Source: Callorhinchus milii (taxonomy: Eukaryota). Taken from it: a stretch of 64,000 nt of DNA. Made by a program: the position numbers and the translations under genes. The stretch spans positions 93,436,001 to 93,500,000 of the forward strand of contig NW_024704742.1 of NCBI RefSeq assembly GCF_018977255.1. Direction: 5' to 3'. Under the pieces are notes generated by a model. That model ran no database searches. It worked only from the letters and a program-made list of their open reading frames with translations, and was not told the origin of the DNA. Positions 1-64,000 of the stretch are shown piece by piece; position 1 is the first letter of the stretch; each line of letters opens with the position of its first letter.

Positions 1-1749
1 AAAGGCAGATGTCCATCAGATAGATGATGAGGAAACTCTGAGGCTTCGGACGATGGTTCCTGGAAGGTGTTAACTGGAGTCTGCGTTTGTAAACATGCAT
101 TCTTACACCTAGGGGCTGGAATCCAACTTGATTGATTTGCAGACAGGCAAGTAGCTGCTCTCATGCTCTGCACCACCAACTGATAGAACTATTACTGGAT
201 GTGTGTACACGCTGTTGTCGGAACATGGTGCCAATGCTTTCACACATTTCATGCTGAGCTGTGCTGCCCACCAGGAAGCTCGCAAGGAGTTTCTGGTTCC
301 TGCCATGCAACAACAACAACTTGTACTTATATAGTGCCCTCCACGCAGGGTAGATATGTTTGGCAACGGAATGTCAGAATCGAGCCAGTCCTCGGTAGTG
401 GTCTTGGGTAGTACAGTTCCTGAGGCAGTTGGGCACACGGTATTCCAGGACACTGCTGATGACAGCACCGCCAGCCTGGCTATTATAATCAAGAGGACTT
501 AGAAGGGCAGATCAAACACCGGGCACAGGGACTCTTGCCACTCAGCTCCTCTGTTATCCCTACAAACCAAAGCCCTCACGGGTAGGATAGTCCTCGCTGT
601 GCTAGGACAAGCAGTGGCAATCTTGGCCAAGCAGTGCTCTTAATAGCAAGCTTTGTGTTTTAGCTGGTTAGACTCCAGCAGTATCCCAATGAGATAAGTT
701 TCCACTTGTGTCAGGATTTGAGCTAATAGTCCAGGTTAGCTGACAATCCAGAGCAATATTGGGCGAGTAATTCATTGCCATGCTTCGATGTGATATTAAA
801 TCATGGTCTTGTTCTGCTATTTCAGGTGGATGTTAAAGACCATGATAGGATTTAAAAAGAAGAGTGCTGGCCAACAATTCTCCAGATTAATTGGTTATTC
901 ACCTTATTATTATTATGGTTAGTTATACCATACTGATGTAATGGCAGCAGCATTTGCCTACAAAACCAGTAATTACTTGTGAATTATGTTTTGATGTTTC
1001 ATAACAAAGCGTTATAAAGAAGTTCTTTCATTTATATAATCCTAAAAATTACCTGTTGTCTGTTAACATTCCCAGTGTTTCCTATTGAATTTGTATTTTC
1101 CAATCCTGCTGTTGTGCTTTGCGACACAGTTTGCAATCTGTTACTTCAGCTGAGTTTTCCCCTTGGGTTCATGTCACACAGTAGGAAGAGGGAAGGGATT
1201 ATAATATTGAGATAAATTTGTTGTCAAACAGGGAGGTTTTATTGAGATTTGCGTCACATTTTCCATGACAATTTATTTTGGTTTGGGAGATTGTGTTGGC
1301 ACCCACACCAATGCACTATACTTTTCTTTGTATTTTGACCCAAATAAAACTTTATCCAGCACAAAACACACTTTTCCATTTGGAAGTAAATAGCAGAAAC
1401 TGAAGGCACAGTCTCAAGCTGGAGAATAACAACTGCATTTAAATAGTACTCTTGAAAGAAGTAGCTTCTCAGATAACTTAATAGTTCCATGACATCAAGC
1501 ACCTTCCAATACCTTGCCTAGTAATAATTGTTTGTGTTTGAGCCGAGGCAGTGAATGTTTACAAGCTATTTGAATGAGGAGGTATAACTGCCAAAGCGGA
1601 TTCTGTACTGACCTGACATCCTGAGACATCCTTCGGATGTGAAAGGCGCTATAGAGTACCAAATGGAAGGATTATTATTATTATTATGGGTAGGGATTTT
1701 TTTTGTGTGTGTGTGTTCCAAATAATTTTGTTGCCTCGATGCGTCTTTT

Positions 1750-2735
1750 ATTGGGCTCTGTCCTTGGTTCCCTCCTCTTCAATATCTATATGCTCCCTTT
1801 TGGTAACATCATCCGCAGACATGGGGTCAATTTCCACATGTACGCAGATGACACCCAACTCTACCTCTCTGCCTCCACTCTTGACTCCAGGACCACTGCT
1901 GTCCTGACAGACATCAAGTCCTGGATGAGAGCTAACTTTCTTCAGTTGAACGTCAACAAGACCGAGGCTCTCCTGATCGGCTCACATAAGCGCTTCCACA
2001 CCTCAGGCATTGACAGCTTCACCATCCATGGTGACAGGATGGTCCGGAACCTTGGGGTCGTGTTTGACCCCTCAACTATCCTTTCTACCCCACATCTGCG
2101 CCATGACCCAATCTGCCTTCTCCCACCTCCGTAACGTTGCCTGGCTCCGACACTGTCTCACACTGCAGGCCGGCGAAACCCTCATACACGTCTTCATTAC
2201 ATCAATGCTCGACCTTGCAAACTTATTGCTTGTCGGCCTCCCCAACTCCTCCCTCCACAGGCTGCAGATCATCCAGAACTCTGCAGCCAGCGTCCTCTCC
2301 CGCACTAGGCTCCGCAACCCTATCATCCACAATCCTTGCCCATCTCCACAGATTTCCCATCACACAGAGGATACAGTGCAAGATCCTGGTCCTTCAAAGC
2401 TCTTCATGGTCTTGCTGCCCCCTACCTCTCCGACCTCTTAATCCCCTACCATCCTTCTCGCTCCCTCCACTCAGCAGATTCCGGCCGGCTTCACGTCCCC
2501 CGCCTCACTCACCCCACTATTGGCGGTTGGGCCTTCTGCCACTCTGCCCCCACCCCCTAGAACTCCATCCTGCATACCCTCCACCTCACCCCCTCCCTCG
2601 CCACCTTCAAGACCCACCTCAAGACCCTCCTCTTCGACCGTGCTTTCGATCTCCCTGCTTCCCCCCCTGCCCTCCACCATCCCCGTCACCGATCCCCCGC
2701 TCGGGTCCGAAAGGCGCTATACAAATGTAATTTCG
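1750..2735 (+). mobile_element. 5'-truncated, frameshifted L2-clade LINE (RT C-terminal half plus 3' tail)
   Basis: [50 protein letters not shown]. Ends GAAAGGCGCTATACAAATGTAATTT. Confidence 0.9.
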
Positions 2736-3144
2736 TTTTTTTTTCTCATTCTTCAGACCTTCAACAGCTCTTCGAGTGTGCCTCCAGTCTCCTCCCTTCC
2801 CCCCCCCTGGCTCGGTATTAATCGTTCCAAGGTCTCTTCCCCTTTCTAACCGGCTAAGTGCTCGGAGACACCGTCCGGCGTGAAGGGCGCTGCGTAAATG
2901 CAAGCTGTTGTCGTTGGCATCGTGCTCTGCCACTTTGAGGTGTTGCGAGACACTGCCCGTTGTAAACGTAAATGCGAGTTGTTGTTGTTGTTGTGCGGGT
3001 CGCTTCCCCCCTCTCCCCAGCTTGGCATGAAGCCCCTGCCATGTTTATGTGCAGTTGGCACAGTTGGCAGTACCCCACTGTGTGTACATCAGTGCAAGTT
3101 GTTGTTGTTGTTGTTGCAGTGTGAGCTGCTCTGAGCACACGGTG

Positions 3145-3400
3145 CAGATGTAAACACTGGGGGGGGGGGAGGGGCGGAGCGCGGACAATGGGCGTCTCTT
3201 AGCAACCGTCAGGGCCGCGTTCCAATAGGCGGGTTCGTATTCGGCCCCACCCGGGCGGGGCGGGCGGCAGCGAGAGCGGCGACCAATCGGGGGCCTCGGT
3301 GGGCTGTCAGTCGCAGGGCAGCTGACCAATGGGGAGCGGGGAGTGGGCGGTGATTGACAGGCGGGGAAATTGAGCCAAACTGTTGCAGATCCGGAGTGAG
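3145..3400 (+). promoter_or_regulatory. CpG-rich promoter-like cluster upstream of CDC14B
   Basis: CCAAT at 3222, 3283 and 3326. GC boxes at 3171 and 3253-3266. E2F-like GGCGGGGAAA near 3360. X-box-like GTCTCTTAGCAAC at 3194-3206. Forkhead TGTAAACA at 3149-3156. Confidence 0.7.
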
Positions 3401-3439
3401 AGCAGCACTTCACTTGTGGCAGCAGCGGCTCTGCAGCCT

Positions 3440-4392
3440 CTCCCCCTGTGTCTCTCCCCCTGAGTCTCCCCGTGTCTCTCACTCCCCGTGTCTCTCTCCC
3501 CCTGACTCTCACTCCCCGTGTCTCTCACTCCCCGTGTCTCTCACTCCCCATGTCTCTCACTCCCCGTGTCTCTCACTCCCCGTGTCTCTCACTCCCTGTG
3601 TCTCTCCCCCTGTGTCTCTCCCCGACTCTCTCTCCCTGACTCCCTCCCCCTGAGTCTCACTCCCTGTGTCTCTCTCCCCCTGACTCTCTCCCCCTCTCCC
3701 CGTGTCTCTCCTCCCTGTGTCTCCCCCTGACTCTCTCTCCCCTGACTCTCCCCGTGTCTCTCACTCCCTGTGTCTCTCCCCCTGACTCTCTCCCCTGACT
3801 CTCTCTCCCTGACTCTCTCTCCCCCTGACGGTCTCTCTCCCTGACTCTCTCTCTCCCCCTGACTCTCTCCCCCTGACTCTCCCCGTGTCTCTCACTCCCT
3901 GTGTCTCTCCCCCTGACTCTCTCTCCCCTGACTCTCCCCGTGTCTCTCACTCCCTGTGTCTCTCCCCCTGACTCTCTCTCCCCTGACTCTCCCCGTGTCT
4001 CTCACTCCCTGTGTCTCTCCCCCTGACTCTCTCCCCCTGACTCTCTCTCCCTGACTCTCTCTCCCCCTGAGTCTCTCTCCCTGACTCTCTCTCCCCCTGA
4101 CTCTCTCCCCCTGACTCTCCCCGTGTCTCTCCCCCTGACTCTCTCTCCCCTGACTCTCCCCGTGTCTCTCACTCCCTGTGTCTCTCCCCCTGACTCTCCT
4201 CCCCTGACTCTCCCCGTGTCTCTCACTCCCTGTGTCTCTCCCCCTGACTCTCTCCCCCTGACTCTCTCTCCCTGACTCTCTCTCCCCTGAGTCTCTCTCC
4301 CTGACTCTCTCTCCCCCTGTGACTCTCTCCCTGACTCTCTCTCCCCCTGAGTCTCTCTCCCTGACTCTCTCTCCCCCTGTGACTCTCTCCCC
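3440..4392. repeat. CT-rich degenerate tandem repeat (CCCTGACTCTCTCTC / CCCCGTGTCTCTCACT units)
   Basis: Directly visible pyrimidine-biased array of about 950 bp. Confidence 0.95.
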
Positions 4393-4460
4393 AATTCAGA
4401 CTGAGGAGTCAGTAATGTGAAACCTTCACCTTCGGGACCAGGGTCTTTTTAAAAAAAGCA

Positions 4461-4709
4461 GTGCCCCCCCTGCCCCCTGCCCCCCCCCCCTGCCCCCCTG
4501 CCCCCCTGCCCCCCCCGCCCCCCTGCCCCCCTGCCCCCTGCCCCCCGCCCCCCGCCCCCCCGCCCCCCCCCTGTGCTGCTGTTGCTGCCGCTTTTAACCT
4601 GTATTTAAAAACGAGACGCAGCGGCACCGAGAGCAGCAACAACAGCGGCGGCGGCGGCGCAGAGGGGAAAGTTCCTGCAGAGTTGTTTCGCTTTTGCCTG
4701 AGCTGCGGA
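4461..4709 (+). promoter_or_regulatory. C-rich tract, TATA-like TATTTAAAA (4602-4610) and GC-rich 5' UTR of coding exon 1
   Basis: (CCCCTG/CCCCG)n tract at 4461-4571, CpG-rich leader with GGC repeats before the ATG. Confidence 0.5.
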
Positions 4710-4755
4710 ATGGCGGATACCAGCGATCTCCTTAATGCAGCGGAGTTGGTGAAAG
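4710..4755 (+). CDS. CDC14B: CDC14B coding exon 1 ([15 protein letters not shown], phase 1)
   Basis: GGAATGG start context. Donor G|GTGAAG. Joins exon 2 in frame as GAT (D). Resembles short CDC14 N-termini ending in K-DRL. Confidence 0.85.
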
Positions 4756-7700
4756 GTGAAGGGGGGGTCCCGGGGGTCCCGGGGAGTGGGGGGTCCCGGG
4801 GGGGAGGGTCCCGGGGAGAGGGGGTCCCGGGGAGGGGAGGTCCCGGGGAGGGGGGTCCAGGGGAGGGGGGGTCCCGGGGAGGGGAGGGTCCCAGGGGGAG
4901 AGGGTCCCGGGGAGGGGGGGTCCCGGGGGGAGAGGGTCCAGGGGAGGGGGGGTCCCGGGGAGGGGGGGTCCCGGGGGAGAGGGTCCAGGGGAGGGAGGGT
5001 CCCGGGGAGGGGGGGTCCCGGGGGGAGAAGGTCCCGGGGAGAGGGGGGGTCCCGGGGGGAGAGGGTCCCGGGGAGGGGGGGTCCCGGGGAGGGGGGGTCC
5101 CGGGGAGGGGGGTCCCGGGGAGGGGGGGTCCCGGGGAGAGGGGGGGTCCCAGGGGGAGAGGGTCCCGGGGAGGGGGGGTCCCGGGGAGGGGGGGGTCCCG
5201 GGGAGGGGGGGTCCCGGGGGGAGAGGGTCCCGGGGAGGGGGTCCCGGGGGGGAGGGGGGGTCCCGGGGAGGGGGGGTCCCGGGGGGAGAGGGTCCCGGGG
5301 AGGGGGTCCCGGGGGGGAGGGGGGGTCCCGCCGAAGCCGAGGCGCCGCCGCTGGGGCGGGGGTTTAGAGTTTGAATGTCTGGGGTTTGGGGGTTTGTGGA
5401 GTGAGTGTCGTCCTGTAGTGGAGCAGCGGTCCATCCCGGGGGGGAGCACTGCACATAGTGATGTGCAAGTCTGCAATGTATGCTCTTGTGATTGATGTAA
5501 TATTAATAATAATAATCCTTGTATATGGTAAAGCGCCTCATCCTCCGGACGTCTCAGAACGCGTCTCAGAATACACCGCAAAGCGGATTTGACTGTATAT
5601 TTTGTGGTTGGCGTCACTTGCAAAGGCGGTTCTGGCGCAGCGTTTCCACGCGGCTGCACCAGCCCGACCGTGTTTAGCGATATGTTCTGTACGTCGTTCC
5701 ATTCACCCGTTTCTCTTCTCGAATGCCTTTCAGATCGGCTGTATTTTGCCATTCTTCGACAGAAGCCCAAGAACACCGCCAACACGCACTATTTCAGCAT
5801 CGATGATGAACTGGTGTACGAAAAGTGAGTCTGGCATTTCCCTCTCGCGCTCTCTCCCCTCTGGTTAACTTTTAACATTGTCTGAGTAGTTCATTGCCTC
5901 GTTTCTGAACATCGGGCGGCAGTTATTTCAGGTCAGTGTCTCGTCCTGTCAGACATAACCCTCCAAGAGAAGTCAATCGTTTGTTAGCGTGAGAGAAATG
6001 ATGGAAATCTACCGTCTACCATTTTCGCCCACAAAATATACACTTTACAATATATTCGGTGAAGCGCTTTAAAACGTCTTGAAGACGTGATAAGGCGCTA
6101 TGATCAAATCCAAGGTTTATTATGAAAGGTTTGTAAGGTTTATGAAACTGGGAACAACGGGAAAGTGAACTTTTAAACAAGATTATAAGCCGCAGGATGA
6201 ATAGTTGTCAAATCTCTTATATCTTATCTGCAAGTTTGTGTTGTAGATTCGTAATCGAGAAGTTTGGGACTGGTGGAAGTCAGGCATTTTCATTGAAGAA
6301 TAATTTGTTTTATTTTCTAGTTTCTATGCAGATTTTGGTCCTCTGAACCTGGCCATGATACACAGGTACTGCTGCAAAATCAACAAGAAACTAAAGGTAA
6401 ATGGAGAGGTGATATTTTATGATGTTTAAGAGTTTGCTGGTAAATATTGATGTACATTTTTTAACATTAATTTCTAATGTGTAGTACTGCCTTCAGCTTA
6501 CGGAATCCAAAATACATATTACAATTTGTGTATCTGTTTATTAGTATTTATTGAGAGATGATAACAACTTGCATTTATAAAGCACACTTCACGCAGGGTA
6601 GAGTCCCGGAGCGCATACAGACTAGTGATAAACCCGAGTGCATTTACAGTTTTCATTTGTTTTCTGAAAAAATGCATTTTTTATTTAATTGCTATGTGCA
6701 ATTATCTGCCAAGATTACATAATCAATCCAACTTACAATATACTTTGTGAAGTGCCTTGAGACATCTCAACGACATGATTAGGAGTTTTATCAAATGTAA
6801 GGATTATTATTAGTCATGATATTTCAGCAGCTTTGAAGCAGTTGCTAATGTTTTGTCTTAAAGTGTGAAAGGCAGAAGGTTTCAATGGATTCATCACCTT
6901 TTAATGATATGAATACTGGAATCGCTAAATAATTCAAATAAAATACTAATTTGCAAATAATATATTAAACAAATTTAGTTATGCATTCATTGCCATGGAT
7001 CCTCCCATGAAAGGCATAATACAAATGTAATTTGTTGGTGGTGGTGGTCACTGAACTCTTTATTATGGGTGTGGATTTTGTGGCTTTTTTTATCAACTAT
7101 CAAGGGTTTGCCACCATAGGTAGCCTGTTCCTGAACATACGCCCAAAGTGTAAACAGATAGTGAATTTTATTTTTAAATCAGGACAATAACAAAGAAATT
7201 TAATGAGATTGTCTCGGGTCACTCGGTTGCTGTGCACTAAACTTGAGATAAGAAGATTCTGATAATAGAATTGAATAAGTGCTCCTCAAGAAAGTTGTAG
7301 GGTTACTGGCCTCTATGTATGCCTCGCCACCCAAATTCTGTCTTGCACAAGTGGAGTCCTGTATAATTTGCTGACTTGCAAGACTTTGGATCGAGCCAGA
7401 GATCACCTTGGACCTTGTGACTCGTGACAAACACTTTTTGCCTGCCTGCATGAGATACAGCTTATATTTTTAACAGGAAGACGCCAGTCAGTGACTTTTA
7501 CTGAGTGGCTTTACAGAGTTGTGCTTTTTCAGTTCCATTCAACCCTGGTGAATCCACTCACTCATTTGTTGATTTGAGGTTGATAAAGTGACTTAACATA
7601 TCTGAAACTGTCTGGGAGTGGAGTCAGGCAGAGAGGATATTGAAAACTATTGGTTTGAATAGTTTTCTGGAAGTACAGGTCCACCTCATTGTTAATGGTT

Positions 7701-10700
7701 GCCCATCTGTGTTTTAATTTGACGTTTCTTCAGCCCCCTGAATTAAATGTCTCATTGGGTAGAGTATTTCAACCTGGACAAGTCTCATGGAATATTTAGT
7801 ACTACAGTAGAGTTGCATGGCTACCATTCAAGACAGGAAATTAAGAGGAAAAAACTAGGCCAGTGAATATAATGATAATCCTTGCATTTGATATAGCAAA
7901 TATCACGTTACCGCAACGTCTCAAATCCCTTTTTGAATTATGCTATGGGATCTTTAATGTCCACCTGAACAGGCAAACTAGGTTTAACCTCTCATCCGAA
8001 CGACAGCACCTCCAACAATGCAACCCCCACACCCTTCTTTTGCATTCCACTGGAGACTATATAATTTCAAGTCCCGTTTGAACCCACAACCTTCTGACTC
8101 CGAGGTGAGATTGCTACCACTACCACTTCTTGTGACATGATGGCTGAGCCAGGGCTGCCATTTTGGTTGGTGTTCTTTATAGCGACGTTAACAAAGTTGG
8201 ACGCTAATGAGATTTTTCCCATTTAAAAACTAATATTGTTAAAGTTACTACAAACAATGCTGATTGCAATTCCATACCTCAGATGTACTTCTGACTAGCC
8301 TAAGAGACAAATATAATGTACAAGTTAAGGAGGGATAAGTGCTGTGCCATCTGATTATATATCATCTCCCAAATATCATGAGCACAAATCTTTGTCTGCT
8401 CACGATGATGTTGAAGAAAACTTTGTTACGTAAGATTGCTTCCACTGTCTTGGGCCTTCATGAACCTGCAGCCTTCCTGAAGCAAACCAGTGCATGAGTC
8501 TCTGTGGTTTCCCTTTGGTCAACTCAAGCAACCCAGAATTCTGGGATTGCTATCACTTTTTGACTTTCACATCATTTTAGAGTAGACTATATTCATGAGA
8601 CCAATAATTTTACAATATAGTGTATTGTGTGCATTGAATAGGCAGATGCAGGAAAGGATGTATTAATATAGAATGTACAATTCGAGTAGTTTAGAGACCA
8701 CTGCTGGATGATATGTATAATGTCTTTGTTCACATATGAATACTGACCAATGGGTGAGTTACCAGAGGGCAACTGGTGCCCGCGGAATCATACCCAGGAG
8801 TGAAAGAGCCAAGAGCCTTTAGGAAGAGTAGGAACATTTGTTAGGGGGAAAAACTCACTGACTCACAGAGGTGTGAGAGCCAAAAGAGTGTTGAAATGTT
8901 GATTTGACTGCATCAAAGGGGAATTAATGATTTCAGTACAAATTATAATGTACAGAAAAAGAGTGTTGTATAATTGCACAGTTATTTTACTGCTGAGTCC
9001 AGGGAGTAAACCTAGTCTAAACAGGATGCAATGAAAGTATGTGAAATGAATTTGGGTAGTTACAGCCTGTTCATTAGTGAACAAGACACAAGAGAATGCC
9101 TTGTGAGAAGTAATGTATCAAGGGTGCTTGATACTACCAATGCATGTCACAGTCATGGTGTTCCACTCTGCAATATTAATTCTTTTATATATGTAAGGAC
9201 AAAATATCATTCCTCCAAATAAATTGCCTTCAGTGTTTAGGGTATGCACAGATGTGAGATTTCAGTGTCTTACAACAGTGTTGGCGAACCCAGACTGTAT
9301 TGTATTGAGTCACGTGTGGCTGATAAACAACAGTGAAAGCCACACCAGTTGGTTTCTGCAGAAGCGGCTGCAGTTTCTTTTGGAACTTTTGCAAGTTCTA
9401 ACAATATACTTATCCATCCTTTCTTGCACGTTAAGCAACAATGCTCTTTATCTGATTTGGGTACACCATATAAAGATTCTAACCCCTAGTTTTGTAACGT
9501 GTGTGGCAAAGGCATCATGGCCAGAATCGTTCTTATCTCTCACACGAGAGTTTATGACCACTGAACCTTCGACAGGCATCAAAAATGACATGACGGCAAA
9601 CAACAAAAAATAATCTCTTAGTCTGCTGGGGTGTGTGTGATTCTCTGAATGTTACACCATAGACTGGTGCAACCATCCTAATTACGTACTACGTGATCAA
9701 AGGCATAACCTTTGCCAGGGGTCTTCCCACCCTCTGGAACTCCATACCTCATTCCCCTCGCCTCACTCACTCCCTCCCTTCCCTCCTTCAAGGTACGTCT
9801 CAAAACCTTCCTCTTCGACCAAGCCTTCGGCCATCCTCCTACCCTCCCTGCCCTTCACCCTCCCTGATCCCAACCCCCATTCTTGGGTCCAAATCTCTGA
9901 CCGTCCAGCGCTTTGGGACGTCCTCCCAACGTGAAAGGCGCTCTATGAATGTAATGTTGTTGCTGTAATTGAGTGTACTTCATTGTGAAAAGTACTTTAT
10001 TTTCTTCTTCCCCCTCCAAATGTTAAATTGCCAGATCACAATTTTTGGCTTAACCCACAGGGTAAACAACACAAGATCCTGCCCTAAAATGCTCAGGATC
10101 AGTTGTAAAGTTATTTTTTAAACCTTTCTTGGTTTATGGTAAATAATCTTCAATCTGAAAGGTAGTTGATGGAAAAAAAATGGTCCAGAGGCCTCCCACT
10201 CCCACACCTTCAATTTTGTAGTTTGAACTCTTTGTTGGGATGTTCTTGTCTTATTTACATTAGCAGCTTTTTTTTTCTTTGTCTTGTTCTTCAGAGTCCA
10301 TGTGCTGCAACTCTTTTTTTACTTACAGTATATACTTCTCCCCATTTCCCTCTCCTGTTTCTGGTTTCCTCAGACCACACCCAAACTGAAAGTCACAGAG
10401 CGGATCAATTTTAAATCGCTCTACACCTTGGCACCCCCTATCTTTCCAAACTTCTCTCTCCTCACAGCAGTACCTGTTGCCTCCCCTCTACTGGCTTCAG
10501 CCTCCTCCTTGTTCCTTGAATCCTCCGCTCCGCTATTGATGGAAGTGCCTTCAGCCACTACTTTCCGAAGCTATGAAACACCTTTCCTCAATCCCTTCGC
10601 CTTGCCCCCTCTTTCCCCATTTTCAGGTTGCACCTGAAGAACTTCTTCTTCGACTGTCTATGGTCACCTTCCCCCTCCCCCGGCTCGGCATCGGGCTCCA

Positions 10701-13700
10701 CCATTGTAAAATGTTCTGGGATGCCGCCCAGCGTGGAGGGCGCTATATAAATGCAGGTTGTTGTTGTCACACAGAATGGGTAGGAAGTCTGCTCACAGTT
10801 GTCTACTAATTGCACTGTAAAGTACCTGGTGATGAGGGTGCGCGGAGTCAGGAAAGGGGAGGGGTTTGACTCATGTTCAGCTTTCTTTGTCCCCCCCAAT
10901 CCCTGACTGAGCGGCAAAGCATCTTCATAGTGACTTATTTGAGATCAGAACTGTGTGTTGCCATAAGTACATGTGATAAACGCATTTCAACTTCACAGAT
11001 TTCCCATCACACAGAGGATACAGTTCAAGATCCTCCAGGGTTTTACTCTCCCCTACCTCTGCGACATCCTAAGCCCCTACCATCCTGCCCGCTCCCTCCG
11101 CTCAGTGGGCTCCAGCCTACTTCACATCCCCCGCCTCGCTTGCCCAACTATTGGCGGACGGGCCTTCCGCCACTCTGCCCTATCCTCTGGAACTCCAACC
11201 TGCAGTCCCTCCGCCTTGACCCTCCCTTGCCACCTTCGCGACCCATCTCAAGACCCTCTTTGACCGTGCTTTTGATCTCCCTGCTTCCCCAACGCCCTCT
11301 ACCCAGCTCGGGTCCGAAACTGACTGTCCAGCGCTTGGGACATCCTCCCGACGTGAAAGGCCCTATACAAATGTAATTTTATTGTTGTTGTTCATCTTCT
11401 ACTGACAGCAATGAGACAACCATCTGCTTTATAAAATAGGGTGGGTCCAGTTCTAGTGCCAGGAGCACCATCTAAACTGTTTACAATAGGACTGTGAGTG
11501 ATATTTTCACTTATCTACAGCTGTTCATTGCCCTTTAGATGTGTGATTAGAATAGATTGCACCAAGCCCAAGCTCTTGAGGTTAAAGTATAGTGCATGTT
11601 TAATATTAGTGAGGAAATTTGATACGACTTCTGTAACCAAGGTTAAATGAATGTCTAGCGTTCTGGGATTTGTCTTGCAATTGACCCACAGTTGGAAATC
11701 CGAGATGGTTCAGACTATATTCTGTTGCCCAAATCTGACATTAAACTGCTAAGACTACTGTGCAGATACAGTTCTACATTGCTTGGTACATTCAATTAGA
11801 GAGCTGAATCGCAAATAGTGTATTTATTCTGGTGCTCTGTTGCTTAAGGGAAGCAAAGAATGGTTCATAGCAAAATATGGCAGTCTCACTAGAATTTTTT
11901 TAAAATGGTGAGAACCAACAGGCAATAGTTGGGGTTTAGATTATTAATTCAAGGATTTTCTGGAGTAGAGCCGTTTTATAACAGCCTTAGCTTTATTGTA
12001 TATAGCCAAAATGTGCAGCCAAACCCGATTGTAATGATTCATTATCATGCAGGTTTGCTTACCATAGCACAATCCCCAGTCAGCTCTTCTTCTACATTTA
12101 CTGTGTATTCAGGCAGAAAGTCACCCAACTTCCTGTGCTAATAACTGTCTGAGTGATGGGTCATCAGGTCACCACATTATCACTTCTTGCACGTTGGGAC
12201 AGGAAGTTTTCCCACAAAATACACAGTCACAGCACTTTACAGCATATCCTGTGAAGCACTGTGAGACGATTCAATGATGTGATAAGATGCTGTATCAAAA
12301 TATAAGTGATGTCAGCATTTTGAAACAAACTGGCCAGCTTTCTGTGTGCAGAAATTAGTAAGAATATGTTGGGTCTGCAGCCCAATTGTGCTATAGTGAA
12401 GTTCGGTTAATTGTTTATCAGATCAGTCTCCTATTATGTTTAGTCGAGTTATATGAATAAAAAAAAGTACTGCAGATGCTGGAAATCTGAAAACAAAAAC
12501 AGAAGTCGTTGTGAGCACTGCAGGTCAGGCAGCATCTATGGAGAAAGCAATTGAGTCAACGTTTCGGGTCCACCACCCTTCGTCAGAAGATAATGTGTAT
12601 GAATAGTTTGGTTTATTGAAAAAATGCCACTGTCAAATTGAGTATTCAATTAATAAGTTTCACTATATAAGCAAACCTGCGTTATAATGAAACATCTAAC
12701 AACGGAGTTTGATTGTATGTTTTGATTCCATACAATGTACAGCATAACTGAGGCTATTATTTGTGGCATTCATATGAGTAATATCACAGCTGTGGTTTGG
12801 TGCAGGTTTAATGTATAAGTTCACCTTCTAGTTGCTGTTTTTAAAATGACTTATTTCTGTTTTTGTTACAGTCATTTTCACTGGCAAGAAAGAAAATTGT
12901 TCACTATACGAGCTGTGATCAGAAAAAACAGGCAAATGCAGCAGTCCTTATTGGTTCTTTTTCGGTAAGTATTATGGCATTTCTCTCGATGCCAAGTTGC
13001 TGTGAGGTTCTAAAAGGCTGAATCATAATAGTGATAATCCTTACATTTGTTATAGCTCTTTTCATGTCTTTAAGACGTCCCAAAGCGCTTCACAGAATAT
13101 ACTGTAAAGTAAATGGACAGTATATTTTTGAGTGAAACGCAGCAGCCTATTGGGCACAGCAGTGTCCCACAAACAGTTGTGGATTGAGTAACCAATTTAT
13201 TATTTTAATTTTTTTTGAGTTAATTATTACCCCCGGAAAAGTGATCTGCCAATCAACTAACAACCAGGTTCCTACTTACTGTTAGGTAAACAGGCGTGTG
13301 GAGTAAGGAAACTTGCCCAGCATTTCGCCCTGCCAGGAATCAAACCCAGGATTCTCGCTTGGGAGGCGAGTGCTCTGACCACTGAATTACAGGACTTCAC
13401 AATGTGGAATATACTGGGTTAAAGTGAATCCAGGTCAATATTTTTTCTTTATGAAATTAGAATTTGTGGGTGGGTCACTATAGGGAGCTATGGAGTCCTG
13501 GATGTTCCTGTTTGTATCTCAATTTTTGTAACTTAATCTCTGCTTAACTCTTGCGGCTCCTTGGCCTTTACTTGGAGAAAATGTCACCAGGGCTCTTGTG
13601 GTAAAGTTGTATCAATGAATTTGAATTATTTTCCTATGCCAACTGATCTACTAGCGGTTCCAAGACACCAATAGTGTGCGTTCTTTACAATAGACCAATA

Positions 13701-16700
13701 GTTATGAGTTTCAGGAAGGATTCTGTTGCCCTAATTGAAATATAAGTGATGTCTTTATTGATCACAGGAACAAAATTACGTAATGAAAAGAGAGACATTT
13801 GAGAGGAAGGAATGGGAAACATTGTAGTTTTTGGCATGTAATTCAAGCAGAGGATGTGCACTTTTCACAATCCATTCAATTTTGGGTCTTTGATCATTTA
13901 AACAACAAGATTACATTTGTATAGCGCCTTTCACATCGGGAGGACGTCCCAAGGCACTGGACAGTGTACAGCATTTCAGATATGAGCTGGGGTCAGGGGG
14001 GAGAAGGGAGGGGAAGGGGGGTGACCAATGACATGGTCGAAGAGGAGGGTTTTGAGGTGGGACTTGAAGGAGGCTAAGGAGAGGGTGAGGCGGAGTGATT
14101 GGGGGATGGAATTCCAGAGGTTGGGGGCAGAGTGGCTGAAGGCTCTCCCACAAATGGTGGGTCGGGGGATGTGGAGCAGGCCGGAGCCGGCTGAGCGGAG
14201 GGAGCGGGCGGGTTGGTAGGGGATTAGGAGGTCGCAGAGGTAGGGTGAGGCGAGGCCATGGAGGGCTTTGTAGATGAGGACCAGGATCTTGAACTGGATC
14301 CTCTGAAGGATAGGGAGCCAATGGAGTCCGGCGAGAATGGGGGAGATGGGGTTATGGAATTTGATATTAAGATAATAATAATAATAATCCTTGAATTTGA
14401 TATAGCGCTTTTCACGTCTTCTCGACATCTCAAAGCACTTCACACAATAGACTGTAAAATGAATTGACCTTATATTTGTGGGCAAAATGCGGCAGCCAAT
14501 TGCGCACAGCAGTGTCCCACAAACAGTCGTAGATTGAAAATGACCAATTTATTATTGTTTTTGTTTTGGAGGGATTATTAGGCATGTGGAGTAAGGAAAC
14601 TTACCCAAGGTTTCGCCGTGCCGGGAATTGAACCCAGATGTTAGTGCCATTGTCCTGTATTTCTCCCTTCACCCCCCACTTTCACCTCCATTCCAGTTTT
14701 CTCTCCACGTCTCCTGAAGACAATGAGTTACAGTGCAGTTTCATGGTACTGCCTACTGTCTAGTTCCTCAACCAATTACCCATTCATTATGTGGAAGTGT
14801 CGAGAAGCTATTTGATTGTGTGCGGTGTTGAAGACCAGCCGATCGTATCATCCAATATCTATACACTGTATGTACCTTTTGCTGCCGGAGTCACTGAGTG
14901 ATGTTTGGAGAAGAATTCCTGACTTTTTTGACCTTCACCTTCCTAGCCGAAGGCAGTATTTATAATAATAATTAATCCTTGCATTTAATGTCAGGAGCAT
15001 ACTATATATTTTGTAGGTGAAATTATGTGTGGCCAACTATAGCATCCAGGTTGAGAGCAATTAATTCAGTACAAGGTGTAGATTTAAACCTGAGATTTTC
15101 CAGAGGGTTTTGGCTCAGTTTCACATTAGTCACTTTGCCAACTGACCCACCCAGGGAATCTGCTTCATGGCAATTCTCAAAACCTACCGGTTTTTCTCTT
15201 GTCATCTTTCCACTCTCAACCCTCTCTTGCTTCCCAACCTGAGCTCGAGTGACATTTCAACGTTGTCAATTTGAGCAAGTAGAAAACGTATGGAACAGGC
15301 TCCGTAGGGAGGCAGTGGAAGCAGAAAGTGTTGATTGAACCAAAAGCAAATTAGATAGATTTATATTTGGAAATAATATCTTGGGATACAGTATATAGTT
15401 TGGGGACACGACATGTCACGTGACTACCAGGATGGTGGAAGATGAACTGAATGGATTTTTCGTCTGACAGTTCTTATGTCAAGCGTTTTGAGCTGCCATC
15501 CTGATGTGAAAGGCGCTCTATAAATGTGTATTCTATTGTATTATTTTTTAAAAAATTGTTAGGTAAAACACTTATGAAGAAATAATCTAAATAACTGATC
15601 TGCTTAATGGGTTATTGTGTAAAACTTACTTCAAGTCACAAGAATAAAAAAAAAAGTTGAATTGGGGAAAAAATCAGCTTCTGTCAAGAAGCTGCAGGAG
15701 AAAAGATTATAAATTCAACAAATCAATGTTTGCACCTGTCACAAATTCTTCATTCAAGAGGGACGTCCTCCTGACGTGAAAGGTGCTATATACAAATGTA
15801 ATTTGTTGTTATCTAAAATTCTATTTAGCAAGGATCCAGAATCTTAGCATATAAAAATATTTTCTGTGCATAGTTGTGGCAAATTCTTAAATGCAGCCTT
15901 AATTTGGAAATAGATATTCCACAAGTTTTCAAAAGCTTCCAAATTAAGGTTGAATATAAGAGTTTTTTTTATAGGTCTTAAATTTTAAGGCAAAGCTGTT
16001 TTGAGGCTAAGACTGTGTGACATTTCAGTTCCTAAGGCCTCCAAATGCTTCCTGAAGCTTTATTACAAATATTGATGCAAAATGTTACAAAAGGCTCCAG
16101 TTAATCCTTTTGCACAATGCGGAAACTCCAGTATTTCGGAATGAATTTCCAGGTTAAATATTTAATGTGTTTTGTAGGCAGTAGATTAGATAAACAGTCA
16201 CCCTGAAGCTGTGCAGCAAAACAAACTATTTTGAATGATTTTTGGTTGGCTGCAACCCACCGTGTTTTTAAATGGGCCAATTTTTCCACTGTTCGATGGA
16301 TGTGGTGAATCCTAGTTCCCTGGTAATAAGCGGTACGTGTTTGCACAACATATGGTACTTGCTTAGCAAACTGAATGCAGGCTCTGAGCACTGAAGAAGC
16401 ATTTCTGTACTCAGCTGTCAAAGGAGCTTGTGTATTTGTGTTGTCAGTGTTTGTAAGTATAGTGTTGAAATATGTATTGGCCTGTTCTCTCCAGAATTAA
16501 CACTGACACAGAAGCTTGGGTCTTGAAGACTATGACTGAGGGTGCAGTACTTAATGTATATGCTTTTACGATATTGCAAGTGACTGAATTTTTGTACTTC
16601 TTGCCACATAAGAATATATGGAGTTATGATGAGATTAAATAAATAAAATCCTTGCATTTGGATAACACCTTCATGTAAGAGGATGCCTCAAAAGGTGTCT

Positions 16701-19700
16701 CACAGCACTTACTATGAACTGTGTTGATTGAGTATTTTCTAGGTTAAATACCGCAGCTAATTTAAATGATGTCACAAGATCTTTAAGGTCCATCTGAATT
16801 GGCAGATGGGACATCAGTTTCAGGTTTCATCCAAGGGAATGCACTTCTTAACAATGCAGCAAACATAATTGCATTGGGAATGTCAGTCTACATTGTGTGA
16901 ATCCAAAGCCCCAACATAGGGCTTGAAACCCACAACCTTTTGACTCGGAGGCAAGAGTGCTATCACCTGAGGCAGTCTGACAGCTAAAGTTACTGAGTAG
17001 CAGTACCATGGATTGTAATGTTTAGTTAATATCTTCAGATTGCTTAGTGAGCTTGAAGAAAAGAACTGTGGAAAGTCAGGTTCCAAATTAGGACTGAATT
17101 GTACGGCTTCTTAAAATTTCTGAACATTATTTAAAAAAAGTAAAACCATTACCTTGTGGCTAAAACCATGTGGTTTTCGGAGCCTCTGATCCTCCCCTTG
17201 GTTTCTATGATGATGATAATAATAATCTTTGCATTTGATATAGCAGTCACTGCTCTTTATAGTATATCCTGTGCCGCACTTTTGAGGTGTCCTCCCGTCT
17301 GAGATGCCATCCGGTGTGGAGGGCGCTATATAAATTCAAGTTGTTGTTGTTGTTGTCATGAAAGACGCTACCAAATGTAAGGATTTACATTGTCAACATC
17401 TCAAATAATTCACAGAATTTACTGTAAAGTGTAGAGACTGTATTTTATAGGCGATTGTGGCACCCAATCCTCTTAATAGGGAAACTGAATGACAAATGGG
17501 AGCTGACAAATTTCCAAATTATTCTCTTCCCTCGATACCGAGATACACTTAAGCCAATTCCACTACCGTATGGTGTCCCCAACCCAGGTCTTTGGTTCAT
17601 TCTCTTGTCTGTGTCACGTTAACTGCCATATCACACCCTCGTAGCCATAGTTCTCCGGAGCCTTGAGTGTGTACTTCAGATCACAACTGAAGACCTTCCT
17701 CTTCGACCATGTGTATGGTCACTTCCTTCCTCCCACCCCGCCTGGTTCGGCGTCAGAGTCTGCCACTGTAAAGCACTCCGAGATGCTACCTGACATGAAG
17801 TGTGCTAAATAAATGAAGTTGTTGTACGCTTGTGGCTGCCTTTCTAAGTGAGGCTCCTGATGACCATTTGGAAACGCTTACTTTAAAGTCTATATGAACG
17901 GATCACCTGGCAACCTTTTCTATCAAGACTTGCATAAAAGAATGGCTGCCGGGCGAGGTACCCAGAGGGCAGCCAGAACAGGAAAGGAGATGAATGGTGT
18001 GTGTGGTGTATATGGGAAAGTGCATTATGTGCTTTTAATGGTTTTTTTTAATAGATCTAGTTATGGAGTAGAATTGCTCTGGCCACGCTAGTTTTCAATC
18101 TGCTAATCAACTTTACTCCCATTACAGGCCTGTTGACTATCATACTACTTCAATTTTAAGTGTTTTGGTAACAGTCCAGGCCAGGCTTTTTAGTGTCTGG
18201 ACTAGTTAATTGAGTGCAATGATAGCCTGACAAACCAGAATTAAATTATCCTCTCATTTACTTTAAATTGATGGGCTGGGCAACAGAGGCCTTTGATGCA
18301 AGTTGTACTGCTATTATATTATGAGGTTTCCAGCAAAGATGAGCCTCCTTTGCAGCCAGCCCATAATACTGTCTCTCTCAGTACTCATTCCTCACTCTTG
18401 GCTCTCCCAGCTATCATTGCGTGCGCGCGCTCTCTTTCTTTTGGCTCTTGCTGCACTCTGTCTCCCTTTCCCTCCCAGCTCTGTCTGCTTCTCCTGATTC
18501 CCGCTAGCTATTGGATTGAATTCTGCGCAGACACACCAATTGATGTCTCCTCTGCCAGATCAAATGTATGGTAGCAAGTTCTGAAGGACAGTAGTACATA
18601 CGCACAACACCGTATGTTATGAGTGCGGTACATTTTGAGTTGTTTCTTTTATGTAAAAGGCTACATAAATGCAAGTTGTTGTAGATGTTTAGAGAGGTGG
18701 TGAGCCCCCCTCTTTATCTATCTTTGAATCCCTTAAGAGTTTTTTCTTCAAGTATACCTATTGTCACTTTCCCCCCTCTCCCTCGCTCTCTGTCCAACCC
18801 TGTCATTGTGCAGCACTGTGAGATGCTATCATGCACAATAGGAAAAGAAAAAGGGAGATGAGGAAGATTTATAATTGCCCTTCACATCCCTGAACCAGTG
18901 CTGTCTTGTTCTGGTATCTTGGTGTATCTGAAACTATTATTCTAGTTGCAAACCAAAGTCCTAGCTCGCCAAGCAGCAGGAAGTTTGTCAGACAGTGCTC
19001 CCAAAATCAACATGTTTTTAGCGAGTTGAACTCGAGCGGTACAGCAACACGCACTTTAGGGTCCCCAAGACTTGGCTCTCACCAACCTGTTCTTAATATT
19101 CTCCAGCATTAGATAATCAGGATGTGTCCCTCTAGGGAGAGAGTGCACATTCCAGACCTGGGAAAATTCACTCACAAAGCACACAGTGAATGATTTTTAC
19201 AGTGTACCCTGTGAAGCGCTTTGGGTCGGCCTCCTGACGTGAAAGGTGCTATACCAAATGTAAGGATTAATATTGCTGTTATTAATAGTACATTTCCATG
19301 TGTAGGTGCCATAAATATGGGAAAATCTATCCATCTTAGACACTCTTAAGCAGGGTGAGGAGTTTCCACATGTGTCATAGACATCTGGCTGAAGTTGACA
19401 GGGTAGCCATAGTCTGAATGTTTTAGTTATGTCTGGAAGTTCTCCCAATTGTAAGGTTAACTTGTCCCTTCTGTAGCTGAAAAGATCAAAATTCAGATTG
19501 CCATCGAACCTATTGTTCATGAAGGAACTTTGTGTGCATTATTCATCCATAAATTGTAATGTGTAACCACAGCAGGTTAGACGTGTGTTGCGAAAGAGTG
19601 GCTTGTCATAGATATTAGGTAATCTGACGTGGAATTATTTTCACCTCACCAAGTAAATGCATTGTGTTCCTTAAATAACTTTTGCTTCTAGATGTATCTT

Positions 19701-22700
19701 TGGATTGGTAAGAGAGCACGTCCTGAACTCTACTTCCAAAAATGCCCTCTCCAGCTGTAATACTGTATCAGAGGAAAGAGTGATCGTTTCCAGCCCTGTA
19801 GGAAGAACACAGAGACTGGGGTTGGGTGGCTGAACTATCGTAAATCCGAGCCCTAAACACGGACTGGGATTGTGGGGGCGGGGGGTCAGACTGCAGTGCT
19901 ACACAGCTACAGAGGTCTAAGTGAGGGGCTGGGATTCGGCGTCGGACAGACTAACACACAGCTGCAGAGCTCTGAGCACAGTTCCAAGTAGGCGTGACCC
20001 TCTTGGCTGAGACTACTTGCATTGTCAACAACTTGTTTTCAAAGAAGCTCGTTGTTTTGTTTTGCTCGTGTGGAGAATAAATGTGCTTTGAGGCTGCTGG
20101 AACACGTGTGCTGTTTTTTAATTGTGTTCACGAGGAGAATGGAACGGTTTTATTCATCGTTGCCTTTTTTGGTCATCCGGGTGCCTGACATGCTCAGAGA
20201 ACCATCACCATTCTTAAGAGTATCCAAACCATTGTTTCACAAATATATGCTCACTATGTGTGGGCAATTCCCATTTGTCTGGATTGGAATGTGCACCATC
20301 TCCCCGGAGGGACACTCCCTGCTTACCTACAATAGGTGCAAGTTACAATTAATTAACCCTTGCCTTTGATGTAGAGACTTATCATGTTGCAAAGATGTCT
20401 TAAAGCACTTTGCAGGATATACTGTTAAGTGTAGTAGTGACAGCCAGGATGCTGGAAGAAACCTTCTCTTTTTGAGGAGTGATGTGGGATTTTTAATATC
20501 CACCTGATCAGGCCTTCGGTTTAATGTCTTATCTAAAGGACGGCATTTCGGATTTCATTGCATTTCGGACAATGCAGTACTCCCCCGGCGCAGTACTGGA
20601 GTGTCAGCCTAGACTGAGCTCAAAGTCACCTACGTGGGGCTTGAATTCACAACCTTCTGACTTAGAGACAAGATTGGTACCAAGTGAGCCAGGCAGTTAT
20701 TTGAAATGGTAAGAGCCAAGGTGTCGGGACCCCATAGTGTGCCATTGATGGTTGCAAGGCTGGGGAGAAGAGGGAGGGATTCCAAAAATAATTCTTCCAT
20801 GATTTTTCCCAATTAACATAATGTATTTTTCATCAGATCACTGTATACACCAGGTGACAGATTTAAAATTTTAGTGCTTCGTGAACTTCAAGTAATTGCA
20901 CACTTTGACAGCATTTTAATATCTGCCCATTTGAAGTATTAATAGCACATGTGCTTAACTCACTAGGCTAATGAGAGAGTCCTGGATTTGCTCCCTGATC
21001 CATTGTTAGATCTACACGGTGGGAAATTATTGCTTGTGCAGAGAAATCATTCATGGTCAAAATCTTGTTGTGGAAAGAGGGTTGTGGGAATTACTGATCC
21101 TTAAACTTTGTGTTCTCAATCTTTTGTTTTCTCAAGGTTATTTACTTGAAGAAAACTCCAGAGGAAGCCTACAGACTGCTGGTAGGGGGGAATAACACAT
21201 ACCAACCTTTCAGGTAATTTTAAGTCTTTTGCTCTGTTGATTTTGGTTAGTTTGGAGTCCTGCATCTCTATGAAGTTTATAGGGAGTCTGCAGAGTACAA
21301 AAAAAAATTGCGTTGGGTGCTTGTACTGTGGTGGGTGAAAACTACTGTATTTTTGCTCACGCTGTCATCAGATTAATTGCTTTCAGTATCCTCCAGAAAC
21401 TATTATAAGAAAATAATCGTGCTTACAATTGATACAGAACTTTTCACGTCAGGAGGACATTTCAAAGCATGCTGGCAAAAATGACTTAAAGTGTTTTCTC
21501 TGCCCCGCACATACACTCAGGAGATCTCAGCTTGGATGTCTCCAGAGGCTGAGTGATGTGCAGGGATCTCCCTGGGAATGTGTTATATCAAAAGCACTAT
21601 TACTGGCCATATAGTGGTGAAGCAGCTGGAGTGCTATTTAGATTCTAACTTGTGAATCGCTTTATCTCCTCCAAGCCTTGGAACCTCAAGCATACTGCCC
21701 TCGCTGCACATTTTCACACCTTTTTAGATGTTACTTTTGATTTTCTCTGCTATCGCTAACCTTCCTTTAACCAAGGAGTAGAGCAGCATTTGCCTACAAA
21801 ATACATGGTCACTATATTTTACGGTATATCTGGTGGAGTGCTTTGAGACGTCCTCCTGATATGAAAAGTGCTGTATCAAATTATTATTTTGTGAAAATAG
21901 TTTCTGCGGGCCACTGAAAGCAATTAACCTGACAACAACGTGGGTTGGCAGGGCTGAGTGGTTTAGCTGCTTTTGGCATGTATTTGTGTGTGTGATGAGC
22001 CTAATGGTTTAGGGGATGAACGTCTGTCTGCTCTGGATAGACATCAGGAATTAAACCTCCTGCTGTGCTCAGGGCAGACATCCACCCACTGAACACACCA
22101 CAGTTGCCATTCAAGTTAGGGAGTCTCCAGGGTTCCACCTAATCTGAAATGTCATATCTTGAAAGGGTGGGTTTAGAAGTTGGAGGCAATGCGATAAATC
22201 GCATGTGAAATATGTATTTTAAATAGCTTTGCAGTGAATGTACTGTCCTCGACATCCAGAACGGCAGGGTGAAACCTTGGGCAAGTTTCCGTACTCCACA
22301 CGCCTGATAATAATCCCTCAAGAAAACAAAACAGTAATAAATTGTTCATTTTCATTGTGTGTGCAATTGGCTGCCGCGTTCGCCCACAAATATACAGTCA
22401 ATTCACTTTACAGTGTGTGTTCTGGGACGTCCTCCCGACGTGAAAAGCGCTGTATCAAATGCAAGGATTATTATTATTTACAGTATATTCTGTGAAGCGC
22501 TTTGAGACGTCTAGAAGACGTGAAAAGCACTATATCAAATGCAAGGATTATTATTATTATAACCACCCCGACCAGTAAAGGCATCTTATCGCTTCAGGTT
22601 CCCACAATTCACGGAGCCGTGAGAAGTTTTATTTTGAGGGTTCCAAGTCAAAAGGTGACCTGGCAATATACAGATTAATTAGCCTGCCTGCAGCCATTCA

Positions 22701-25700
22701 TTATTAATAGAATTGATTATTGGAAGCAAAATGAAAGAAACTGTATGAGGAATAAACGACAGCCAACATAGTTTCAGGAATGGTATGTTTGTCCAACTAA
22801 AGTCACAGACTTTTTGAGGAAATGGTGTCTGAAATTGATAGTGGGAAGCCATATGACTTAGTTTGTCTAGACTACAAAATACTTTGACAGACACCCAAAA
22901 CACATTTGCCTACTATTTTGACTGTAATACTTCACAGTAAAAATACTGTGTAGTGCTTTGAAACAACACAATAAGGCACTATATCAAATGCAAGGATTAT
23001 TAATAGGTGTAATAATTTCTACTTGAGAGTCCCAGTTACAATCTGAGGTCATTGAATAAATAAAACGTGGATGTTAACTAGTAAACATATTCAAGGAATG
23101 AAGCAGTGGATAGTCGGAAGGGGAGCTCGGTGAAAATCGGGAAGATATTAAGTGGAGTGCCACAGCTGTTGGTGATGGGATCACCCCTGTTCTTAGTATA
23201 CATAAATGACCTAGAATCACAGACTATGCGACAGGTAGTTTACTTTGTAGGTGCCATTGCACTAGCTGGAATTGTGGAATCAAGGGAGACAGCCATGATC
23301 TAAAAAGAGAACTTGTATGCATCATGGTTTATTCCTGGTGAAAGGAATTCAGTAAAGATAAATGCAAGCTGCTTGGTGTCAACCTGGCTCAGTGGGTAGC
23401 ATTCTTGCCTCTGAATCACAAGTTGTGGTTTCAAGCCCCACATCTGGACTTTGAGCAATACGGTGTTGAGGGTGCGCTACATTGTCGGGCAGGCATTAAA
23501 GATCTCAAGGCACCATTCAAAAAGACAATTTCTCCCAGTATTTTGGCCAACAGTGCTCCAGATAAAATTGGTCATTTACTTCATGGCTGTTTGTGGGATA
23601 TTGCTGTGGGCAGAAAGGCTAAAGTAAAGGCTCGACTGCTGATGGTGTCATGGGCAGGGTGGGGAACATAAAGCAGGGCGGTCAGGAAGAGGGCATTGGA
23701 AGGGGAGTGCAGAGGAAGCTGCCTTTACAGGTGGCTGTCCTAAACCTGCCCTGGCTCGATGTCGACACTGGATGAATAAAGTGTAAAATGTGTTCAGCAT
23801 TTCCATTTTGAGCGCTTAAAAGCACAAAAGTTCACCACAAATAAAAGTATATATTTTTAAAAGAACAGTTTTTTAAAGAGAGAAAAATAAGGTTGTTGCC
23901 CAGCACCAGTAATTCAGTAGGAATGTCAGCTTAGACTATGAACTCAAGTGCTGTGGTGGAGTTTGCCCCACAGGCAGGAAGCAACAGGTGTTCCAAATAA
24001 TGCCGTGTGTGTGTGTTGTGTGGGATGGGTGAACTAACAGCAGACAAAGGTCATTTCTTTCCAGTACCTATTATATTTTAAAAAAAGGTTTGCTCAATGT
24101 ATCTCCGGAAAATAGAGACTTGTGAATAACACTTTGTTGGATTGATCCAGTGCAGGATAAAGCATTCTGGAGACGCTTTGAAGTACTGACCTTTATACAT
24201 CTGCCAGTTCTTTATGATCCTTTTTTTTAGTAAGAAGTGTTTGCCTTTTTTTATGTCAGTTTTCTCCCCTTATTTTAAGTGTTCAAATTTTTTTAATATC
24301 CTCCAGCTCCCCTCCTTCAGTACTTAAATACCATTTCATAGACACCTTCCTGTCCTTCACACAAGTAGCCATTATTTATGTGTAAGCCATAATAGTAAGC
24401 ATTTCTGTTGGAAAGTTATTCCAACCTGTAGTTGTTTTTTGAGGGGGGAGGGGTAGCAGTCAAGCACATTTCTATTCTTGCCAGATGCTCACACATGCAC
24501 CTTCCAGCACGAGGCTCTGGCTGGTGATCAGGATCCTCCCACCTCCCTTCAGGAGATCCAAGGCCAATTGTAGCAATACAACTGCTGCCTGGTGATCACC
24601 AAACTCAACACTGACCTGCAATATTGTGGTCTGCCTGGTTTGTTGCTCCATTTACCCGCTAGGACATTGGGGGAGTTTGATGCAGTTTCTTTTGTTGAAT
24701 AAAATAGTACATCGAAGAGGTGACAAATATGTATTTCTGTGAGGAAGAGCATGGCTGTTGGACAATGCTCAGTGGTTTGGTTTCAAAACTTAATTCGTGG
24801 AGTCCTGTAGCTCAGTGGTTAGAGCACTCGCTTTGCAAGTGAGAGACCAGAGTTCAATTCCAGGCAGGGCGAAACCTTGGGCAAGTTTCCTTACTCCACA
24901 CGCCTAATAATAATCCCTCCAAAAACAAAAAACAATAATAAATTGGTCATTTTCAATCTACAACTGTTTGTGGGACATTGCTGTGCGCAGTTGGCTGCCG
25001 CGTTCGCCCACAAATATACAGTCAATTCACTTTACAGTGTGTTCTGTGAGGCGCTTTGGGACGTCCTCCCGACGTGAAAAGCGCTATATCAAATGCAAGG
25101 ATTATTATTATTAATCATGGCAGTGGGTTTCCACTTGTGTCATATCTGGTTGCCCAAAATTGAGAAGAAAGGAAGTTACTTTTTTTAAAAAAAGTGCCAG
25201 AAGTGTTTTGGAGCACATAATTAAATTAAACGTTCATTAAAAAAATTGACATCCAAAATGCAAATCAGCTGATTTTTAGGAAAGTTGCAATATTGTGTAC
25301 AGTTCAAATTAACTTTTTAAAATTAAGAACTTGGAGAAACATGTTTAAAGGAAACATAATTATGCTATTTGATGAGGACATTTCCTGTTCACTTTACCAA
25401 TAAACGTCAAGTTTGTTTAAAAACTGCCCGATGGTGTAATAGTGACTAGAGCTTGTGGACTAGGAGCTCACTGGCTCGAATCCTGCTCTGTGCTCAGTTT
25501 TGTGGTCTCGGTCGGCGCTGCATATGTAATAATAATAATCCTTGCATTTGACATAGCGCCTTATCGGGTCTTCTAGACGTCGTAAGGCGCTTCATAGAAT
25601 GTACTGTAAATACAATATAATACAAAATTATAGTTGCATATCATCGTTCACGTCAGGAGGATGTCCTCACGTGAATTGACTGTATATTTGTCGGTAAAAT

Positions 25701-28700
25701 GTGGCAGCAAATTGCGCACAGCCGAGTCCCACAAACGGTCATGGATTAAGTGACCAAACTATTCTTTTTTTGAGGGATTATTATCCCCGGAAAGCCGATC
25801 CACCGATTGACTAACAACTGGGTTCCTACATACAGATGCATGTCGAGTAAGGAAACTTGCCCAACGTTTCACCCTGTAGGAAATTAAACTCAGGTCCTCT
25901 CGCTTGTGCTCTAACCACTGAGCTACAGACTCCACAAACTATAGGACTACATGAGGGGATACAATTAGCCCTGGTTCTCTCAGGGTTTGAGGAGGGTAAA
26001 ACCAGTCAGGATAACCGATCCCTGTTCAGCACCCTCGACTGGTGATGGATGTGTGTGGCAGCCAGGCAAAGAGATGTCAACTCCATCTGCTGACACCCAC
26101 TGCTAAGGGCCACATAAACAATGGCCCCAACCTTGGGCGGGATTGAGCGTAACTAACTCCTGTGGTAACGCGACACAACAAGACCAGGAGCAGAGACATG
26201 TTAGAAAAATAATTGGGCTTTAAAAATCCAAAACAAACTGCTCCCCTGAAAATGCCTTTTTTTATCAAAACAAAAAGTATTTTCATCAGAAGAATAATTC
26301 TGTGATAATCAAAAATGAAGAGTGCAAACTGGAACAAAGGGGATGGAAAATAATCATAACAAGTTAACTCCAAGTGGGTGACTAAAGTAACATTATTGAC
26401 AGTATCAAAGTGGTATGAAGTGTAATAAAGCAATAACATTCTGAAGCGTAATAAAGCAATAAAAAAGCATGGACTCTGTTGATTGATTGTCTCACCCTCC
26501 TACCTCTACCGTTCCTGCCCTCCACACCTCCTGATCCCAACCCCCAGCTCGGATCTAAATCCTTGTCTGTTCAGCAGCTTAGGACGTCTTCCCAACATGA
26601 AAGGCGCTGTACAAATGTAATTTGTTGTTGGTGGTTGATTGCTTAGAACCAGCTCTCTAGAGATCAATGCAGTTATTGCCATCCCTCGTGGGTGGCTTCA
26701 TGCCAAGTGCAGCATGTGTAACAGACATGTATGTACTCTTGTCATTGCGTTCCAGGGATGCTTCATTTGGCACTTGCACGTACAATCTAACAGTTCTGGA
26801 CTGTTTATGCGCAGTGAGCAAGGTAAGAATCCATTCTCTACTATCATTAACTGGGATTCTGTGAATATAGTGAGTAATATGGAATGAAGAAGTCTCGTGA
26901 CCGTGCACTTCATGTTTCCTCCACTGACAATTTTTTCGTCTTGTGCAATGTTCTCAATTACCAAATCAAACACATTTAAAATTTCTTCCCAGGCTTTGCA
27001 GTATGAATTCTTTGATTTCAATACATTTGATGTAGATGAATATGAACATTATGAGGTTAGTAGATTTTTCATGAATTAAGAAAGCACATTATTCAAATCA
27101 TCTTCATTCTCTGCAGTATGGTTGATTGACTGAAGTACTGTAAACCGAAATACTCTTGAGCTTTTTGCTTTTTTTTGTTGTTGCAGAGAGCAGAAAATGG
27201 AGATTTTAACTGGATAATCCCAAGGAAATTCTTAGCCTTTAGTGGGCCACATCCAAAGAGCAAAATAGAAAATGGTAGGTGGTGAAATTGGTTGATATTC
27301 AGTTTAGTGAGGAGATGTGTATTTTACCTTTTGCCAGCGTGCACCTACATTTGGATTGAGATTTGTAAATAATGATTGCAGCCGTAAGACCATTGACCAA
27401 GGCTCCATTTGGCGGGGCAAAGCCCCCAGGCCATTCCTGGTACAGGCCCTTCTTCCCCCTCAGAGACGGCTCTTAAATTTTCTTTTCTGGCACGCAGATT
27501 ACAACTATTACTAAAACTAGTAGAGGAGCTTTCTGAACTTGAAGAGTTTCAATAATGATGGAGTAGTAACATGGCAATTTCAAATAGAGTTCCTTAATTG
27601 ATGAATCTGGAACTGCATCACACCAATTCTCAGGTTTTGGTGGACTTTTGGTTCTTTGGATACGTTTAGGTAGCCTCCTCTTGGATTCCTGAATTAAGAA
27701 ATCCTGTTTGAAATTGCTGTGGTGTGCATGATTTTTTTAAAAATACTTTTTTAAATGTATACTTTGGTATTTAAATATATTTGTTCCACATCAGTTAAAT
27801 GAGAAGCCAATGTACGAAGCCAAGCGAGATAAAAAATAAATTATTAGTGCTGCACTCGACTAGTGGAGTGCTACAAGGATCAGTCCTTGGGCGTCAGCTA
27901 TTTACCATCTGCATCAACGATATTGATGTGGACATTGAAGTTAATTTATCTAAATTCGCGGATGACACAAAACTTGGAGGAAGTGTCAACCCAGAGGACG
28001 ACATTAAAAAAATGCAGCGAAACATAGATAGGATAGGTGATTAGGCAGGTAGGTGGCAGATGAAGTATAATGTAGGGAAGTGCAAAGTCATCCACCTTGG
28101 TAGCAAAAATAGTAGAGCGGGTTATTTTTTAGAAGGGGAGAGATTGGAATATGTTAGCTTCCAGAGGGACTTGGGTGTCCTTGTACACCAATCACAGTAA
28201 GTTAGTCTGCAGGGGCAGCAGCAATTAGGAAGGCGAACGGTATGTTAGTATTCATTATGAAAGGATTAGAGTATAAGAGTAGGGAAGTCTTGCTGCAACT
28301 GTATAGGGCTGTGAGACTGTGAGACCACACCTGGAATACTGTGTCCAGTTTTGGTCTCCTTATTTAAGGAAGGATATACTTGACTTGGAGGGGGTGCAGT
28401 GTAGATTTACTCGGTTAGTACCAGGGATGAAGGGGATGAGTTACGAGGATAGGTTGACCAATTTGGGCCTATATTCTCTAGAATATAGAAGAATTAGAGG
28501 GGATCTTATAGAAACCTATAAGATCATCAAAGGGCATGATAGAGTAGATAGTGGGAGATTGTTTCCCCTGGTTGGAGAAACTAAAACCAGGGGTCACAAC
28601 ATTAAAATCAGAGGCAGCCCTTTCGCACTGAGTTGAGGAAGAACTTCTTCACTCAAAGGGTGGCGAATGTATGGAACTCACTACCCCAAAGGGCTGTTGA

Positions 28701-31700
28701 CGTTCAGTCCTTGAACATATTCAAGACTGAGATAGATAGATTTCTTATTGCAAAAGGGATTAAGGGATATGGGGATAAGGCAGAGTTATGTTATTAGTTG
28801 GAGTTAGATTAGAAGATCAGCCACGATTGAATGGCGGGGCAGGCTCGAAGGGCTGAATGGCCTACTCCTGCTCCTACATGTTATGTTATGTGCACTGCAA
28901 ATCAAGCGCCTTCTTTGTTAACTCCTGGAAATTAAGTTGAGTCCTTTTGATTCATTCAACCAGGTTACCCCCTGCACGCCCCAGAGGCCTACTTTCAATA
29001 CTTCCGAAAGCACACTATCACCACGATTATTCGCTTAAACAAGAAAATGTACGATGCCAAACGGTTCACAGACGCTCGCTTTGAGCACTACGATCTCTTC
29101 TTTGTGGATGGAAGCACGCCCAATGATGCCATCGTGAAAAAGTTCTTGAACATCAGTGAAAATGCGGAAGGAGTCATTGCCATACACTGTAAAGGTATTC
29201 TCTTCAGGTGTATGTGGAAGAGTTGAAAAAACCCGCAAATGGCGTTAGCATTGGTTGTGATGGGACACCATAGGTTGCTTTTCATCAGGGTTTCCCATAT
29301 ACACCATGCGGACAACTCACAAGACCATGGCCCTGGCGTCAATGTGACATGCAGGAGTTTGCGTGCAAACACGTATCTTTCGTGGCACCAACTTTCAAAT
29401 AAATAAATAAATCCTTACATTTGATAATGGAGGCCTTTCATGTCAGGAGGACGTCTCAAAGCACTTCACAGGATTTACAGTAAATTGTGGCAACTGTATA
29501 TTTTGTAGATGAACAAGGCAGCCAATTTGTGGACAGCAGTGTATTGCAAACTGCTGTGAGGCTGTGAAAATATTTTGGTTTAGAAGGAAAATGACTTCGT
29601 TCTTTTTGCAATGTTACAGCCGGTCTTGGCCGAACGGGCACTTTAATAGCCTGTTATATCATGAAGCACTACAAGCTGACAGCAGCAGAGGCCATTGCCT
29701 GGATCAGAATCTGTAGGCCAGGGTCTGTAATAGGACCTCAACAGCACTTTTTGGAAGAGTGAGTATTATAATTTTCCTACTTTCCAGATGCGAAAATATT
29801 TATTTAAAAAAACCTGCTTTAAATACACTTACTCAAGTGTACTTGTGGCTTTCTAATTGTACAATCATGGCCTTTAATGCATGTGCTCAATTTTCCAACC
29901 TCTACTTCCAACAGCAGTGTTATTTATGCGCTTACATTTTATTGTTGTGTTGAGCAGGAAACAAGCTAGTATGTGGGCACAAGGCGATCTTTTCCGTGCC
30001 AAGCTAAAGGAACAGCAGAATGGAAAGGACAAGGTTGGGGTTACAAGGATTCTGTCAGGGGTTGATGATATTTCCATTAATGATAATAAGACAAATGACA
30101 AACCAGAAAATCACATGGTAAGCGATCACTTGATATCCTTAATTCATCCAAAATCATATCATCCAATACTCAGATGTTGCTAATCTGGTTCAATTTCATT
30201 ACATAGAGTACTGCTCTGCGATTAACACCCGACAACAGCCTCCTACACTATTTACGCTGCACCATCGAGCTTGTAGGAAGCTAGAGGTCTCTCATTGTGC
30301 CTTGCAAAATGTGATTGAAATTGTTATAGATAAGTTTATTGGTTTTGTCAAATAATCTGAGCACAGATGCACATTTTGAATGTTTTTTCCGTAAAATGGT
30401 CTATTATTGTTATTTATGATTATTATTAATATTTTAATATATTATTTAATCATAATTAAATGCTGTGTGCAATTGGCAGCCACGTCTCACCCACAAATAT
30501 ACAGTCAATATACTTTAGAGTATATTCTGTGAAGCGCTTTGAGACGTCTAGAAGATGTGAAGAGCGCTATATCAAATACAAGGATTATTATAAGAAGAAT
30601 AACATTCATGCATTTGATATAGCATCTTTCACATCGGGAAGACTTCTCAAAGTACTTCAGATGATTTGCTGTGAAATGCAGTGACCGTATTTTGTAGGCA
30701 AACACAGCACATATTTTGCACATGGCACTGCCCCACAAATAGCTAAGCAGTGAATGACAGCTTTTATTTGGAGGATTGTTGGCCAGGGCCCCGAGAGAAA
30801 TTCACTTCTCATTCACAATACCTCAACACAAAGATGGCACCGTTGACATTGCACTCCACCCCCAGCAATGCATTGGAGTGTTAGCTGAGATTATCTGAGT
30901 TTATAGACTAGACTGACATTCCAGTGCATTGCTGGGATAGTTCTGTATTGAGGTGTCATTCCTTGGATGAGAAGTTAAACTGAAGTCTCTTCAGATGGAT
31001 GTTAAAGATCCTGTGGCTCTTTTTGAAAAGAGACAGTAGTTTGTGGCTGCTTCAGACTTGTATGTATATTTGGTGTGATCCTCTGTAGGTGATCCAGTAT
31101 ATTTCACAGTATGTCTGTATGTTCTAATCAGTTTCTTTTCTTCACCCTCAGTATAATGATGATCACTATCCTAATAAAAACGAGATGACCCAAGGAGATA
31201 AACTTCGAGCCTTGAAGAGCAAAAGACAAGCTAGAGCCGCGACTACCGGTTCAATTAAGTGAGTAACGCTGCGAAACCTTAACAAAAACTATACTTTTTT
31301 TAAAAAAAGCTGTATGTTATTTGTGGTGAACGTTTGTTCTTTTAAACACACAAAATGGAAATGCTGAGGAGCTGAACACATTTTCCACTTTATTCACCGT
31401 CGAGCCAGGGCACGTTAAGGACAGTCACCTGTAAAGACAGCTTTCTCTGCGCTCCCCTTCCAATACAACAACAACAACAACTTGCATTTATATAGTACCC
31501 TTCACGCAGGGTTTGGTCCCGGAGCGCTTGACATTGGCGGAGTCTGACAATGAGGGAGCGGGGGTGACTGTAAGCATGATCAAAAAGGAAGGTCTTTAGA
31601 TGGGATTTGAAGGTGGGGAGGGAGGGGCAAAGTGGAGGGATTGAGGGAGATAGTTCCAGAGTTGCAGAGCATAGTGGCTGAAGGCATGGCCACCAAACAG

Positions 31701-34700
31701 GAAGCCAGAGCCAGCCTAGCGGAGGCAGCGGAAGTATATTTGGATTTCATCCGCATTCATGTGGAATGTAACCCCATGTTTGTGGATGACATCGCCAAGA
31801 GGGAGCATGGAGATGAGGAAAAGAAGTGGGACCTGGAATGGAGCCCCGGGGGAGGGCGGATGGAGAAATGATTTGCCGAGATGTATTGTTGGCGGTTTGT
31901 TAAGTAGGATTCAACCCATGCGAGTGCATTCCCACTAAGGTGGATGAGGGAGGAGAGGCAGTGGAGCAAGATGGCGAGATTGACTGTGTCGAATATGGCG
32001 AAGAGATCCACGAAGATGAGGAGGCAGATGGAGCCCTGGTCACAGATAGAGGGAATGTCGTTTGTGACTTTGACAAGTGCTGTCTCTGTGCTGTGGGTTG
32101 GGTGAAAACCAGACTGGAGGGGTTTGAGTGGAGGGAGGGGTGTGAGCAAAGTTAATTTGCAACGAGGCGTTCCAAGACTTTGGCCAGGAAGGCCAGGCTC
32201 CAGTCTGATTGTGGATCAGGCCCAGAGCAGGGAAATAAATAATTTCAGTCTCCATTATGCTACCTGCACTGAGTTTCCTCTTCCCCTTCCTCACTGAGAT
32301 GACAAATTGCGCTAACCACAGCTGACATTGCTGCATTAACCACAGAACTTGCACAACGCCATTTCTGTGAAAGGAAATATGAAATGTTAATGATAATCTT
32401 CAGGTATTTTCTTTGTCTTCGATGCTGTCGATAAGTAGGAACCAAAGCCCCCGCCCCCCTCGCTTGTGTGTTAATATAGCAATACATAATACATACTAGA
32501 ACTGATTGCGTTGGGTTTTGAGTGACTGTTTTGGGATTAGTTAGTCCTCGGATTCCCAGAGTGGCTTGCTGTGTCACAGTGGCATTGGATAAGCTTGAGT
32601 AAGCACTGAAGGTCTGACATGAATTTATTCTAACAGTTGCAAGAACCATTTGGATAACATGAAATATGCAAGTCCCAGACACCTCAGGTGTAATTTGTTG
32701 TTTTTTTTCTTGATTGAATGGTTTCTGTGAGGGAGAAGCTAAAGTGATCTCCCTCGCAACTGTCCTGCTGGCTATAGTTTCATGAGCACTGAGTGTACTC
32801 AGCCGTGCTTTTTATTTGTGAGTTCTTGATGGTAAGCGTTAGTATGTTTGACCATGGTAGTTTGCTGTGGGTAACATAGTGGAGCCTGATCCTATCCTCA
32901 CCCAGCATCTACAAACACACTTCTCCAAGCAGCATGACCAGAGCAGGTTCCCCACATCCCCAAGATTTGATTTGCTGCCCAAGCTAAGATCCGTACAGAC
33001 CTGCTGTCACAGACCAGGGATTAAGCATGGGCCTGTGTGACTTTTGTTGCTGGCTAAAAAANTAAACCTCACCCAGCAATCGGCTGAGCAGCGCTGTTGT
33101 TTTGAATCGGGATTCCAAAATGGCCATGGGGATAGAAAAAGTGGATGTCGGGAAAACGGCAGTGCAAAGCTTTCCTTAGGATGTCAAGTCAAGCCTCCTG
33201 CAGTGAACTCCACATACTGAGCTCTGAGACCTGAGCTTTGACCTGACATCTCCTCCGGGCTGAGGTTTGCCAGTAGACGTTGGGCAATGACAAAAAAGTA
33301 AAATGGACATGGCCAGAATTATTTTTCAAACTCAGCTCTTGAGATTCATTTACAATTAATCCCTTTCTCTAAGCATCAGTACGAGTTGCCATTCTTGCTT
33401 AAAATATGTGGTGTTTTTCCCTTATCGCGCGCCACATCCTTCCCCTATCACGCACCATATCGGCCCCCTTCCTCCTCTCAGTGAGATGCTTGAGTACATT
33501 AACAGGAGAAATAGGCGTATTTAATGGTGCAGCATTCAACCAAAATAGCACTTTACATTTTATTTGAGTGGGTGAACAGGTGGAGAAAAGATTTATAGCT
33601 TGATTTGCAATAAATGCTTTGGACGCCATACAGAATTGAACCGAAGTTTGGAGACGCTGCTGGCCAGCAAACAATGTGGTTGCTAAGGTGTGGTTCAACT
33701 ATGGGAATAAACAACCTTAATCTGCAGACTGTGTGTGTGTGTGTGTTTCAAAAGTATCCAATTATTCTGAAGATTTTGGCACTGGAATTTCTAGTTATGG
33801 TGATGTCAGTGTGTGACTTCCAAGTTCTTTCTGCTCTTTCCAAGTTCCAGCTATTCAAAGTGCTCTTTATCTGTTCTCCCCCGCGGTGACGTTGCTGCCT
33901 TTAAGAAGGCAGCCAGTAGACCATTGAGAGGCAGGACTGGTGCAGTGACCAGTGAGGCTCAGCAGTTGATCAACAGTGGCTGCTGTCATGAAGCTTGGAG
34001 TGAAATCAGGTGTTTGTTTTTGTCTTGCTCACCATTTCCATCCCAGCTGAAAACATACTTTCTGTCTGTTTGTTCATGTCTTGTGGTCTTGGTTCTGTGA
34101 ATCCCAACAAACATACACAGAGGTACTCTTATCTTTTCACTTGGTCCTTTCCTGCACCTTCTCTCTGAGCGAGAACTTCTCCATAGTTAATGTTTCTATG
34201 ATTATAGTCTCTGCATTAATAACACTGCGAGGATTTGCTCCATACGGGGGCTGCTCCATACGGCATTCCCATTGAAGCCCTTGCGGAGTACATTCTCATT
34301 GATGATGGGGGATTCTAGATTCTGAGGAAACTTGTTTTAAATGAATAATACTCTATATTGATAGTTCATAATCCTACCAGACACATTTTATAAATATGTG
34401 TGTGTAATATATATAATGTATATATAATATATATGGAAGTTTAGTTTACATTTTTAAAATGAAATGCTCTAGGCTTAAGCAGATGAGGAAAATCAGTGCT
34501 AAGGAATGACATTTTTAAGTTTAGTCTAAGAAGAGTACTTTCCTGCTGTTCCATAATAACTGACTGGTAAAGTTTGAGTGCACCCATTAGTTTAGTGTCA
34601 TTTGGAGATTGAATAGAGACTGTTATTTTTCAATTCTTGGTTAATTTCAAGACTATCAGAACTTTTTCTTGTTTTAAATTAAATTTCTATGAGTGAGATA

Positions 34701-37700
34701 CATCCTTAGCATTAGCAATCCAAAATCTATGTTCCAGAGGAGTGAAAGTGTAATTAGTATATGTTGTCCATTCACTCCTCCCCAAACTAAAGGATAGTGT
34801 AGATCATTCACAGAGGTGAAAGGGGAGTGTATATCACTCACTCGCAGAAGTGAAAGACAGAATGTATGCATCACTTATTCAATCTTCCCAGAGGTAATGT
34901 TCAATTATAAATGGTTGAGGTTTAAATTGCGCATGTTTAAAACTTGCATGTTTCGCAATGCAGATGAACTTTGAGATAATCCTGTGCTTGAAATATTCAC
35001 CTTCATTATGAAAGTGTTTAAATCTACCATAAACTTATTTTTCTAAATGTGTATTTATGCTATGTTCTATGCCTTTATTTTGGCTGCCATTGATTTCTGT
35101 GTTTGTTTGCGAAGATCTGACTCATGAGCATGTAAATAATGTGTTCTGCAACTGATAGATTTCAGTTTGAATCACATGAACCTGTAATACAAAGGAAAAA
35201 ATGTATGTTTTAATAAAGAAATCAAATAACCATGTATTAAAAGAAGCAAAAATGGTTTGTATAATGATAAACTGTGGTGTTGTACTGTATGTTGGCCTGC
35301 AAGTAACTATGTATCCCAGATATTCAAAAATCAATATTTAATATTGAAATTCTCAGTTTGCATTCCCCCAACCCAACAATCTCTACCTGTGAATTACTCT
35401 GGGCCCCCAAAACTCTCCTTACGTGAGGAGAGGAGTCTGGCCATGGCCTCCCCTGTGACTGGACAACTAGTGATGCATTTCAGTGAAGTGAGCCAAACCG
35501 AACCAAACTCTCTTGACTGTCTATTATCCAGTGAACTGACCAGCTGTGCCTGGGATTCTGACCTGCAGCTCTGATGGCTCGTGCTGGATTGTGCCTTTTT
35601 TGACCTCCGAAAAATAGATGTGTTAGTAATTTACATGTATTGATGTGAATTAGCTATCTGCAGCTTTAGGTGTTAATTGGAATTTTTTTAAAACCTACTT
35701 TATACTTAGAAGTACGGGATTCTCCCCCCCCCCCCCCCCCACCACACACACACACACTTTATTTTTGTTTCCATGTGTTTTGAGCGATATTATGAATTTG
35801 AGAAAGCAAAGTGAATGTGAAAAATGTAATGCCACTTTGGGAAGTAATTCAGCTAAATTTATGAAATCCGTTGCCCACACTACTTGAATCTCATGATGCA
35901 GATATAATTTGTTCTACAGTATGAGGAGAAAACCGTATTTCTTACTCTGTCTTCCTACAAGAACTTCGTACTGTGCTTGCTTCAAGTGACAATCCCCCAC
36001 TCTACTGTTATAAGACCTTGCTCTGCACCTTTCCTGTAAGTCTGCTTTCTCCTTCCACCAGGAAAAAAANGTTTAGTATATATCGGGCTTTTATATTGGA
36101 TGTAATTATCTATCAAAAGCCTTTTTTCGCTCACAAAGTGTTGTAGTGACTTTTTCAGTTAAATTGCTTTTTGTAAAGATTCATAATCTTGCACAAAGTC
36201 ACTGATACTTTAATCAATCAGCCTTTTGCAGCTTGGTTGGTGTCTAATCATTAACATGTCCATTAAGGTAACACTTGTTACTATCTATACGGGGTGTGGT
36301 TTGGTTGGTACCTGAAACATTGAGGTTTGACTTGGTTTTCTGCCGAGTTTTGGTATTTGTTTATTGGGTGTAGATTGGTTGGTACCTATCCTTCGAGGTT
36401 TTAGCTTGGTTGCTTCCTGTCAAAAGATAGCATCAACTGCCAGTCAGTTCTAGTGCCCTTGATTCCTGTGATACCTTTCTTACTCCATTGTTGGATTTTA
36501 TTAAGCATAAAGGTTTGATGCAACTTACTTGTTGGCCATAACTATATTGAAGCTAGATTGCTGCAGATCTAGAGAGATCTTCAGTTCCAATTTTGCAGAA
36601 GTGCTCTTTTTTTTAGTCACCAAGTAAGCAGTGTTTCCAGCAATGCCAAAAGGAAGGTACAGACTGAGCCACGTTCTGCATTGAGTTGTATAGTTGTGGG
36701 CACATAATTGGGTCCTACAATAAAACACCTATCCTAACAACAAAAATAAGATTACATTTGTATAGCGCCTCTCACGTCGGGAGGATGTCCCATGGCGCTG
36801 GACAGTGTTTTCAGCATTTCAGACCTGAGCTGGGGTCAGGGAGGAAGAAGGGAGTGGGTATATAATATATAAGGGAGTAACATAGCTTCATAGCCAAACA
36901 TAGTGGTTGAGTAATATGACTTTCCCTAAAGTATTGTCAGAAACAAAGTTGTAACAATGTAGGTGGACAACAGTATTACTAAGATTTGATAAATCAATAA
37001 AGCAGGTTGGAGCTCAGTCCCCAGTGCTTTGCTTCAACATCATATAAACTTGGCATGGATATCAAGGCAATTCACAGGAATTGAGCTGTGTTGCAATTGC
37101 AAAACAAAGCAGTGGATTCCATCAACAGCGACCAGGTTTTGGGCATCTATTTAGAAAGAGGAACTGGTTTTCAGCGGGTGGGCCCCAGTGATCAGCCATG
37201 TGGACACTTCTCATATAGAGGCTGTTGGAATTTTGTTGGAGGTTCCTACAGGACACTGGCTCTTGTCTGGGGTGATTTCTGCACATGTGTTCCCATGTTC
37301 AATCTGAATGGTTATGTTGCTGAATCTCGTTTCATTTAATGTGTTAAAGGATTCCATCTCATATTGTCTAGTTTTATGGTCTGCAAATTCTCTCTGAATT
37401 CCGTTTGTGTCAGTAAATCTTGGTGTTGATGTTTGGCTCACCTCACATTTGTAATAATCCTTGCATTTGGTGTAGTGCCTTTCAAGTCAGGAGAATGTCC
37501 CAAAGCACTCTACATGATTTACAGTAAGTGTAGTGACTGTATTGTGCAGGCAAATGTGGCATCTATGGCACACAGCAATGTCCCACAAACAGCCATGAAA
37601 TGATTGACCAATTTTATTGTGGGGATTGTTGGCTAGGACACAGGGAGAAACTTCCTTCTTTACTTCAATAGTGTCGTGGAATCTTTAACATCCACCTGAA

Positions 37701-40700
37701 CAGGCAGGTGGCACCTCGGTTTACCATCTCATCCAAAGGATGACACTTCTGACAATGCAAACCCCTTCGCCCACCCCCCCAGCACTGCACTGTAGTGTCC
37801 GCTTAGCACTTGGAGTATGTGGGCTCACGTCCTGACATGGGGCTTCAACCCACAATCTTCTGACTCAGAAGTGAGAGTGCTACCATTGAACCATGCTGAC
37901 ACATATACATGACACATTTCTTTTATTGCTGAGAAATTTAATTAAGTCTGTTACTAAACCAGATTAGGAAGTAGACTCTCTCTGGCTATGTTGCTCCCTC
38001 TGGAGGTTGGGATTACTGAGTTTGCTCAGTGAACTCTTGGTCAACATGTAGAAGGTTCTCCTTGAGGACTGAGACTATTGTCTGGAGCAGCTTATGTGCT
38101 TTTGCTTTGCTCTTTAGGAATCCAGAACCTTTAAAATTAGAGCTAAGCTGTTGAAAGGGGGTTCACAAAAATGTTCTTGATAAGAGGTTTGTAAGAATAT
38201 GGAATGGATTGCTTCAGATGTGCCAGAGATATAGAGTTCATTGACTATTTCAAGATGTAGATAAATAGTTTGTAAGTAGGGGTATTAGATGTGGAGAAAA
38301 GATGGGAAGATTGAATTAAAGGAATTAATAGTGGAGCTTCACAGGCTAAATGGCCTATTTTGTTCCAGTATTTCTATTTATGAAGTTTGGGTAAATGCGC
38401 AAGAACACTATCTTAAGTATGGCCTTGTTAATTTCTTCAAATTAAGTCAAAACTTTTTATTTCAAAGCCCTCCATGACTTTGCTCCTTCCTTCCTCTGTG
38501 ACCCACTAACTCGATACCGACCTGCCACTCCCTCCATTCAGCGGGCTCTGGCCTGCTCCATGTCCCCCATTCTACCCATCTTAAAACCCTCATCCTCCAA
38601 CCCCTACCCTCCCCGCCTCCACCCCTCATGATCCCAACCCCCTGCTCGGGTCTAAATCCTTGACTGTTCAGCACCTTGGGATGTGAAAGGTGCTATACAA
38701 ATGTAATTTGTTGTTGGTGTTGTTATTTGACCTGGTGTAGTTTTGAGTTGTATATTTCCACCCTCTCACTGTTGCTTGGGATATTGGTGCTATTCCCTCA
38801 AGCTAAGCTCTCATATACTGCAGAGTGGAGGAAGGTCACCTGTACTAAACAATGTGCAGCATTTAGCCCCTCACATTTCCTCCTGTGGAATGATGGATAA
38901 TCCTCTTTGTATGTGGAGATTGAAATTAAAGGAATGAACACAAATATACAAAAGGTAATCTAAGATTTTGTACTGTGCTATAGATATGAATGAGTCTTTA
39001 GATGTTTGCATGGCACCTTGCTTGCATTGTTGTTCCAAAAAATAGCTTTGCAGGAGTTACTTTGCCAATGTGCATTTTAGCTCAAATGTTCTGCTCTTCC
39101 ATTTGCATTTTTTTGTTCATCTTTTTTCCTCTTCTAGATGGCTCCTAGCTATGCTGGTCTCTACACTGTGTAGCATTGTCATCTGGTGGATGGTTTGTGC
39201 CTACCCTTCTCCCATCCTGCTAATCTGTCTAGATGGGTTAGGAAACTAGTAACCTTCAGGACCCGGGCAGGTAGCGCTGTAAGTGTGCCACTTCCATTTC
39301 TTTTTCAAACACTACTCACTCGGCTGTGCATTGCACTTTCCAAATCTCTGTCAGTGCATGCTTTACTAATAACTTCTACTGGCTATTTCTTAAAATCAAA
39401 AGGGAGGGGTACACCACAAATGATTTTCTTTAATTTGTGATGCTTTTAAAGACCTATTGTTTATTGTATAATCAGTGTTTAAAATGGCTTTTTAATCAAG
39501 CTTCTCTCACGGAAAATAACTTTTTTCATGATGGGGATTGAGTGAAGATGCAACTAACATTAAAATTTTGCATTGAATTTCGGAATGTGCATGTTTTTTT
39601 CTGTTTCCATTCCCCATCCTAACCTGGTCATCCTGCATCCCACAAACTGTGTAGATATACAATGCTTTTACATTTAATGTTACCCATCGCTGCTTTTTTC
39701 CGTCATAACGGTTGTTCCCTTGTAACTTGGGCTTTTTTCGTTAAATTGTGCTTAGCTGCATGACAAAGCTGGGGAGGGGGTAGTAATTCCACATGACTTC
39801 AGATCCAGCATTGATTTTTTTTAATGTAACAAATGCAACTCGATCAATTGGCTGCTGAAACACAGACAGGTCTCAGCGTAAAGTTAAGCATGAGGCCAGC
39901 TAAAGCTTTTAAAAATAGCTTTGGAACTGAGTGTTAGCATGCATGACTGTTTCTAAGCCTGTTACTTAATAACTTGTGCTGGGCAGACCCAATTCACAGA
40001 GCGCACTTCTTGTTTGTCTGTAATACTCCTATTCTTTTTTAGGTATCTGTGTTTGGATGTGGCACCCTTACTGAGTACACCATATGTATCCGGATTTGAT
40101 TTTAAATGAAGCCGGTTGTTTGTGTGTTTCTGTTTTGCTGCTGATTTTATGAGGGTTGTTCGTGTTTCTGTTTGTGAGGAAGCAGTGGTATTTGGGGAAA
40201 GTGAATGTAAATTAGGTTAAAGTTAGGAGGCATAAGCCATGTGATTGAAGATTGTGTGGGCAAAACCGAGAAAGGAAGCATATGCCATAATAACATGAAA
40301 TTACTTTCTGTGTTTCTTACCCTACAGTGTTCTGACCTGGATGGCCATTGCAGTATACAGATATATACCCTACCTTAATCATTTAAAAATATATACAGCA
40401 ATGTCTTGGTTTCTTAATCAAACCCACTTCTGGTTAGCAACTCCCACTTGCATCCCAGTGTAAAATGCCTCCTTCCTCACGGATGGCATATTGCTTCCCC
40501 AAATGTTTATTGGAACTGGTTTCAAATGTAGCCCAGAGAGCTGGGAGGAAATTCTCTTCTGTCTGTTGACTGTGAGGGACCCGTGTGAAATTCCCCCTGG
40601 CTGTCTCAACCCAGTTCTAATTCGAACATGGGCTCGCAGCATAAAACTGCTCTAAAATTGGTAATATTTAACTTGGGAGCCCTTGTTTTTGCTGGTGTGG

Positions 40701-43700
40701 GGAGTGTACAGCATGGAGGTTTTTCTTAGGCTGGAGTAGAGGCAGCTTTACTTTATATCTAATTCTGCTAAACTGAGCTAGGAACACTTATTGCCCAAAA
40801 TGGGAATGTGCTCCATTTCCCAGCATCAGTGTCCTTTATATTAATGAGCACAACCTTTACCGTTTTCCTAATAATAATATTCCTTGTGTTTGTTATAGCG
40901 CCTTTCATATCAGGAGGACAGCCTGTAGCCCTTCACATGATGTATTGTAAAGTGCAGTGACTGTTTTGTGGGTGAATGCATCGGCTAATTTTGCATACAG
41001 CAATGTCTAACAAACATCCATGTAGTGATTGACCAGTTTTCTTAAGAAAAGATTAATTTAAAAAAATCCTATTGGGATAATGTTCAAGGCTATAGTTTAT
41101 GCTTCACTCTACACAGGCATTGCCTAAGAATGTGCTACAAGAGTGTAATGTGCTCAAGGATTACTTCGTAATACAAAGTAATCCTTGAGCACATTACACT
41201 TTTGCAGCACATTCTTAGGCAATGCCTGTGTACAATTATGATGGTGAATGTTGCCGCAGTCTGTGTAGTGTGATTTCAATGTACAACTTGGTTCTTGCAC
41301 AGTCATACTCTCCAGTGGATTTTCTCTCCATCATTCCAGTTCCATTGCTGGTTGCCAGAAACAGAATTTGATCTTCCTCCTTTTTCCCATGAGACAAATG
41401 CTGAAAATGGTAAACTAGTCAAACTTCTGCAAAGAACCTTGTAGTGCTACAGTGTGATGCAGACCTTCAGATCAGTTGCCACTTGGGATACAATTCCATT
41501 CTGCTACCCTGCACGCTGCTTCAGTATTCTGTATATATCCTTTCCATAATGATAAGAAAAACATTGTTATCCTTAAATGACGAATGTGGGAGGGAGTCGA
41601 ATGCTTTCACTTGCTATTTGTTTTTGACTTAAGGCCCTAAAGTAATTTAGCTTCACTCTCTTGGTTGACAGGGTACCTTATACAAGCATTCAGGTTTTTC
41701 TTCCACCCTACTCTAATTATCTCCCCCCTTTTCCTAATGGCCTGGCTTCATGCTTCCCTGCACGCTGTTCAATATTCAGTATAGTTGATCAGGCACCTGC
41801 TGCTTCCAGTGTTCACTCAATTAACTATTCTAGATGTGTGAGTCTGAACATTAAGCGGCAGCAGACGATTCACCTGTTGAGGGCATTTCAGCCAAGGCTG
41901 ATTCATTTGTCACCTGCGGGCGCTGTGTGTGTGTGTGTATTGCTCACTGTCCTGAAGGGGGAAACAAGAGAGCTATCGGTTGTGCCTGATGTTTTCACCA
42001 CCGGAGTTCAAGGACACTGAGTCTTATATGCATATTGAGGCACATGTGCATTGTGCATACTGTGACTGACAGTGGAGCCCAAGACACAGTTGGAATGTCA
42101 GAGGTATTGCAAGTGTCAAACTGCTGGTAACTGTTTGTGCTTCACACTGACCCACAGCAACTCTGCTCCCACTGGAGGTAGATGATAACAAATTATATTT
42201 GTATAGCGCCTTTCACACTGGGAGGACGTCCCTAGGCGCTGGGCAGTCAGGGGGTGGGATCAGGGAGAGTGGAGGACAGGGAGGGTAAGGGTAAGAGGGT
42301 GACCAAAGGCTCAGTGAAAGAGGAGGGTCTTGAGATGGCCCTTGAAGGAGGCAAGGGAGGGAGCAATGCAAAGGGACTGTGGGATGGAGTTCCAAAGGGT
42401 GGGGTCAGAAAGGCTGAGGCTCAACTGCCAATGGTGGGGTGAGGGACATGGAGCAGGCCAGATGGAGCCCACTGAGCAGAGGGAGCGGACAGGACTATAT
42501 GAAGCTAGCAGGCCACAGAGGTAGGGAAGAGATCACATTAACAGGGAGTTCCTGCCAGTTGGCCCCACACAATCCAATATTTGGAAACTGTCTGTAACCC
42601 CAGTTGTAAATGCTGTGTTTCTGATCAGACTATGTTTAAGCTAAACGGGAGCTTTATTGAGTGAATCTTGATGTAATGTTTCACACCACCATTTGTCCTT
42701 GCCTTGCCAGTTTTGCTGAGATTATTTTGTTTTCAGAAATTATATTTGTGTAATGATAAGGGAGTGTACCTCTTGCAATGTTTTTGTCTCAGTGAATTCT
42801 TAAACTATTTACTATTATTAGGCATAGTGGCTGCTTTAATCTGATTACCAGTTACTAACACTAGATGGAATGGCTACTTAAACCTCATACTGCTGTAGTG
42901 ACTGCTTTAGTCAAGTTCTACCACTGGGTGTAGTTGAAGCTTCAGTTACTATTGGGTGTAGTGGCTGCTTTAACTGGGTACTATGAAAGTAGACCATTTA
43001 TTTATTTTCAGTGAATGTTAAATGCAAGGAACTCCAGGTAGCTTTTTAGCTGTCTGGCTTCACTTCATTTCAGAATCCTTCTAGTTTCTTCAGCCTTGCA
43101 ATATTCTTTATCACTTTTAAGCCCTTTGCAACAGAAAAAGGGGAGTAGGCCATTTGGTCCATCTAGCCTTCTCTGCCATTTTATTAATTCATGAAAGCTT
43201 TAAAACTTGCTAATCCATTGCATAGAATTATACACCACACCACAGAAGGAAGTCATTCGTGTCTGTGCCGGCTCTTTGAAAAGAGCTATCCAAATCAAAT
43301 TCCCCTGTCTTCTCAACATCCTGCTATTAACTGAAGCAGAGATCAGACCTGTAGGTTTATTTGGGTCTCTTGGATGGGAACCATGCAGAGCCTTCGAAGA
43401 TCTATAGTTAACTGTGCTGCTTCCAAAATGGGTTTTGTATAAACCTGTGTATAGTTGGTCTTTTGCCACTTAAGAATAACCTAGTGTGCTGTTTGTCATT
43501 TGTGGTTGCTGTGTGTGTAGTGTCCCATAGATTTTGGATTATGTGTGTTCTTGGGGATACTACTGTTTTGTAAATATTGAATTTAATGTGTGTTTTAACT
43601 TGCAAGGCATACTTTTAAGATGTTAGGTGTGTTTAGAGTGGGCAGATTAATTTGAGTAATTTGGAACGTGATTATCCTGTTTTGCTAATGTGATTTATTT

Positions 43701-46700
43701 CTGGCCTTGTGGATTTTTAACCATCATTTGTTAAAATCTATTTTGTTTTCTCTCTTTAACTGCCACCGTCAAATCCCAAACTTAGTCACACTCTTGTCTC
43801 TCGATTTTTATCTTTCAACCAAATATTTGCTGAGATTAGCCCTTGGTTTCTTTATGTAACAGAAATTCCTCCGAGCCAGAACCTGTGAGACAACTTTCTT
43901 TTGGAACTTACAAATGCGCAGAATTATGGGAAAATCTGAAATTCAGAAGCCAGCGTTTATCACGTTGCTTTACTTCACCCCTTTTCAGACTTTTATCAAT
44001 TCTAAAATTAGAGGTTTGATTTCTCATTGTATCAAGCTGCACATTCTCTGATCAGAAATGTACTTGCCTAATAAGTGCTAAAGTGTTGCCCACTAAATCT
44101 CGCATTATTTGTTGTAGGTTGGAAGAAAACAAAATACACACTAGATCATCATCCCAGGCGGTTAGGTAGGTGTCTGCCCTTTTGTCATGGAGCATTATTG
44201 TTTATAATAGTGAACAGTACATGATTTATTGTGTTGCAAAGTATCCTTTTGAGTCAAGCTGACGCTATTAAACAGTGGATTGGCTTCAGATGTTAGGTCC
44301 CAGGGTTAAAGCCTGGGACCTAGGTTGTGTATTTGAGGACCTATGAGTCCTTGGACTTGTATCCCAGTAATGCACTCCGTGAAAATGCACAAGATGGTAG
44401 GAAGCCATTTGGCCGTTTTTTTGTGTGACAATCAACTCCTGGAAGGGCAATCTCACAATTGATTTACATTGTAAGTTGCATAAAGATTTTACTTGATACA
44501 GTAATTGCCTCCATGAACTAAAGCAATTCAAAAATACCACATGAGTTGTGTCCATTAAACATGATCTTTGTGTTGGGTAATCAATTTAATTTTTGATTCT
44601 TTTTAGACTGGAATAGCATAAAATCTGATTATTTGTTAATGTAAAGCTTCTCAGTCTGTGATCATTTTAAATGTGAGTTTTTCTGTTTTATGCTCCTTTT
44701 CAACTGCAAATCAATGTACTTAAACCCCAGTAGGATAATCCTGGAGTCCAGTGCACAGAGCGCCAAGACCTCTCTTAAGCCATCTGCTGTTCCTGGCGTG
44801 GGTCTGACAGGCAGTACCAAGAGGACAACAAGGTCCATGGCAGCCAACAGTAGTTTAAGGAGGTAAGTTGCAATCACAAATTATACCCCTCCATTGTTTA
44901 AAAGGCAGCCTGATCTATTCCAGCCTTTAACATTGACTGGCTGGGATAGCCGTCATTGTGAACTTTTTAGACAATCAAATACTTTCCTTTTTTACAAAAA
45001 AACCCTCAAATGGCTATTCTTCATCATTTTGACTCTAATGATTGAAGACTTGAAAAGCAGTCTCCTCCTCCCCCTCAGGTTTTCTTGGTTAATCTGGAAA
45101 GACTGGGCGAGTATGGGAAGAGTAAACCAGAACTTACTGAATTCTATGAAAGAAATGGTTGACCCCATGCAGTGTTAAACTTAATAAGCTGGCTCTAGTC
45201 TTGCACACTGAATGGAATAAGCTACACTGTTACAAAGGCCTGAAATTCCACTGAGTATTAGCCTGGAATTAAAATTGTCTTAAAATTTAAGGTTCTGCAG
45301 AATTGTGGAAGTTTCTTTGTAAGAAGATTGTAAGATAACATTTTTATTAAAAGAACTTCTGAATTTCAGATTTTCGCACAATTCTGCACATTTGTAAGTT
45401 CGAAAAGAAAATGTTCTCACAGGTTCTGGCTGGGAGGAATTTCTGGCCTCTGATCTGATAAATTGGGTTTTAAAAATGTCATTATTTGCAACGAGATTGT
45501 TAAATATTGAGTCCTGCTGGTAACCAAATATGCATCATACACTAACTCCACTCCAATGTACACGTAAGTAGTTTACAGAGCAGAGTTCTACTATCTCAAT
45601 TCACAGAGGAGAGGCCAGGGTGATGTATATCCGGTTACCGGCAAGATTCAGCATTTACAAAATCTTTTGCAATTCATATTGGTGAATACCTCCTTTTAAA
45701 CCCCACTGAGAACATTTTAGAAACCTGATGGGAACAAAGGCTACAATGCTGCAGTTGCTGCTGATCAGCATCAAATTCCTGCTAAATTTTATGCAGCTGA
45801 ACAAGCTTATCCTATTTTCAATAAGAGGGTGTTCATTAATTGATGTCTACTGTAATGCAAGGCTTTGATATGTATCTGAAACTATATGAAACATTGCTTC
45901 CTACAGATTGCTTGAAACAACCTACTCTGATCAAAATCTATAGCAAATGCATGTTATGTAGATTTATATATTTAAGAATGTTAATTCATTTTATGGGACC
46001 TTGTTTGAAATCCTTACTCTGCTAGATCAGAACGAGAAGTCTGCATTTACAGGCAGGAGTAGAGATGTACTTATACTTAATTGCTTGGTTGCAAAAGCAC
46101 AACAGCTAGCAGCTTAATTGGCAATTTCCCAAATTGTACAACCGAAGACCTTTGCAAAAACTGAGACTGTAAATCCAGTGTTGTGGATTGTGGAGTAATG
46201 TTCTCATAGCATCCTTATTAAAAACTTACATGGGGGTGGAAAATGACGATCGGAGCATTTTATCCTTTACATTTTAGTGCAACAAAGTGTGTGCTTTTTG
46301 CACTTTTGTTTTTTTTAAAAAAAAACTGCACTGGAGTATGTGAATTCTAAACTGAATAGTGTGTACACATTCAGTATGGAGTTGTCAGAATATTAGGGTT
46401 CTGGGAGGAAAGGTAACAAATCTCTAACCTCTTATGATATTTTTATATAACATACTTCTGGATTAGAATGCAAATATCTTGACAATCCAATAATAGAACT
46501 ATACTAATTTGAGTATTTTCCTCTCCCCTGCCCCGAAAAAAAATCTTACCTTTCCTTCTCTTCAGAAGTCAGTCAAATATGCCTCGCCCGAGTGGCTGTT
46601 TGTCATGTGTGAGTCTAGATGGTGGTGATGTTTAATGTTGGGGTGTATCACAGCCAAAGTGAATCCATATATCACTTGATGTTCACCCCACACATTTTCC

Positions 46701-49700
46701 ATCAGGAACAAACACCATGAGGGAGTGGTGGAGAAGAGAGTGGAGCTCGATTTGCCCTCTTAATGTAAAATGGGTGTCGATATTTAGTATAGCCAGGAAG
46801 GTGTGAGCAAAGCCGTTAGATATAACGGGTCTGCAGGAACCAGTTTGAATGAAAATGAGTAAGAATTGGGAAAAGTTGATGGTAGATGGCAGCTATGTGA
46901 CCGATCATTGGACTTATCTGTTATAACATTATGCCTTTGCAACGGATATTTGGTACAGTAAAGATGTCAGCAGTTCCGAGTATGTTACTATGCACTGTGA
47001 TTTTTTTNCTGGACTGCCATTAGATGAGACCTTATACCATTAGTTATCTTCATTTCAGTGTGTGTGCGTGCCTTTAACATTCCTTTATATACTGGGCAGT
47101 CCTGAGGCACGCAAGTATACAGCATTTACTTGGTGCCTGCAGTCAGAAATGTGAAAAGCATTCAAGTGTATCCATTTCGGAAAAGCAAAGGGCAGTCAAG
47201 GCCAACAGAGGTTATTCTATGAGGCTTGACAGATATTGACGAAGAATACCAAAGTCTACTTACATAAAACTATCATTTGAGGAAAGGAATAGATTTACTT
47301 GGAATTCAATTGTCCACTCTCTGAGCGAATCATGGCATTTTCTTCAAATTAGTATCTATTAATCTGGATGGCTTCTTTCTCCCAGCCCCTACACTTCCCG
47401 CATCTTTTCCCAAATTTTCCACTACTATCTTATCTATAAGCTGTACCCGTCATCAGTAGCAGGGAAAACTATTGCTTGATTTCACTTGCGGGTGTGTGTG
47501 TATGTGTATATATATATATATATATGATGTGTATATATAATAAAAGATACTCTAAGCTTTTACAACTACTTTTCAAAAAGAAGCAAAGAAAGGGTAAAAT
47601 ACAAATGAAACATGAAAAAGGCTGATTATATTTGTTAATTCTCATTTGGTTTTGATGGGTTGAAGGATGAGAGTAGCTGCTGAGAGTGGCATTAGCCAAG
47701 ATTGGATAAGCATCCGATAAAAGTCCATGTCTACAGCAGAGGTGGCAGAAAGTTGATACGATCGTAATGAACCTTTAAGGCATAAATGGGCCATATTCCA
47801 GTAGGTTGTGTGTTTTTTCTGCAATTTGGACTGCAGTCTATTCCCTTGAACACATCAGCTAAATAGAAGTGTAAACTGGGCATTTCTTTTCACTGAGATT
47901 TTTGTGAAACTAATGGTTGAATAGGAGATAAAATATATATAATTCTTGCATTTGATGCATAGATGCGTCCTTCCAGGGAGAGAGCGGCATTCCATTCCCA
48001 CAATCTATCTCTAGACTTCCCATGTGCATGCAAATCTCAGCTTGGTTTGGATACTCTTAAGCACGATGATGGGTTTCTGCATATGTCAAACTCCTTGGTG
48101 ACCCCAAAAAGGGAATAGGTGACAATGGGGACTAAACTGCGGGATTCCTTAATAAGGACTTTTGAATCGTGCAAACGGGAAGCCCTTAAATAATGGATGG
48201 TCCGTCACAATAGAGAGGTTCCTCATCAAGGAAGCTACTTAGAAATCCTGCATTTTACACCCAAATAAATAATGCACTTTTATCATTTTACTGATCTGTC
48301 CTTTTAAATACCTGCAGTTATGATGCTAACACGTGTGAAGTTTTTCACAAAAAGTTAATGGAATTGAGGGAAGCTAATGTGGCAGTAATGTATAAAACAC
48401 AGAAAGGTGTATTTATTTTGTTGAGGTGAAAGCTGACCTGTCTTACGATTGTTTTTCCCTTTGACATACAGCCACCCCCTAAACCCTAGGCTAGCCAGTT
48501 CACTGGGCAACTTGCATGCATTGACTAGTGACAAGGACGCAGCCCAGACGAGTGATGCAAACTCAGGTGCTAGAGCCCAGAGTTATTCTGTCACCCAGCT
48601 GAATAACTCAAACGTTATAAACAACAACAGCCACTCCTCCTCACGAAGAAGGGCTGCAGATAACGGCACCAGCGTCAGTCCGTATGCAGTACGGAATTTA
48701 AGCCACTCTCATCCAGTAAGTGCCAACCTCTCATCTCGATCCGTATCCCACTTTGAATCAATTCAGAACCACATTTGAGTTTGGAAATTGCTTTAAATGG
48801 TAAATGGTGTGCCTCTAATGGTAACTTTGGGAGGGGGGAGGGGGACACAATTAATCTACTACTTGACTGGATTTAAATGAAGGATTTACACAATTCATTA
48901 TGGTATAATGCACAACCACAATGTCCTCGCTGATCAATGCTAAATAAATGCTTTTAATTTCTGAAGAGTGGATATCGCCTGCTAAGTCGGTGTGAGTGTC
49001 CTGCCTGCATCTAATACCAATATCTCATGTTTTGCAAATGCTGCACCTCCTTGCTGAAAATAGAGCCATAGACATTTACAACACCGAGGAAAACCATTTG
49101 GTTCTTTTAAGAGCAATATTTTCAGCCCTTTCCTGGGAGGCATGTAGGAATGCCTCCGAATTTCTAAGAAACAACTTCTGTGCAAATATGTGTGTCGAAT
49201 TAATGTTTCTCTTTCTTCTAATCTGAGGCACACCTGCTGTTGCTTCACACCAAAGGAATACAGCTGGTGTGATTTCACCAACTCAACCTGTACATTTTTA
49301 CTTAGTCAGCTGCTGCTGCTGTTAGCACTACACAATAGCACCTCAATGTAATGGAGTCATTTACAGTTATGAGGTCGGCCCTGAAAATGTTACCTCTGAT
49401 CACGAGCTTAGTTTGGTTCAATCTCTGTTCTGTCTGGCCAAGCTTGTATAGGGCAAAGTCAATAATTCCATTAAAGCCTCTGCTGTCATTGCGATGCTCT
49501 TATTTATCCTAGCCTAAAATATCTTTCATGTTGTAGTAGCAGAAGCTTGTACATCAGCTGACCTACTTGGCAGAAAATCCTACATTTCATTCACGAGGAT
49601 ACAAACTACTGGAAGTGCCTATGCTGTCTCTTGTTTTATTTTCCAACGGTTTGCTTTCAGCTTCAACCTCTGATTAACCAGAAATGCTTTTGTTGTCTCT

Positions 49701-51704
49701 TTCCATTTCTCCGCTCTTTCACACAGTTTGATTCCTGAGAGAGGGAGAAAAACCCGGAGCACTTTATATGAAACGCGCTTAGGGCGAATATGGTACTTTT
49801 ACTGTTCTGCTTTTTCATTTTCCCTGTGTTTTTTTTATATTTTAAAAATATAAATGTTAGCTAGCAGCACAAACACATTACTACCGATTCCAATCCTGAA
49901 GATGTTGTGGTATAGTGTTGTCCTACAGCAACTAAGTATTCAATTTAATTTCTATATTAAGATTTTAGAGTGCCATAGAATGTAGGTGATGCATTACTAA
50001 ATGGAAACAGTGTATAAGGGGGTCATAGTAAGTAGTAGCAGCAAAGGAACAGGAGGAGGATATTGAACCCATCATGCCAGATCTTTTTATCGCATAGTTT
50101 GCCCCCAAAATACACACTGTCACACCTGCCTATATTCTCCTGAGAAGTATTTTCTAATCTCTCTCACTTTAGCCTCTTCTAATTTGAAGACTATGTCCCC
50201 TTGTTTTGGATCCCTTTGCCAATGTGAAGAGTCACTCGACAAACAGATTTTTTTTATAAACACTTTTTTTCCTCCTGAAAGCACTGATTTGCACTTGTAC
50301 TGCACCCAAATGATCGTACTTAACGTTTCAGCAGAGCCAACTGAATGTCAGAAAGGAGAAAGGAAATCCGAATTAGTCAATCCTCAGCCCTCACTGCTCA
50401 ACTTCACTATTAATGATGGTTTGGGATAGGACATCATCTGACTCATTCAACGGAATAGATATCACATAGATCGCAAATGTAGCCTCACTCCCTTTCTGTA
50501 GGCTTTTTCCAGACACTTTAGGAAATGCAGAAAAACCTCCTCTCTGAATTTCCTACTGTTGCTACTTTCTATTTTCAAATCAACTTCCTTTGGAGCATAC
50601 AAGGCCAATTTCATAAATCACTCACTGGGCTAATTTGCAAATATTAAACCTAATACTTAAAAAGACACGAAAAACTTATCTGTAGCCGGTGGCACTTTGA
50701 GTATCAGTGTTGTTTGCCTGCATTGAATCCTGTGTAGTTTTACCCCCCCATGCATGTTATCAGTTTGAACAGTGGTTGTTGACATGAGGTTTATATTTTT
50801 TGCTGAAACCTGAAGCAAATTAAATCGTAAAGCTGCATGACTAAGTTTATCTATTGGGGTCTGTGCTTGTCCACCTAATGAGCAGATTTAGCAAATTGCT
50901 GTGATTTTGAGCTAATTGCTTTTTTGGGACAGCATCCCATATTTTCATAATTGAATTTCTGGTCATTCCTGTCTTGCTAATGTGCTTCAGCCAGTGTACT
51001 GTTAACTGTGTAATACATTGGGAATCAGAGCCAGCAACCCTCATTTTGTTTTAAGTTTGAAGATGACAAATCTCTCCCTGGCCAACTGTCTCCTCACCCC
51101 AAGCAGAGTTCAGCTAATTGAGCACAAAGTGGGGGATTGAACTTGGGCCTTTCTTGGCTTGCATGACTTCATGCTACTTTATTTGGTATGTGTGTATGTA
51201 TTTGTGGTTTTATGCATACACTCACGCAGCAGAACCATGTTGTAAAGTGCTTCAGTATAACATAGGTTCGCCAATAGGTTGTGGTGTGAACCCTGTCTTT
51301 ATTTATCCATAAAAATCCACACTAGACGTTCACCCTTTTGGCTTCCCCCAAGCACTGGCTCATGTTTTGTCTTTCTGCCTGCTTTTGCAGTGAATGTGGA
51401 AGTGCTGATTGGCCATTGATTGTATGTAGCCTTGATATTTGAAGGAGAGACATTTTCTGTTAAATTCTAGATTTTGTGCAACTTGCACACCTAAAAAAAA
51501 ATTGGCGCTTTTTTTAAGATGTTAATTTTTTGTTGGTGGTTCTGCTTCTTGTGTAATGGCCTATGTACTTTTGCATGACAGTTTTTTTTAATTCTGTTGC
51601 ACCTTTTACTAAAATATGTAATTTTGGCAGATTTGCTTAATTTTTGTTTCTGATTTTATTCAAGTCACTCCACACTCCACACTAGAGTACCATTACTCCG
51701 CTAA
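4710..51704 (+). CDS. CDC14B: Dual-specificity protein phosphatase CDC14B, whole coding span. 12 core exons plus alternative 3' exons; predicted isoforms of about 425-573 aa.
   Basis: Manually spliced GT-AG exons with consistent phases translate to [28 protein letters not shown]...[14 protein letters not shown]...[21 protein letters not shown]...[12 protein letters not shown] rather than A is supported by tail-to-tail adjacency to HABP4 (as in human), the [20 protein letters not shown] exon and the hydrophobic tail exon. Confidence 0.9.
4760..5330. repeat. G-rich minisatellite (about 17-19 bp, GGGGGTCCCGGGGAG) in CDC14B intron 1
   Basis: About 30 visible units, starting immediately after the exon 1 donor. 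Confidence 0.95.
5734..5824 (+). CDS. CDC14B: CDC14B exon 2 ([31 protein letters not shown])
   Basis: tttcag acceptor, AA|GTGAGT donor, 91 nt, conserved CDC14 A-domain motif. Confidence 0.97.
6321..6396 (+). CDS. CDC14B: CDC14B exon 3 ([25 protein letters not shown])
   Basis: ttctag acceptor, AAG|GTAAAT donor, hallmark [10 protein letters not shown]. Confidence 0.97.
9720..9965 (+). mobile_element. L2 3' UTR fragment
   Basis: PTLWNSIP motif and GCGCTTTGGGACGTCCTCCCAACGTGAAAGGCGC tail. Confidence 0.8.
10995..11392 (+). mobile_element. L2 LINE 3' fragment
   Basis: Closely similar to 2348-2730 (CACAGATTTCCCATCACACAGAGGATACAG...) with an L2 tail. Confidence 0.85.
12466..12588 (-). mobile_element. 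Penelope-like element terminal fragment with a hammerhead-like core
   Basis: The + strand reads CTGCAGATGCTGGAAATCTG...CAGGTCAGGCAGCATCT...AACGTTTCGGGTC..CCCTTCGTCAG, a repeat type recalled as common in sharks. Confidence 0.65.
12872..12964 (+). CDS. CDC14B: CDC14B exon 4 ([31 protein letters not shown])
   Basis: ttacag acceptor, TCG|GTAAGT donor, 93 nt in frame. Confidence 0.96.
13025..13398 (-). mobile_element. tRNA-SINE, longer-body subfamily
   Basis: Same head and tail as 24799, plus an internal segment shared with the copies at 25530, 56030 and 58875. Confidence 0.88.
13903..14365 (-). mobile_element. L2 LINE 3' fragment
   Basis: [50 protein letters not shown] plus tail. Confidence 0.88.
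14372..14638 (-). mobile_element. 5'-truncated tRNA-SINE next to the L2 fragment
   Basis: Matches the 24799 family. Confidence 0.85.
21137..21213 (+). CDS. CDC14B: CDC14B exon 5 ([26 protein letters not shown])
   Basis: ctcaag acceptor, AG|GTAATT donor, 77 nt. Confidence 0.96.
22262..22560 (+). mobile_element. tRNA-SINE fragment with a duplicated 3' tail
   Basis: Two successive ...AAATGCAAGGATTATTATT tails. Confidence 0.85.
24799..25113 (+). mobile_element. Full-length tRNA-derived SINE with L2-type 3' tail
   Basis: A box TAGCTCAGTGG (24808), B box GTTCAATTCC (24852), 3' stem-loop shared with L2, (ATT)n end. Confidence 0.92.
25530..25932 (-). mobile_element. tRNA-SINE, longer-body subfamily
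   Basis: Head ...ACCACTGAGCTACAGACTCC and tail AATAATCCTTGCATTTG on the + strand. Confidence 0.85.
26756..26822 (+). CDS. CDC14B: CDC14B exon 6 ([22 protein letters not shown])
   Basis: ttccag acceptor, AAG|GTAAGA donor, 67 nt. Confidence 0.96.
26993..27055 (+). CDS. CDC14B: CDC14B exon 7 ([21 protein letters not shown])
   Basis: tcccag acceptor, GAG|GTTAGT donor, 63 nt, acidic EYEHYE linker. Confidence 0.96.
27187..27274 (+). CDS. CDC14B: CDC14B exon 8 ([30 protein letters not shown])
   Basis: ttgcag acceptor, G|GTAGGT donor, 88 nt. Confidence 0.96.
27858..28890 (+). mobile_element. 5'-truncated CR1 LINE with stop codons, in CDC14B intron 8
   Basis: [43 protein letters not shown]. Tail GGCCTACTCCTGCTCCTA..ATGTTATGTTATG. 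Confidence 0.92.
28964..29194 (+). CDS. CDC14B: CDC14B exon 9 ([16 protein letters not shown]...[12 protein letters not shown]...VIAIHCK)
   Basis: aaccag acceptor, AAG|GTATTC donor, 231 nt. Contains the general-acid Asp loop (DGSTP) and the catalytic HC. Confidence 0.97.
29620..29758 (+). CDS. CDC14B: CDC14B exon 10 ([47 protein letters not shown])
   Basis: ttacag acceptor, GA|GTGAGT donor, 139 nt. Completes the CX5R P-loop. Confidence 0.97.
29958..30117 (+). CDS. CDC14B: CDC14B exon 11 ([17 protein letters not shown]...[26 protein letters not shown]), includes an NES-like segment
   Basis: gagcag acceptor, ATG|GTAAGC donor, 160 nt. Confidence 0.95.
31152..31258 (+). CDS. CDC14B: CDC14B exon 12 ([35 protein letters not shown])
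   Basis: cctcag acceptor, AA|GTGAGT donor (phase 2), conserved TQGDxLRALKS. Confidence 0.95.
31466..32200 (-). mobile_element. Internally deleted L2 LINE fragment
   Basis: [26 protein letters not shown] on the - strand, with an L2-type tail near 31470. Confidence 0.85.
37445..37902 (-). mobile_element. Older tRNA-Deu SINE (DeuSINE-like) with L2 tail; related fragments at about 7875-8120, 16640-16985, 20380-20690, 23375-23610 and 53890-54145
   Basis: The - strand has a tRNA-like head, then a Deu-domain-like GGATGAGATGGTAAACCGAGG..CAGGTGGATGTTAAAGATTCC, then the L2 tail. Confidence 0.7.
38460..38725 (+). mobile_element. L2 3' fragment
   Basis: TTCAAAGCCCTCCATG... to GTGAAAGGTGCTATACAAATGTAATTTGTTG. 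Confidence 0.75.
39138..39249 (+). CDS. CDC14B: CDC14B alternative terminal exon encoding a hydrophobic tail ([37 protein letters not shown])
   Basis: Strong polypyrimidine acceptor cttttttcctcttctag. In frame with the phase-2 exon 12 donor. Resembles the recalled mammalian Cdc14b tail (...LAVLTSALCSVxIWWIVC...LLFCLDG). Confidence 0.8.
41110..41232. repeat. 123-bp near-perfect palindrome (61-bp arms, 3 mismatches, 1-nt centre)
   Basis: TACACAGGCATTGCCTAAGAATG...CATTCTTAGGCAATGCCTGTGTA, read directly. Confidence 0.95.
42186..42530 (-). mobile_element. L2 3' fragment
   Basis: Reverse complement of the L2 3' end seen at 2400-2730. Confidence 0.8.
44118..44165 (+). CDS. CDC14B: CDC14B exon 13, 48 nt ([17 protein letters not shown])
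   Basis: ttgtag acceptor, AG|GTAGGT donor, phase 2-2. Similar to the recalled CDC14A segment SDDTKGHPRAVSQPFR. Confidence 0.8.
44734..44862 (+). CDS. CDC14B: CDC14B exon 14 ([43 protein letters not shown]); alternative acceptor at 44731
   Basis: CAGTAG tandem acceptor, AG|GTAAGT donor, phase 2-2. Similar to the recalled human CDC14B VILQSSVQSCKTS...TKRTTRS. Confidence 0.88.
45236..45449. mobile_element. MITE-like element with terminal inverted repeats AGGCC(T/A)GAAATTCC
   Basis: AGGCCTGAAATTCC at 45236 and GGAATTTCTGGCCT ending at 45449. A partial inverted copy lies at 43860-43949. Confidence 0.65.
48472..48778 (+). CDS. CDC14B: CDC14A-like exon 15 ([22 protein letters not shown]...NLSHSHP). 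Internal donor at 48715, or read-through [20 protein letters not shown].
   Basis: atacag acceptor in frame after exon 14. RLASSLGNL motif as in CDC14A. CCA|GTAAGT donor at 48715/48716. AATAAA at 48943-48948. Confidence 0.82.
48943..48948 (+). terminator. Candidate polyadenylation signal for the exon-15 read-through isoform
   Basis: AATAAA about 165 nt after the TGA at 48776-48778. Confidence 0.4.
51665..51704 (+). CDS. CDC14B: CDC14B last exon, coding part: (S)[12 protein letters not shown] from a phase-2 donor, or SLHTPH* (stop at 51685) from a phase-0 donor
   Basis: ttttattcaag acceptor. Ends in LR* like the recalled human CDC14B SLSISRTKTVLR*. Followed by about 2 kb of AT-rich UTR-like sequence with few recognisable repeats. 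Confidence 0.72.
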
Positions 51705-53754
51705 AATGGCATCTGAATCGACAGCTTGGAGGATTTGGAAAGAAAACCGGAGGACTGGATTTCCTCTCCCCTCTTTTTTCCCCATAAACAATATACTGTA
51801 TGCTGAATTGGGACTTCACCATTCCTTCACCACAGGACTCTGCACCTGAATTCCTGCTTTTGATTGATGCTATTTCCGTGTGAAGTGCTGTTATTCAGAA
51901 GGTTGTATTATTGACTGCATTATTCTTAATTCAAAGAATCATTGAGTAGGGCATAGTGGTGATGATTGATCGTCTACAGGCACCCATAACCTGCTGAATT
52001 GAAGACAGTTTTTAAAAATAAAAGGCCTGAAGGAACATTTTGAAGCTTTTAAACAAAAAAGTGAAAACTTGCATTGTCAATCTCCCTTTGTTTTCGATTG
52101 TATCTGAGCTCAGTGGTAGCAGTCAGTCCTTTAACACCATCTTATGGCCAAAATATGATAGTACAGTACATATAAAGTTACCTTAGATGGCATGAAATGA
52201 ATCTTAGCAAATTGGTTTGGCGGCATTCAATGTAACATATGTTAACTCATAATTCTTCAATTAATTGCCTTTCTCCTACCTCCTCCCTTCTGGTTCACAG
52301 AAACCTTCCCAGGGATAATTGTACTAACCAATCACGCCTTGCTGTATTTCTGCATTGGAATGTATATTTGAGAACCCATTGAGTTATTTTTATCAGCTGG
52401 AGCACTATTTTAGGTGGTTAATGCTGTAGTTGTGTAGAAAGAGCACTGTGTGATCTTGTCTTGCAAGGGATATTTTTTGCAATCAGTGCAAAATCAGTGA
52501 AAAGGAACAATCCCTGCCTTGCTTCTGTTAAACGCCCATTTGTGACTGATTCAGCTCTCAAAACTAAATGTCCCTTCACACCCTGAATTACAAGAGAAAA
52601 CTGCCACCAGTAAGTAAAAACAATCCTGAACTCCTGCTCAGCCCATCTATATTGCTTTCAAAAATATGTATGTTTTTATATATATGTTTTTTGTAAAAGC
52701 TTAATTTTTTTTTAAATCATGCAGTCACAACACACAATATTTCAGGATATATTTCTAGCTTATTTCTTGAGTTTAACATTTTCCGTTACAAAATAACTGG
52801 TGCAGAATCCTTTTTTGTTTAATGCATTGAAGAAATTGCATTAAGAAATTGAAGTGGCTGAATTAAGAGCTGGAACGATCATCAGTGATCCTTTATCTGA
52901 AATGTATATGGTTGTTTGTAAAGTACAAATTTTAAAGCAACACGTCCTTATAAATCAGTCACCAAGAAGATTTGTGTTCTACTACCAAGTTGTGTAGTAA
53001 GACATTAAGACATTGCCAACATTAGTACTGGTTTCTGTAGAATAGATATGGTCTAACTATAACAAAAAAAATTAACCCAAATTGGGGTGCAAGGATAATA
53101 TTTTTGTATGCATGATCAAATTGTATTTTACGAGTCTGTTGATTTTGCAGTGAATGTCTTCTGGAATAGACTTGGTGTAGCTGCAACAATAACCTTTGTG
53201 GCTTGGAAATGTAGTCTGTTTGGCATAGCCAAAAACCCTTTTTTTGTAACTTGTTACAGAAAATAAGCTTATCTTTTTATGTCTTTTATATCTATTTATT
53301 GCTCTCAAATTGAAAATATTAGCCATAGAGTGATAACATGAAGAATTGTACGAAACGGTCCAAGATGCTTGGAAAATGTTTGTTTCCACAACCCTCAGTT
53401 TGATTTTGAACACTTCATTCAGCCTCTTCTTAAACCAGACTCTCATACTTCTGCTTACTGCAGTGTGTGTATGTCTGCGACTTTTTTTCACTGGCAAATT
53501 TGATTTTCCAGTATAAACTTTTCCCTCTTAATTTTACTTTTATTTGGGTGAAGGGCATTTTTAAACTTCAGAAACTCATATTTCTCTATGGTATATAATT
53601 TGTATAAATTTGAACTGTTATTACATAATCATCCCTGAAACGGGGAAGTTTTTTTTTAAAAAACTGGTTGCAATGTTTGTGTGGAACTGATATATACTTA
53701 TTTTGTATAGATATGTATGTAGAACATAACCATACTGATTTTTTTATGACCAGA

Positions 53755-53760
53755 AATAAA
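53755..53760 (+). terminator. Candidate CDC14B distal polyadenylation signal (AATAAA)
   Basis: AATAAA at the end of the AT-rich UTR-like region, with T/GT-rich sequence downstream and SINE remnants resuming near 53890. Confidence 0.55.
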
Positions 53761-55077
53761 AGTATGATAACCATTTCCATTTATTGATTACAAGTGCATT
53801 TCTTAAAAGATTTATTCCTACTGTATTCAAAATAATTTGACACCAGTTTCGTGTTGACAATGTGTGTATTTTGTTGGCTTTCAGGCTAACAATCCTTGCA
53901 TTTTGATATAGCACTTTTCACGTCTAGAGAACATTTCAAAAGTTATGAAGTATAGTGTATTTTGCAGGCAAACATTGCAGCCAAAATATGCACAGCAATA
54001 TCCCACAAACAGCTATGATGTTAATGCTCAATTTTATCTGGGTGGGGGTTGTTGACAGGGAGAAACTCTCTTTTGAGTAGTAATGCTCTGGGATCTTGAA
54101 CGTCCATTTGAACAGGCAGCCAGGCATTGGTTTAACATCTCATCTAATAGGTTTATAATTAGCCCTGTTTACTGGTCTTGCAAATGATATGGCTATTTTA
54201 AAAATATTTATTTGGTTCCAGATAAAGCCAATATGGATTCTGCCTCGATCATCACTCACAGCAGGCATTTCCATATCCTAATTATTGTGTGAATAAATTC
54301 CCCCTAATTCCCTGATGGCCTCTAGTTACTGACTCACCAATCAATGACAATTTCTCCTTATTAACTATCAAAACACCTCATAGTTTGAAAGACCTCCAAA
54401 TCAGCTAATCCTGCAACCTTTGTTCCATCAGCACAAGTTTCTCCAATCTGCTCATAAGTCAAACCACTCATCCCCAGTATTATCCTAGTAAATCTCTGCA
54501 CTCTATTGCCTAAACTGGGGTAACTAAACAGGTGAATGGACACAGTCTTGGTCTAACAATTTTAGCAATACTTCTGGTTTTATTTTCTATACCCCATTTG
54601 TAAAACCGAGCATGTCATTTTGAGAAGTTGCAATTAACACAAAAAATCTGGTTTACAAATTGCCCCTTAACTGGCATTGGAATATCAAAGAGTGCACGTT
54701 TGATAGGGGCAAAAGTGCTTTGAAATAGGGAAAATCCCCAAATGGAAGTTTTAGACTGGGTGAAGAGTATGAGAGACAATTTCAGTCATGAGGTCCCTGT
54801 GCATACAAGGATTCAGATAAAATATTCTTTGAAATTGATATAAAAAGGCCTAACAAGAAATTCAGTCCTACGTTTTTTTAAGTCTGATAAACTGAAATGA
54901 TCTATAACTTATAATAAAAAATAATCTTACATTTGATGTAGCACCTTATGTTTGAGACATCTCAAAGCACTTCACAAGATATACTGTAAATATTGCATAT
55001 TTTGTGGATGAAAACTTTGGTTGTTTAATGATACTTTAAAAAAAGAATGAAAAATTAACTGCTTCAACAAATCTGCA

Positions 55078-55083
55078 TTTATT
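55078..55083 (-). terminator. Candidate HABP4 polyadenylation signal (another AATAAA at 55225-55230)
   Basis: TTTATT on the + strand about 770 nt past the HABP4 stop, just before SINE remnants. Confidence 0.5.
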
Positions 55084-55853
55084 CCATCAAGTTTTTCAAA
55101 ACAAACAATTACCAAAAGGGCAAATTATCTAGTTTTTTTTCCCCCCCTTTACACAAGTTAGTCCAAACTTTCCAAACACACACTCTGAAAAGTAGTCACA
55201 AAGAAAGTTTTTTTTTGTGTTTTTTTTATTTGTGGCTCAGCATAACTAACTCCTCAACAAATTGAAGGACATGTGCATATTATGTTCAAAATGGTCTACA
55301 GTGAACTTGCAGTTGTTTCCACTGGTCAGGCACCAACTTAGGCACACTTGTAATACACCTGCAATATTTCAAATTTACACCGTTAAACCAATAGTAGAAC
55401 CATCTTGTTAAATAACCACAATATAATCTGTCTTCTCATCAATGTGCTTTTTTCAGGAAACATTCAATACTTTTTATACATATATATAATATACATTACA
55501 TATATATAATATATATATATATTGTTTTGCTAAACATCAAATATACCTCTCTTGAGCAGTTAGACATGTTTGCCAATATTACACAATTAAGCACAAAGGG
55601 AGGTGCTGAACACTCAGTAGTAAGGTCAGATTCCATCCATCTTTCACCCACACTCGAACGCTTTTAAGTTATGGGGTGAGATCCATTCACACAGGTGGTG
55701 AACAGAAAAGTCCAATTTCAGTAGTCAGAAAAACATCACTCCTCACACAATCAGTCAGTGTTATGACTGAAGCAAAAATCTTCTACGTCTCAATGTGCCC
55801 AAAACAAATCTCCATGATGGCTGTCACCAAGTCAGTTCCAGTCCGTTAATGCT

Positions 55854-55910
55854 TCAAGCAAGAGCAGGGAAGTCCTCAGGATCATCAGGGTTTGGAGCGC
55901 TAATCTGCGG
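55854..55910 (-). CDS. HABP4: HABP4 last coding exon ([18 protein letters not shown])
   Basis: ccacag acceptor (a second CAG lies 6 nt downstream), family-defining DFPAL terminus, TGA stop. Confidence 0.95.
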   Translation of the reverse strand, partial: PQISAPNPDDPEDFPALA

Positions 55911-58900
55911 CTGTGGAAGGGAAGAGGTAAAATATGAAGTATTGTTTTTCAACCTTACACCATCAGATTAAAAGAATGTACAGCACAGAAACCAGTTTCT
56001 GCCAGTATTTATACTTGCCTTACATTTGCAATTGATACAGCACCTTATGTCGAAACTCCTCAAACCACTTCACAATATTTTGTAAAGTGGATTGACGGTA
56101 TTTTGTGGGTGAAGCACAATAGTCAATTGCGCACAGCAATGTTCTACAAACAGTCATTGATTGAGTGATTTTTTTGGGACGGGGATTATTATCCCTGGAA
56201 AGCGATCCACCAATCGACTTACAACTGGGTTCCCATTTTCTGCTAGGTAAACAGGCACGTGGAATAATGAAACTTGCCTAAGGTTTCTCCCCGCAAACCC
56301 GGGGTCCTCTTGGTTGTGAGGCAAGCACGTTAACCACTATGCTATGGGACTCCACAATACTCCACACCAGTCTCCGTACATACCTTACTCCCTCCCTCCA
56401 AGTTACTTCACCCATCCGTAACCCTTCTATTCTCTCTCTTAAGCGAAGGTCCAGCTTCCTCTTCAAACCATCTACACTATTGGTGGCCAATCTTTATGGT
56501 TAGCCAACAAAACAAATTATCTTGATTGAATATTTCTTCATTCATGCCATAAATCATAAATTTATGGCACGTAAATCTACACTATCTGATTCAACCACGT
56601 ATTTAGGCAGCAAGTTCCACAACCCTCTTGTGTGAAGTCATTCCTCCTGAATTCTTTTAGATCCTCTGGTCACTACATTACTTTTGTCCCCTAGTTACTG
56701 ACTCCCCAACCAATGGAAACAGCCTATTTATGATAACCTTACTGAACCCTTTTATAATTTTAAATACCTCTCTTAGGTGCCCTCTTAAATGTCTTCTCTA
56801 GCATAAATAGGTCCAACCTATCCAGACTATCCTGATAGAAGCCCTGGAATCATCCCAGTAAATCTACACTACTCTTTCCATTGCTGCTACATCCATCATA
56901 TAGTGTGGAGACCAGAATCGGACCCAGTGATCTAAATGTGGTCTAACCAAGGTTTTGTAAACATTCAACATCACCTCCTTACTTATATATTCTATCCCTC
57001 TAGATAGAAGGCCTAAGACTCAACTGACTATTTTTTAAAAAATTACAGTTCCACAGGCTCCAGCAGCCTTCCAGCAGCAAGGTTAGCTTCTTCCCACAAG
57101 AGCTCAAGATGAAGTGTACACACACTATGAGAGACGACCCAGGTGGTCTCAATCTCATCTACCCACAAGCATTTCCACGAAACATTCTGACCGATTTCCC
57201 TCTTTCCGTATCCCAGAGACAGCAACATATATTGTTGGCACAATTGAGATCGGCAGTCTGTACAGTGCAGAGATCAAATCTGGATAATAACAATCCTTGC
57301 ATTTGATATAGCGCTTTTCATAACTTCTAACCGTCTCAAAGCCTTCACAGAATATACTGTAAAGTGAATTGACTGTATATTTGTGGGCGAAACGCGGCAG
57401 CCAATTGCGCACAGCAGTGTCCCACAAACAGTTGTAGATTGAGTGACCAAAATTATTTTGGGGGGGAATATTCCTAGTCCTCAGTACGACAGCAGGTAAG
57501 TACATTTGCCAATTGAAATGTCAGAAGAGAATTTATAGCTGTCATGATAGTTTCTTTGTAACAATAAAATTAATCCGCTTCAAATTAGAGATGTTCTCTC
57601 CTTCCCCACCCCCTCCCTTCATCTCTGTATTCACCATCTCTGGCGGTGGGGCCTCTGGTCTGGTTTCACTAATTCTTTTGGCTCTTCCACGACCTCTAGA
57701 ACCACCCCTTCCTCGGCCAGGGCGTGTAAGACTTCCAAAGTTAATGTCCAGTTTAGAGGTGATATCATTTGCAGATCTTCTGAAGTAGTGGTGGTCGTCA
57801 TCATCAGATTCTTCCTTCACTTCCTAGTACAGAAAGCAACAAGCACATTAGTCTCGTTCGATTTCCCCCTCCCTTGCCAAGAAACACCGAGGTTTGCAAC
57901 ATCTTCAAATCTCTGATGTCCCTGCTCAGTTGGCATCTGCCACTGCATTAGCCAAGTCCTGAGATGTTTTTAAATGAAAGGCTCATTACAAATACATGCT
58001 GCTGCTGAGCAGAGGTGACACTGGAGTCCAATTTAGCCAATATGCAGAATTTGTGAGTTGGGTTAGCCATGTGCAATTACATACTGGTTCCCTTAATTAT
58101 ATCATTAACAAAGAGAAAGAAATAAGCTCTAATCAACTTCATTGGTTAATAACTTAATTCAGAACCCTCTATTTAATCCTGTAAGAGACTACGAATGATC
58201 TAGCGATAGAAATGGAATGAGTTTCACATGTTTGGAAAGACAATGGTGGCCTTTTGAACTGTATCTTCCCTTCCTTCTTTTAGGGCTTAATTCGATCACA
58301 CAGTAATACTCCAACCTGCAAAATCAGACCTCAGTGTGATCCAGGGTAGTTGTAAGCAGAAATAGATATACTTCGCAGAGACTGATTGTGATATCACGTT
58401 ATACCTCAACCTGTGGTACACAGCTAGGCTCCTCTGTATTCAGAAAGAATTCACTTACATCCCCTTCATATTTCGATTTGTGGATGACAACAGCCTTGGA
58501 CAAAATACTGGAATCTGGTTTACGGATGTTAAATTCCTTCTTGGGGCGAGTCTGTTCTTGAAGTGCTTTCCATTCATCCAAAGACATTTCATAGGGGCCA
58601 TCTACAGCCGTTTCAGGTTCTCCTTCGTTCCCTCTGCAATACAAACGTTACACCCAACCAATGACCACCATTGACCACACACAAAATAAAGGTTCTTGAA
58701 ATGTAAATGACCAAAGTAGAAACCTAACCCCTCAGCTTCTGTCAACACCATACGATACCACTTTGAGGTACGTATTTAAGACACAACCATAGAAGATGTA
58801 TATTTATTTTTTGAGGTGGGGGGGAAAAGGAGAAGATTGTCCATTCGGCGCTCAAGTTAACCAAAGAATTATAAATAATAATAGTCCTTGCATTTGATAT

Positions 58901-61900
58901 AGCGTTTTATCACATCTTTGAGACATCTCAAGGCATTTCACAGAATATACTGTAAAGTGAATTGACTGTATATTTTGTGGGCGAAACGCAGCAGCAATGT
59001 CTCACAAACAGTTGTGGATTGAGTGACCAATTTTTTTTATTAAAAAANGGAATTATTACCCCGGAAATGGGATCCGCCAATCGACTAACAACCGTTTTCC
59101 TACTTACTGCTAGGTAACCAGAGGCATGTGGAGTAAGGAAACTTGCCCAACATTTCGCCCTGCCGGGAATCAAACCAGATTCTCTCACTTGCGAGGCAAG
59201 TGCTCTTACCACTGAGCTAAAGGACTCCACTATACAACAACAACACAACAACAAGATTCCATTTATAGAGCGCCTTTCACGTCGGGTGGACATCCCAAGG
59301 CGCTGGACAGTTGGGTCAGGACCCGAGCAAGGGGGAAATGGCCAGGGTGAGGAGGGGGTAGAGAGTCGAATATTACCATATAGGGTTAAAGTTAAACAGT
59401 TTGTGGAGAGTGAAGAGGTTGAATACATCTTCAATTTGTTCACACATTTAGCTTTGCTAAAGCTCAAGTGCCTCAAAACATTTGAAATGTGAGCGACCCA
59501 GTTGGCGTTTTTCCTCCTGACAAAATCACCGTGTGGAAGGTAATTTAAAGTTAAAAGGTACAAATTTAATCAGCTCTATTCATCCATAGCAATTCACTCC
59601 CCCCTCGCATAGTACAGTACTAAAAAATACAATGCAAACACTAATCTTGATCTGATCACTTCAAACACAGTAATATAATAATCCTTGTATTTGACATAGT
59701 GTATGTAATGCAACATCTGAGCTCTTCACAGGTAATTGCTGTTAAACTTTATCTGTAAGTAAACATGACAGCTATTTTGCAAACAGAAATGTCCCATAAA
59801 GAGCCATGATGACTAATATACCTAGAGGGAATTTAGACACCACAAGTTTTAGGTACAATTTGCTTAAGTACTGCAAAGTGCTCAGATGTGCTAAAACACG
59901 TGAACAGTTTTACATAAATGCTAATTTTTGTTGTTGCAATCAATAACAGATTTTCTTGAATCCAAGGCTCCCGAAGGTCCACATAGATTTTAGGGGGCGG
60001 GGGGGTGGGGAAAAAAGTGAAGAAACTTTTTGAAAAATCACTTGGTGGGAAATACAAGCGTAAATGACACTTTGGAACAGAAAGCAGGGAGTCACATATC
60101 ATGCTGATATCATGCTGTCCCTCGAGAACCTGGCTCCGAGGTTGACATTAGGACAGAGCGAAGTTCCGCGAATCAACACGAGGAGTTTTACATCCCGAGG
60201 TACCATTTACACTGCAGTTTTTCTGGTAAGTGCTTTTTTACATCGTAGTCACTAAAAAAAATGAAGTCTTGCTAATTTATATTTTAAAAAATACTAGCCA
60301 CATGATTCTTCAGGTTTTTGGGCAAATCTTAACTTTGATTGATGTTTCAGTCAGTTTTCTTTTTGTGAAGAGTGGTTCTGTACCTATTTAGAAAGTGCAT
60401 GATCTACTCTCTCAATTCAGCCAACGACTACAATGAAATCACCAAACAGATAGTCACCGTTTTAATTTTTCTTCGCAACATGTCCCTGGTAAGGTAAATA
60501 GATTTTTACGGTCCCTATAGATTTTGCTCGAGACCTTTTTGGGGGTGGTTAGCAGTAACGCAAACTAAACGTTCATGGTTAAGTCTTTGGTTAAACAGAA
60601 CACAAGAGCTGAACTGAAATGGAGCGAAACAGTGAGCAAGAAGAACAAAGCTTTGACCTCTTCTTGATTTCTCTCTCCTCTCCCACAGGAACAAATTATT
60701 TCTCTCCTTCACAAAACTATATGGTAAAATCTCATCATAGCAGATCTAAAAAAGTGTTACAACTCACTTATTCTCAGGATCTCCTTCAGCCACTTCCTGG
60801 CTCTCATCCATTTCGGTGGCCTCTTCAGTCGAGTTAGGTTCAGCTTCTCTGGAAAGTGATTAAAATGGTTTTGCATCATTCTCTTTCTTTCCCCCACTTC
60901 CCCTAATTGTCTGTTTCTCTCTTCCTTCCCACCCCACACCCAACTGTTTACAATTTGGCTATATTACAGTACGAATCGTCCCTCAATTTTTAGTTACCCT
61001 CACCATGCCAAGTTCTTTAAATCGAGAGGTATGATAGTGCACTTTGCTAACATCTCAAAAGCTTTTGCCAGCATCCAAAATCAATGCCTTCCCCAATAAC
61101 TATAATATCTGGTTCAACAGATAGTTTGAATGATGGACCTCCTACCTCTAGATTATAACTCTATAGACTTTACGTGCAGAAGGCCAGAAATTACAATTTG
61201 GTAGTTTAGTTTCTTATTGAAAACTCTTATCTTTAAAGATTACAGTAAAACTCACATAATTTGTATCAGTTTACACAAAGTTCGAGCTGCAGGTAAACTG
61301 TACAAGTTGTAGAAAGGAGTGCGGCAAGACGAGTTAGGAGGTGATTAACAATAATAATAAAATAATCCTTGCATTTGATATAGCACTTCACAGAATATAC
61401 TGCAAAGTGAATTGACTGTATATTTGTGGGAAAAATTAATAATAATAATAATAATCCTTACATTTGATATAGCGCTTTTCACGTCGGGAGGACGTCCCAA
61501 AGCGCTTCACAGAACACACTGTAAAGTGAATTGACCTTTTTATTTATGAGCGAACGCAGCAGCCAATTGCGCACAGCAATGTCCCACAAACAGTCGTAGA
61601 TTGAAAATGACCAATTTATTATTGTTTTTGGTTTTGGAGGGATTATTATAAGGCTCTGTGTGGAGTAAGGAAACTTGCCCAAGGTTTCGCCCTCTGCCTG
61701 GAATTGAACTCAGGTCTCTCGCTTGCAAAGCGAGTGCTCTGACCACTGAGCTACAGGACTCCAATACGAGCAGTGCAAAGAAATCTAAATGGTTTTGAAA
61801 GGAAACTGATGGGACTCGGGTGAATGTACAACTTAGGCGATTATACGATTTATAAAGGCAAGACTTATGTGAGTTTTACTGTATACACTTCCACTGCAGT

Positions 61901-62000
61901 TTCCTGGATAATGCCTCACAGGTCATACCTCAGGTCATCTCTGACAGAGCCCCAGTTTCGTGATCCACTTCCACCCCTTCTGTCGTCTGGTTTCATTCCC
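55854..62000 (-). CDS. HABP4: Intracellular hyaluronan-binding protein 4 (Ki-1/57, SERBP1 family). Last five coding exons; the 5' part lies beyond the window.
   Basis: Spliced translation includes [50 protein letters not shown], an RGG box and [14 protein letters not shown]. These match HABP4 better than SERBP1, and the gene is adjacent to CDC14B. Confidence 0.92.
56400..57020 (-). mobile_element. Degenerate CR1 3' fragment; similar remnants at about 54300-54610, 23090-23360 and 38130-38370
   Basis: The reverse strand resembles the CR1 3' region at 28250-28860 (GTTAGACCACATTTAGA..., TGGAAC...). Confidence 0.65.
57635..57823 (-). CDS. HABP4: HABP4 exon ([63 protein letters not shown])
   Basis: tactag acceptor, ATG|GTGAAT donor, 189 nt, RG/RGG box. 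Confidence 0.93.
58459..58633 (-). CDS. HABP4: HABP4 exon ([58 protein letters not shown])
   Basis: ttgcag acceptor, GAT|GTAAGT donor, 175 nt. Confidence 0.95.
58875..59365 (-). mobile_element. tRNA-SINE (58875-59228) abutting an L2 3' tail (59233-59365)
   Basis: Same family motifs as the copies above. Confidence 0.85.
60768..60848 (-). CDS. HABP4: HABP4 exon ([27 protein letters not shown])
   Basis: ttccag acceptor, AA|GTGAGT donor, 81 nt, phase 2-2, acidic linker. Confidence 0.85.
61437..61762 (-). mobile_element. Full-length copy of the same tRNA-SINE, with an extra partial tail at about 61349-61430
   Basis: Very similar to the reverse complement of 24799-25113. Confidence 0.92.
61929..62000 (-). 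CDS. HABP4: HABP4 exon ([23 protein letters not shown])
   Basis: ttttag acceptor, AG|GTATGA donor, 72 nt, GGxGxxNWG family motif. Confidence 0.92.
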
Positions 62001-62262
62001 CTAAAAGAAAAAGTTTTTAGTACTAACCCTCAGCTTCTTCTGCTAAAAGAAAGGTTTCAGTTACAAGACCTTGCTAGGCAATAACGTTCTCCGAAGAAGA
62101 AATGAGACACTCTAAGAGTCACTACCCTGCGTGGAGGGTGCTATATAAGTGCAAGTTGTTGATGCTGAGTGAGAGAGAATAAAAGGGGTTTGACAGCAGC
62201 ACCAGTCTGACTTTCAATGGTTTTACTTAACTGTCGCCATTGATACACTGTCTCTTAGCGAG

Positions 62263-64000
62263 AGACACTTGAGTGACAGAGATCAGTACCTGGGGGGAGA
62301 GACACTGTGAGTGACAGAGATCAGTACTCTGGGGGAGAGACACTGTGAGTGACAGAGTCAGTACCCTGGGGGAGAGACACTATGAGTGACAGAGATCAGT
62401 ACCCTGGGGGAGAGACACTGTGAGTGACAGAGATCAGTACCTGGGGGAGAGACACGGTGAGTGACAGAGATCAGTACCCTGGGGTGAGCGACACTATGAG
62501 TGACAGACATCAGTACCCTGGGGGGAGAGACACTATGTGTGACACAGAGCTCAGTACCCTGAGGGGAGAGACACTATGAGTGACAGAGATCAGTACCCTG
62601 GGGTGAGAGACACTATGAGTGACAGAGATCAGTACCCTGGGGGAGAGACACTATGAGTGACAAAGATCAGTACTCTGGGGGGAGAGACACTATGAGTGAC
62701 AGAGCTCGGTACCCTGGGGGAGAAACACTATGAGTGACAGAGATCAGTACTCCTGGGGGAGAGACACTATGAGTGACAGAGATCAGTACCCTGGGGGAGA
62801 GACACTATGTGTGACAGAGCTCAGTACCTGGGGGAGAGACACTATGAGTGACAGAGATCAGTACCCTGGGGGAGAGACACTGTGAGCGACACAAGAGCTC
62901 AGTACCCTGGGGGAGAGACACTGTGAGTGACAGAGATCAGTACCCTGGGGGAGAGACACTGTGAGTGACAGAGATCAGTACCCTGGGGGGAGAGACACTA
63001 TGAGTGACAGAGATCAGTACCCTGGGGGAGAGACACTGTGAGTGACAGAGATCAGTACTCTGGGGGGAGAGACACTGTGAGTGACAGAGATCAGTACCTG
63101 GGGGAGAGACACTGTGAGTGACAAGGATCAGTACCCTGGGGGAGAGACACTATGAGTGACAGAGATCAGTACCCTGGGGGGAGAGACACTATGAGTGACA
63201 GAGATCAGTACCTGGGGGGAGAGACACTATGTGAGTGACAGAGATCAGTACCCTGGGGGAGAGACACTGTGAGTGACAGAGATCAGTACCCTGGGGGAGA
63301 GACACTATGTGTGACAGAGATCAGTACCCTGGGGGAGAGACACTATGTGTGACACAGAGCTCAGTACCCAGGGGGAGAGACACTATGTGTGACACAGAGC
63401 TCAGTACCCAGGGGGAGAGACACTGTGTGTGACACAGAGCTCAGTACCCTGGGGGAGAGACACTGTGAGTGACAGAGATCAGTACCCTGGGGGAGAGAAC
63501 TATGAGTGACAGAGCTCAGTACCCTGGGGGGAGAGACACTATGAGTGACACAGAGCTCAGTACCCTGGGCGAGAGACACGATGTGTGACAGAGCTCAGTA
63601 CCCTGGAGGGAGAGACACTGTGAGTGACAGAGATCAGTACCTGGGGGAGAGACACTATGAGTGACAGAGCTCAGTACCCTGGGGGAGACACTGTGTGTGA
63701 CAGAGCTCAGTACCCTGGGGGGAGAGACACAGTGTGTGACACAGAGCTCAGTACCCTGGGGGGAGAGACACTATGTGTGACAGAGCTCAGTACTCTGGGG
63801 GGAGAGACACTGTGTGTGACACAGAGCTCAGTACCCTGGGGTGAGAGACACTGTGAGTGACACAGAGATCAGTACCCTGGGGGAGAGACACTATGATGAC
63901 ACAGAGCTCAGTACCCTGAGGGGAGAGACACTATGTATGACACAGAGCTCAGTACCCTGGGGGAGAGACACTATGAGTGACAGAGATCAGTACCCTGGGG
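62263..64000. repeat. Minisatellite with a unit of about 38-42 bp (GAGAGACACTATGAGTGACAGAGATCAGTACCCTGGGG) in a HABP4 intron; runs off the window
   Basis: More than 40 visible tandem copies. Confidence 0.97.

What the first reader, a model, noticed from the sequence alone, without database searches (positions are those of the whole stretch)
31152..51704. CDC14B carries a mosaic A/B set of C-terminal exons, possibly the ancestral pre-duplication layout
Seen: after phase-2 exon 12, five in-phase exons with canonical splice sites can give at least five C-termini. These are the TM tail (449 aa), ex13-14-last (484 aa), ex13-14-15-last (559 aa), ex15 read-through (573 aa) and direct ex12-last (425 aa). 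Recalled: human CDC14B has the [13 protein letters not shown] exon and ends in ..TVLR, whereas the 48-nt exon and the RLASSLGNL exon are CDC14A features; C-terminal splicing is known to alter CDC14B localisation. Inference: this HABP4-linked gene retains modules that mammals split between the two ohnologs, so one locus could produce A-like, B-like and membrane-anchored phosphatases.
Basis: partly seen in the sequence, partly recalled or inferred. Interest (0 to 1): 0.8.

Follow-up and report, generated by a model that had tools for sequence, protein, structure and literature searches.

The report
Elephant-shark CDC14B alternative tail exons
The alternative end-pieces of this elephant-shark cell-cycle phosphatase gene are real, but they are the ordinary ancestral tail of the CDC14 family, already annotated in public databases and shared with most fishes, rather than a special A/B mosaic.

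Summary
The window is the Callorhinchus milii CDC14B locus. Trees and a convergent HABP4-family neighbour place the gene on the CDC14B side.

The "mosaic" reading fails. The shark's own CDC14A has the same four-exon tail, with matching phases. Exons 13, 14 and 15 also occur in CDC14B of other cartilaginous fishes, ray-finned fishes and coelacanth, and exon 15 also in lungfish and salamanders. Exon 13 was seen in 0 of 176 lungfish and tetrapod CDC14B records. Exon 15 was seen in 0 of 146 frog, caecilian and sauropsid records.

The hydrophobic tail exon is 74-79% identical to the C-terminus of bird and turtle CDC14B isoforms, and is also present in the cloned Xenopus CDC14beta.

No mammalian CDC14B sequence was obtained and RNA junctions could not be tested. 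Low novelty.

The parts
31152..31258 (+). CDC14B exon 12 (107 nt). It ends in phase 2 and is the common donor for the alternative tails.
   Evidence: 100% tblastn match to public isoforms, AG acceptor, GTGAGT donor.
39138..39249 (+). Alternative terminal exon encoding a 36-residue hydrophobic tail ([37 protein letters not shown]).
   Evidence: The tail is 74-79% identical over 34 aa to the C-termini of bird and turtle CDC14B isoforms, 76% to an axolotl isoform, and 59-65% to frog isoforms including Xenopus CDC14beta. In the rows tabulated the 34-residue match ends 2 residues before the C-terminus, so the stop lies in the same place. The best 19-residue Kyte-Doolittle mean is 2.28, and a poly(A)-signal-like hexamer lies at 39559. 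The exon is not in the 15 listed Callorhinchus records.
44118..44165 (+). Exon 13, a 48-nt cassette (K)[15 protein letters not shown], phase 2 to 2.
   Evidence: Present in 11 of 15 listed Callorhinchus records, 8 of 8 other cartilaginous-fish CDC14B rows, 5 of 6 non-teleost ray-finned rows, 30 of 47 teleost rows and 9 of 15 coelacanth rows. The shark's own CDC14A has a 48-nt counterpart.
44731..44862 (+). Exon 14, a 132-nt cassette (S)RIILESS...[15 protein letters not shown], phase 2 to 2. A tandem acceptor at 44731/44734 explains RefSeq isoform X2, which lacks one Ser.
   Evidence: Found in CDC14B rows of every clade examined except lungfish at E<0.01; lungfish rows give weaker matches at E 0.015-0.03.
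48472..48715 (+). Exon 15, 244 nt, (S)[14 protein letters not shown]...RNLSHSHP. It enters in phase 2 and leaves in phase 0, so including it shifts the frame of all downstream exons.
   Evidence: Counterparts occur in CDC14B of sevengill shark, coelacanth, lungfish, salamanders and ray-finned fishes, and in CDC14A (283 nt in the shark's own CDC14A).
49727..49792 (+). After ex14 it reads (S)[21 protein letters not shown](C), as in RefSeq X5. After ex15 it reads FDS*, as in RefSeq X3.
   Evidence: The 22-residue peptide has counterparts (LIPQRERKKRNALQQMRLMKLC-like) in 26 other rows of 352: 3 coelacanth, 5 salamander, 1 caecilian, 2 bird and 15 turtle.
51665..51704 (+). Coding part of the last exon, read in two frames. 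After ex14 or the 66-nt exon it gives (S/C)[12 protein letters not shown]. After ex15 it gives SLHTPH*.
   Evidence: The ...SHS..TR..LLR* end is conserved from sharks to birds. The SLHT end recurs in bowfin and bichir CDC14B and parallels the SLQSEYVQY end of CDC14A.
4710..31258 (+). Upstream part of the gene: the MADTSD first coding exon at 4710-4754 and the catalytic exons.
   Evidence: tblastn pieces (12866-12967, 21137-21214, 26754-26822, 27184-27276, 29619-29759, 31152-31259). Pfam DSPn and DSPc. The MKRKNEKRRG first exon of RefSeq X1-X6 was not found in the window.
58513..58623 (-). Exon of a HABP4/SERBP1-family gene, convergent with CDC14B.
   Evidence: PF04774, 34.1 bits in the genome scan; 36.4 bits against a cut-off of 21.8. 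A second family member lies about 1 Mb from CDC14A on contig C5.

Best explanation
This is the elephant-shark CDC14B gene with the full ancestral gnathostome CDC14 tail.

After exon 12, which ends in phase 2, the pre-mRNA can take one of two routes. It can terminate in an intronic exon that encodes a hydrophobic, tail-anchor-like C-terminus. Or it can run through cassette exons of 48, 132, 244 and 66 nt into a last exon.

The 48-, 132- and 66-nt exons are multiples of three, so any of them can be skipped without changing frame. The 244-nt exon is not. Including it switches the 66-nt exon and the last exon to a second reading frame (FDS* or SLHTPH* instead of ...[12 protein letters not shown]).

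The exon 12-13-14-15 architecture predates the CDC14A/CDC14B duplication, because the shark's own CDC14A has the same slots, sizes modulo three, and phases. CDC14A kept this architecture. On the CDC14B side, annotated isoforms lack exon 13 from lungfish onward and lack exon 15 in frogs, caecilians and sauropsids. That leaves the short ...TVLR-type end and the hydrophobic tail.

Shown here: exon structure, orthology, distribution among annotated isoforms, and paralogous colinearity.

Inferred: that the tails set localisation, by analogy with human CDC14B isoforms and the disordered CDC14A tail; and that absence from annotated isoforms reflects real exon loss.
For: Identity of the locus: the ex15 peptide is 100% identical to Callorhinchus CDC14B records.

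Orthology:
- In a 48-row tree the A|B split has SH-aLRT 100, and the window gene sits inside a cartilaginous-fish CDC14B group at 99.
- In a catalytic-core-only careful tree of 30 rows the split is 100/100.
- The same genome holds a second CDC14 gene on contig C5 that is 91% identical to zebra-shark CDC14A in the best exon, against 78% for the window gene.

Same architecture in the paralogue (peptides):
- Exon sizes are 107/48/132/244 nt in CDC14B and 116/48/126/283 nt in CDC14A.
- Residues modulo three are identical (2, 0, 0, 1), and all sites are AG/GT.

Whole-tail homology: the CDC14B tail aligns colinearly with the zebra-shark CDC14A tail (1-148 against 1-171), E = 3.7e-12 and 47.4 bits. 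300 shuffles gave a mean of 12.9 and a maximum of 21.6 bits. The alignment is shown.

Distribution among 267 CDC14B records:
- Exon 13: 8/8 other cartilaginous fishes, 5/6 non-teleost ray-finned fishes, 30/47 teleosts, 9/15 coelacanth, and 0/176 lungfish plus tetrapods.
- Exon 15: 2/8, 6/6, 16/47, 9/15, then 3/4 lungfish, 17/26 salamanders, and 0/146 frogs, caecilians and sauropsids.
- Hydrophobic tail: 2/15 coelacanth, 1/26 salamanders, 5/50 frogs, 16/35 birds, 5/39 turtles.

Last-exon ends are conserved in both frames.

Literature (passages read):
- Human CDC14B has four 3' splice isoforms with different localisation (PMC2422853).
- In human CDC14A, exons 11-15 encode an alternatively spliced disordered tail that is needed for normal localisation and hearing (PMC12796106).
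Against: - Exon 14 alone shows no A/B sequence homology. A profile built from CDC14B exon 14 scored 8.2 bits on the best real CDC14A protein and 8.4 bits on the best shuffled one (37 real plus 37 shuffled). Its equivalence rests on position, phase and length only.
- By raw score the shark catalytic core is closer to the human CDC14A structure (638 bits) than to the human CDC14B structure (570 bits).
- Neither tree contains a mammalian CDC14B or an outgroup.
- The census counts annotated isoform records, not genomes. The records are not independent: many are isoforms of one gene or close species. They were also sampled with a bias towards long tails (top 120 of two searches, plus up to 15 members from each of eleven clusters looked up, listed). 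Absence from them does not prove that an exon is gone from the DNA.
- No RNA evidence was obtained here for any junction.
- The hydrophobic-tail form is not among the 15 listed Callorhinchus records.
Confidence: 0.85

Rival explanations
1. The ancestral gene had A-type and B-type C-terminal modules. After duplication these were partitioned reciprocally, so that mammalian CDC14A kept the 48-nt and RLASSLGNL exons and CDC14B kept the TKRTTRS exon and the TVLR end. The shark gene is then an unresolved mosaic.
For: - Sauropsid and frog CDC14B records show exon 14 and the TVLR-type end but neither exon 13 nor exon 15.
- CDC14A records show recognisable exon 13 and exon 15 counterparts.
- Exon 14 of CDC14B has no detectable sequence match in CDC14A.
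Against: - CDC14A has an exon in the exon-14 slot with the same phase and a similar length: 126 nt in the shark's own CDC14A. It also has an SL..-type last-exon end parallel to the shark's frame-0 end. So CDC14A lost nothing, and the partition is not reciprocal.
- The layout is not peculiar to the shark. It is found in CDC14B across cartilaginous fishes, ray-finned fishes and coelacanth.
Confidence: 0.08
2. A true mosaic by gene conversion or exon transfer: exons 13 and 15 were copied from CDC14A into CDC14B in the chimaera lineage.
For: Public annotation names the same gene variously as CDC14A-like, CDC14B and CDC14C.
Against: - Shark exon 13 is 81-93% identical to exon 13 of other cartilaginous-fish CDC14B records, but only 50-71% identical over 14 residues to CDC14A.
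- Exon 15 is 61% identical to sevengill-shark CDC14B but about 26-36% to CDC14A.
- The shark's own CDC14A exon peptides (RLDDMKIHTRSPTQPF; SFTINTRLGNSLGNIYAAPEE...) are clearly more distant.
Confidence: 0.02
3. The hydrophobic-tail exon at 39138 is not used in the elephant shark and is only a conserved relic or a chance open frame. The direct ex12-to-last form and the ex15 read-through form would likewise be mere possibilities.
For: None of these three forms is among the 15 of 22 listed Callorhinchus records.
Against: For the tail exon:
- 74-79% amino-acid identity to bird and turtle isoform ends over 34 residues, across the deepest split among jawed vertebrates.
- Intact acceptor and correct phase.
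- The stop lies in the same place: in the rows tabulated the match ends 2 residues before the C-terminus.

For the other two forms there is no evidence against their being unused.
Confidence: 0.12

Closest known systems
Public Callorhinchus milii CDC14B records: RefSeq XP_007898176/7/8/9/80 (isoforms X1-X3, X5, X6), XP_042189251 (X4), UniProt V9KF79 and V9KU58
   Same: They are the same gene. They carry exons 13, 14, 15, the 66-nt exon and both last-exon frames exactly as in the window.
   Different: No listed record carries the hydrophobic tail, the direct ex12-to-last join or the ex15 read-through. Only 15 of 22 members were listed. Sources name the gene inconsistently as CDC14A-like, CDC14B or CDC14C.
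Human CDC14B 3' splice isoforms CDC14B1, B2, B3 and CDC14Bpar (Rosso et al. 2008, PMC2422853)
   Same: One catalytic core with alternative C-termini made by 3' splicing. The C-terminus decides between nuclear and microtubule localisation (passages read).
   Different: The human exon sequences are shown only in a figure that is not held, and no mammalian CDC14B protein was obtained. Exon-by-exon correspondence was therefore not tested.
CDC14A C-terminal disordered region, exons 11-15 of human CDC14A (PMC12796106)
   Same: A paralogous, colinear tail: a 48-nt exon, a Ser-rich exon, an exon containing RL(A/G)xSLGN, and an RYLSRSxP|SLQ... end. It is alternatively spliced and disordered (passages read).
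   Different: The CDC14A tail is longer. Its exon-14 counterpart is not recognisably similar in sequence. tblastn found no hydrophobic-tail exon in the 8-kb tail region of the shark CDC14A locus; the best hit had E 0.31 and contained a stop.
Xenopus laevis CDC14beta (NP_001084486 / Q6QLU4, 452 aa), and bird, turtle, axolotl and coelacanth CDC14B isoforms with the same end
   Same: They end in the same hydrophobic tail (W.LAML.STLC.I..WWIVC....P..L..LD.L plus two residues). This tail is 59-79% identical to the shark exon at 39138.
   Different: In those species the tail is in annotated or cloned proteins. In the shark it is only inferred from the DNA.

Membership tests
CDC14 dual-specificity phosphatase | Tandem DSPn and DSPc domains with the HCX5R catalytic loop. 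| tested here: met
   Pfam DSPn 204 bits and DSPc 53.7 bits, both over their cut-offs. IHCKAGLGRTG is present in all listed isoforms. Solved CDC14A and CDC14B cores match at E of 1e-168 or better.
CDC14B orthogroup (as opposed to CDC14A) | Groups with CDC14B in a tree of the catalytic core. | tested here: met
   A|B split at 100 SH-aLRT (48 rows) and at 100/100 (30 rows, core only). Limits: no outgroup, no mammalian CDC14B, and 16 of 46 picked rows were dropped because an anchor pattern failed.
CDC14B orthogroup (as opposed to CDC14A) | Conserved neighbourhood with HABP4, convergent. | tested here: inconclusive
   A PF04774 exon lies at 58513-58623 on the minus strand. The family also includes SERBP1, a second member lies about 1 Mb from CDC14A, and the exon was not assigned to HABP4 specifically. 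The human arrangement is recalled, not tested.
CDC14B orthogroup (as opposed to CDC14A) | Higher similarity to mammalian CDC14B than to mammalian CDC14A. | tested here: not met
   The human CDC14A core scores 638 bits and the human CDC14B core 570 bits. I read this as faster evolution of mammalian CDC14B. It is a similarity score, not a tree, and it does not overturn the tree.
CDC14B orthogroup (as opposed to CDC14A) | CDC14B-type C-terminal ends: the ...TKRTTRS exon, the ...TR..LR* end and the hydrophobic tail. | tested here: met
   All three are shared with CDC14B records from sharks to birds. Among the 134 proteins then in hand, which included the CDC14A and CDC14AB records, the hydrophobic-tail peptide found no match better than E 16.
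Tail-anchored membrane protein | A single hydrophobic segment within the last ~40 residues, no signal peptide, and post-translational membrane insertion. | tested here: inconclusive
   A hydrophobic stretch is present; the best 19-residue Kyte-Doolittle mean is 2.28. Membrane insertion cannot be tested here. According to PMC2422853, human CDC14Bpar sits on microtubules and only the African-ape retrocopy on the ER. Whether those proteins carry this tail was not verified.

The most novel reading that the evidence does not exclude
The short amniote CDC14B C-terminus (...TRTVLR) is the frame-shifted reading of an ancestrally dual-coding last exon.

In the jawed-vertebrate ancestor the frame was set by including or skipping a 244-nt disordered-tail exon. 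The shark, ray-finned fishes, coelacanth and salamanders still do this.

The tetrapod CDC14B lineage then lost the tail exons stepwise and on one side only. Exon 13 went after the coelacanth split. Exon 15 went in frogs, caecilians and amniotes. CDC14A meanwhile kept the whole tail, which is now needed for hearing.

In addition, the elephant shark makes an as yet unannotated tail-anchored CDC14B isoform from the exon at 39138.
Probability: 0.5. Interest if true: 0.3.

Novelty: already known. Interest (0 to 1): 0.15.

Why it matters
For genome annotation it matters little, because the isoforms are already in RefSeq and UniProt.

It has modest value as a case study. Comparing a basal vertebrate only with human paralogues makes an ancestral, shared exon set look like a mosaic.

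It also gives a clean example of a non-multiple-of-three cassette exon that switches the reading frame of two downstream exons, with both frames conserved.

Finally, it suggests that tetrapod CDC14B shed disordered-tail exons that CDC14A kept. Those CDC14A exons are required for the protein's localisation in hair cells (PMC12796106, passages read). That asymmetry could help explain why the two paralogues differ in localisation and phenotype.

Tried and rejected
- RNA junction test. The look-up of sequencing runs listed 14 runs that hold part of window 44000-53999, but no RNA holder was listed; ten are only guessed to be RNA.
None of the junctions 31258>39138, 31258>44118, 44862>48472, 44862>51665 or 48715>51665 could therefore be tested on reads.
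- The exon 15 peptide against 1.84 billion representative proteins gave one hit, a 935-aa protein matched in six stretches at E 5.8e-4. I take this as low-complexity noise. The search was too insensitive for this disordered exon.
- The exon 15 peptide with the search for homologous proteins set to 'longer' found only the shark's own cluster among 183 candidates. Full-length searches later showed clear counterparts, so that blank meant nothing.
- Pfam on the tail exon peptides found no family.
- A profile of CDC14B exon 14 against CDC14A proteins gave no signal above shuffled controls.
- tblastn of the hydrophobic-tail peptide against 8 kb of the shark CDC14A tail locus gave nothing credible.
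- The MKRKNEKRRG first exon of the RefSeq isoforms was not found in the window.
The recalled human exon assignments remain untested.
- Literature on CDC14A/B tail evolution. The searches (terms CDC14A, CDC14B, CDC14C, transmembrane, elephant shark, coelacanth, ohnolog, genome duplication, alternative splicing, zebrafish, isoforms) returned no paper on it among those listed. No listed paper holds either CDC14 term.
- Earlier-findings look-ups gave nothing relevant.
Full report
**What the window is.** The window is G000:C1:93436001-93500000 of a 0.99-Gb assembly. The encoded protein has Pfam DSPn and DSPc domains and the IHCKAGLGRTG loop.

**Checking the observation.** I read the sequence at every coordinate given.

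| Exon | Coordinates | Length | Note |
|---|---|---|---|
| 12 | 31152-31258 | 107 nt | ends in phase 2 |
| hydrophobic tail | 39138 to stop at 39247-39249 | 112 nt incl. stop | K + 36 residues, then stop |
| 13 | 44118-44165 | 48 nt | |
| 14 | 44731-44862 | 132 nt | |
| 15 | 48472-48715 | 244 nt | |
| last | from 51665 | | two frames used |

- All acceptors are AG and all internal donors are GT.
- The 48- and 132-nt exons preserve phase 2. The 244-nt exon moves the frame by one.
- As a result the last exon reads SLHTPH* after exon 15 and [12 protein letters not shown] after exon 14.
- Two predicted proteins already exist as public records. V9KU58 (485 aa) is ex13-14-last. V9KF79 and XP_042189251 (560 aa) are ex13-14-15-last.
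- Both UniProt records differ from the RefSeq models by one residue (AMMHRY against AMIHRY). That fits an independent sequence source. That they derive from cDNA is my recollection, not a tool result.
- From the MADTSD start the five lengths are 449, 485, 560, 574 and 425 aa.
- The hydrophobic-tail, direct ex12-to-last and read-through forms are not among the 15 of 22 cluster members listed.
After exon 14 it reads [21 protein letters not shown](C), as in RefSeq X5. After exon 15 it reads FDS*, as in RefSeq X3.

**Is it CDC14B?**
- A full-length search returned CDC14A, CDC14AB and CDC14B records from many vertebrates.
- A second search, seeded with coelacanth CDC14B, added amphibian and sauropsid CDC14B.
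- A 48-row tree splits A from B with SH-aLRT 100 and puts the window gene among cartilaginous-fish CDC14B at 99.
- A careful tree on the catalytic core alone gives 100/100. It had 30 rows, because 16 of the 46 I picked were skipped when my trimming anchor failed.
- The same genome has a second CDC14 gene on contig C5, 4.374-4.404 Mb, minus strand. Its best exon is 91% identical to zebra-shark CDC14A, against 78% for the window gene.
- A HABP4/SERBP1-family exon lies convergently downstream at 58513-58623 on the minus strand. Another family member lies about 1 Mb from CDC14A on C5.
- Against this: the shark core scores higher to the solved human CDC14A core (638 bits) than to human CDC14B (570 bits). 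Also, no mammalian CDC14B and no outgroup are in the trees.

**Is the tail a mosaic?** No.

In the shark's own CDC14A locus (L012) the tail exons match the CDC14B exons in number, in size modulo three (2, 0, 0, 1), and in AG/GT sites:

| Slot | CDC14B | CDC14A |
|---|---|---|
| exon 12 | 107 nt | 116 nt |
| exon 13 | 48 nt | 48 nt |
| exon 14 | 132 nt | 126 nt |
| exon 15 | 244 nt | 283 nt |

- The whole CDC14B tail aligns colinearly with the zebra-shark CDC14A tail (1-148 against 1-171) at E = 3.7e-12. The score is 47.4 bits, against a maximum of 21.6 in 300 shuffles.
- The multiple alignment shows shared blocks: [14 protein letters not shown](E/D)(E/D).K.HTRS.SQ, S..(L/I)N.RL..SLGN(L/I), and R.LS.S.P followed by SL.
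- Exon 14 alone is the exception. A profile of CDC14B exon 14 finds nothing in 37 CDC14A proteins above shuffled copies (8.2 against 8.4 bits). Its equivalence to the CDC14A exon rests on position, phase and length only.

**Is it special to the shark?** No. I compared the shark exon peptides with all 352 proteins in hand. Of these, 267 are CDC14B records sorted by clade. The other 85 (CDC14A/AB rows, unnamed rows and the noise hit) were left out.

| Clade (n records) | exon 13 | exon 15 | hydrophobic tail |
|---|---|---|---|
| other cartilaginous fishes (8) | 8 | 2 | 0 |
| non-teleost ray-finned (6) | 5 | 6 | 0 |
| teleosts (47) | 30 | 16 | 0 |
| coelacanth (15) | 9 | 9 | 2 |
| lungfish (4) | 0 | 3 | 0 |
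| salamanders (26) | 0 | 17 | 1 |
| frogs (50) | 0 | 0 | 5 |
| caecilians (2) | 0 | 0 | 0 |
| birds (35) | 0 | 0 | 16 |
| crocodilians (7) | 0 | 0 | 0 |
| turtles (39) | 0 | 0 | 5 |
| squamates (13) | 0 | 0 | 0 |

- Exon 14 occurs in every clade, though lungfish only at E 0.015-0.03.
- These are annotated isoform records, many from one gene or from close species.
- They were sampled from two top-120 lists, which favour long tails, plus up to 15 members from each of eleven clusters looked up.
- The zeros therefore show absence from annotation, not from DNA.

**The hydrophobic tail.**
- The exon at 39138 is 74-79% identical over 34 residues to the C-terminal end of bird and turtle CDC14B isoforms.
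- It is 76% identical to an axolotl isoform, 75% over 24 residues to coelacanth isoforms, and 59-65% to frog isoforms. The frog isoforms include the reference Xenopus laevis record named CDC14beta (NP_001084486/Q6QLU4).
- In the rows tabulated the 34-residue match ends two residues before the C-terminus, so the stop lies in the same place.
- The best 19-residue hydropathy mean is 2.28, and a poly(A)-signal-like hexamer follows at 39559.
- It is therefore a conserved, ordinary CDC14B terminal exon, even though no listed shark record uses it.
- tblastn found no counterpart in the 8-kb tail region of the shark CDC14A locus.

**Other conserved details.**
- The ...SHS..TR..LLR* end is conserved from sharks through teleosts, salamanders, frogs, crocodiles and birds.
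- The alternative frame-0 end (SLHT...) recurs in bowfin and bichir CDC14B and parallels the SLQSEYVQY end of CDC14A. The last exon is therefore dual-coding, and both frames are old.
- The 66-nt exon has counterparts in 26 other records: 3 coelacanth, 5 salamander, 1 caecilian, 2 bird and 15 turtle.

**Function.** This is inferred, not shown.
- Passages of PMC2422853 report four human CDC14B 3' splice isoforms, located in nucleoli, nuclear speckles or on microtubules. They also report that deleting the C-terminus of one isoform sends it to the nucleus.
- Passages of PMC12796106 describe the CDC14A tail as a 278-residue disordered region, encoded by alternatively spliced exons 11-15 and needed for normal localisation and hearing.
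- Passages of PMC10132239 report that human CDC14B exons 13 and 14 of their model are normally skipped and that exon 13 carries a premature stop. I could not test whether those exons correspond to any exon here.

**What could not be done.**
No splice junction was verified on reads.
- No mammalian CDC14B sequence was obtained.

**Verdict.**
The layout is ancestral, but it is not a mosaic, it is not special to this genome, and the modules were not partitioned reciprocally between the paralogues.
- The isoforms are already annotated, so interest is low.

Noticed in passing
window 49727-49792 (+): A 66-nt cassette exon read in two frames. It gives a basic 22-residue insert ([22 protein letters not shown]) after exon 14, and FDS-stop after exon 15. 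In frame 0 the shark exon carries three stops. At the same position coelacanth and axolotl isoforms read on (S/P)(P/D)(G/S)SEGE..K.CFTPNA..EIM. The shark frame-0 reading may therefore be a decayed version of that longer end.
   Followed up: partly
window 44729-44734 (+): A tandem (NAGNAG-type) acceptor at exon 14. Using AG at 44729-44730 or at 44732-44733 adds or drops one Ser, which matches RefSeq isoform X2.
   Followed up: partly
window 58513-58623 (-); G000:C5:3363331-3364933 (+): A HABP4/SERBP1-family exon convergent with CDC14B, and a second family member about 1 Mb from CDC14A on contig C5. This looks like a paired paralogon (CDC14 plus a HABP4-family gene) retained from the vertebrate genome duplications.
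   Followed up: partly
window about 2900-5400 and 62400-64000: GC-rich stretches (GC 0.53-0.65) whose six-frame translations are long tandem repeats: LSLPVSLTPRVSHSPC-like and [14 protein letters not shown] units around the first coding exon, and RDTMSDRDQYPGG-like units at the window's end. These are probably minisatellites in and near a CpG-island promoter.
   Followed up: no
window 1694-2131 (+), and scattered copies with runs of IIIII in translation (e.g. 14249-14464, 17144-17299, 22341-22675, 61379-61531): An open frame with a reverse-transcriptase-like YADDTQLY motif (a LINE fragment), and repeated short elements that share near-identical translated stretches ([15 protein letters not shown]). 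These are probably SINE-like repeats in the introns.
   Followed up: no
public records of this gene: Annotation pipelines name this one gene CDC14A-like, CDC14B and CDC14C in different isoform records, and name cartilaginous-fish orthologues 'CDC14C-like'. The shark core scores higher to human CDC14A than to human CDC14B, which probably drives the misnaming.
   Followed up: partly
window, upstream of 4710: The basic MKRKNEKRRG...KRR first coding exon of RefSeq isoforms X1-X6 was not found anywhere in the 64-kb window. It probably lies upstream of the window start. The MADTSD start is at 4710-4754. The MFCTSFH start found in some UniProt (UniRef) records is at 5682-5732.
   Followed up: partly

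Follow-up and report, generated by a model that had tools for sequence, protein, structure and literature searches.

The window, a 64,000-nucleotide stretch of Callorhinchus milii DNA, contains CDC14B (Table 1). The assignment is based on exon translations and on the Pfam matches PF14671/PF00782 of the identical record P0001. They show the tandem phosphatase domains and the active site HCKAGLGRTG, which is divided between exons at 29194/29620. In a tree of 23 rows, the CDC14B set (11 rows) is supported at 99/99 and is placed apart from CDC14A, and a separate CDC14A locus is present in the C. milii genome (contig C5). The gene is accordingly an ordinary orthologue of CDC14B rather than an undivided pre-duplication CDC14 ancestor. 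A PF04774 match (HABP4 family) is located at 58513–58623 on the minus strand, tail-to-tail with CDC14B. HABP4 is presumably the tail-to-tail neighbour of CDC14B in human as well. Another match to the PF04774 family is seen about 1 Mb from CDC14A in C. milii.

Table 1. Features of the CDC14B gene in the window.
Feature	Position	Strand	Remarks
Upstream coding exons 1–11, CDC14B	4710..30117	+	Start MADTSD..; tandem phosphatase domains
Helix exon (10-residue motif)	31152..31258	+	Shared by the two tail isoforms; donor in phase 2
48-nt exon, phase 2-2, with a 16-residue region	44118..44165	+	
Phase 2-2 exon, tandem acceptor 44731/44734	44731..44862	+	Records P0003 vs P0005
Cassette exon, 244 nt (3n+1), phase 2 to 0 (frame switch)	48472..48715	+	Homologue: long penultimate exon in CDC14A
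Second two-frame cassette, 66 nt	49727..49792	+	Run X3; records P0006, P0002
Last exon, dual-coded part; frame 0, SLHTPH and stop (A-type tail)	51665..51685	+	Joint 48715>51665; P0003, P0004, P0009
Last exon, frame +1, (S) and 12 residues (B-type tail)	51665..51704	+	Joint 44862>51665; P0007, P0010, P0012
Shared 3'UTR	51705..53773	+	AATAAA at 53755; 3' end inferred
Period-7 repeat CACTCCA, ~2.6 copies	51666..51683	+	Species-level feature

From donor 44862, splicing can lead to the long exon, the 66-nt exon or the last exon. The 66-nt cassette and a further phase-2 donor at 44165 were absent from the preliminary description of this DNA. Nucleotides 51686–51704 are 3'UTR for the frame-0 isoform, and the AATAAA is consistent with contigs of 2108–2109 nt starting at 51665. 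A PDB search with the exon 44732–44863 gave no matches. Elsewhere in the window, a hydrophobic terminal exon at about 39130–39243 resembles the end of a squirrel CDC14B record.

Two frames of the last exon are selected by splicing

The preliminary description read the last exon from one acceptor at 51665, with SLHTPH in one frame and 12 residues in the other, and named a 244-nt exon with a phase-0 donor at 48715 and phase-2 donors at 44862 and 31258. All of this agrees with the sequence. The acceptor context is ttttattcaag/TCACTC, the frame-0 stop is at 51683–51685 and the +1 stop ends at 51704; the 244-nt exon, at 48472–48715, is entered in phase 2 and left in phase 0. The joints were sought in Logan contigs from 4 of 14 listed runs, whose RNA status was guessed by the tool, none of them being recorded as RNA, and in which GT..AG joints are present. 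As anticipated, donors 48715 (phase 0) and 44862 (phase 2) both join 51665 within the same runs, 48715>51665 in X1 and X2 (2/4 runs) and 44862>51665 likewise in 2/4 runs (X1, X2). Contig depth at both joints, which is no measure of expression, is 99.3 and 119.2; 38.5 and 14.4 in these two runs. In run X5, which belongs to a second study, an 11-nt loose end matches the end of the 48715 exon, and run X3 contains the chain 44862>49727..49792>51665. The splice choice between the two frames is thus shown at the RNA level. The direct join of 31258 to 51665, also claimed earlier, was not seen: the 31258 end is joined to 44118 in 4/4 runs and has no match among the listed loose ends at 51665, 31258 itself being outside the contig-aligned stretch. 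Equivalent joins are found in relatives, in P0370 and, via the next donor, in P0206.

The frame-0 and +1 proteins of C. milii CDC14B are both already database records. The joints at 51665 rule out a true last exon elsewhere for these isoforms, and other terminal exons do exist. NMD is not expected for either tail isoform because both stops (ending at 51685 and 51704) are inside the last exon; further downstream, the contigs cross the 3'UTR without splicing for as far as the aligned stretch reaches. The predicted tryptic C-terminal ends of the tails are NLSHSHPSLHTPH versus SHSTLHTR and VPLLR.

The 66-nt cassette can also be entered in two frames. In phase 2 it reads LIPERG..RI(C), as seen in run X3; entered from 48715, it reads FDS and a stop 54 nt before the junction, which is seen in a database model only. 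In coelacanth, bichir and reedfish, the corresponding 63/66-nt exon and the last exon are open in both frames over 27–28 codons, and the coelacanth cassette, modelled as a 63-nt exon, is co-encodable at 28/28.

The CACTCCA tandem repeat noted earlier in the last exon is real, with a period of 7 nt. Such a repeat is seen in 261/100000 shuffles and in 5/1449 tiles of the window. It is ruled out as the source of the two frames, since the +1 tail has 12 residues in all nine distinct CDC14B tails and since CDC14A has both frames without the repeat. The repeat is incidental to the two-frame arrangement.

Related last exons in CDC14A and in other species

The exon phases of C. milii CDC14A are equal to those of CDC14B, and its last exon reads SLQSEHVQY and HCSLSMFSTNLR, each followed by a stop. 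The nucleotide alignment of the two last exons scores 24, against a shuffle mean of 2.2 (0/5000 shuffles). The +1 tail of C. milii CDC14A is three residues shorter after T and is used by 0/11 cluster records.

Pairs of annotated isoform tails from the same species, drawn from CDC14A and from CDC14B, are co-encodable by one exon in 17/18 cases, Littorina included, compared with 0 to 17 of 38234 background windows; the relatives are mostly predicted isoforms, gathered with these tails as queries, and their lineages are not independent. The failing pair is from tortoise, where the long record ends in an extended sequence unlike the others. Four records (P0335, P0308, P0405, and P0423) were set aside from the tail patterns as spurious-looking or not vertebrate last-exon tails. 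The +1 stop is located seven residues from the T that overlaps the frame-0 stop in 29/34 distinct tails. Where frame 0 of CDC14A leaves 4–6 options for the +1 residue, the tails carry P in 19/19, F in 19/19, L in 18/19 and F in 19/19; these 19 exclude four teleost-like +1 tails that could not share an exon with the most frequent CDC14A tail. The two-option positions 3, 5 and 8 of the +1 tail are variable. From bichir to lizards, CDC14A retains the residues and the stop that are read only in +1, in what would be 3'UTR. T-K/N in the +1 frame is automatic from the frame-0 Tyr-TAA and thus has no weight as evidence alone; T-K conservation was dropped as proof of +1 selection. These signs at the protein level appear to favour selection on both frames, under query-biased sampling.

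Annotated +1 isoforms are seen also in CDC14A of many bony vertebrates, and frame 0 is used also by CDC14B of many fishes. The CDC14B frame-0 tails (14 distinct, after three false pattern matches were dropped) have 4–6 residues. Several long CDC14B models stop before the last exon (P0017, P0023), and skates and rays have no long forms among 15 records. A mammalian +1 CDC14A was found neither among the 120 listed of 263 matches nor in the few mammal records examined, and none of the six human CDC14A RefSeq lengths in Table S1 of PMC12796106 is between 383 and 565 residues.

The invertebrate case is one species, the snail Littorina saxatilis, known from four isoforms in protein records. Its tails, TRASYTNY and PVPHTRTTKPTLIR, each with a stop, are co-encodable at 9/9 (0/38234 background windows). 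The last five +1 residues and the stop fit the vertebrate profile (P about 5e-5). The position of the switch in the protein, the frame offset, the stop spacing and the L-I-R end are equal to those of vertebrates; the frame-0 tail is unlike the vertebrate one except for its length and final Tyr. Tails in general align poorly outside a few motifs. Brachiopod and lamprey records have 9-residue S-L-x-S..Y tails resembling frame 0 of CDC14A, and rotifer records have a different pair of ends. Of the first 92 representative tails, three were judged by eye to have a +1-type end, and these three were all fish-like; a pattern search across the full 150 picked out one.

Origin of the two tails

The preliminary description had supposed that a single ancestral exon, read in two frames, gives both the A-type and the B-type tail, and that the 244-nt exon decides between them. 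The junction contigs, the homologous exon with equal phases in C. milii CDC14A and the co-encoded isoform pairs across species bear this out. The division of the frames between the genes stands in part: CDC14A keeps frame 0 more and CDC14B keeps +1 more, but both genes retain both frames in many lineages. The co-encoded pairs, including that of Littorina, and the kept +1 stop indicate that the switch is older than the A/B duplication and probably older than the protostome–deuterostome split.

The last exon of CDC14 is then best explained as an ancient two-frame exon. Inclusion of the long 3n+1 exon would give a long protein with a frame-0 tail, and its skipping a protein 50–103 residues shorter with a basic hydrophobic +1 tail of the T-K/R-x-x-L-L-R type. 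Homology shows that the arrangement precedes the duplication of CDC14 into A and B, and, judging from the one snail pair, it probably precedes the mollusc/vertebrate split. Both genes would have kept the switch after duplication with different weighting: frame 0 became nearly fixed in CDC14A, while in CDC14B frame +1 was held and frame 0 drifted. An ancient, splice-selected two-frame exon, unevenly weighted after duplication, is very probably the explanation as a whole.

It is quite improbable that each gene has one functional frame and that the other is tolerated splicing noise, conserved through splice signals, RNA elements or overlap with the main frame. Such noise would be consistent with the common skipping of non-triplet penultimate exons, whose products escape NMD (PMC7392665), with the description of dual-coding regions as something that splicing often produces in passing (bioRxiv 10.64898/2026.02.24.707805), and with the variable frame-0 tails, early-ending long models and missing skate and ray long forms of CDC14B. 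The substantial contig depth at both joints in two runs argues against it, as do the retained +1-only residues and stop of CDC14A, the degenerate positions settled on one residue, and the long open frames of coelacanth, bichir and reedfish. A switch that is real in vertebrates but was born in the vertebrate stem, the snail being convergence or chance, is unlikely. The single invertebrate pair, the little that its frame-0 tail shares with that of vertebrates, the poor tail alignment and the different rotifer ends would fit such an origin; against it are the features that Littorina does share and the brachiopod and lamprey tails.

Two other readings concern what the tails do. The +1 tail has hydrophobic residues and a terminal Arg, so it might be mainly a degradation signal of the Arg/C-degron type (CRL2-FEM1), and skipping of the long exon would yield a short-lived phosphatase. 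FEM1 proteins recognise a terminal Arg with upstream hydrophobic residues (PMC9098119), tails frameshifted into the 3'UTR commonly lower protein stability (PMC7392665), and 25/34 distinct +1 tails, the snail included, end in R, 13 of them with L at -3. This is nevertheless improbable, as 9/34 tails have some other last residue (H or W in birds and in several teleosts) with the stop position still kept, and the destabilising tails described in PMC7392665 are long and proline-rich, whereas the CDC14 +1 tail is short. In the long form, P-S-L across the junction of the long and last exons could dock on the enzyme's own PxL pocket, and self-regulation would therefore be confined to that form. A conserved pocket of yeast Cdc14 binds PxL motifs (PMC13637742, citing Kataria 2018), and P/S-L is present in the window gene, bichir CDC14B and nearly all CDC14A long forms examined. 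Its absence from teleost CDC14B, lamprey, brachiopod and snail tails, and the dispensability of PxL for three fission-yeast partners (PMC13637742), make this highly improbable. A complex prediction that paired the catalytic part of CDC14A with the frame-0 tail of the same protein, made without an alignment, scored 0.02 and weighs neither way.

The catalytic domains are untouched by the switch, and it therefore most likely swaps targeting and partner binding. It can be speculated that information in the disordered tail is exchanged and sets the site of action of the phosphatase; such a location-setting role could equally well hold or fail. The 3' splice variants of human CDC14B differ in nuclear versus microtubule location (PMC2422853), CDC14A without its tail moves to the nucleus, and truncations of the CDC14A tail cause deafness (both PMC12796106). 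The localisation work cited here concerns other exons or loss of the whole tail rather than a frame swap.

In its widest form, the two-frame switch would predate the protostome–deuterostome split, both tails would have been selected for more than half a billion years, and the vertebrate genome duplication would have divided the outputs unevenly between CDC14A and CDC14B, with mammalian CDC14A maybe still making an overlooked B-like short isoform. This wider proposal is tentative and falls a little short of an even chance. If true, the short isoform would matter for reading tail variants in deafness and infertility.

Comparison with known systems

Literature searches found no account of the two-frame last exon of CDC14, and the tails of CDC14A and CDC14B have so far been regarded as disordered regions with no relation to each other. 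A common exon read in two frames would explain their dissimilar ends and would offer exact isoform swaps. RefSeq and UniProt hold both tails as automatic isoforms in many species (XP_007898176.2, XP_007898180.2, V9KF79, V9KU58; XP_014346269.1; XP_070194626.1/XP_070194628.1), although the shared exon and the homology across paralogues and phyla are not stated there. The human CDC14B variants B1, B2, B3, and Bpar likewise alter location by alternative 3' ends, but these ends come from separate alternative exons instead of two frames of the same one, and their description draws no link to the CDC14A tail (PMC2422853).

In surveys of dual-coding exons made by non-triplet splicing (PMC7392665; PMC13247117; bioRxiv 10.64898/2026.02.24.707805), a 3n+1 penultimate exon likewise decides in which frame the last exon is read, NMD is escaped because the last exon contains both stops, and the tails are disordered. 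The surveyed species are mammals or C. elegans, and in the U2af26 example the sequence is not conserved. In CDC14, unlike the surveyed cases, both short tails keep their sequence and stop spacing in jawed vertebrates, in two paralogues and in a mollusc. The main texts of the three surveys do not name CDC14; the supplements of the last two could list it, and the one survey supplement searched lists just another mouse Cdc14b exon. The CDC14 overlap, 21 nt or up to about 84 nt if the cassette is counted, is too short for the size cut-offs of two of them. If the snail case holds, conservation of this dual-coding exon reaches much further back than that of the surveyed mammal-wide or nematode examples.

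Both the duplication and the division of outputs have a parallel. In yeasts, splice isoforms of one ancestral gene are reportedly partitioned between the duplicates SKI7 and HBS1. There too, two products of one ancestral spliced gene are tied to different duplicates. The two CDC14 products are read from a single exon in different frames, and they are divided in part: in many lineages each duplicate still makes both. If the snail case holds, CDC14 would be a case of frames, not exons, divided among duplicates.

The CDC14B gene and the two frames of its last exon

A complete CDC14 gene lies on the plus strand inside the window. The 244-nt exon matches the protein record P0001 at 100%; the sources of this record's cluster label it Callorhinchus milii CDC14B. 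In a 23-row tree, the gene falls within an 11-row CDC14B set (support 99/99), and C. milii CDC14A is a separate locus on the contig C5. A HABP4-family gene is its tail-to-tail neighbour, in agreement with human synteny. A second HABP4-family member lies ~1 Mb from CDC14A on C5; members of this family near both genes are as expected for duplicated chromosome blocks. The basic MKRK.. start known from other isoforms was not found within the window. Since shark, bichir, and coelacanth CDC14B records include both start types, the N terminus is switchable too.

From the acceptor at 51665, the last exon reads SLHTPH* in frame 0 and a 12-residue tail in frame +1, as the preliminary description had claimed. 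The phase-2 donors are 31258, 44165, and 44862. Among the 15 listed of 22 C. milii CDC14B records, the frame-0 tail is seen in five and the +1 tail in four; both isoforms are already database entries.

Features in the window
Feature	Position	Strand	Remarks
Tandem repeats, C/T-rich and G-rich	3550–4390 and 4760–5330		On either side of first coding exon
First coding exon	4710–4755	+	Start MADTSD.., CDC14A-like
159-nt open cassette exon	33851–34009	+	71% like exon of two Heptranchias isoforms
Hydrophobic alternative terminal exon	39130–39243	+	61–75% like squirrel, reedfish, and coelacanth CDC14B record tails
Tandem acceptor CAGTAG	44729–44734		Records P0003 and P0005 differ by one Ser
High-copy repeat	47940–48090		In intron preceding the 244-nt exon; other loci contribute very high contig depth
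244-nt (long) exon	48472–48715		Entry phase 2, exit phase 0
66-nt cassette	49727–49792		LIPERG.. in phase 2, FDS* in phase 0
CACTCCA repeat	51666–51683		Period 7
HABP4-family gene exons	57542–58647	-	Tail to tail with CDC14B
Tandem repeat	62350–63900		Both strands carry long, repetitive open frames

Joints were surveyed over 43900–53300 in four of 14 listed sequencing runs, from two studies. The run data are assembled contigs whose RNA status is guessed, yet GT..AG joints are present. Runs X1 and X2 each join 51665 both from 44862 (contig depths 99.3 and 38.5, respectively) and from 48715 (119.2 and 14.4), where depths are contig means from which no isoform ratio is derivable. Because both joints occur within X1 and X2, a single donor for 51665 does not hold. 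These joints show that the frame is set by exon choice. Run X5, from the other study, contains an 11-nt loose end at 51665 with the sequence that closes the long exon, and X3 yields a single 2942-nt contig with the joints 44165>44731, 44862>49727, and 49792>51665. Of the three donors proposed for 51665, 48715 and 44862 are thus recovered in contigs and 31258 is not; the latter, outside the surveyed stretch, is seen solely ahead of 44118. At the tandem acceptor, contigs use 44731.

The 66-nt cassette can also be read in two frames, with the FDS* stop 54 nt upstream of the junction. The runs examined contain no FDS join. In coelacanth, bichir, and reedfish, the equivalent 63/66-nt exon and the last exon are co-encodable in both frames over 27–28 codons. 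The alternative terminal exon and the 159-nt cassette are absent among the 15 listed C. milii records; the former could produce a membrane-anchored isoform.

The CACTCCA duplication noted earlier inside the last exon is present and exceeds what shuffling normally yields (equalled in 261/100000 shuffles). This repeat accounts for the occurrence of LHT in both frames. The feature is local; the coding length of the last exon is constant across all CDC14B lineages compared.

The CDC14A paralogue and possible constraint on each frame

C. milii CDC14A has an exon chain and phases equal to those of CDC14B. Its last exon encodes SLQSEHVQY* and HCSLSMFSTNLR*, and the +1 stop is at base 40 in both genes. 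The two 40-mers align with a score of 24 (shuffle mean 2.2; 0/5000). This homology with equal phases bears out the earlier idea that the A and B termini are two frames of one ancestral exon. The +1 isoform is seen in none of 11 C. milii CDC14A records. Among bony vertebrates, annotated short CDC14A isoforms with PFSLNMFSTKALLLR*-like ends occur in coelacanth, bichir, sturgeon, bowfin, and teleosts, as well as a caecilian, lizards, turtle, crocodile, and birds; long minus short is 94–103 residues in four CDC14A pairs. In 17 of 18 hand-chosen species with both tail forms, one sequence can encode the pair in frames 0 and +1, while 0 to 17 of 38234 background windows can do so. The lone failing pair is that of a tortoise, where one record has an extended end of another kind. 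None of the human RefSeq CDC14A lengths corresponds to the short form expected; tail comparisons were made without human or mouse sequences. The two-frame arrangement very probably predates the A/B duplication.

Among bird CDC14A records (P0243–P0328), many neognath long forms carry another sequence downstream of the long exon, and their +1 tails have W as the last residue. This suggests that the frame switch was rewired in birds.

The T-K/N of the +1 tail is no proof of +1 selection, because it follows from Tyr-TAA in frame 0. The +1 residues beyond it are 3'UTR in the long form. The +1 stop is exactly seven residues from that T in 29 of 34 distinct +1 tails, among which L at -2 and terminal R are each found in 22; all tail counts concern predicted isoforms that were retrieved by querying with these tails, and species sharing ancestry do not count independently. 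When frame 0 is fixed to the tail commonest in CDC14A, +1 positions allowing 4–6 residues are occupied by P, F, L, and F in 19, 19, 18, and 19 of 19 tails, respectively; at the two-option positions 3, 5, and 8, both options are used. Frame 0 is nearly invariant in CDC14A (81/92 pattern matches identical), whereas in CDC14B it varies, with 14 distinct 4–6-residue tails once three false matches are dropped. Some CDC14B long models stop upstream of the last exon.

Age of the arrangement

The age survey covered 150 representatives from an HMM search, ten of them looked up individually. In Littorina saxatilis, long isoforms end with TRASYTNY* and short ones with (R)PVPHTRTTKPTLIR*, parting at the equivalent tail position to vertebrates. 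These tails are co-encodable at 9/9 (by chance 0/38234 windows and 10/20000 shuffles). Their last five residues and stop fit the vertebrate profile at ~5e-5, with features picked after the data were seen. Lingula and one lamprey isoform have nine-residue S-L..Y tails. A bilaterian age of the switch is likely rather than demonstrated, because the Littorina, Lingula, and lamprey tails come from protein records and other invertebrate representatives of the HMM set showed no +1-type end.

Possible consequences and known systems

In place of ~80 disordered residues and the frame-0 tail, the switch would supply a short end that is basic and hydrophobic. Catalysis is probably unaltered, because the phosphatase domains and a conserved 10-residue stretch are common to both forms. 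This stretch presumably corresponds to the stimulatory helix that PMC11407943 describes. The tail exchange most likely alters targeting and partners, in line with human CDC14B variants (PMC2422853) and truncated CDC14A (PMC12796106), whose location depends on the tail. Turnover via an Arg/C-degron (PMC9098119) and PxL self-docking (PMC13637742) are weaker explanations than altered targeting.

Searches of the open-access literature turned up no description of a CDC14 exon read in two frames. The sole Cdc14b entry in the supplement of PMC7392665 is another exon. The two-frame switch is real and supported by transcripts, with putative tail functions. Its classes, frameshifting penultimate-exon skips and dual-coding regions, are established in PMC7392665, PMC13247117, and bioRxiv 10.64898/2026.02.24.707805, whose main texts do not name CDC14.
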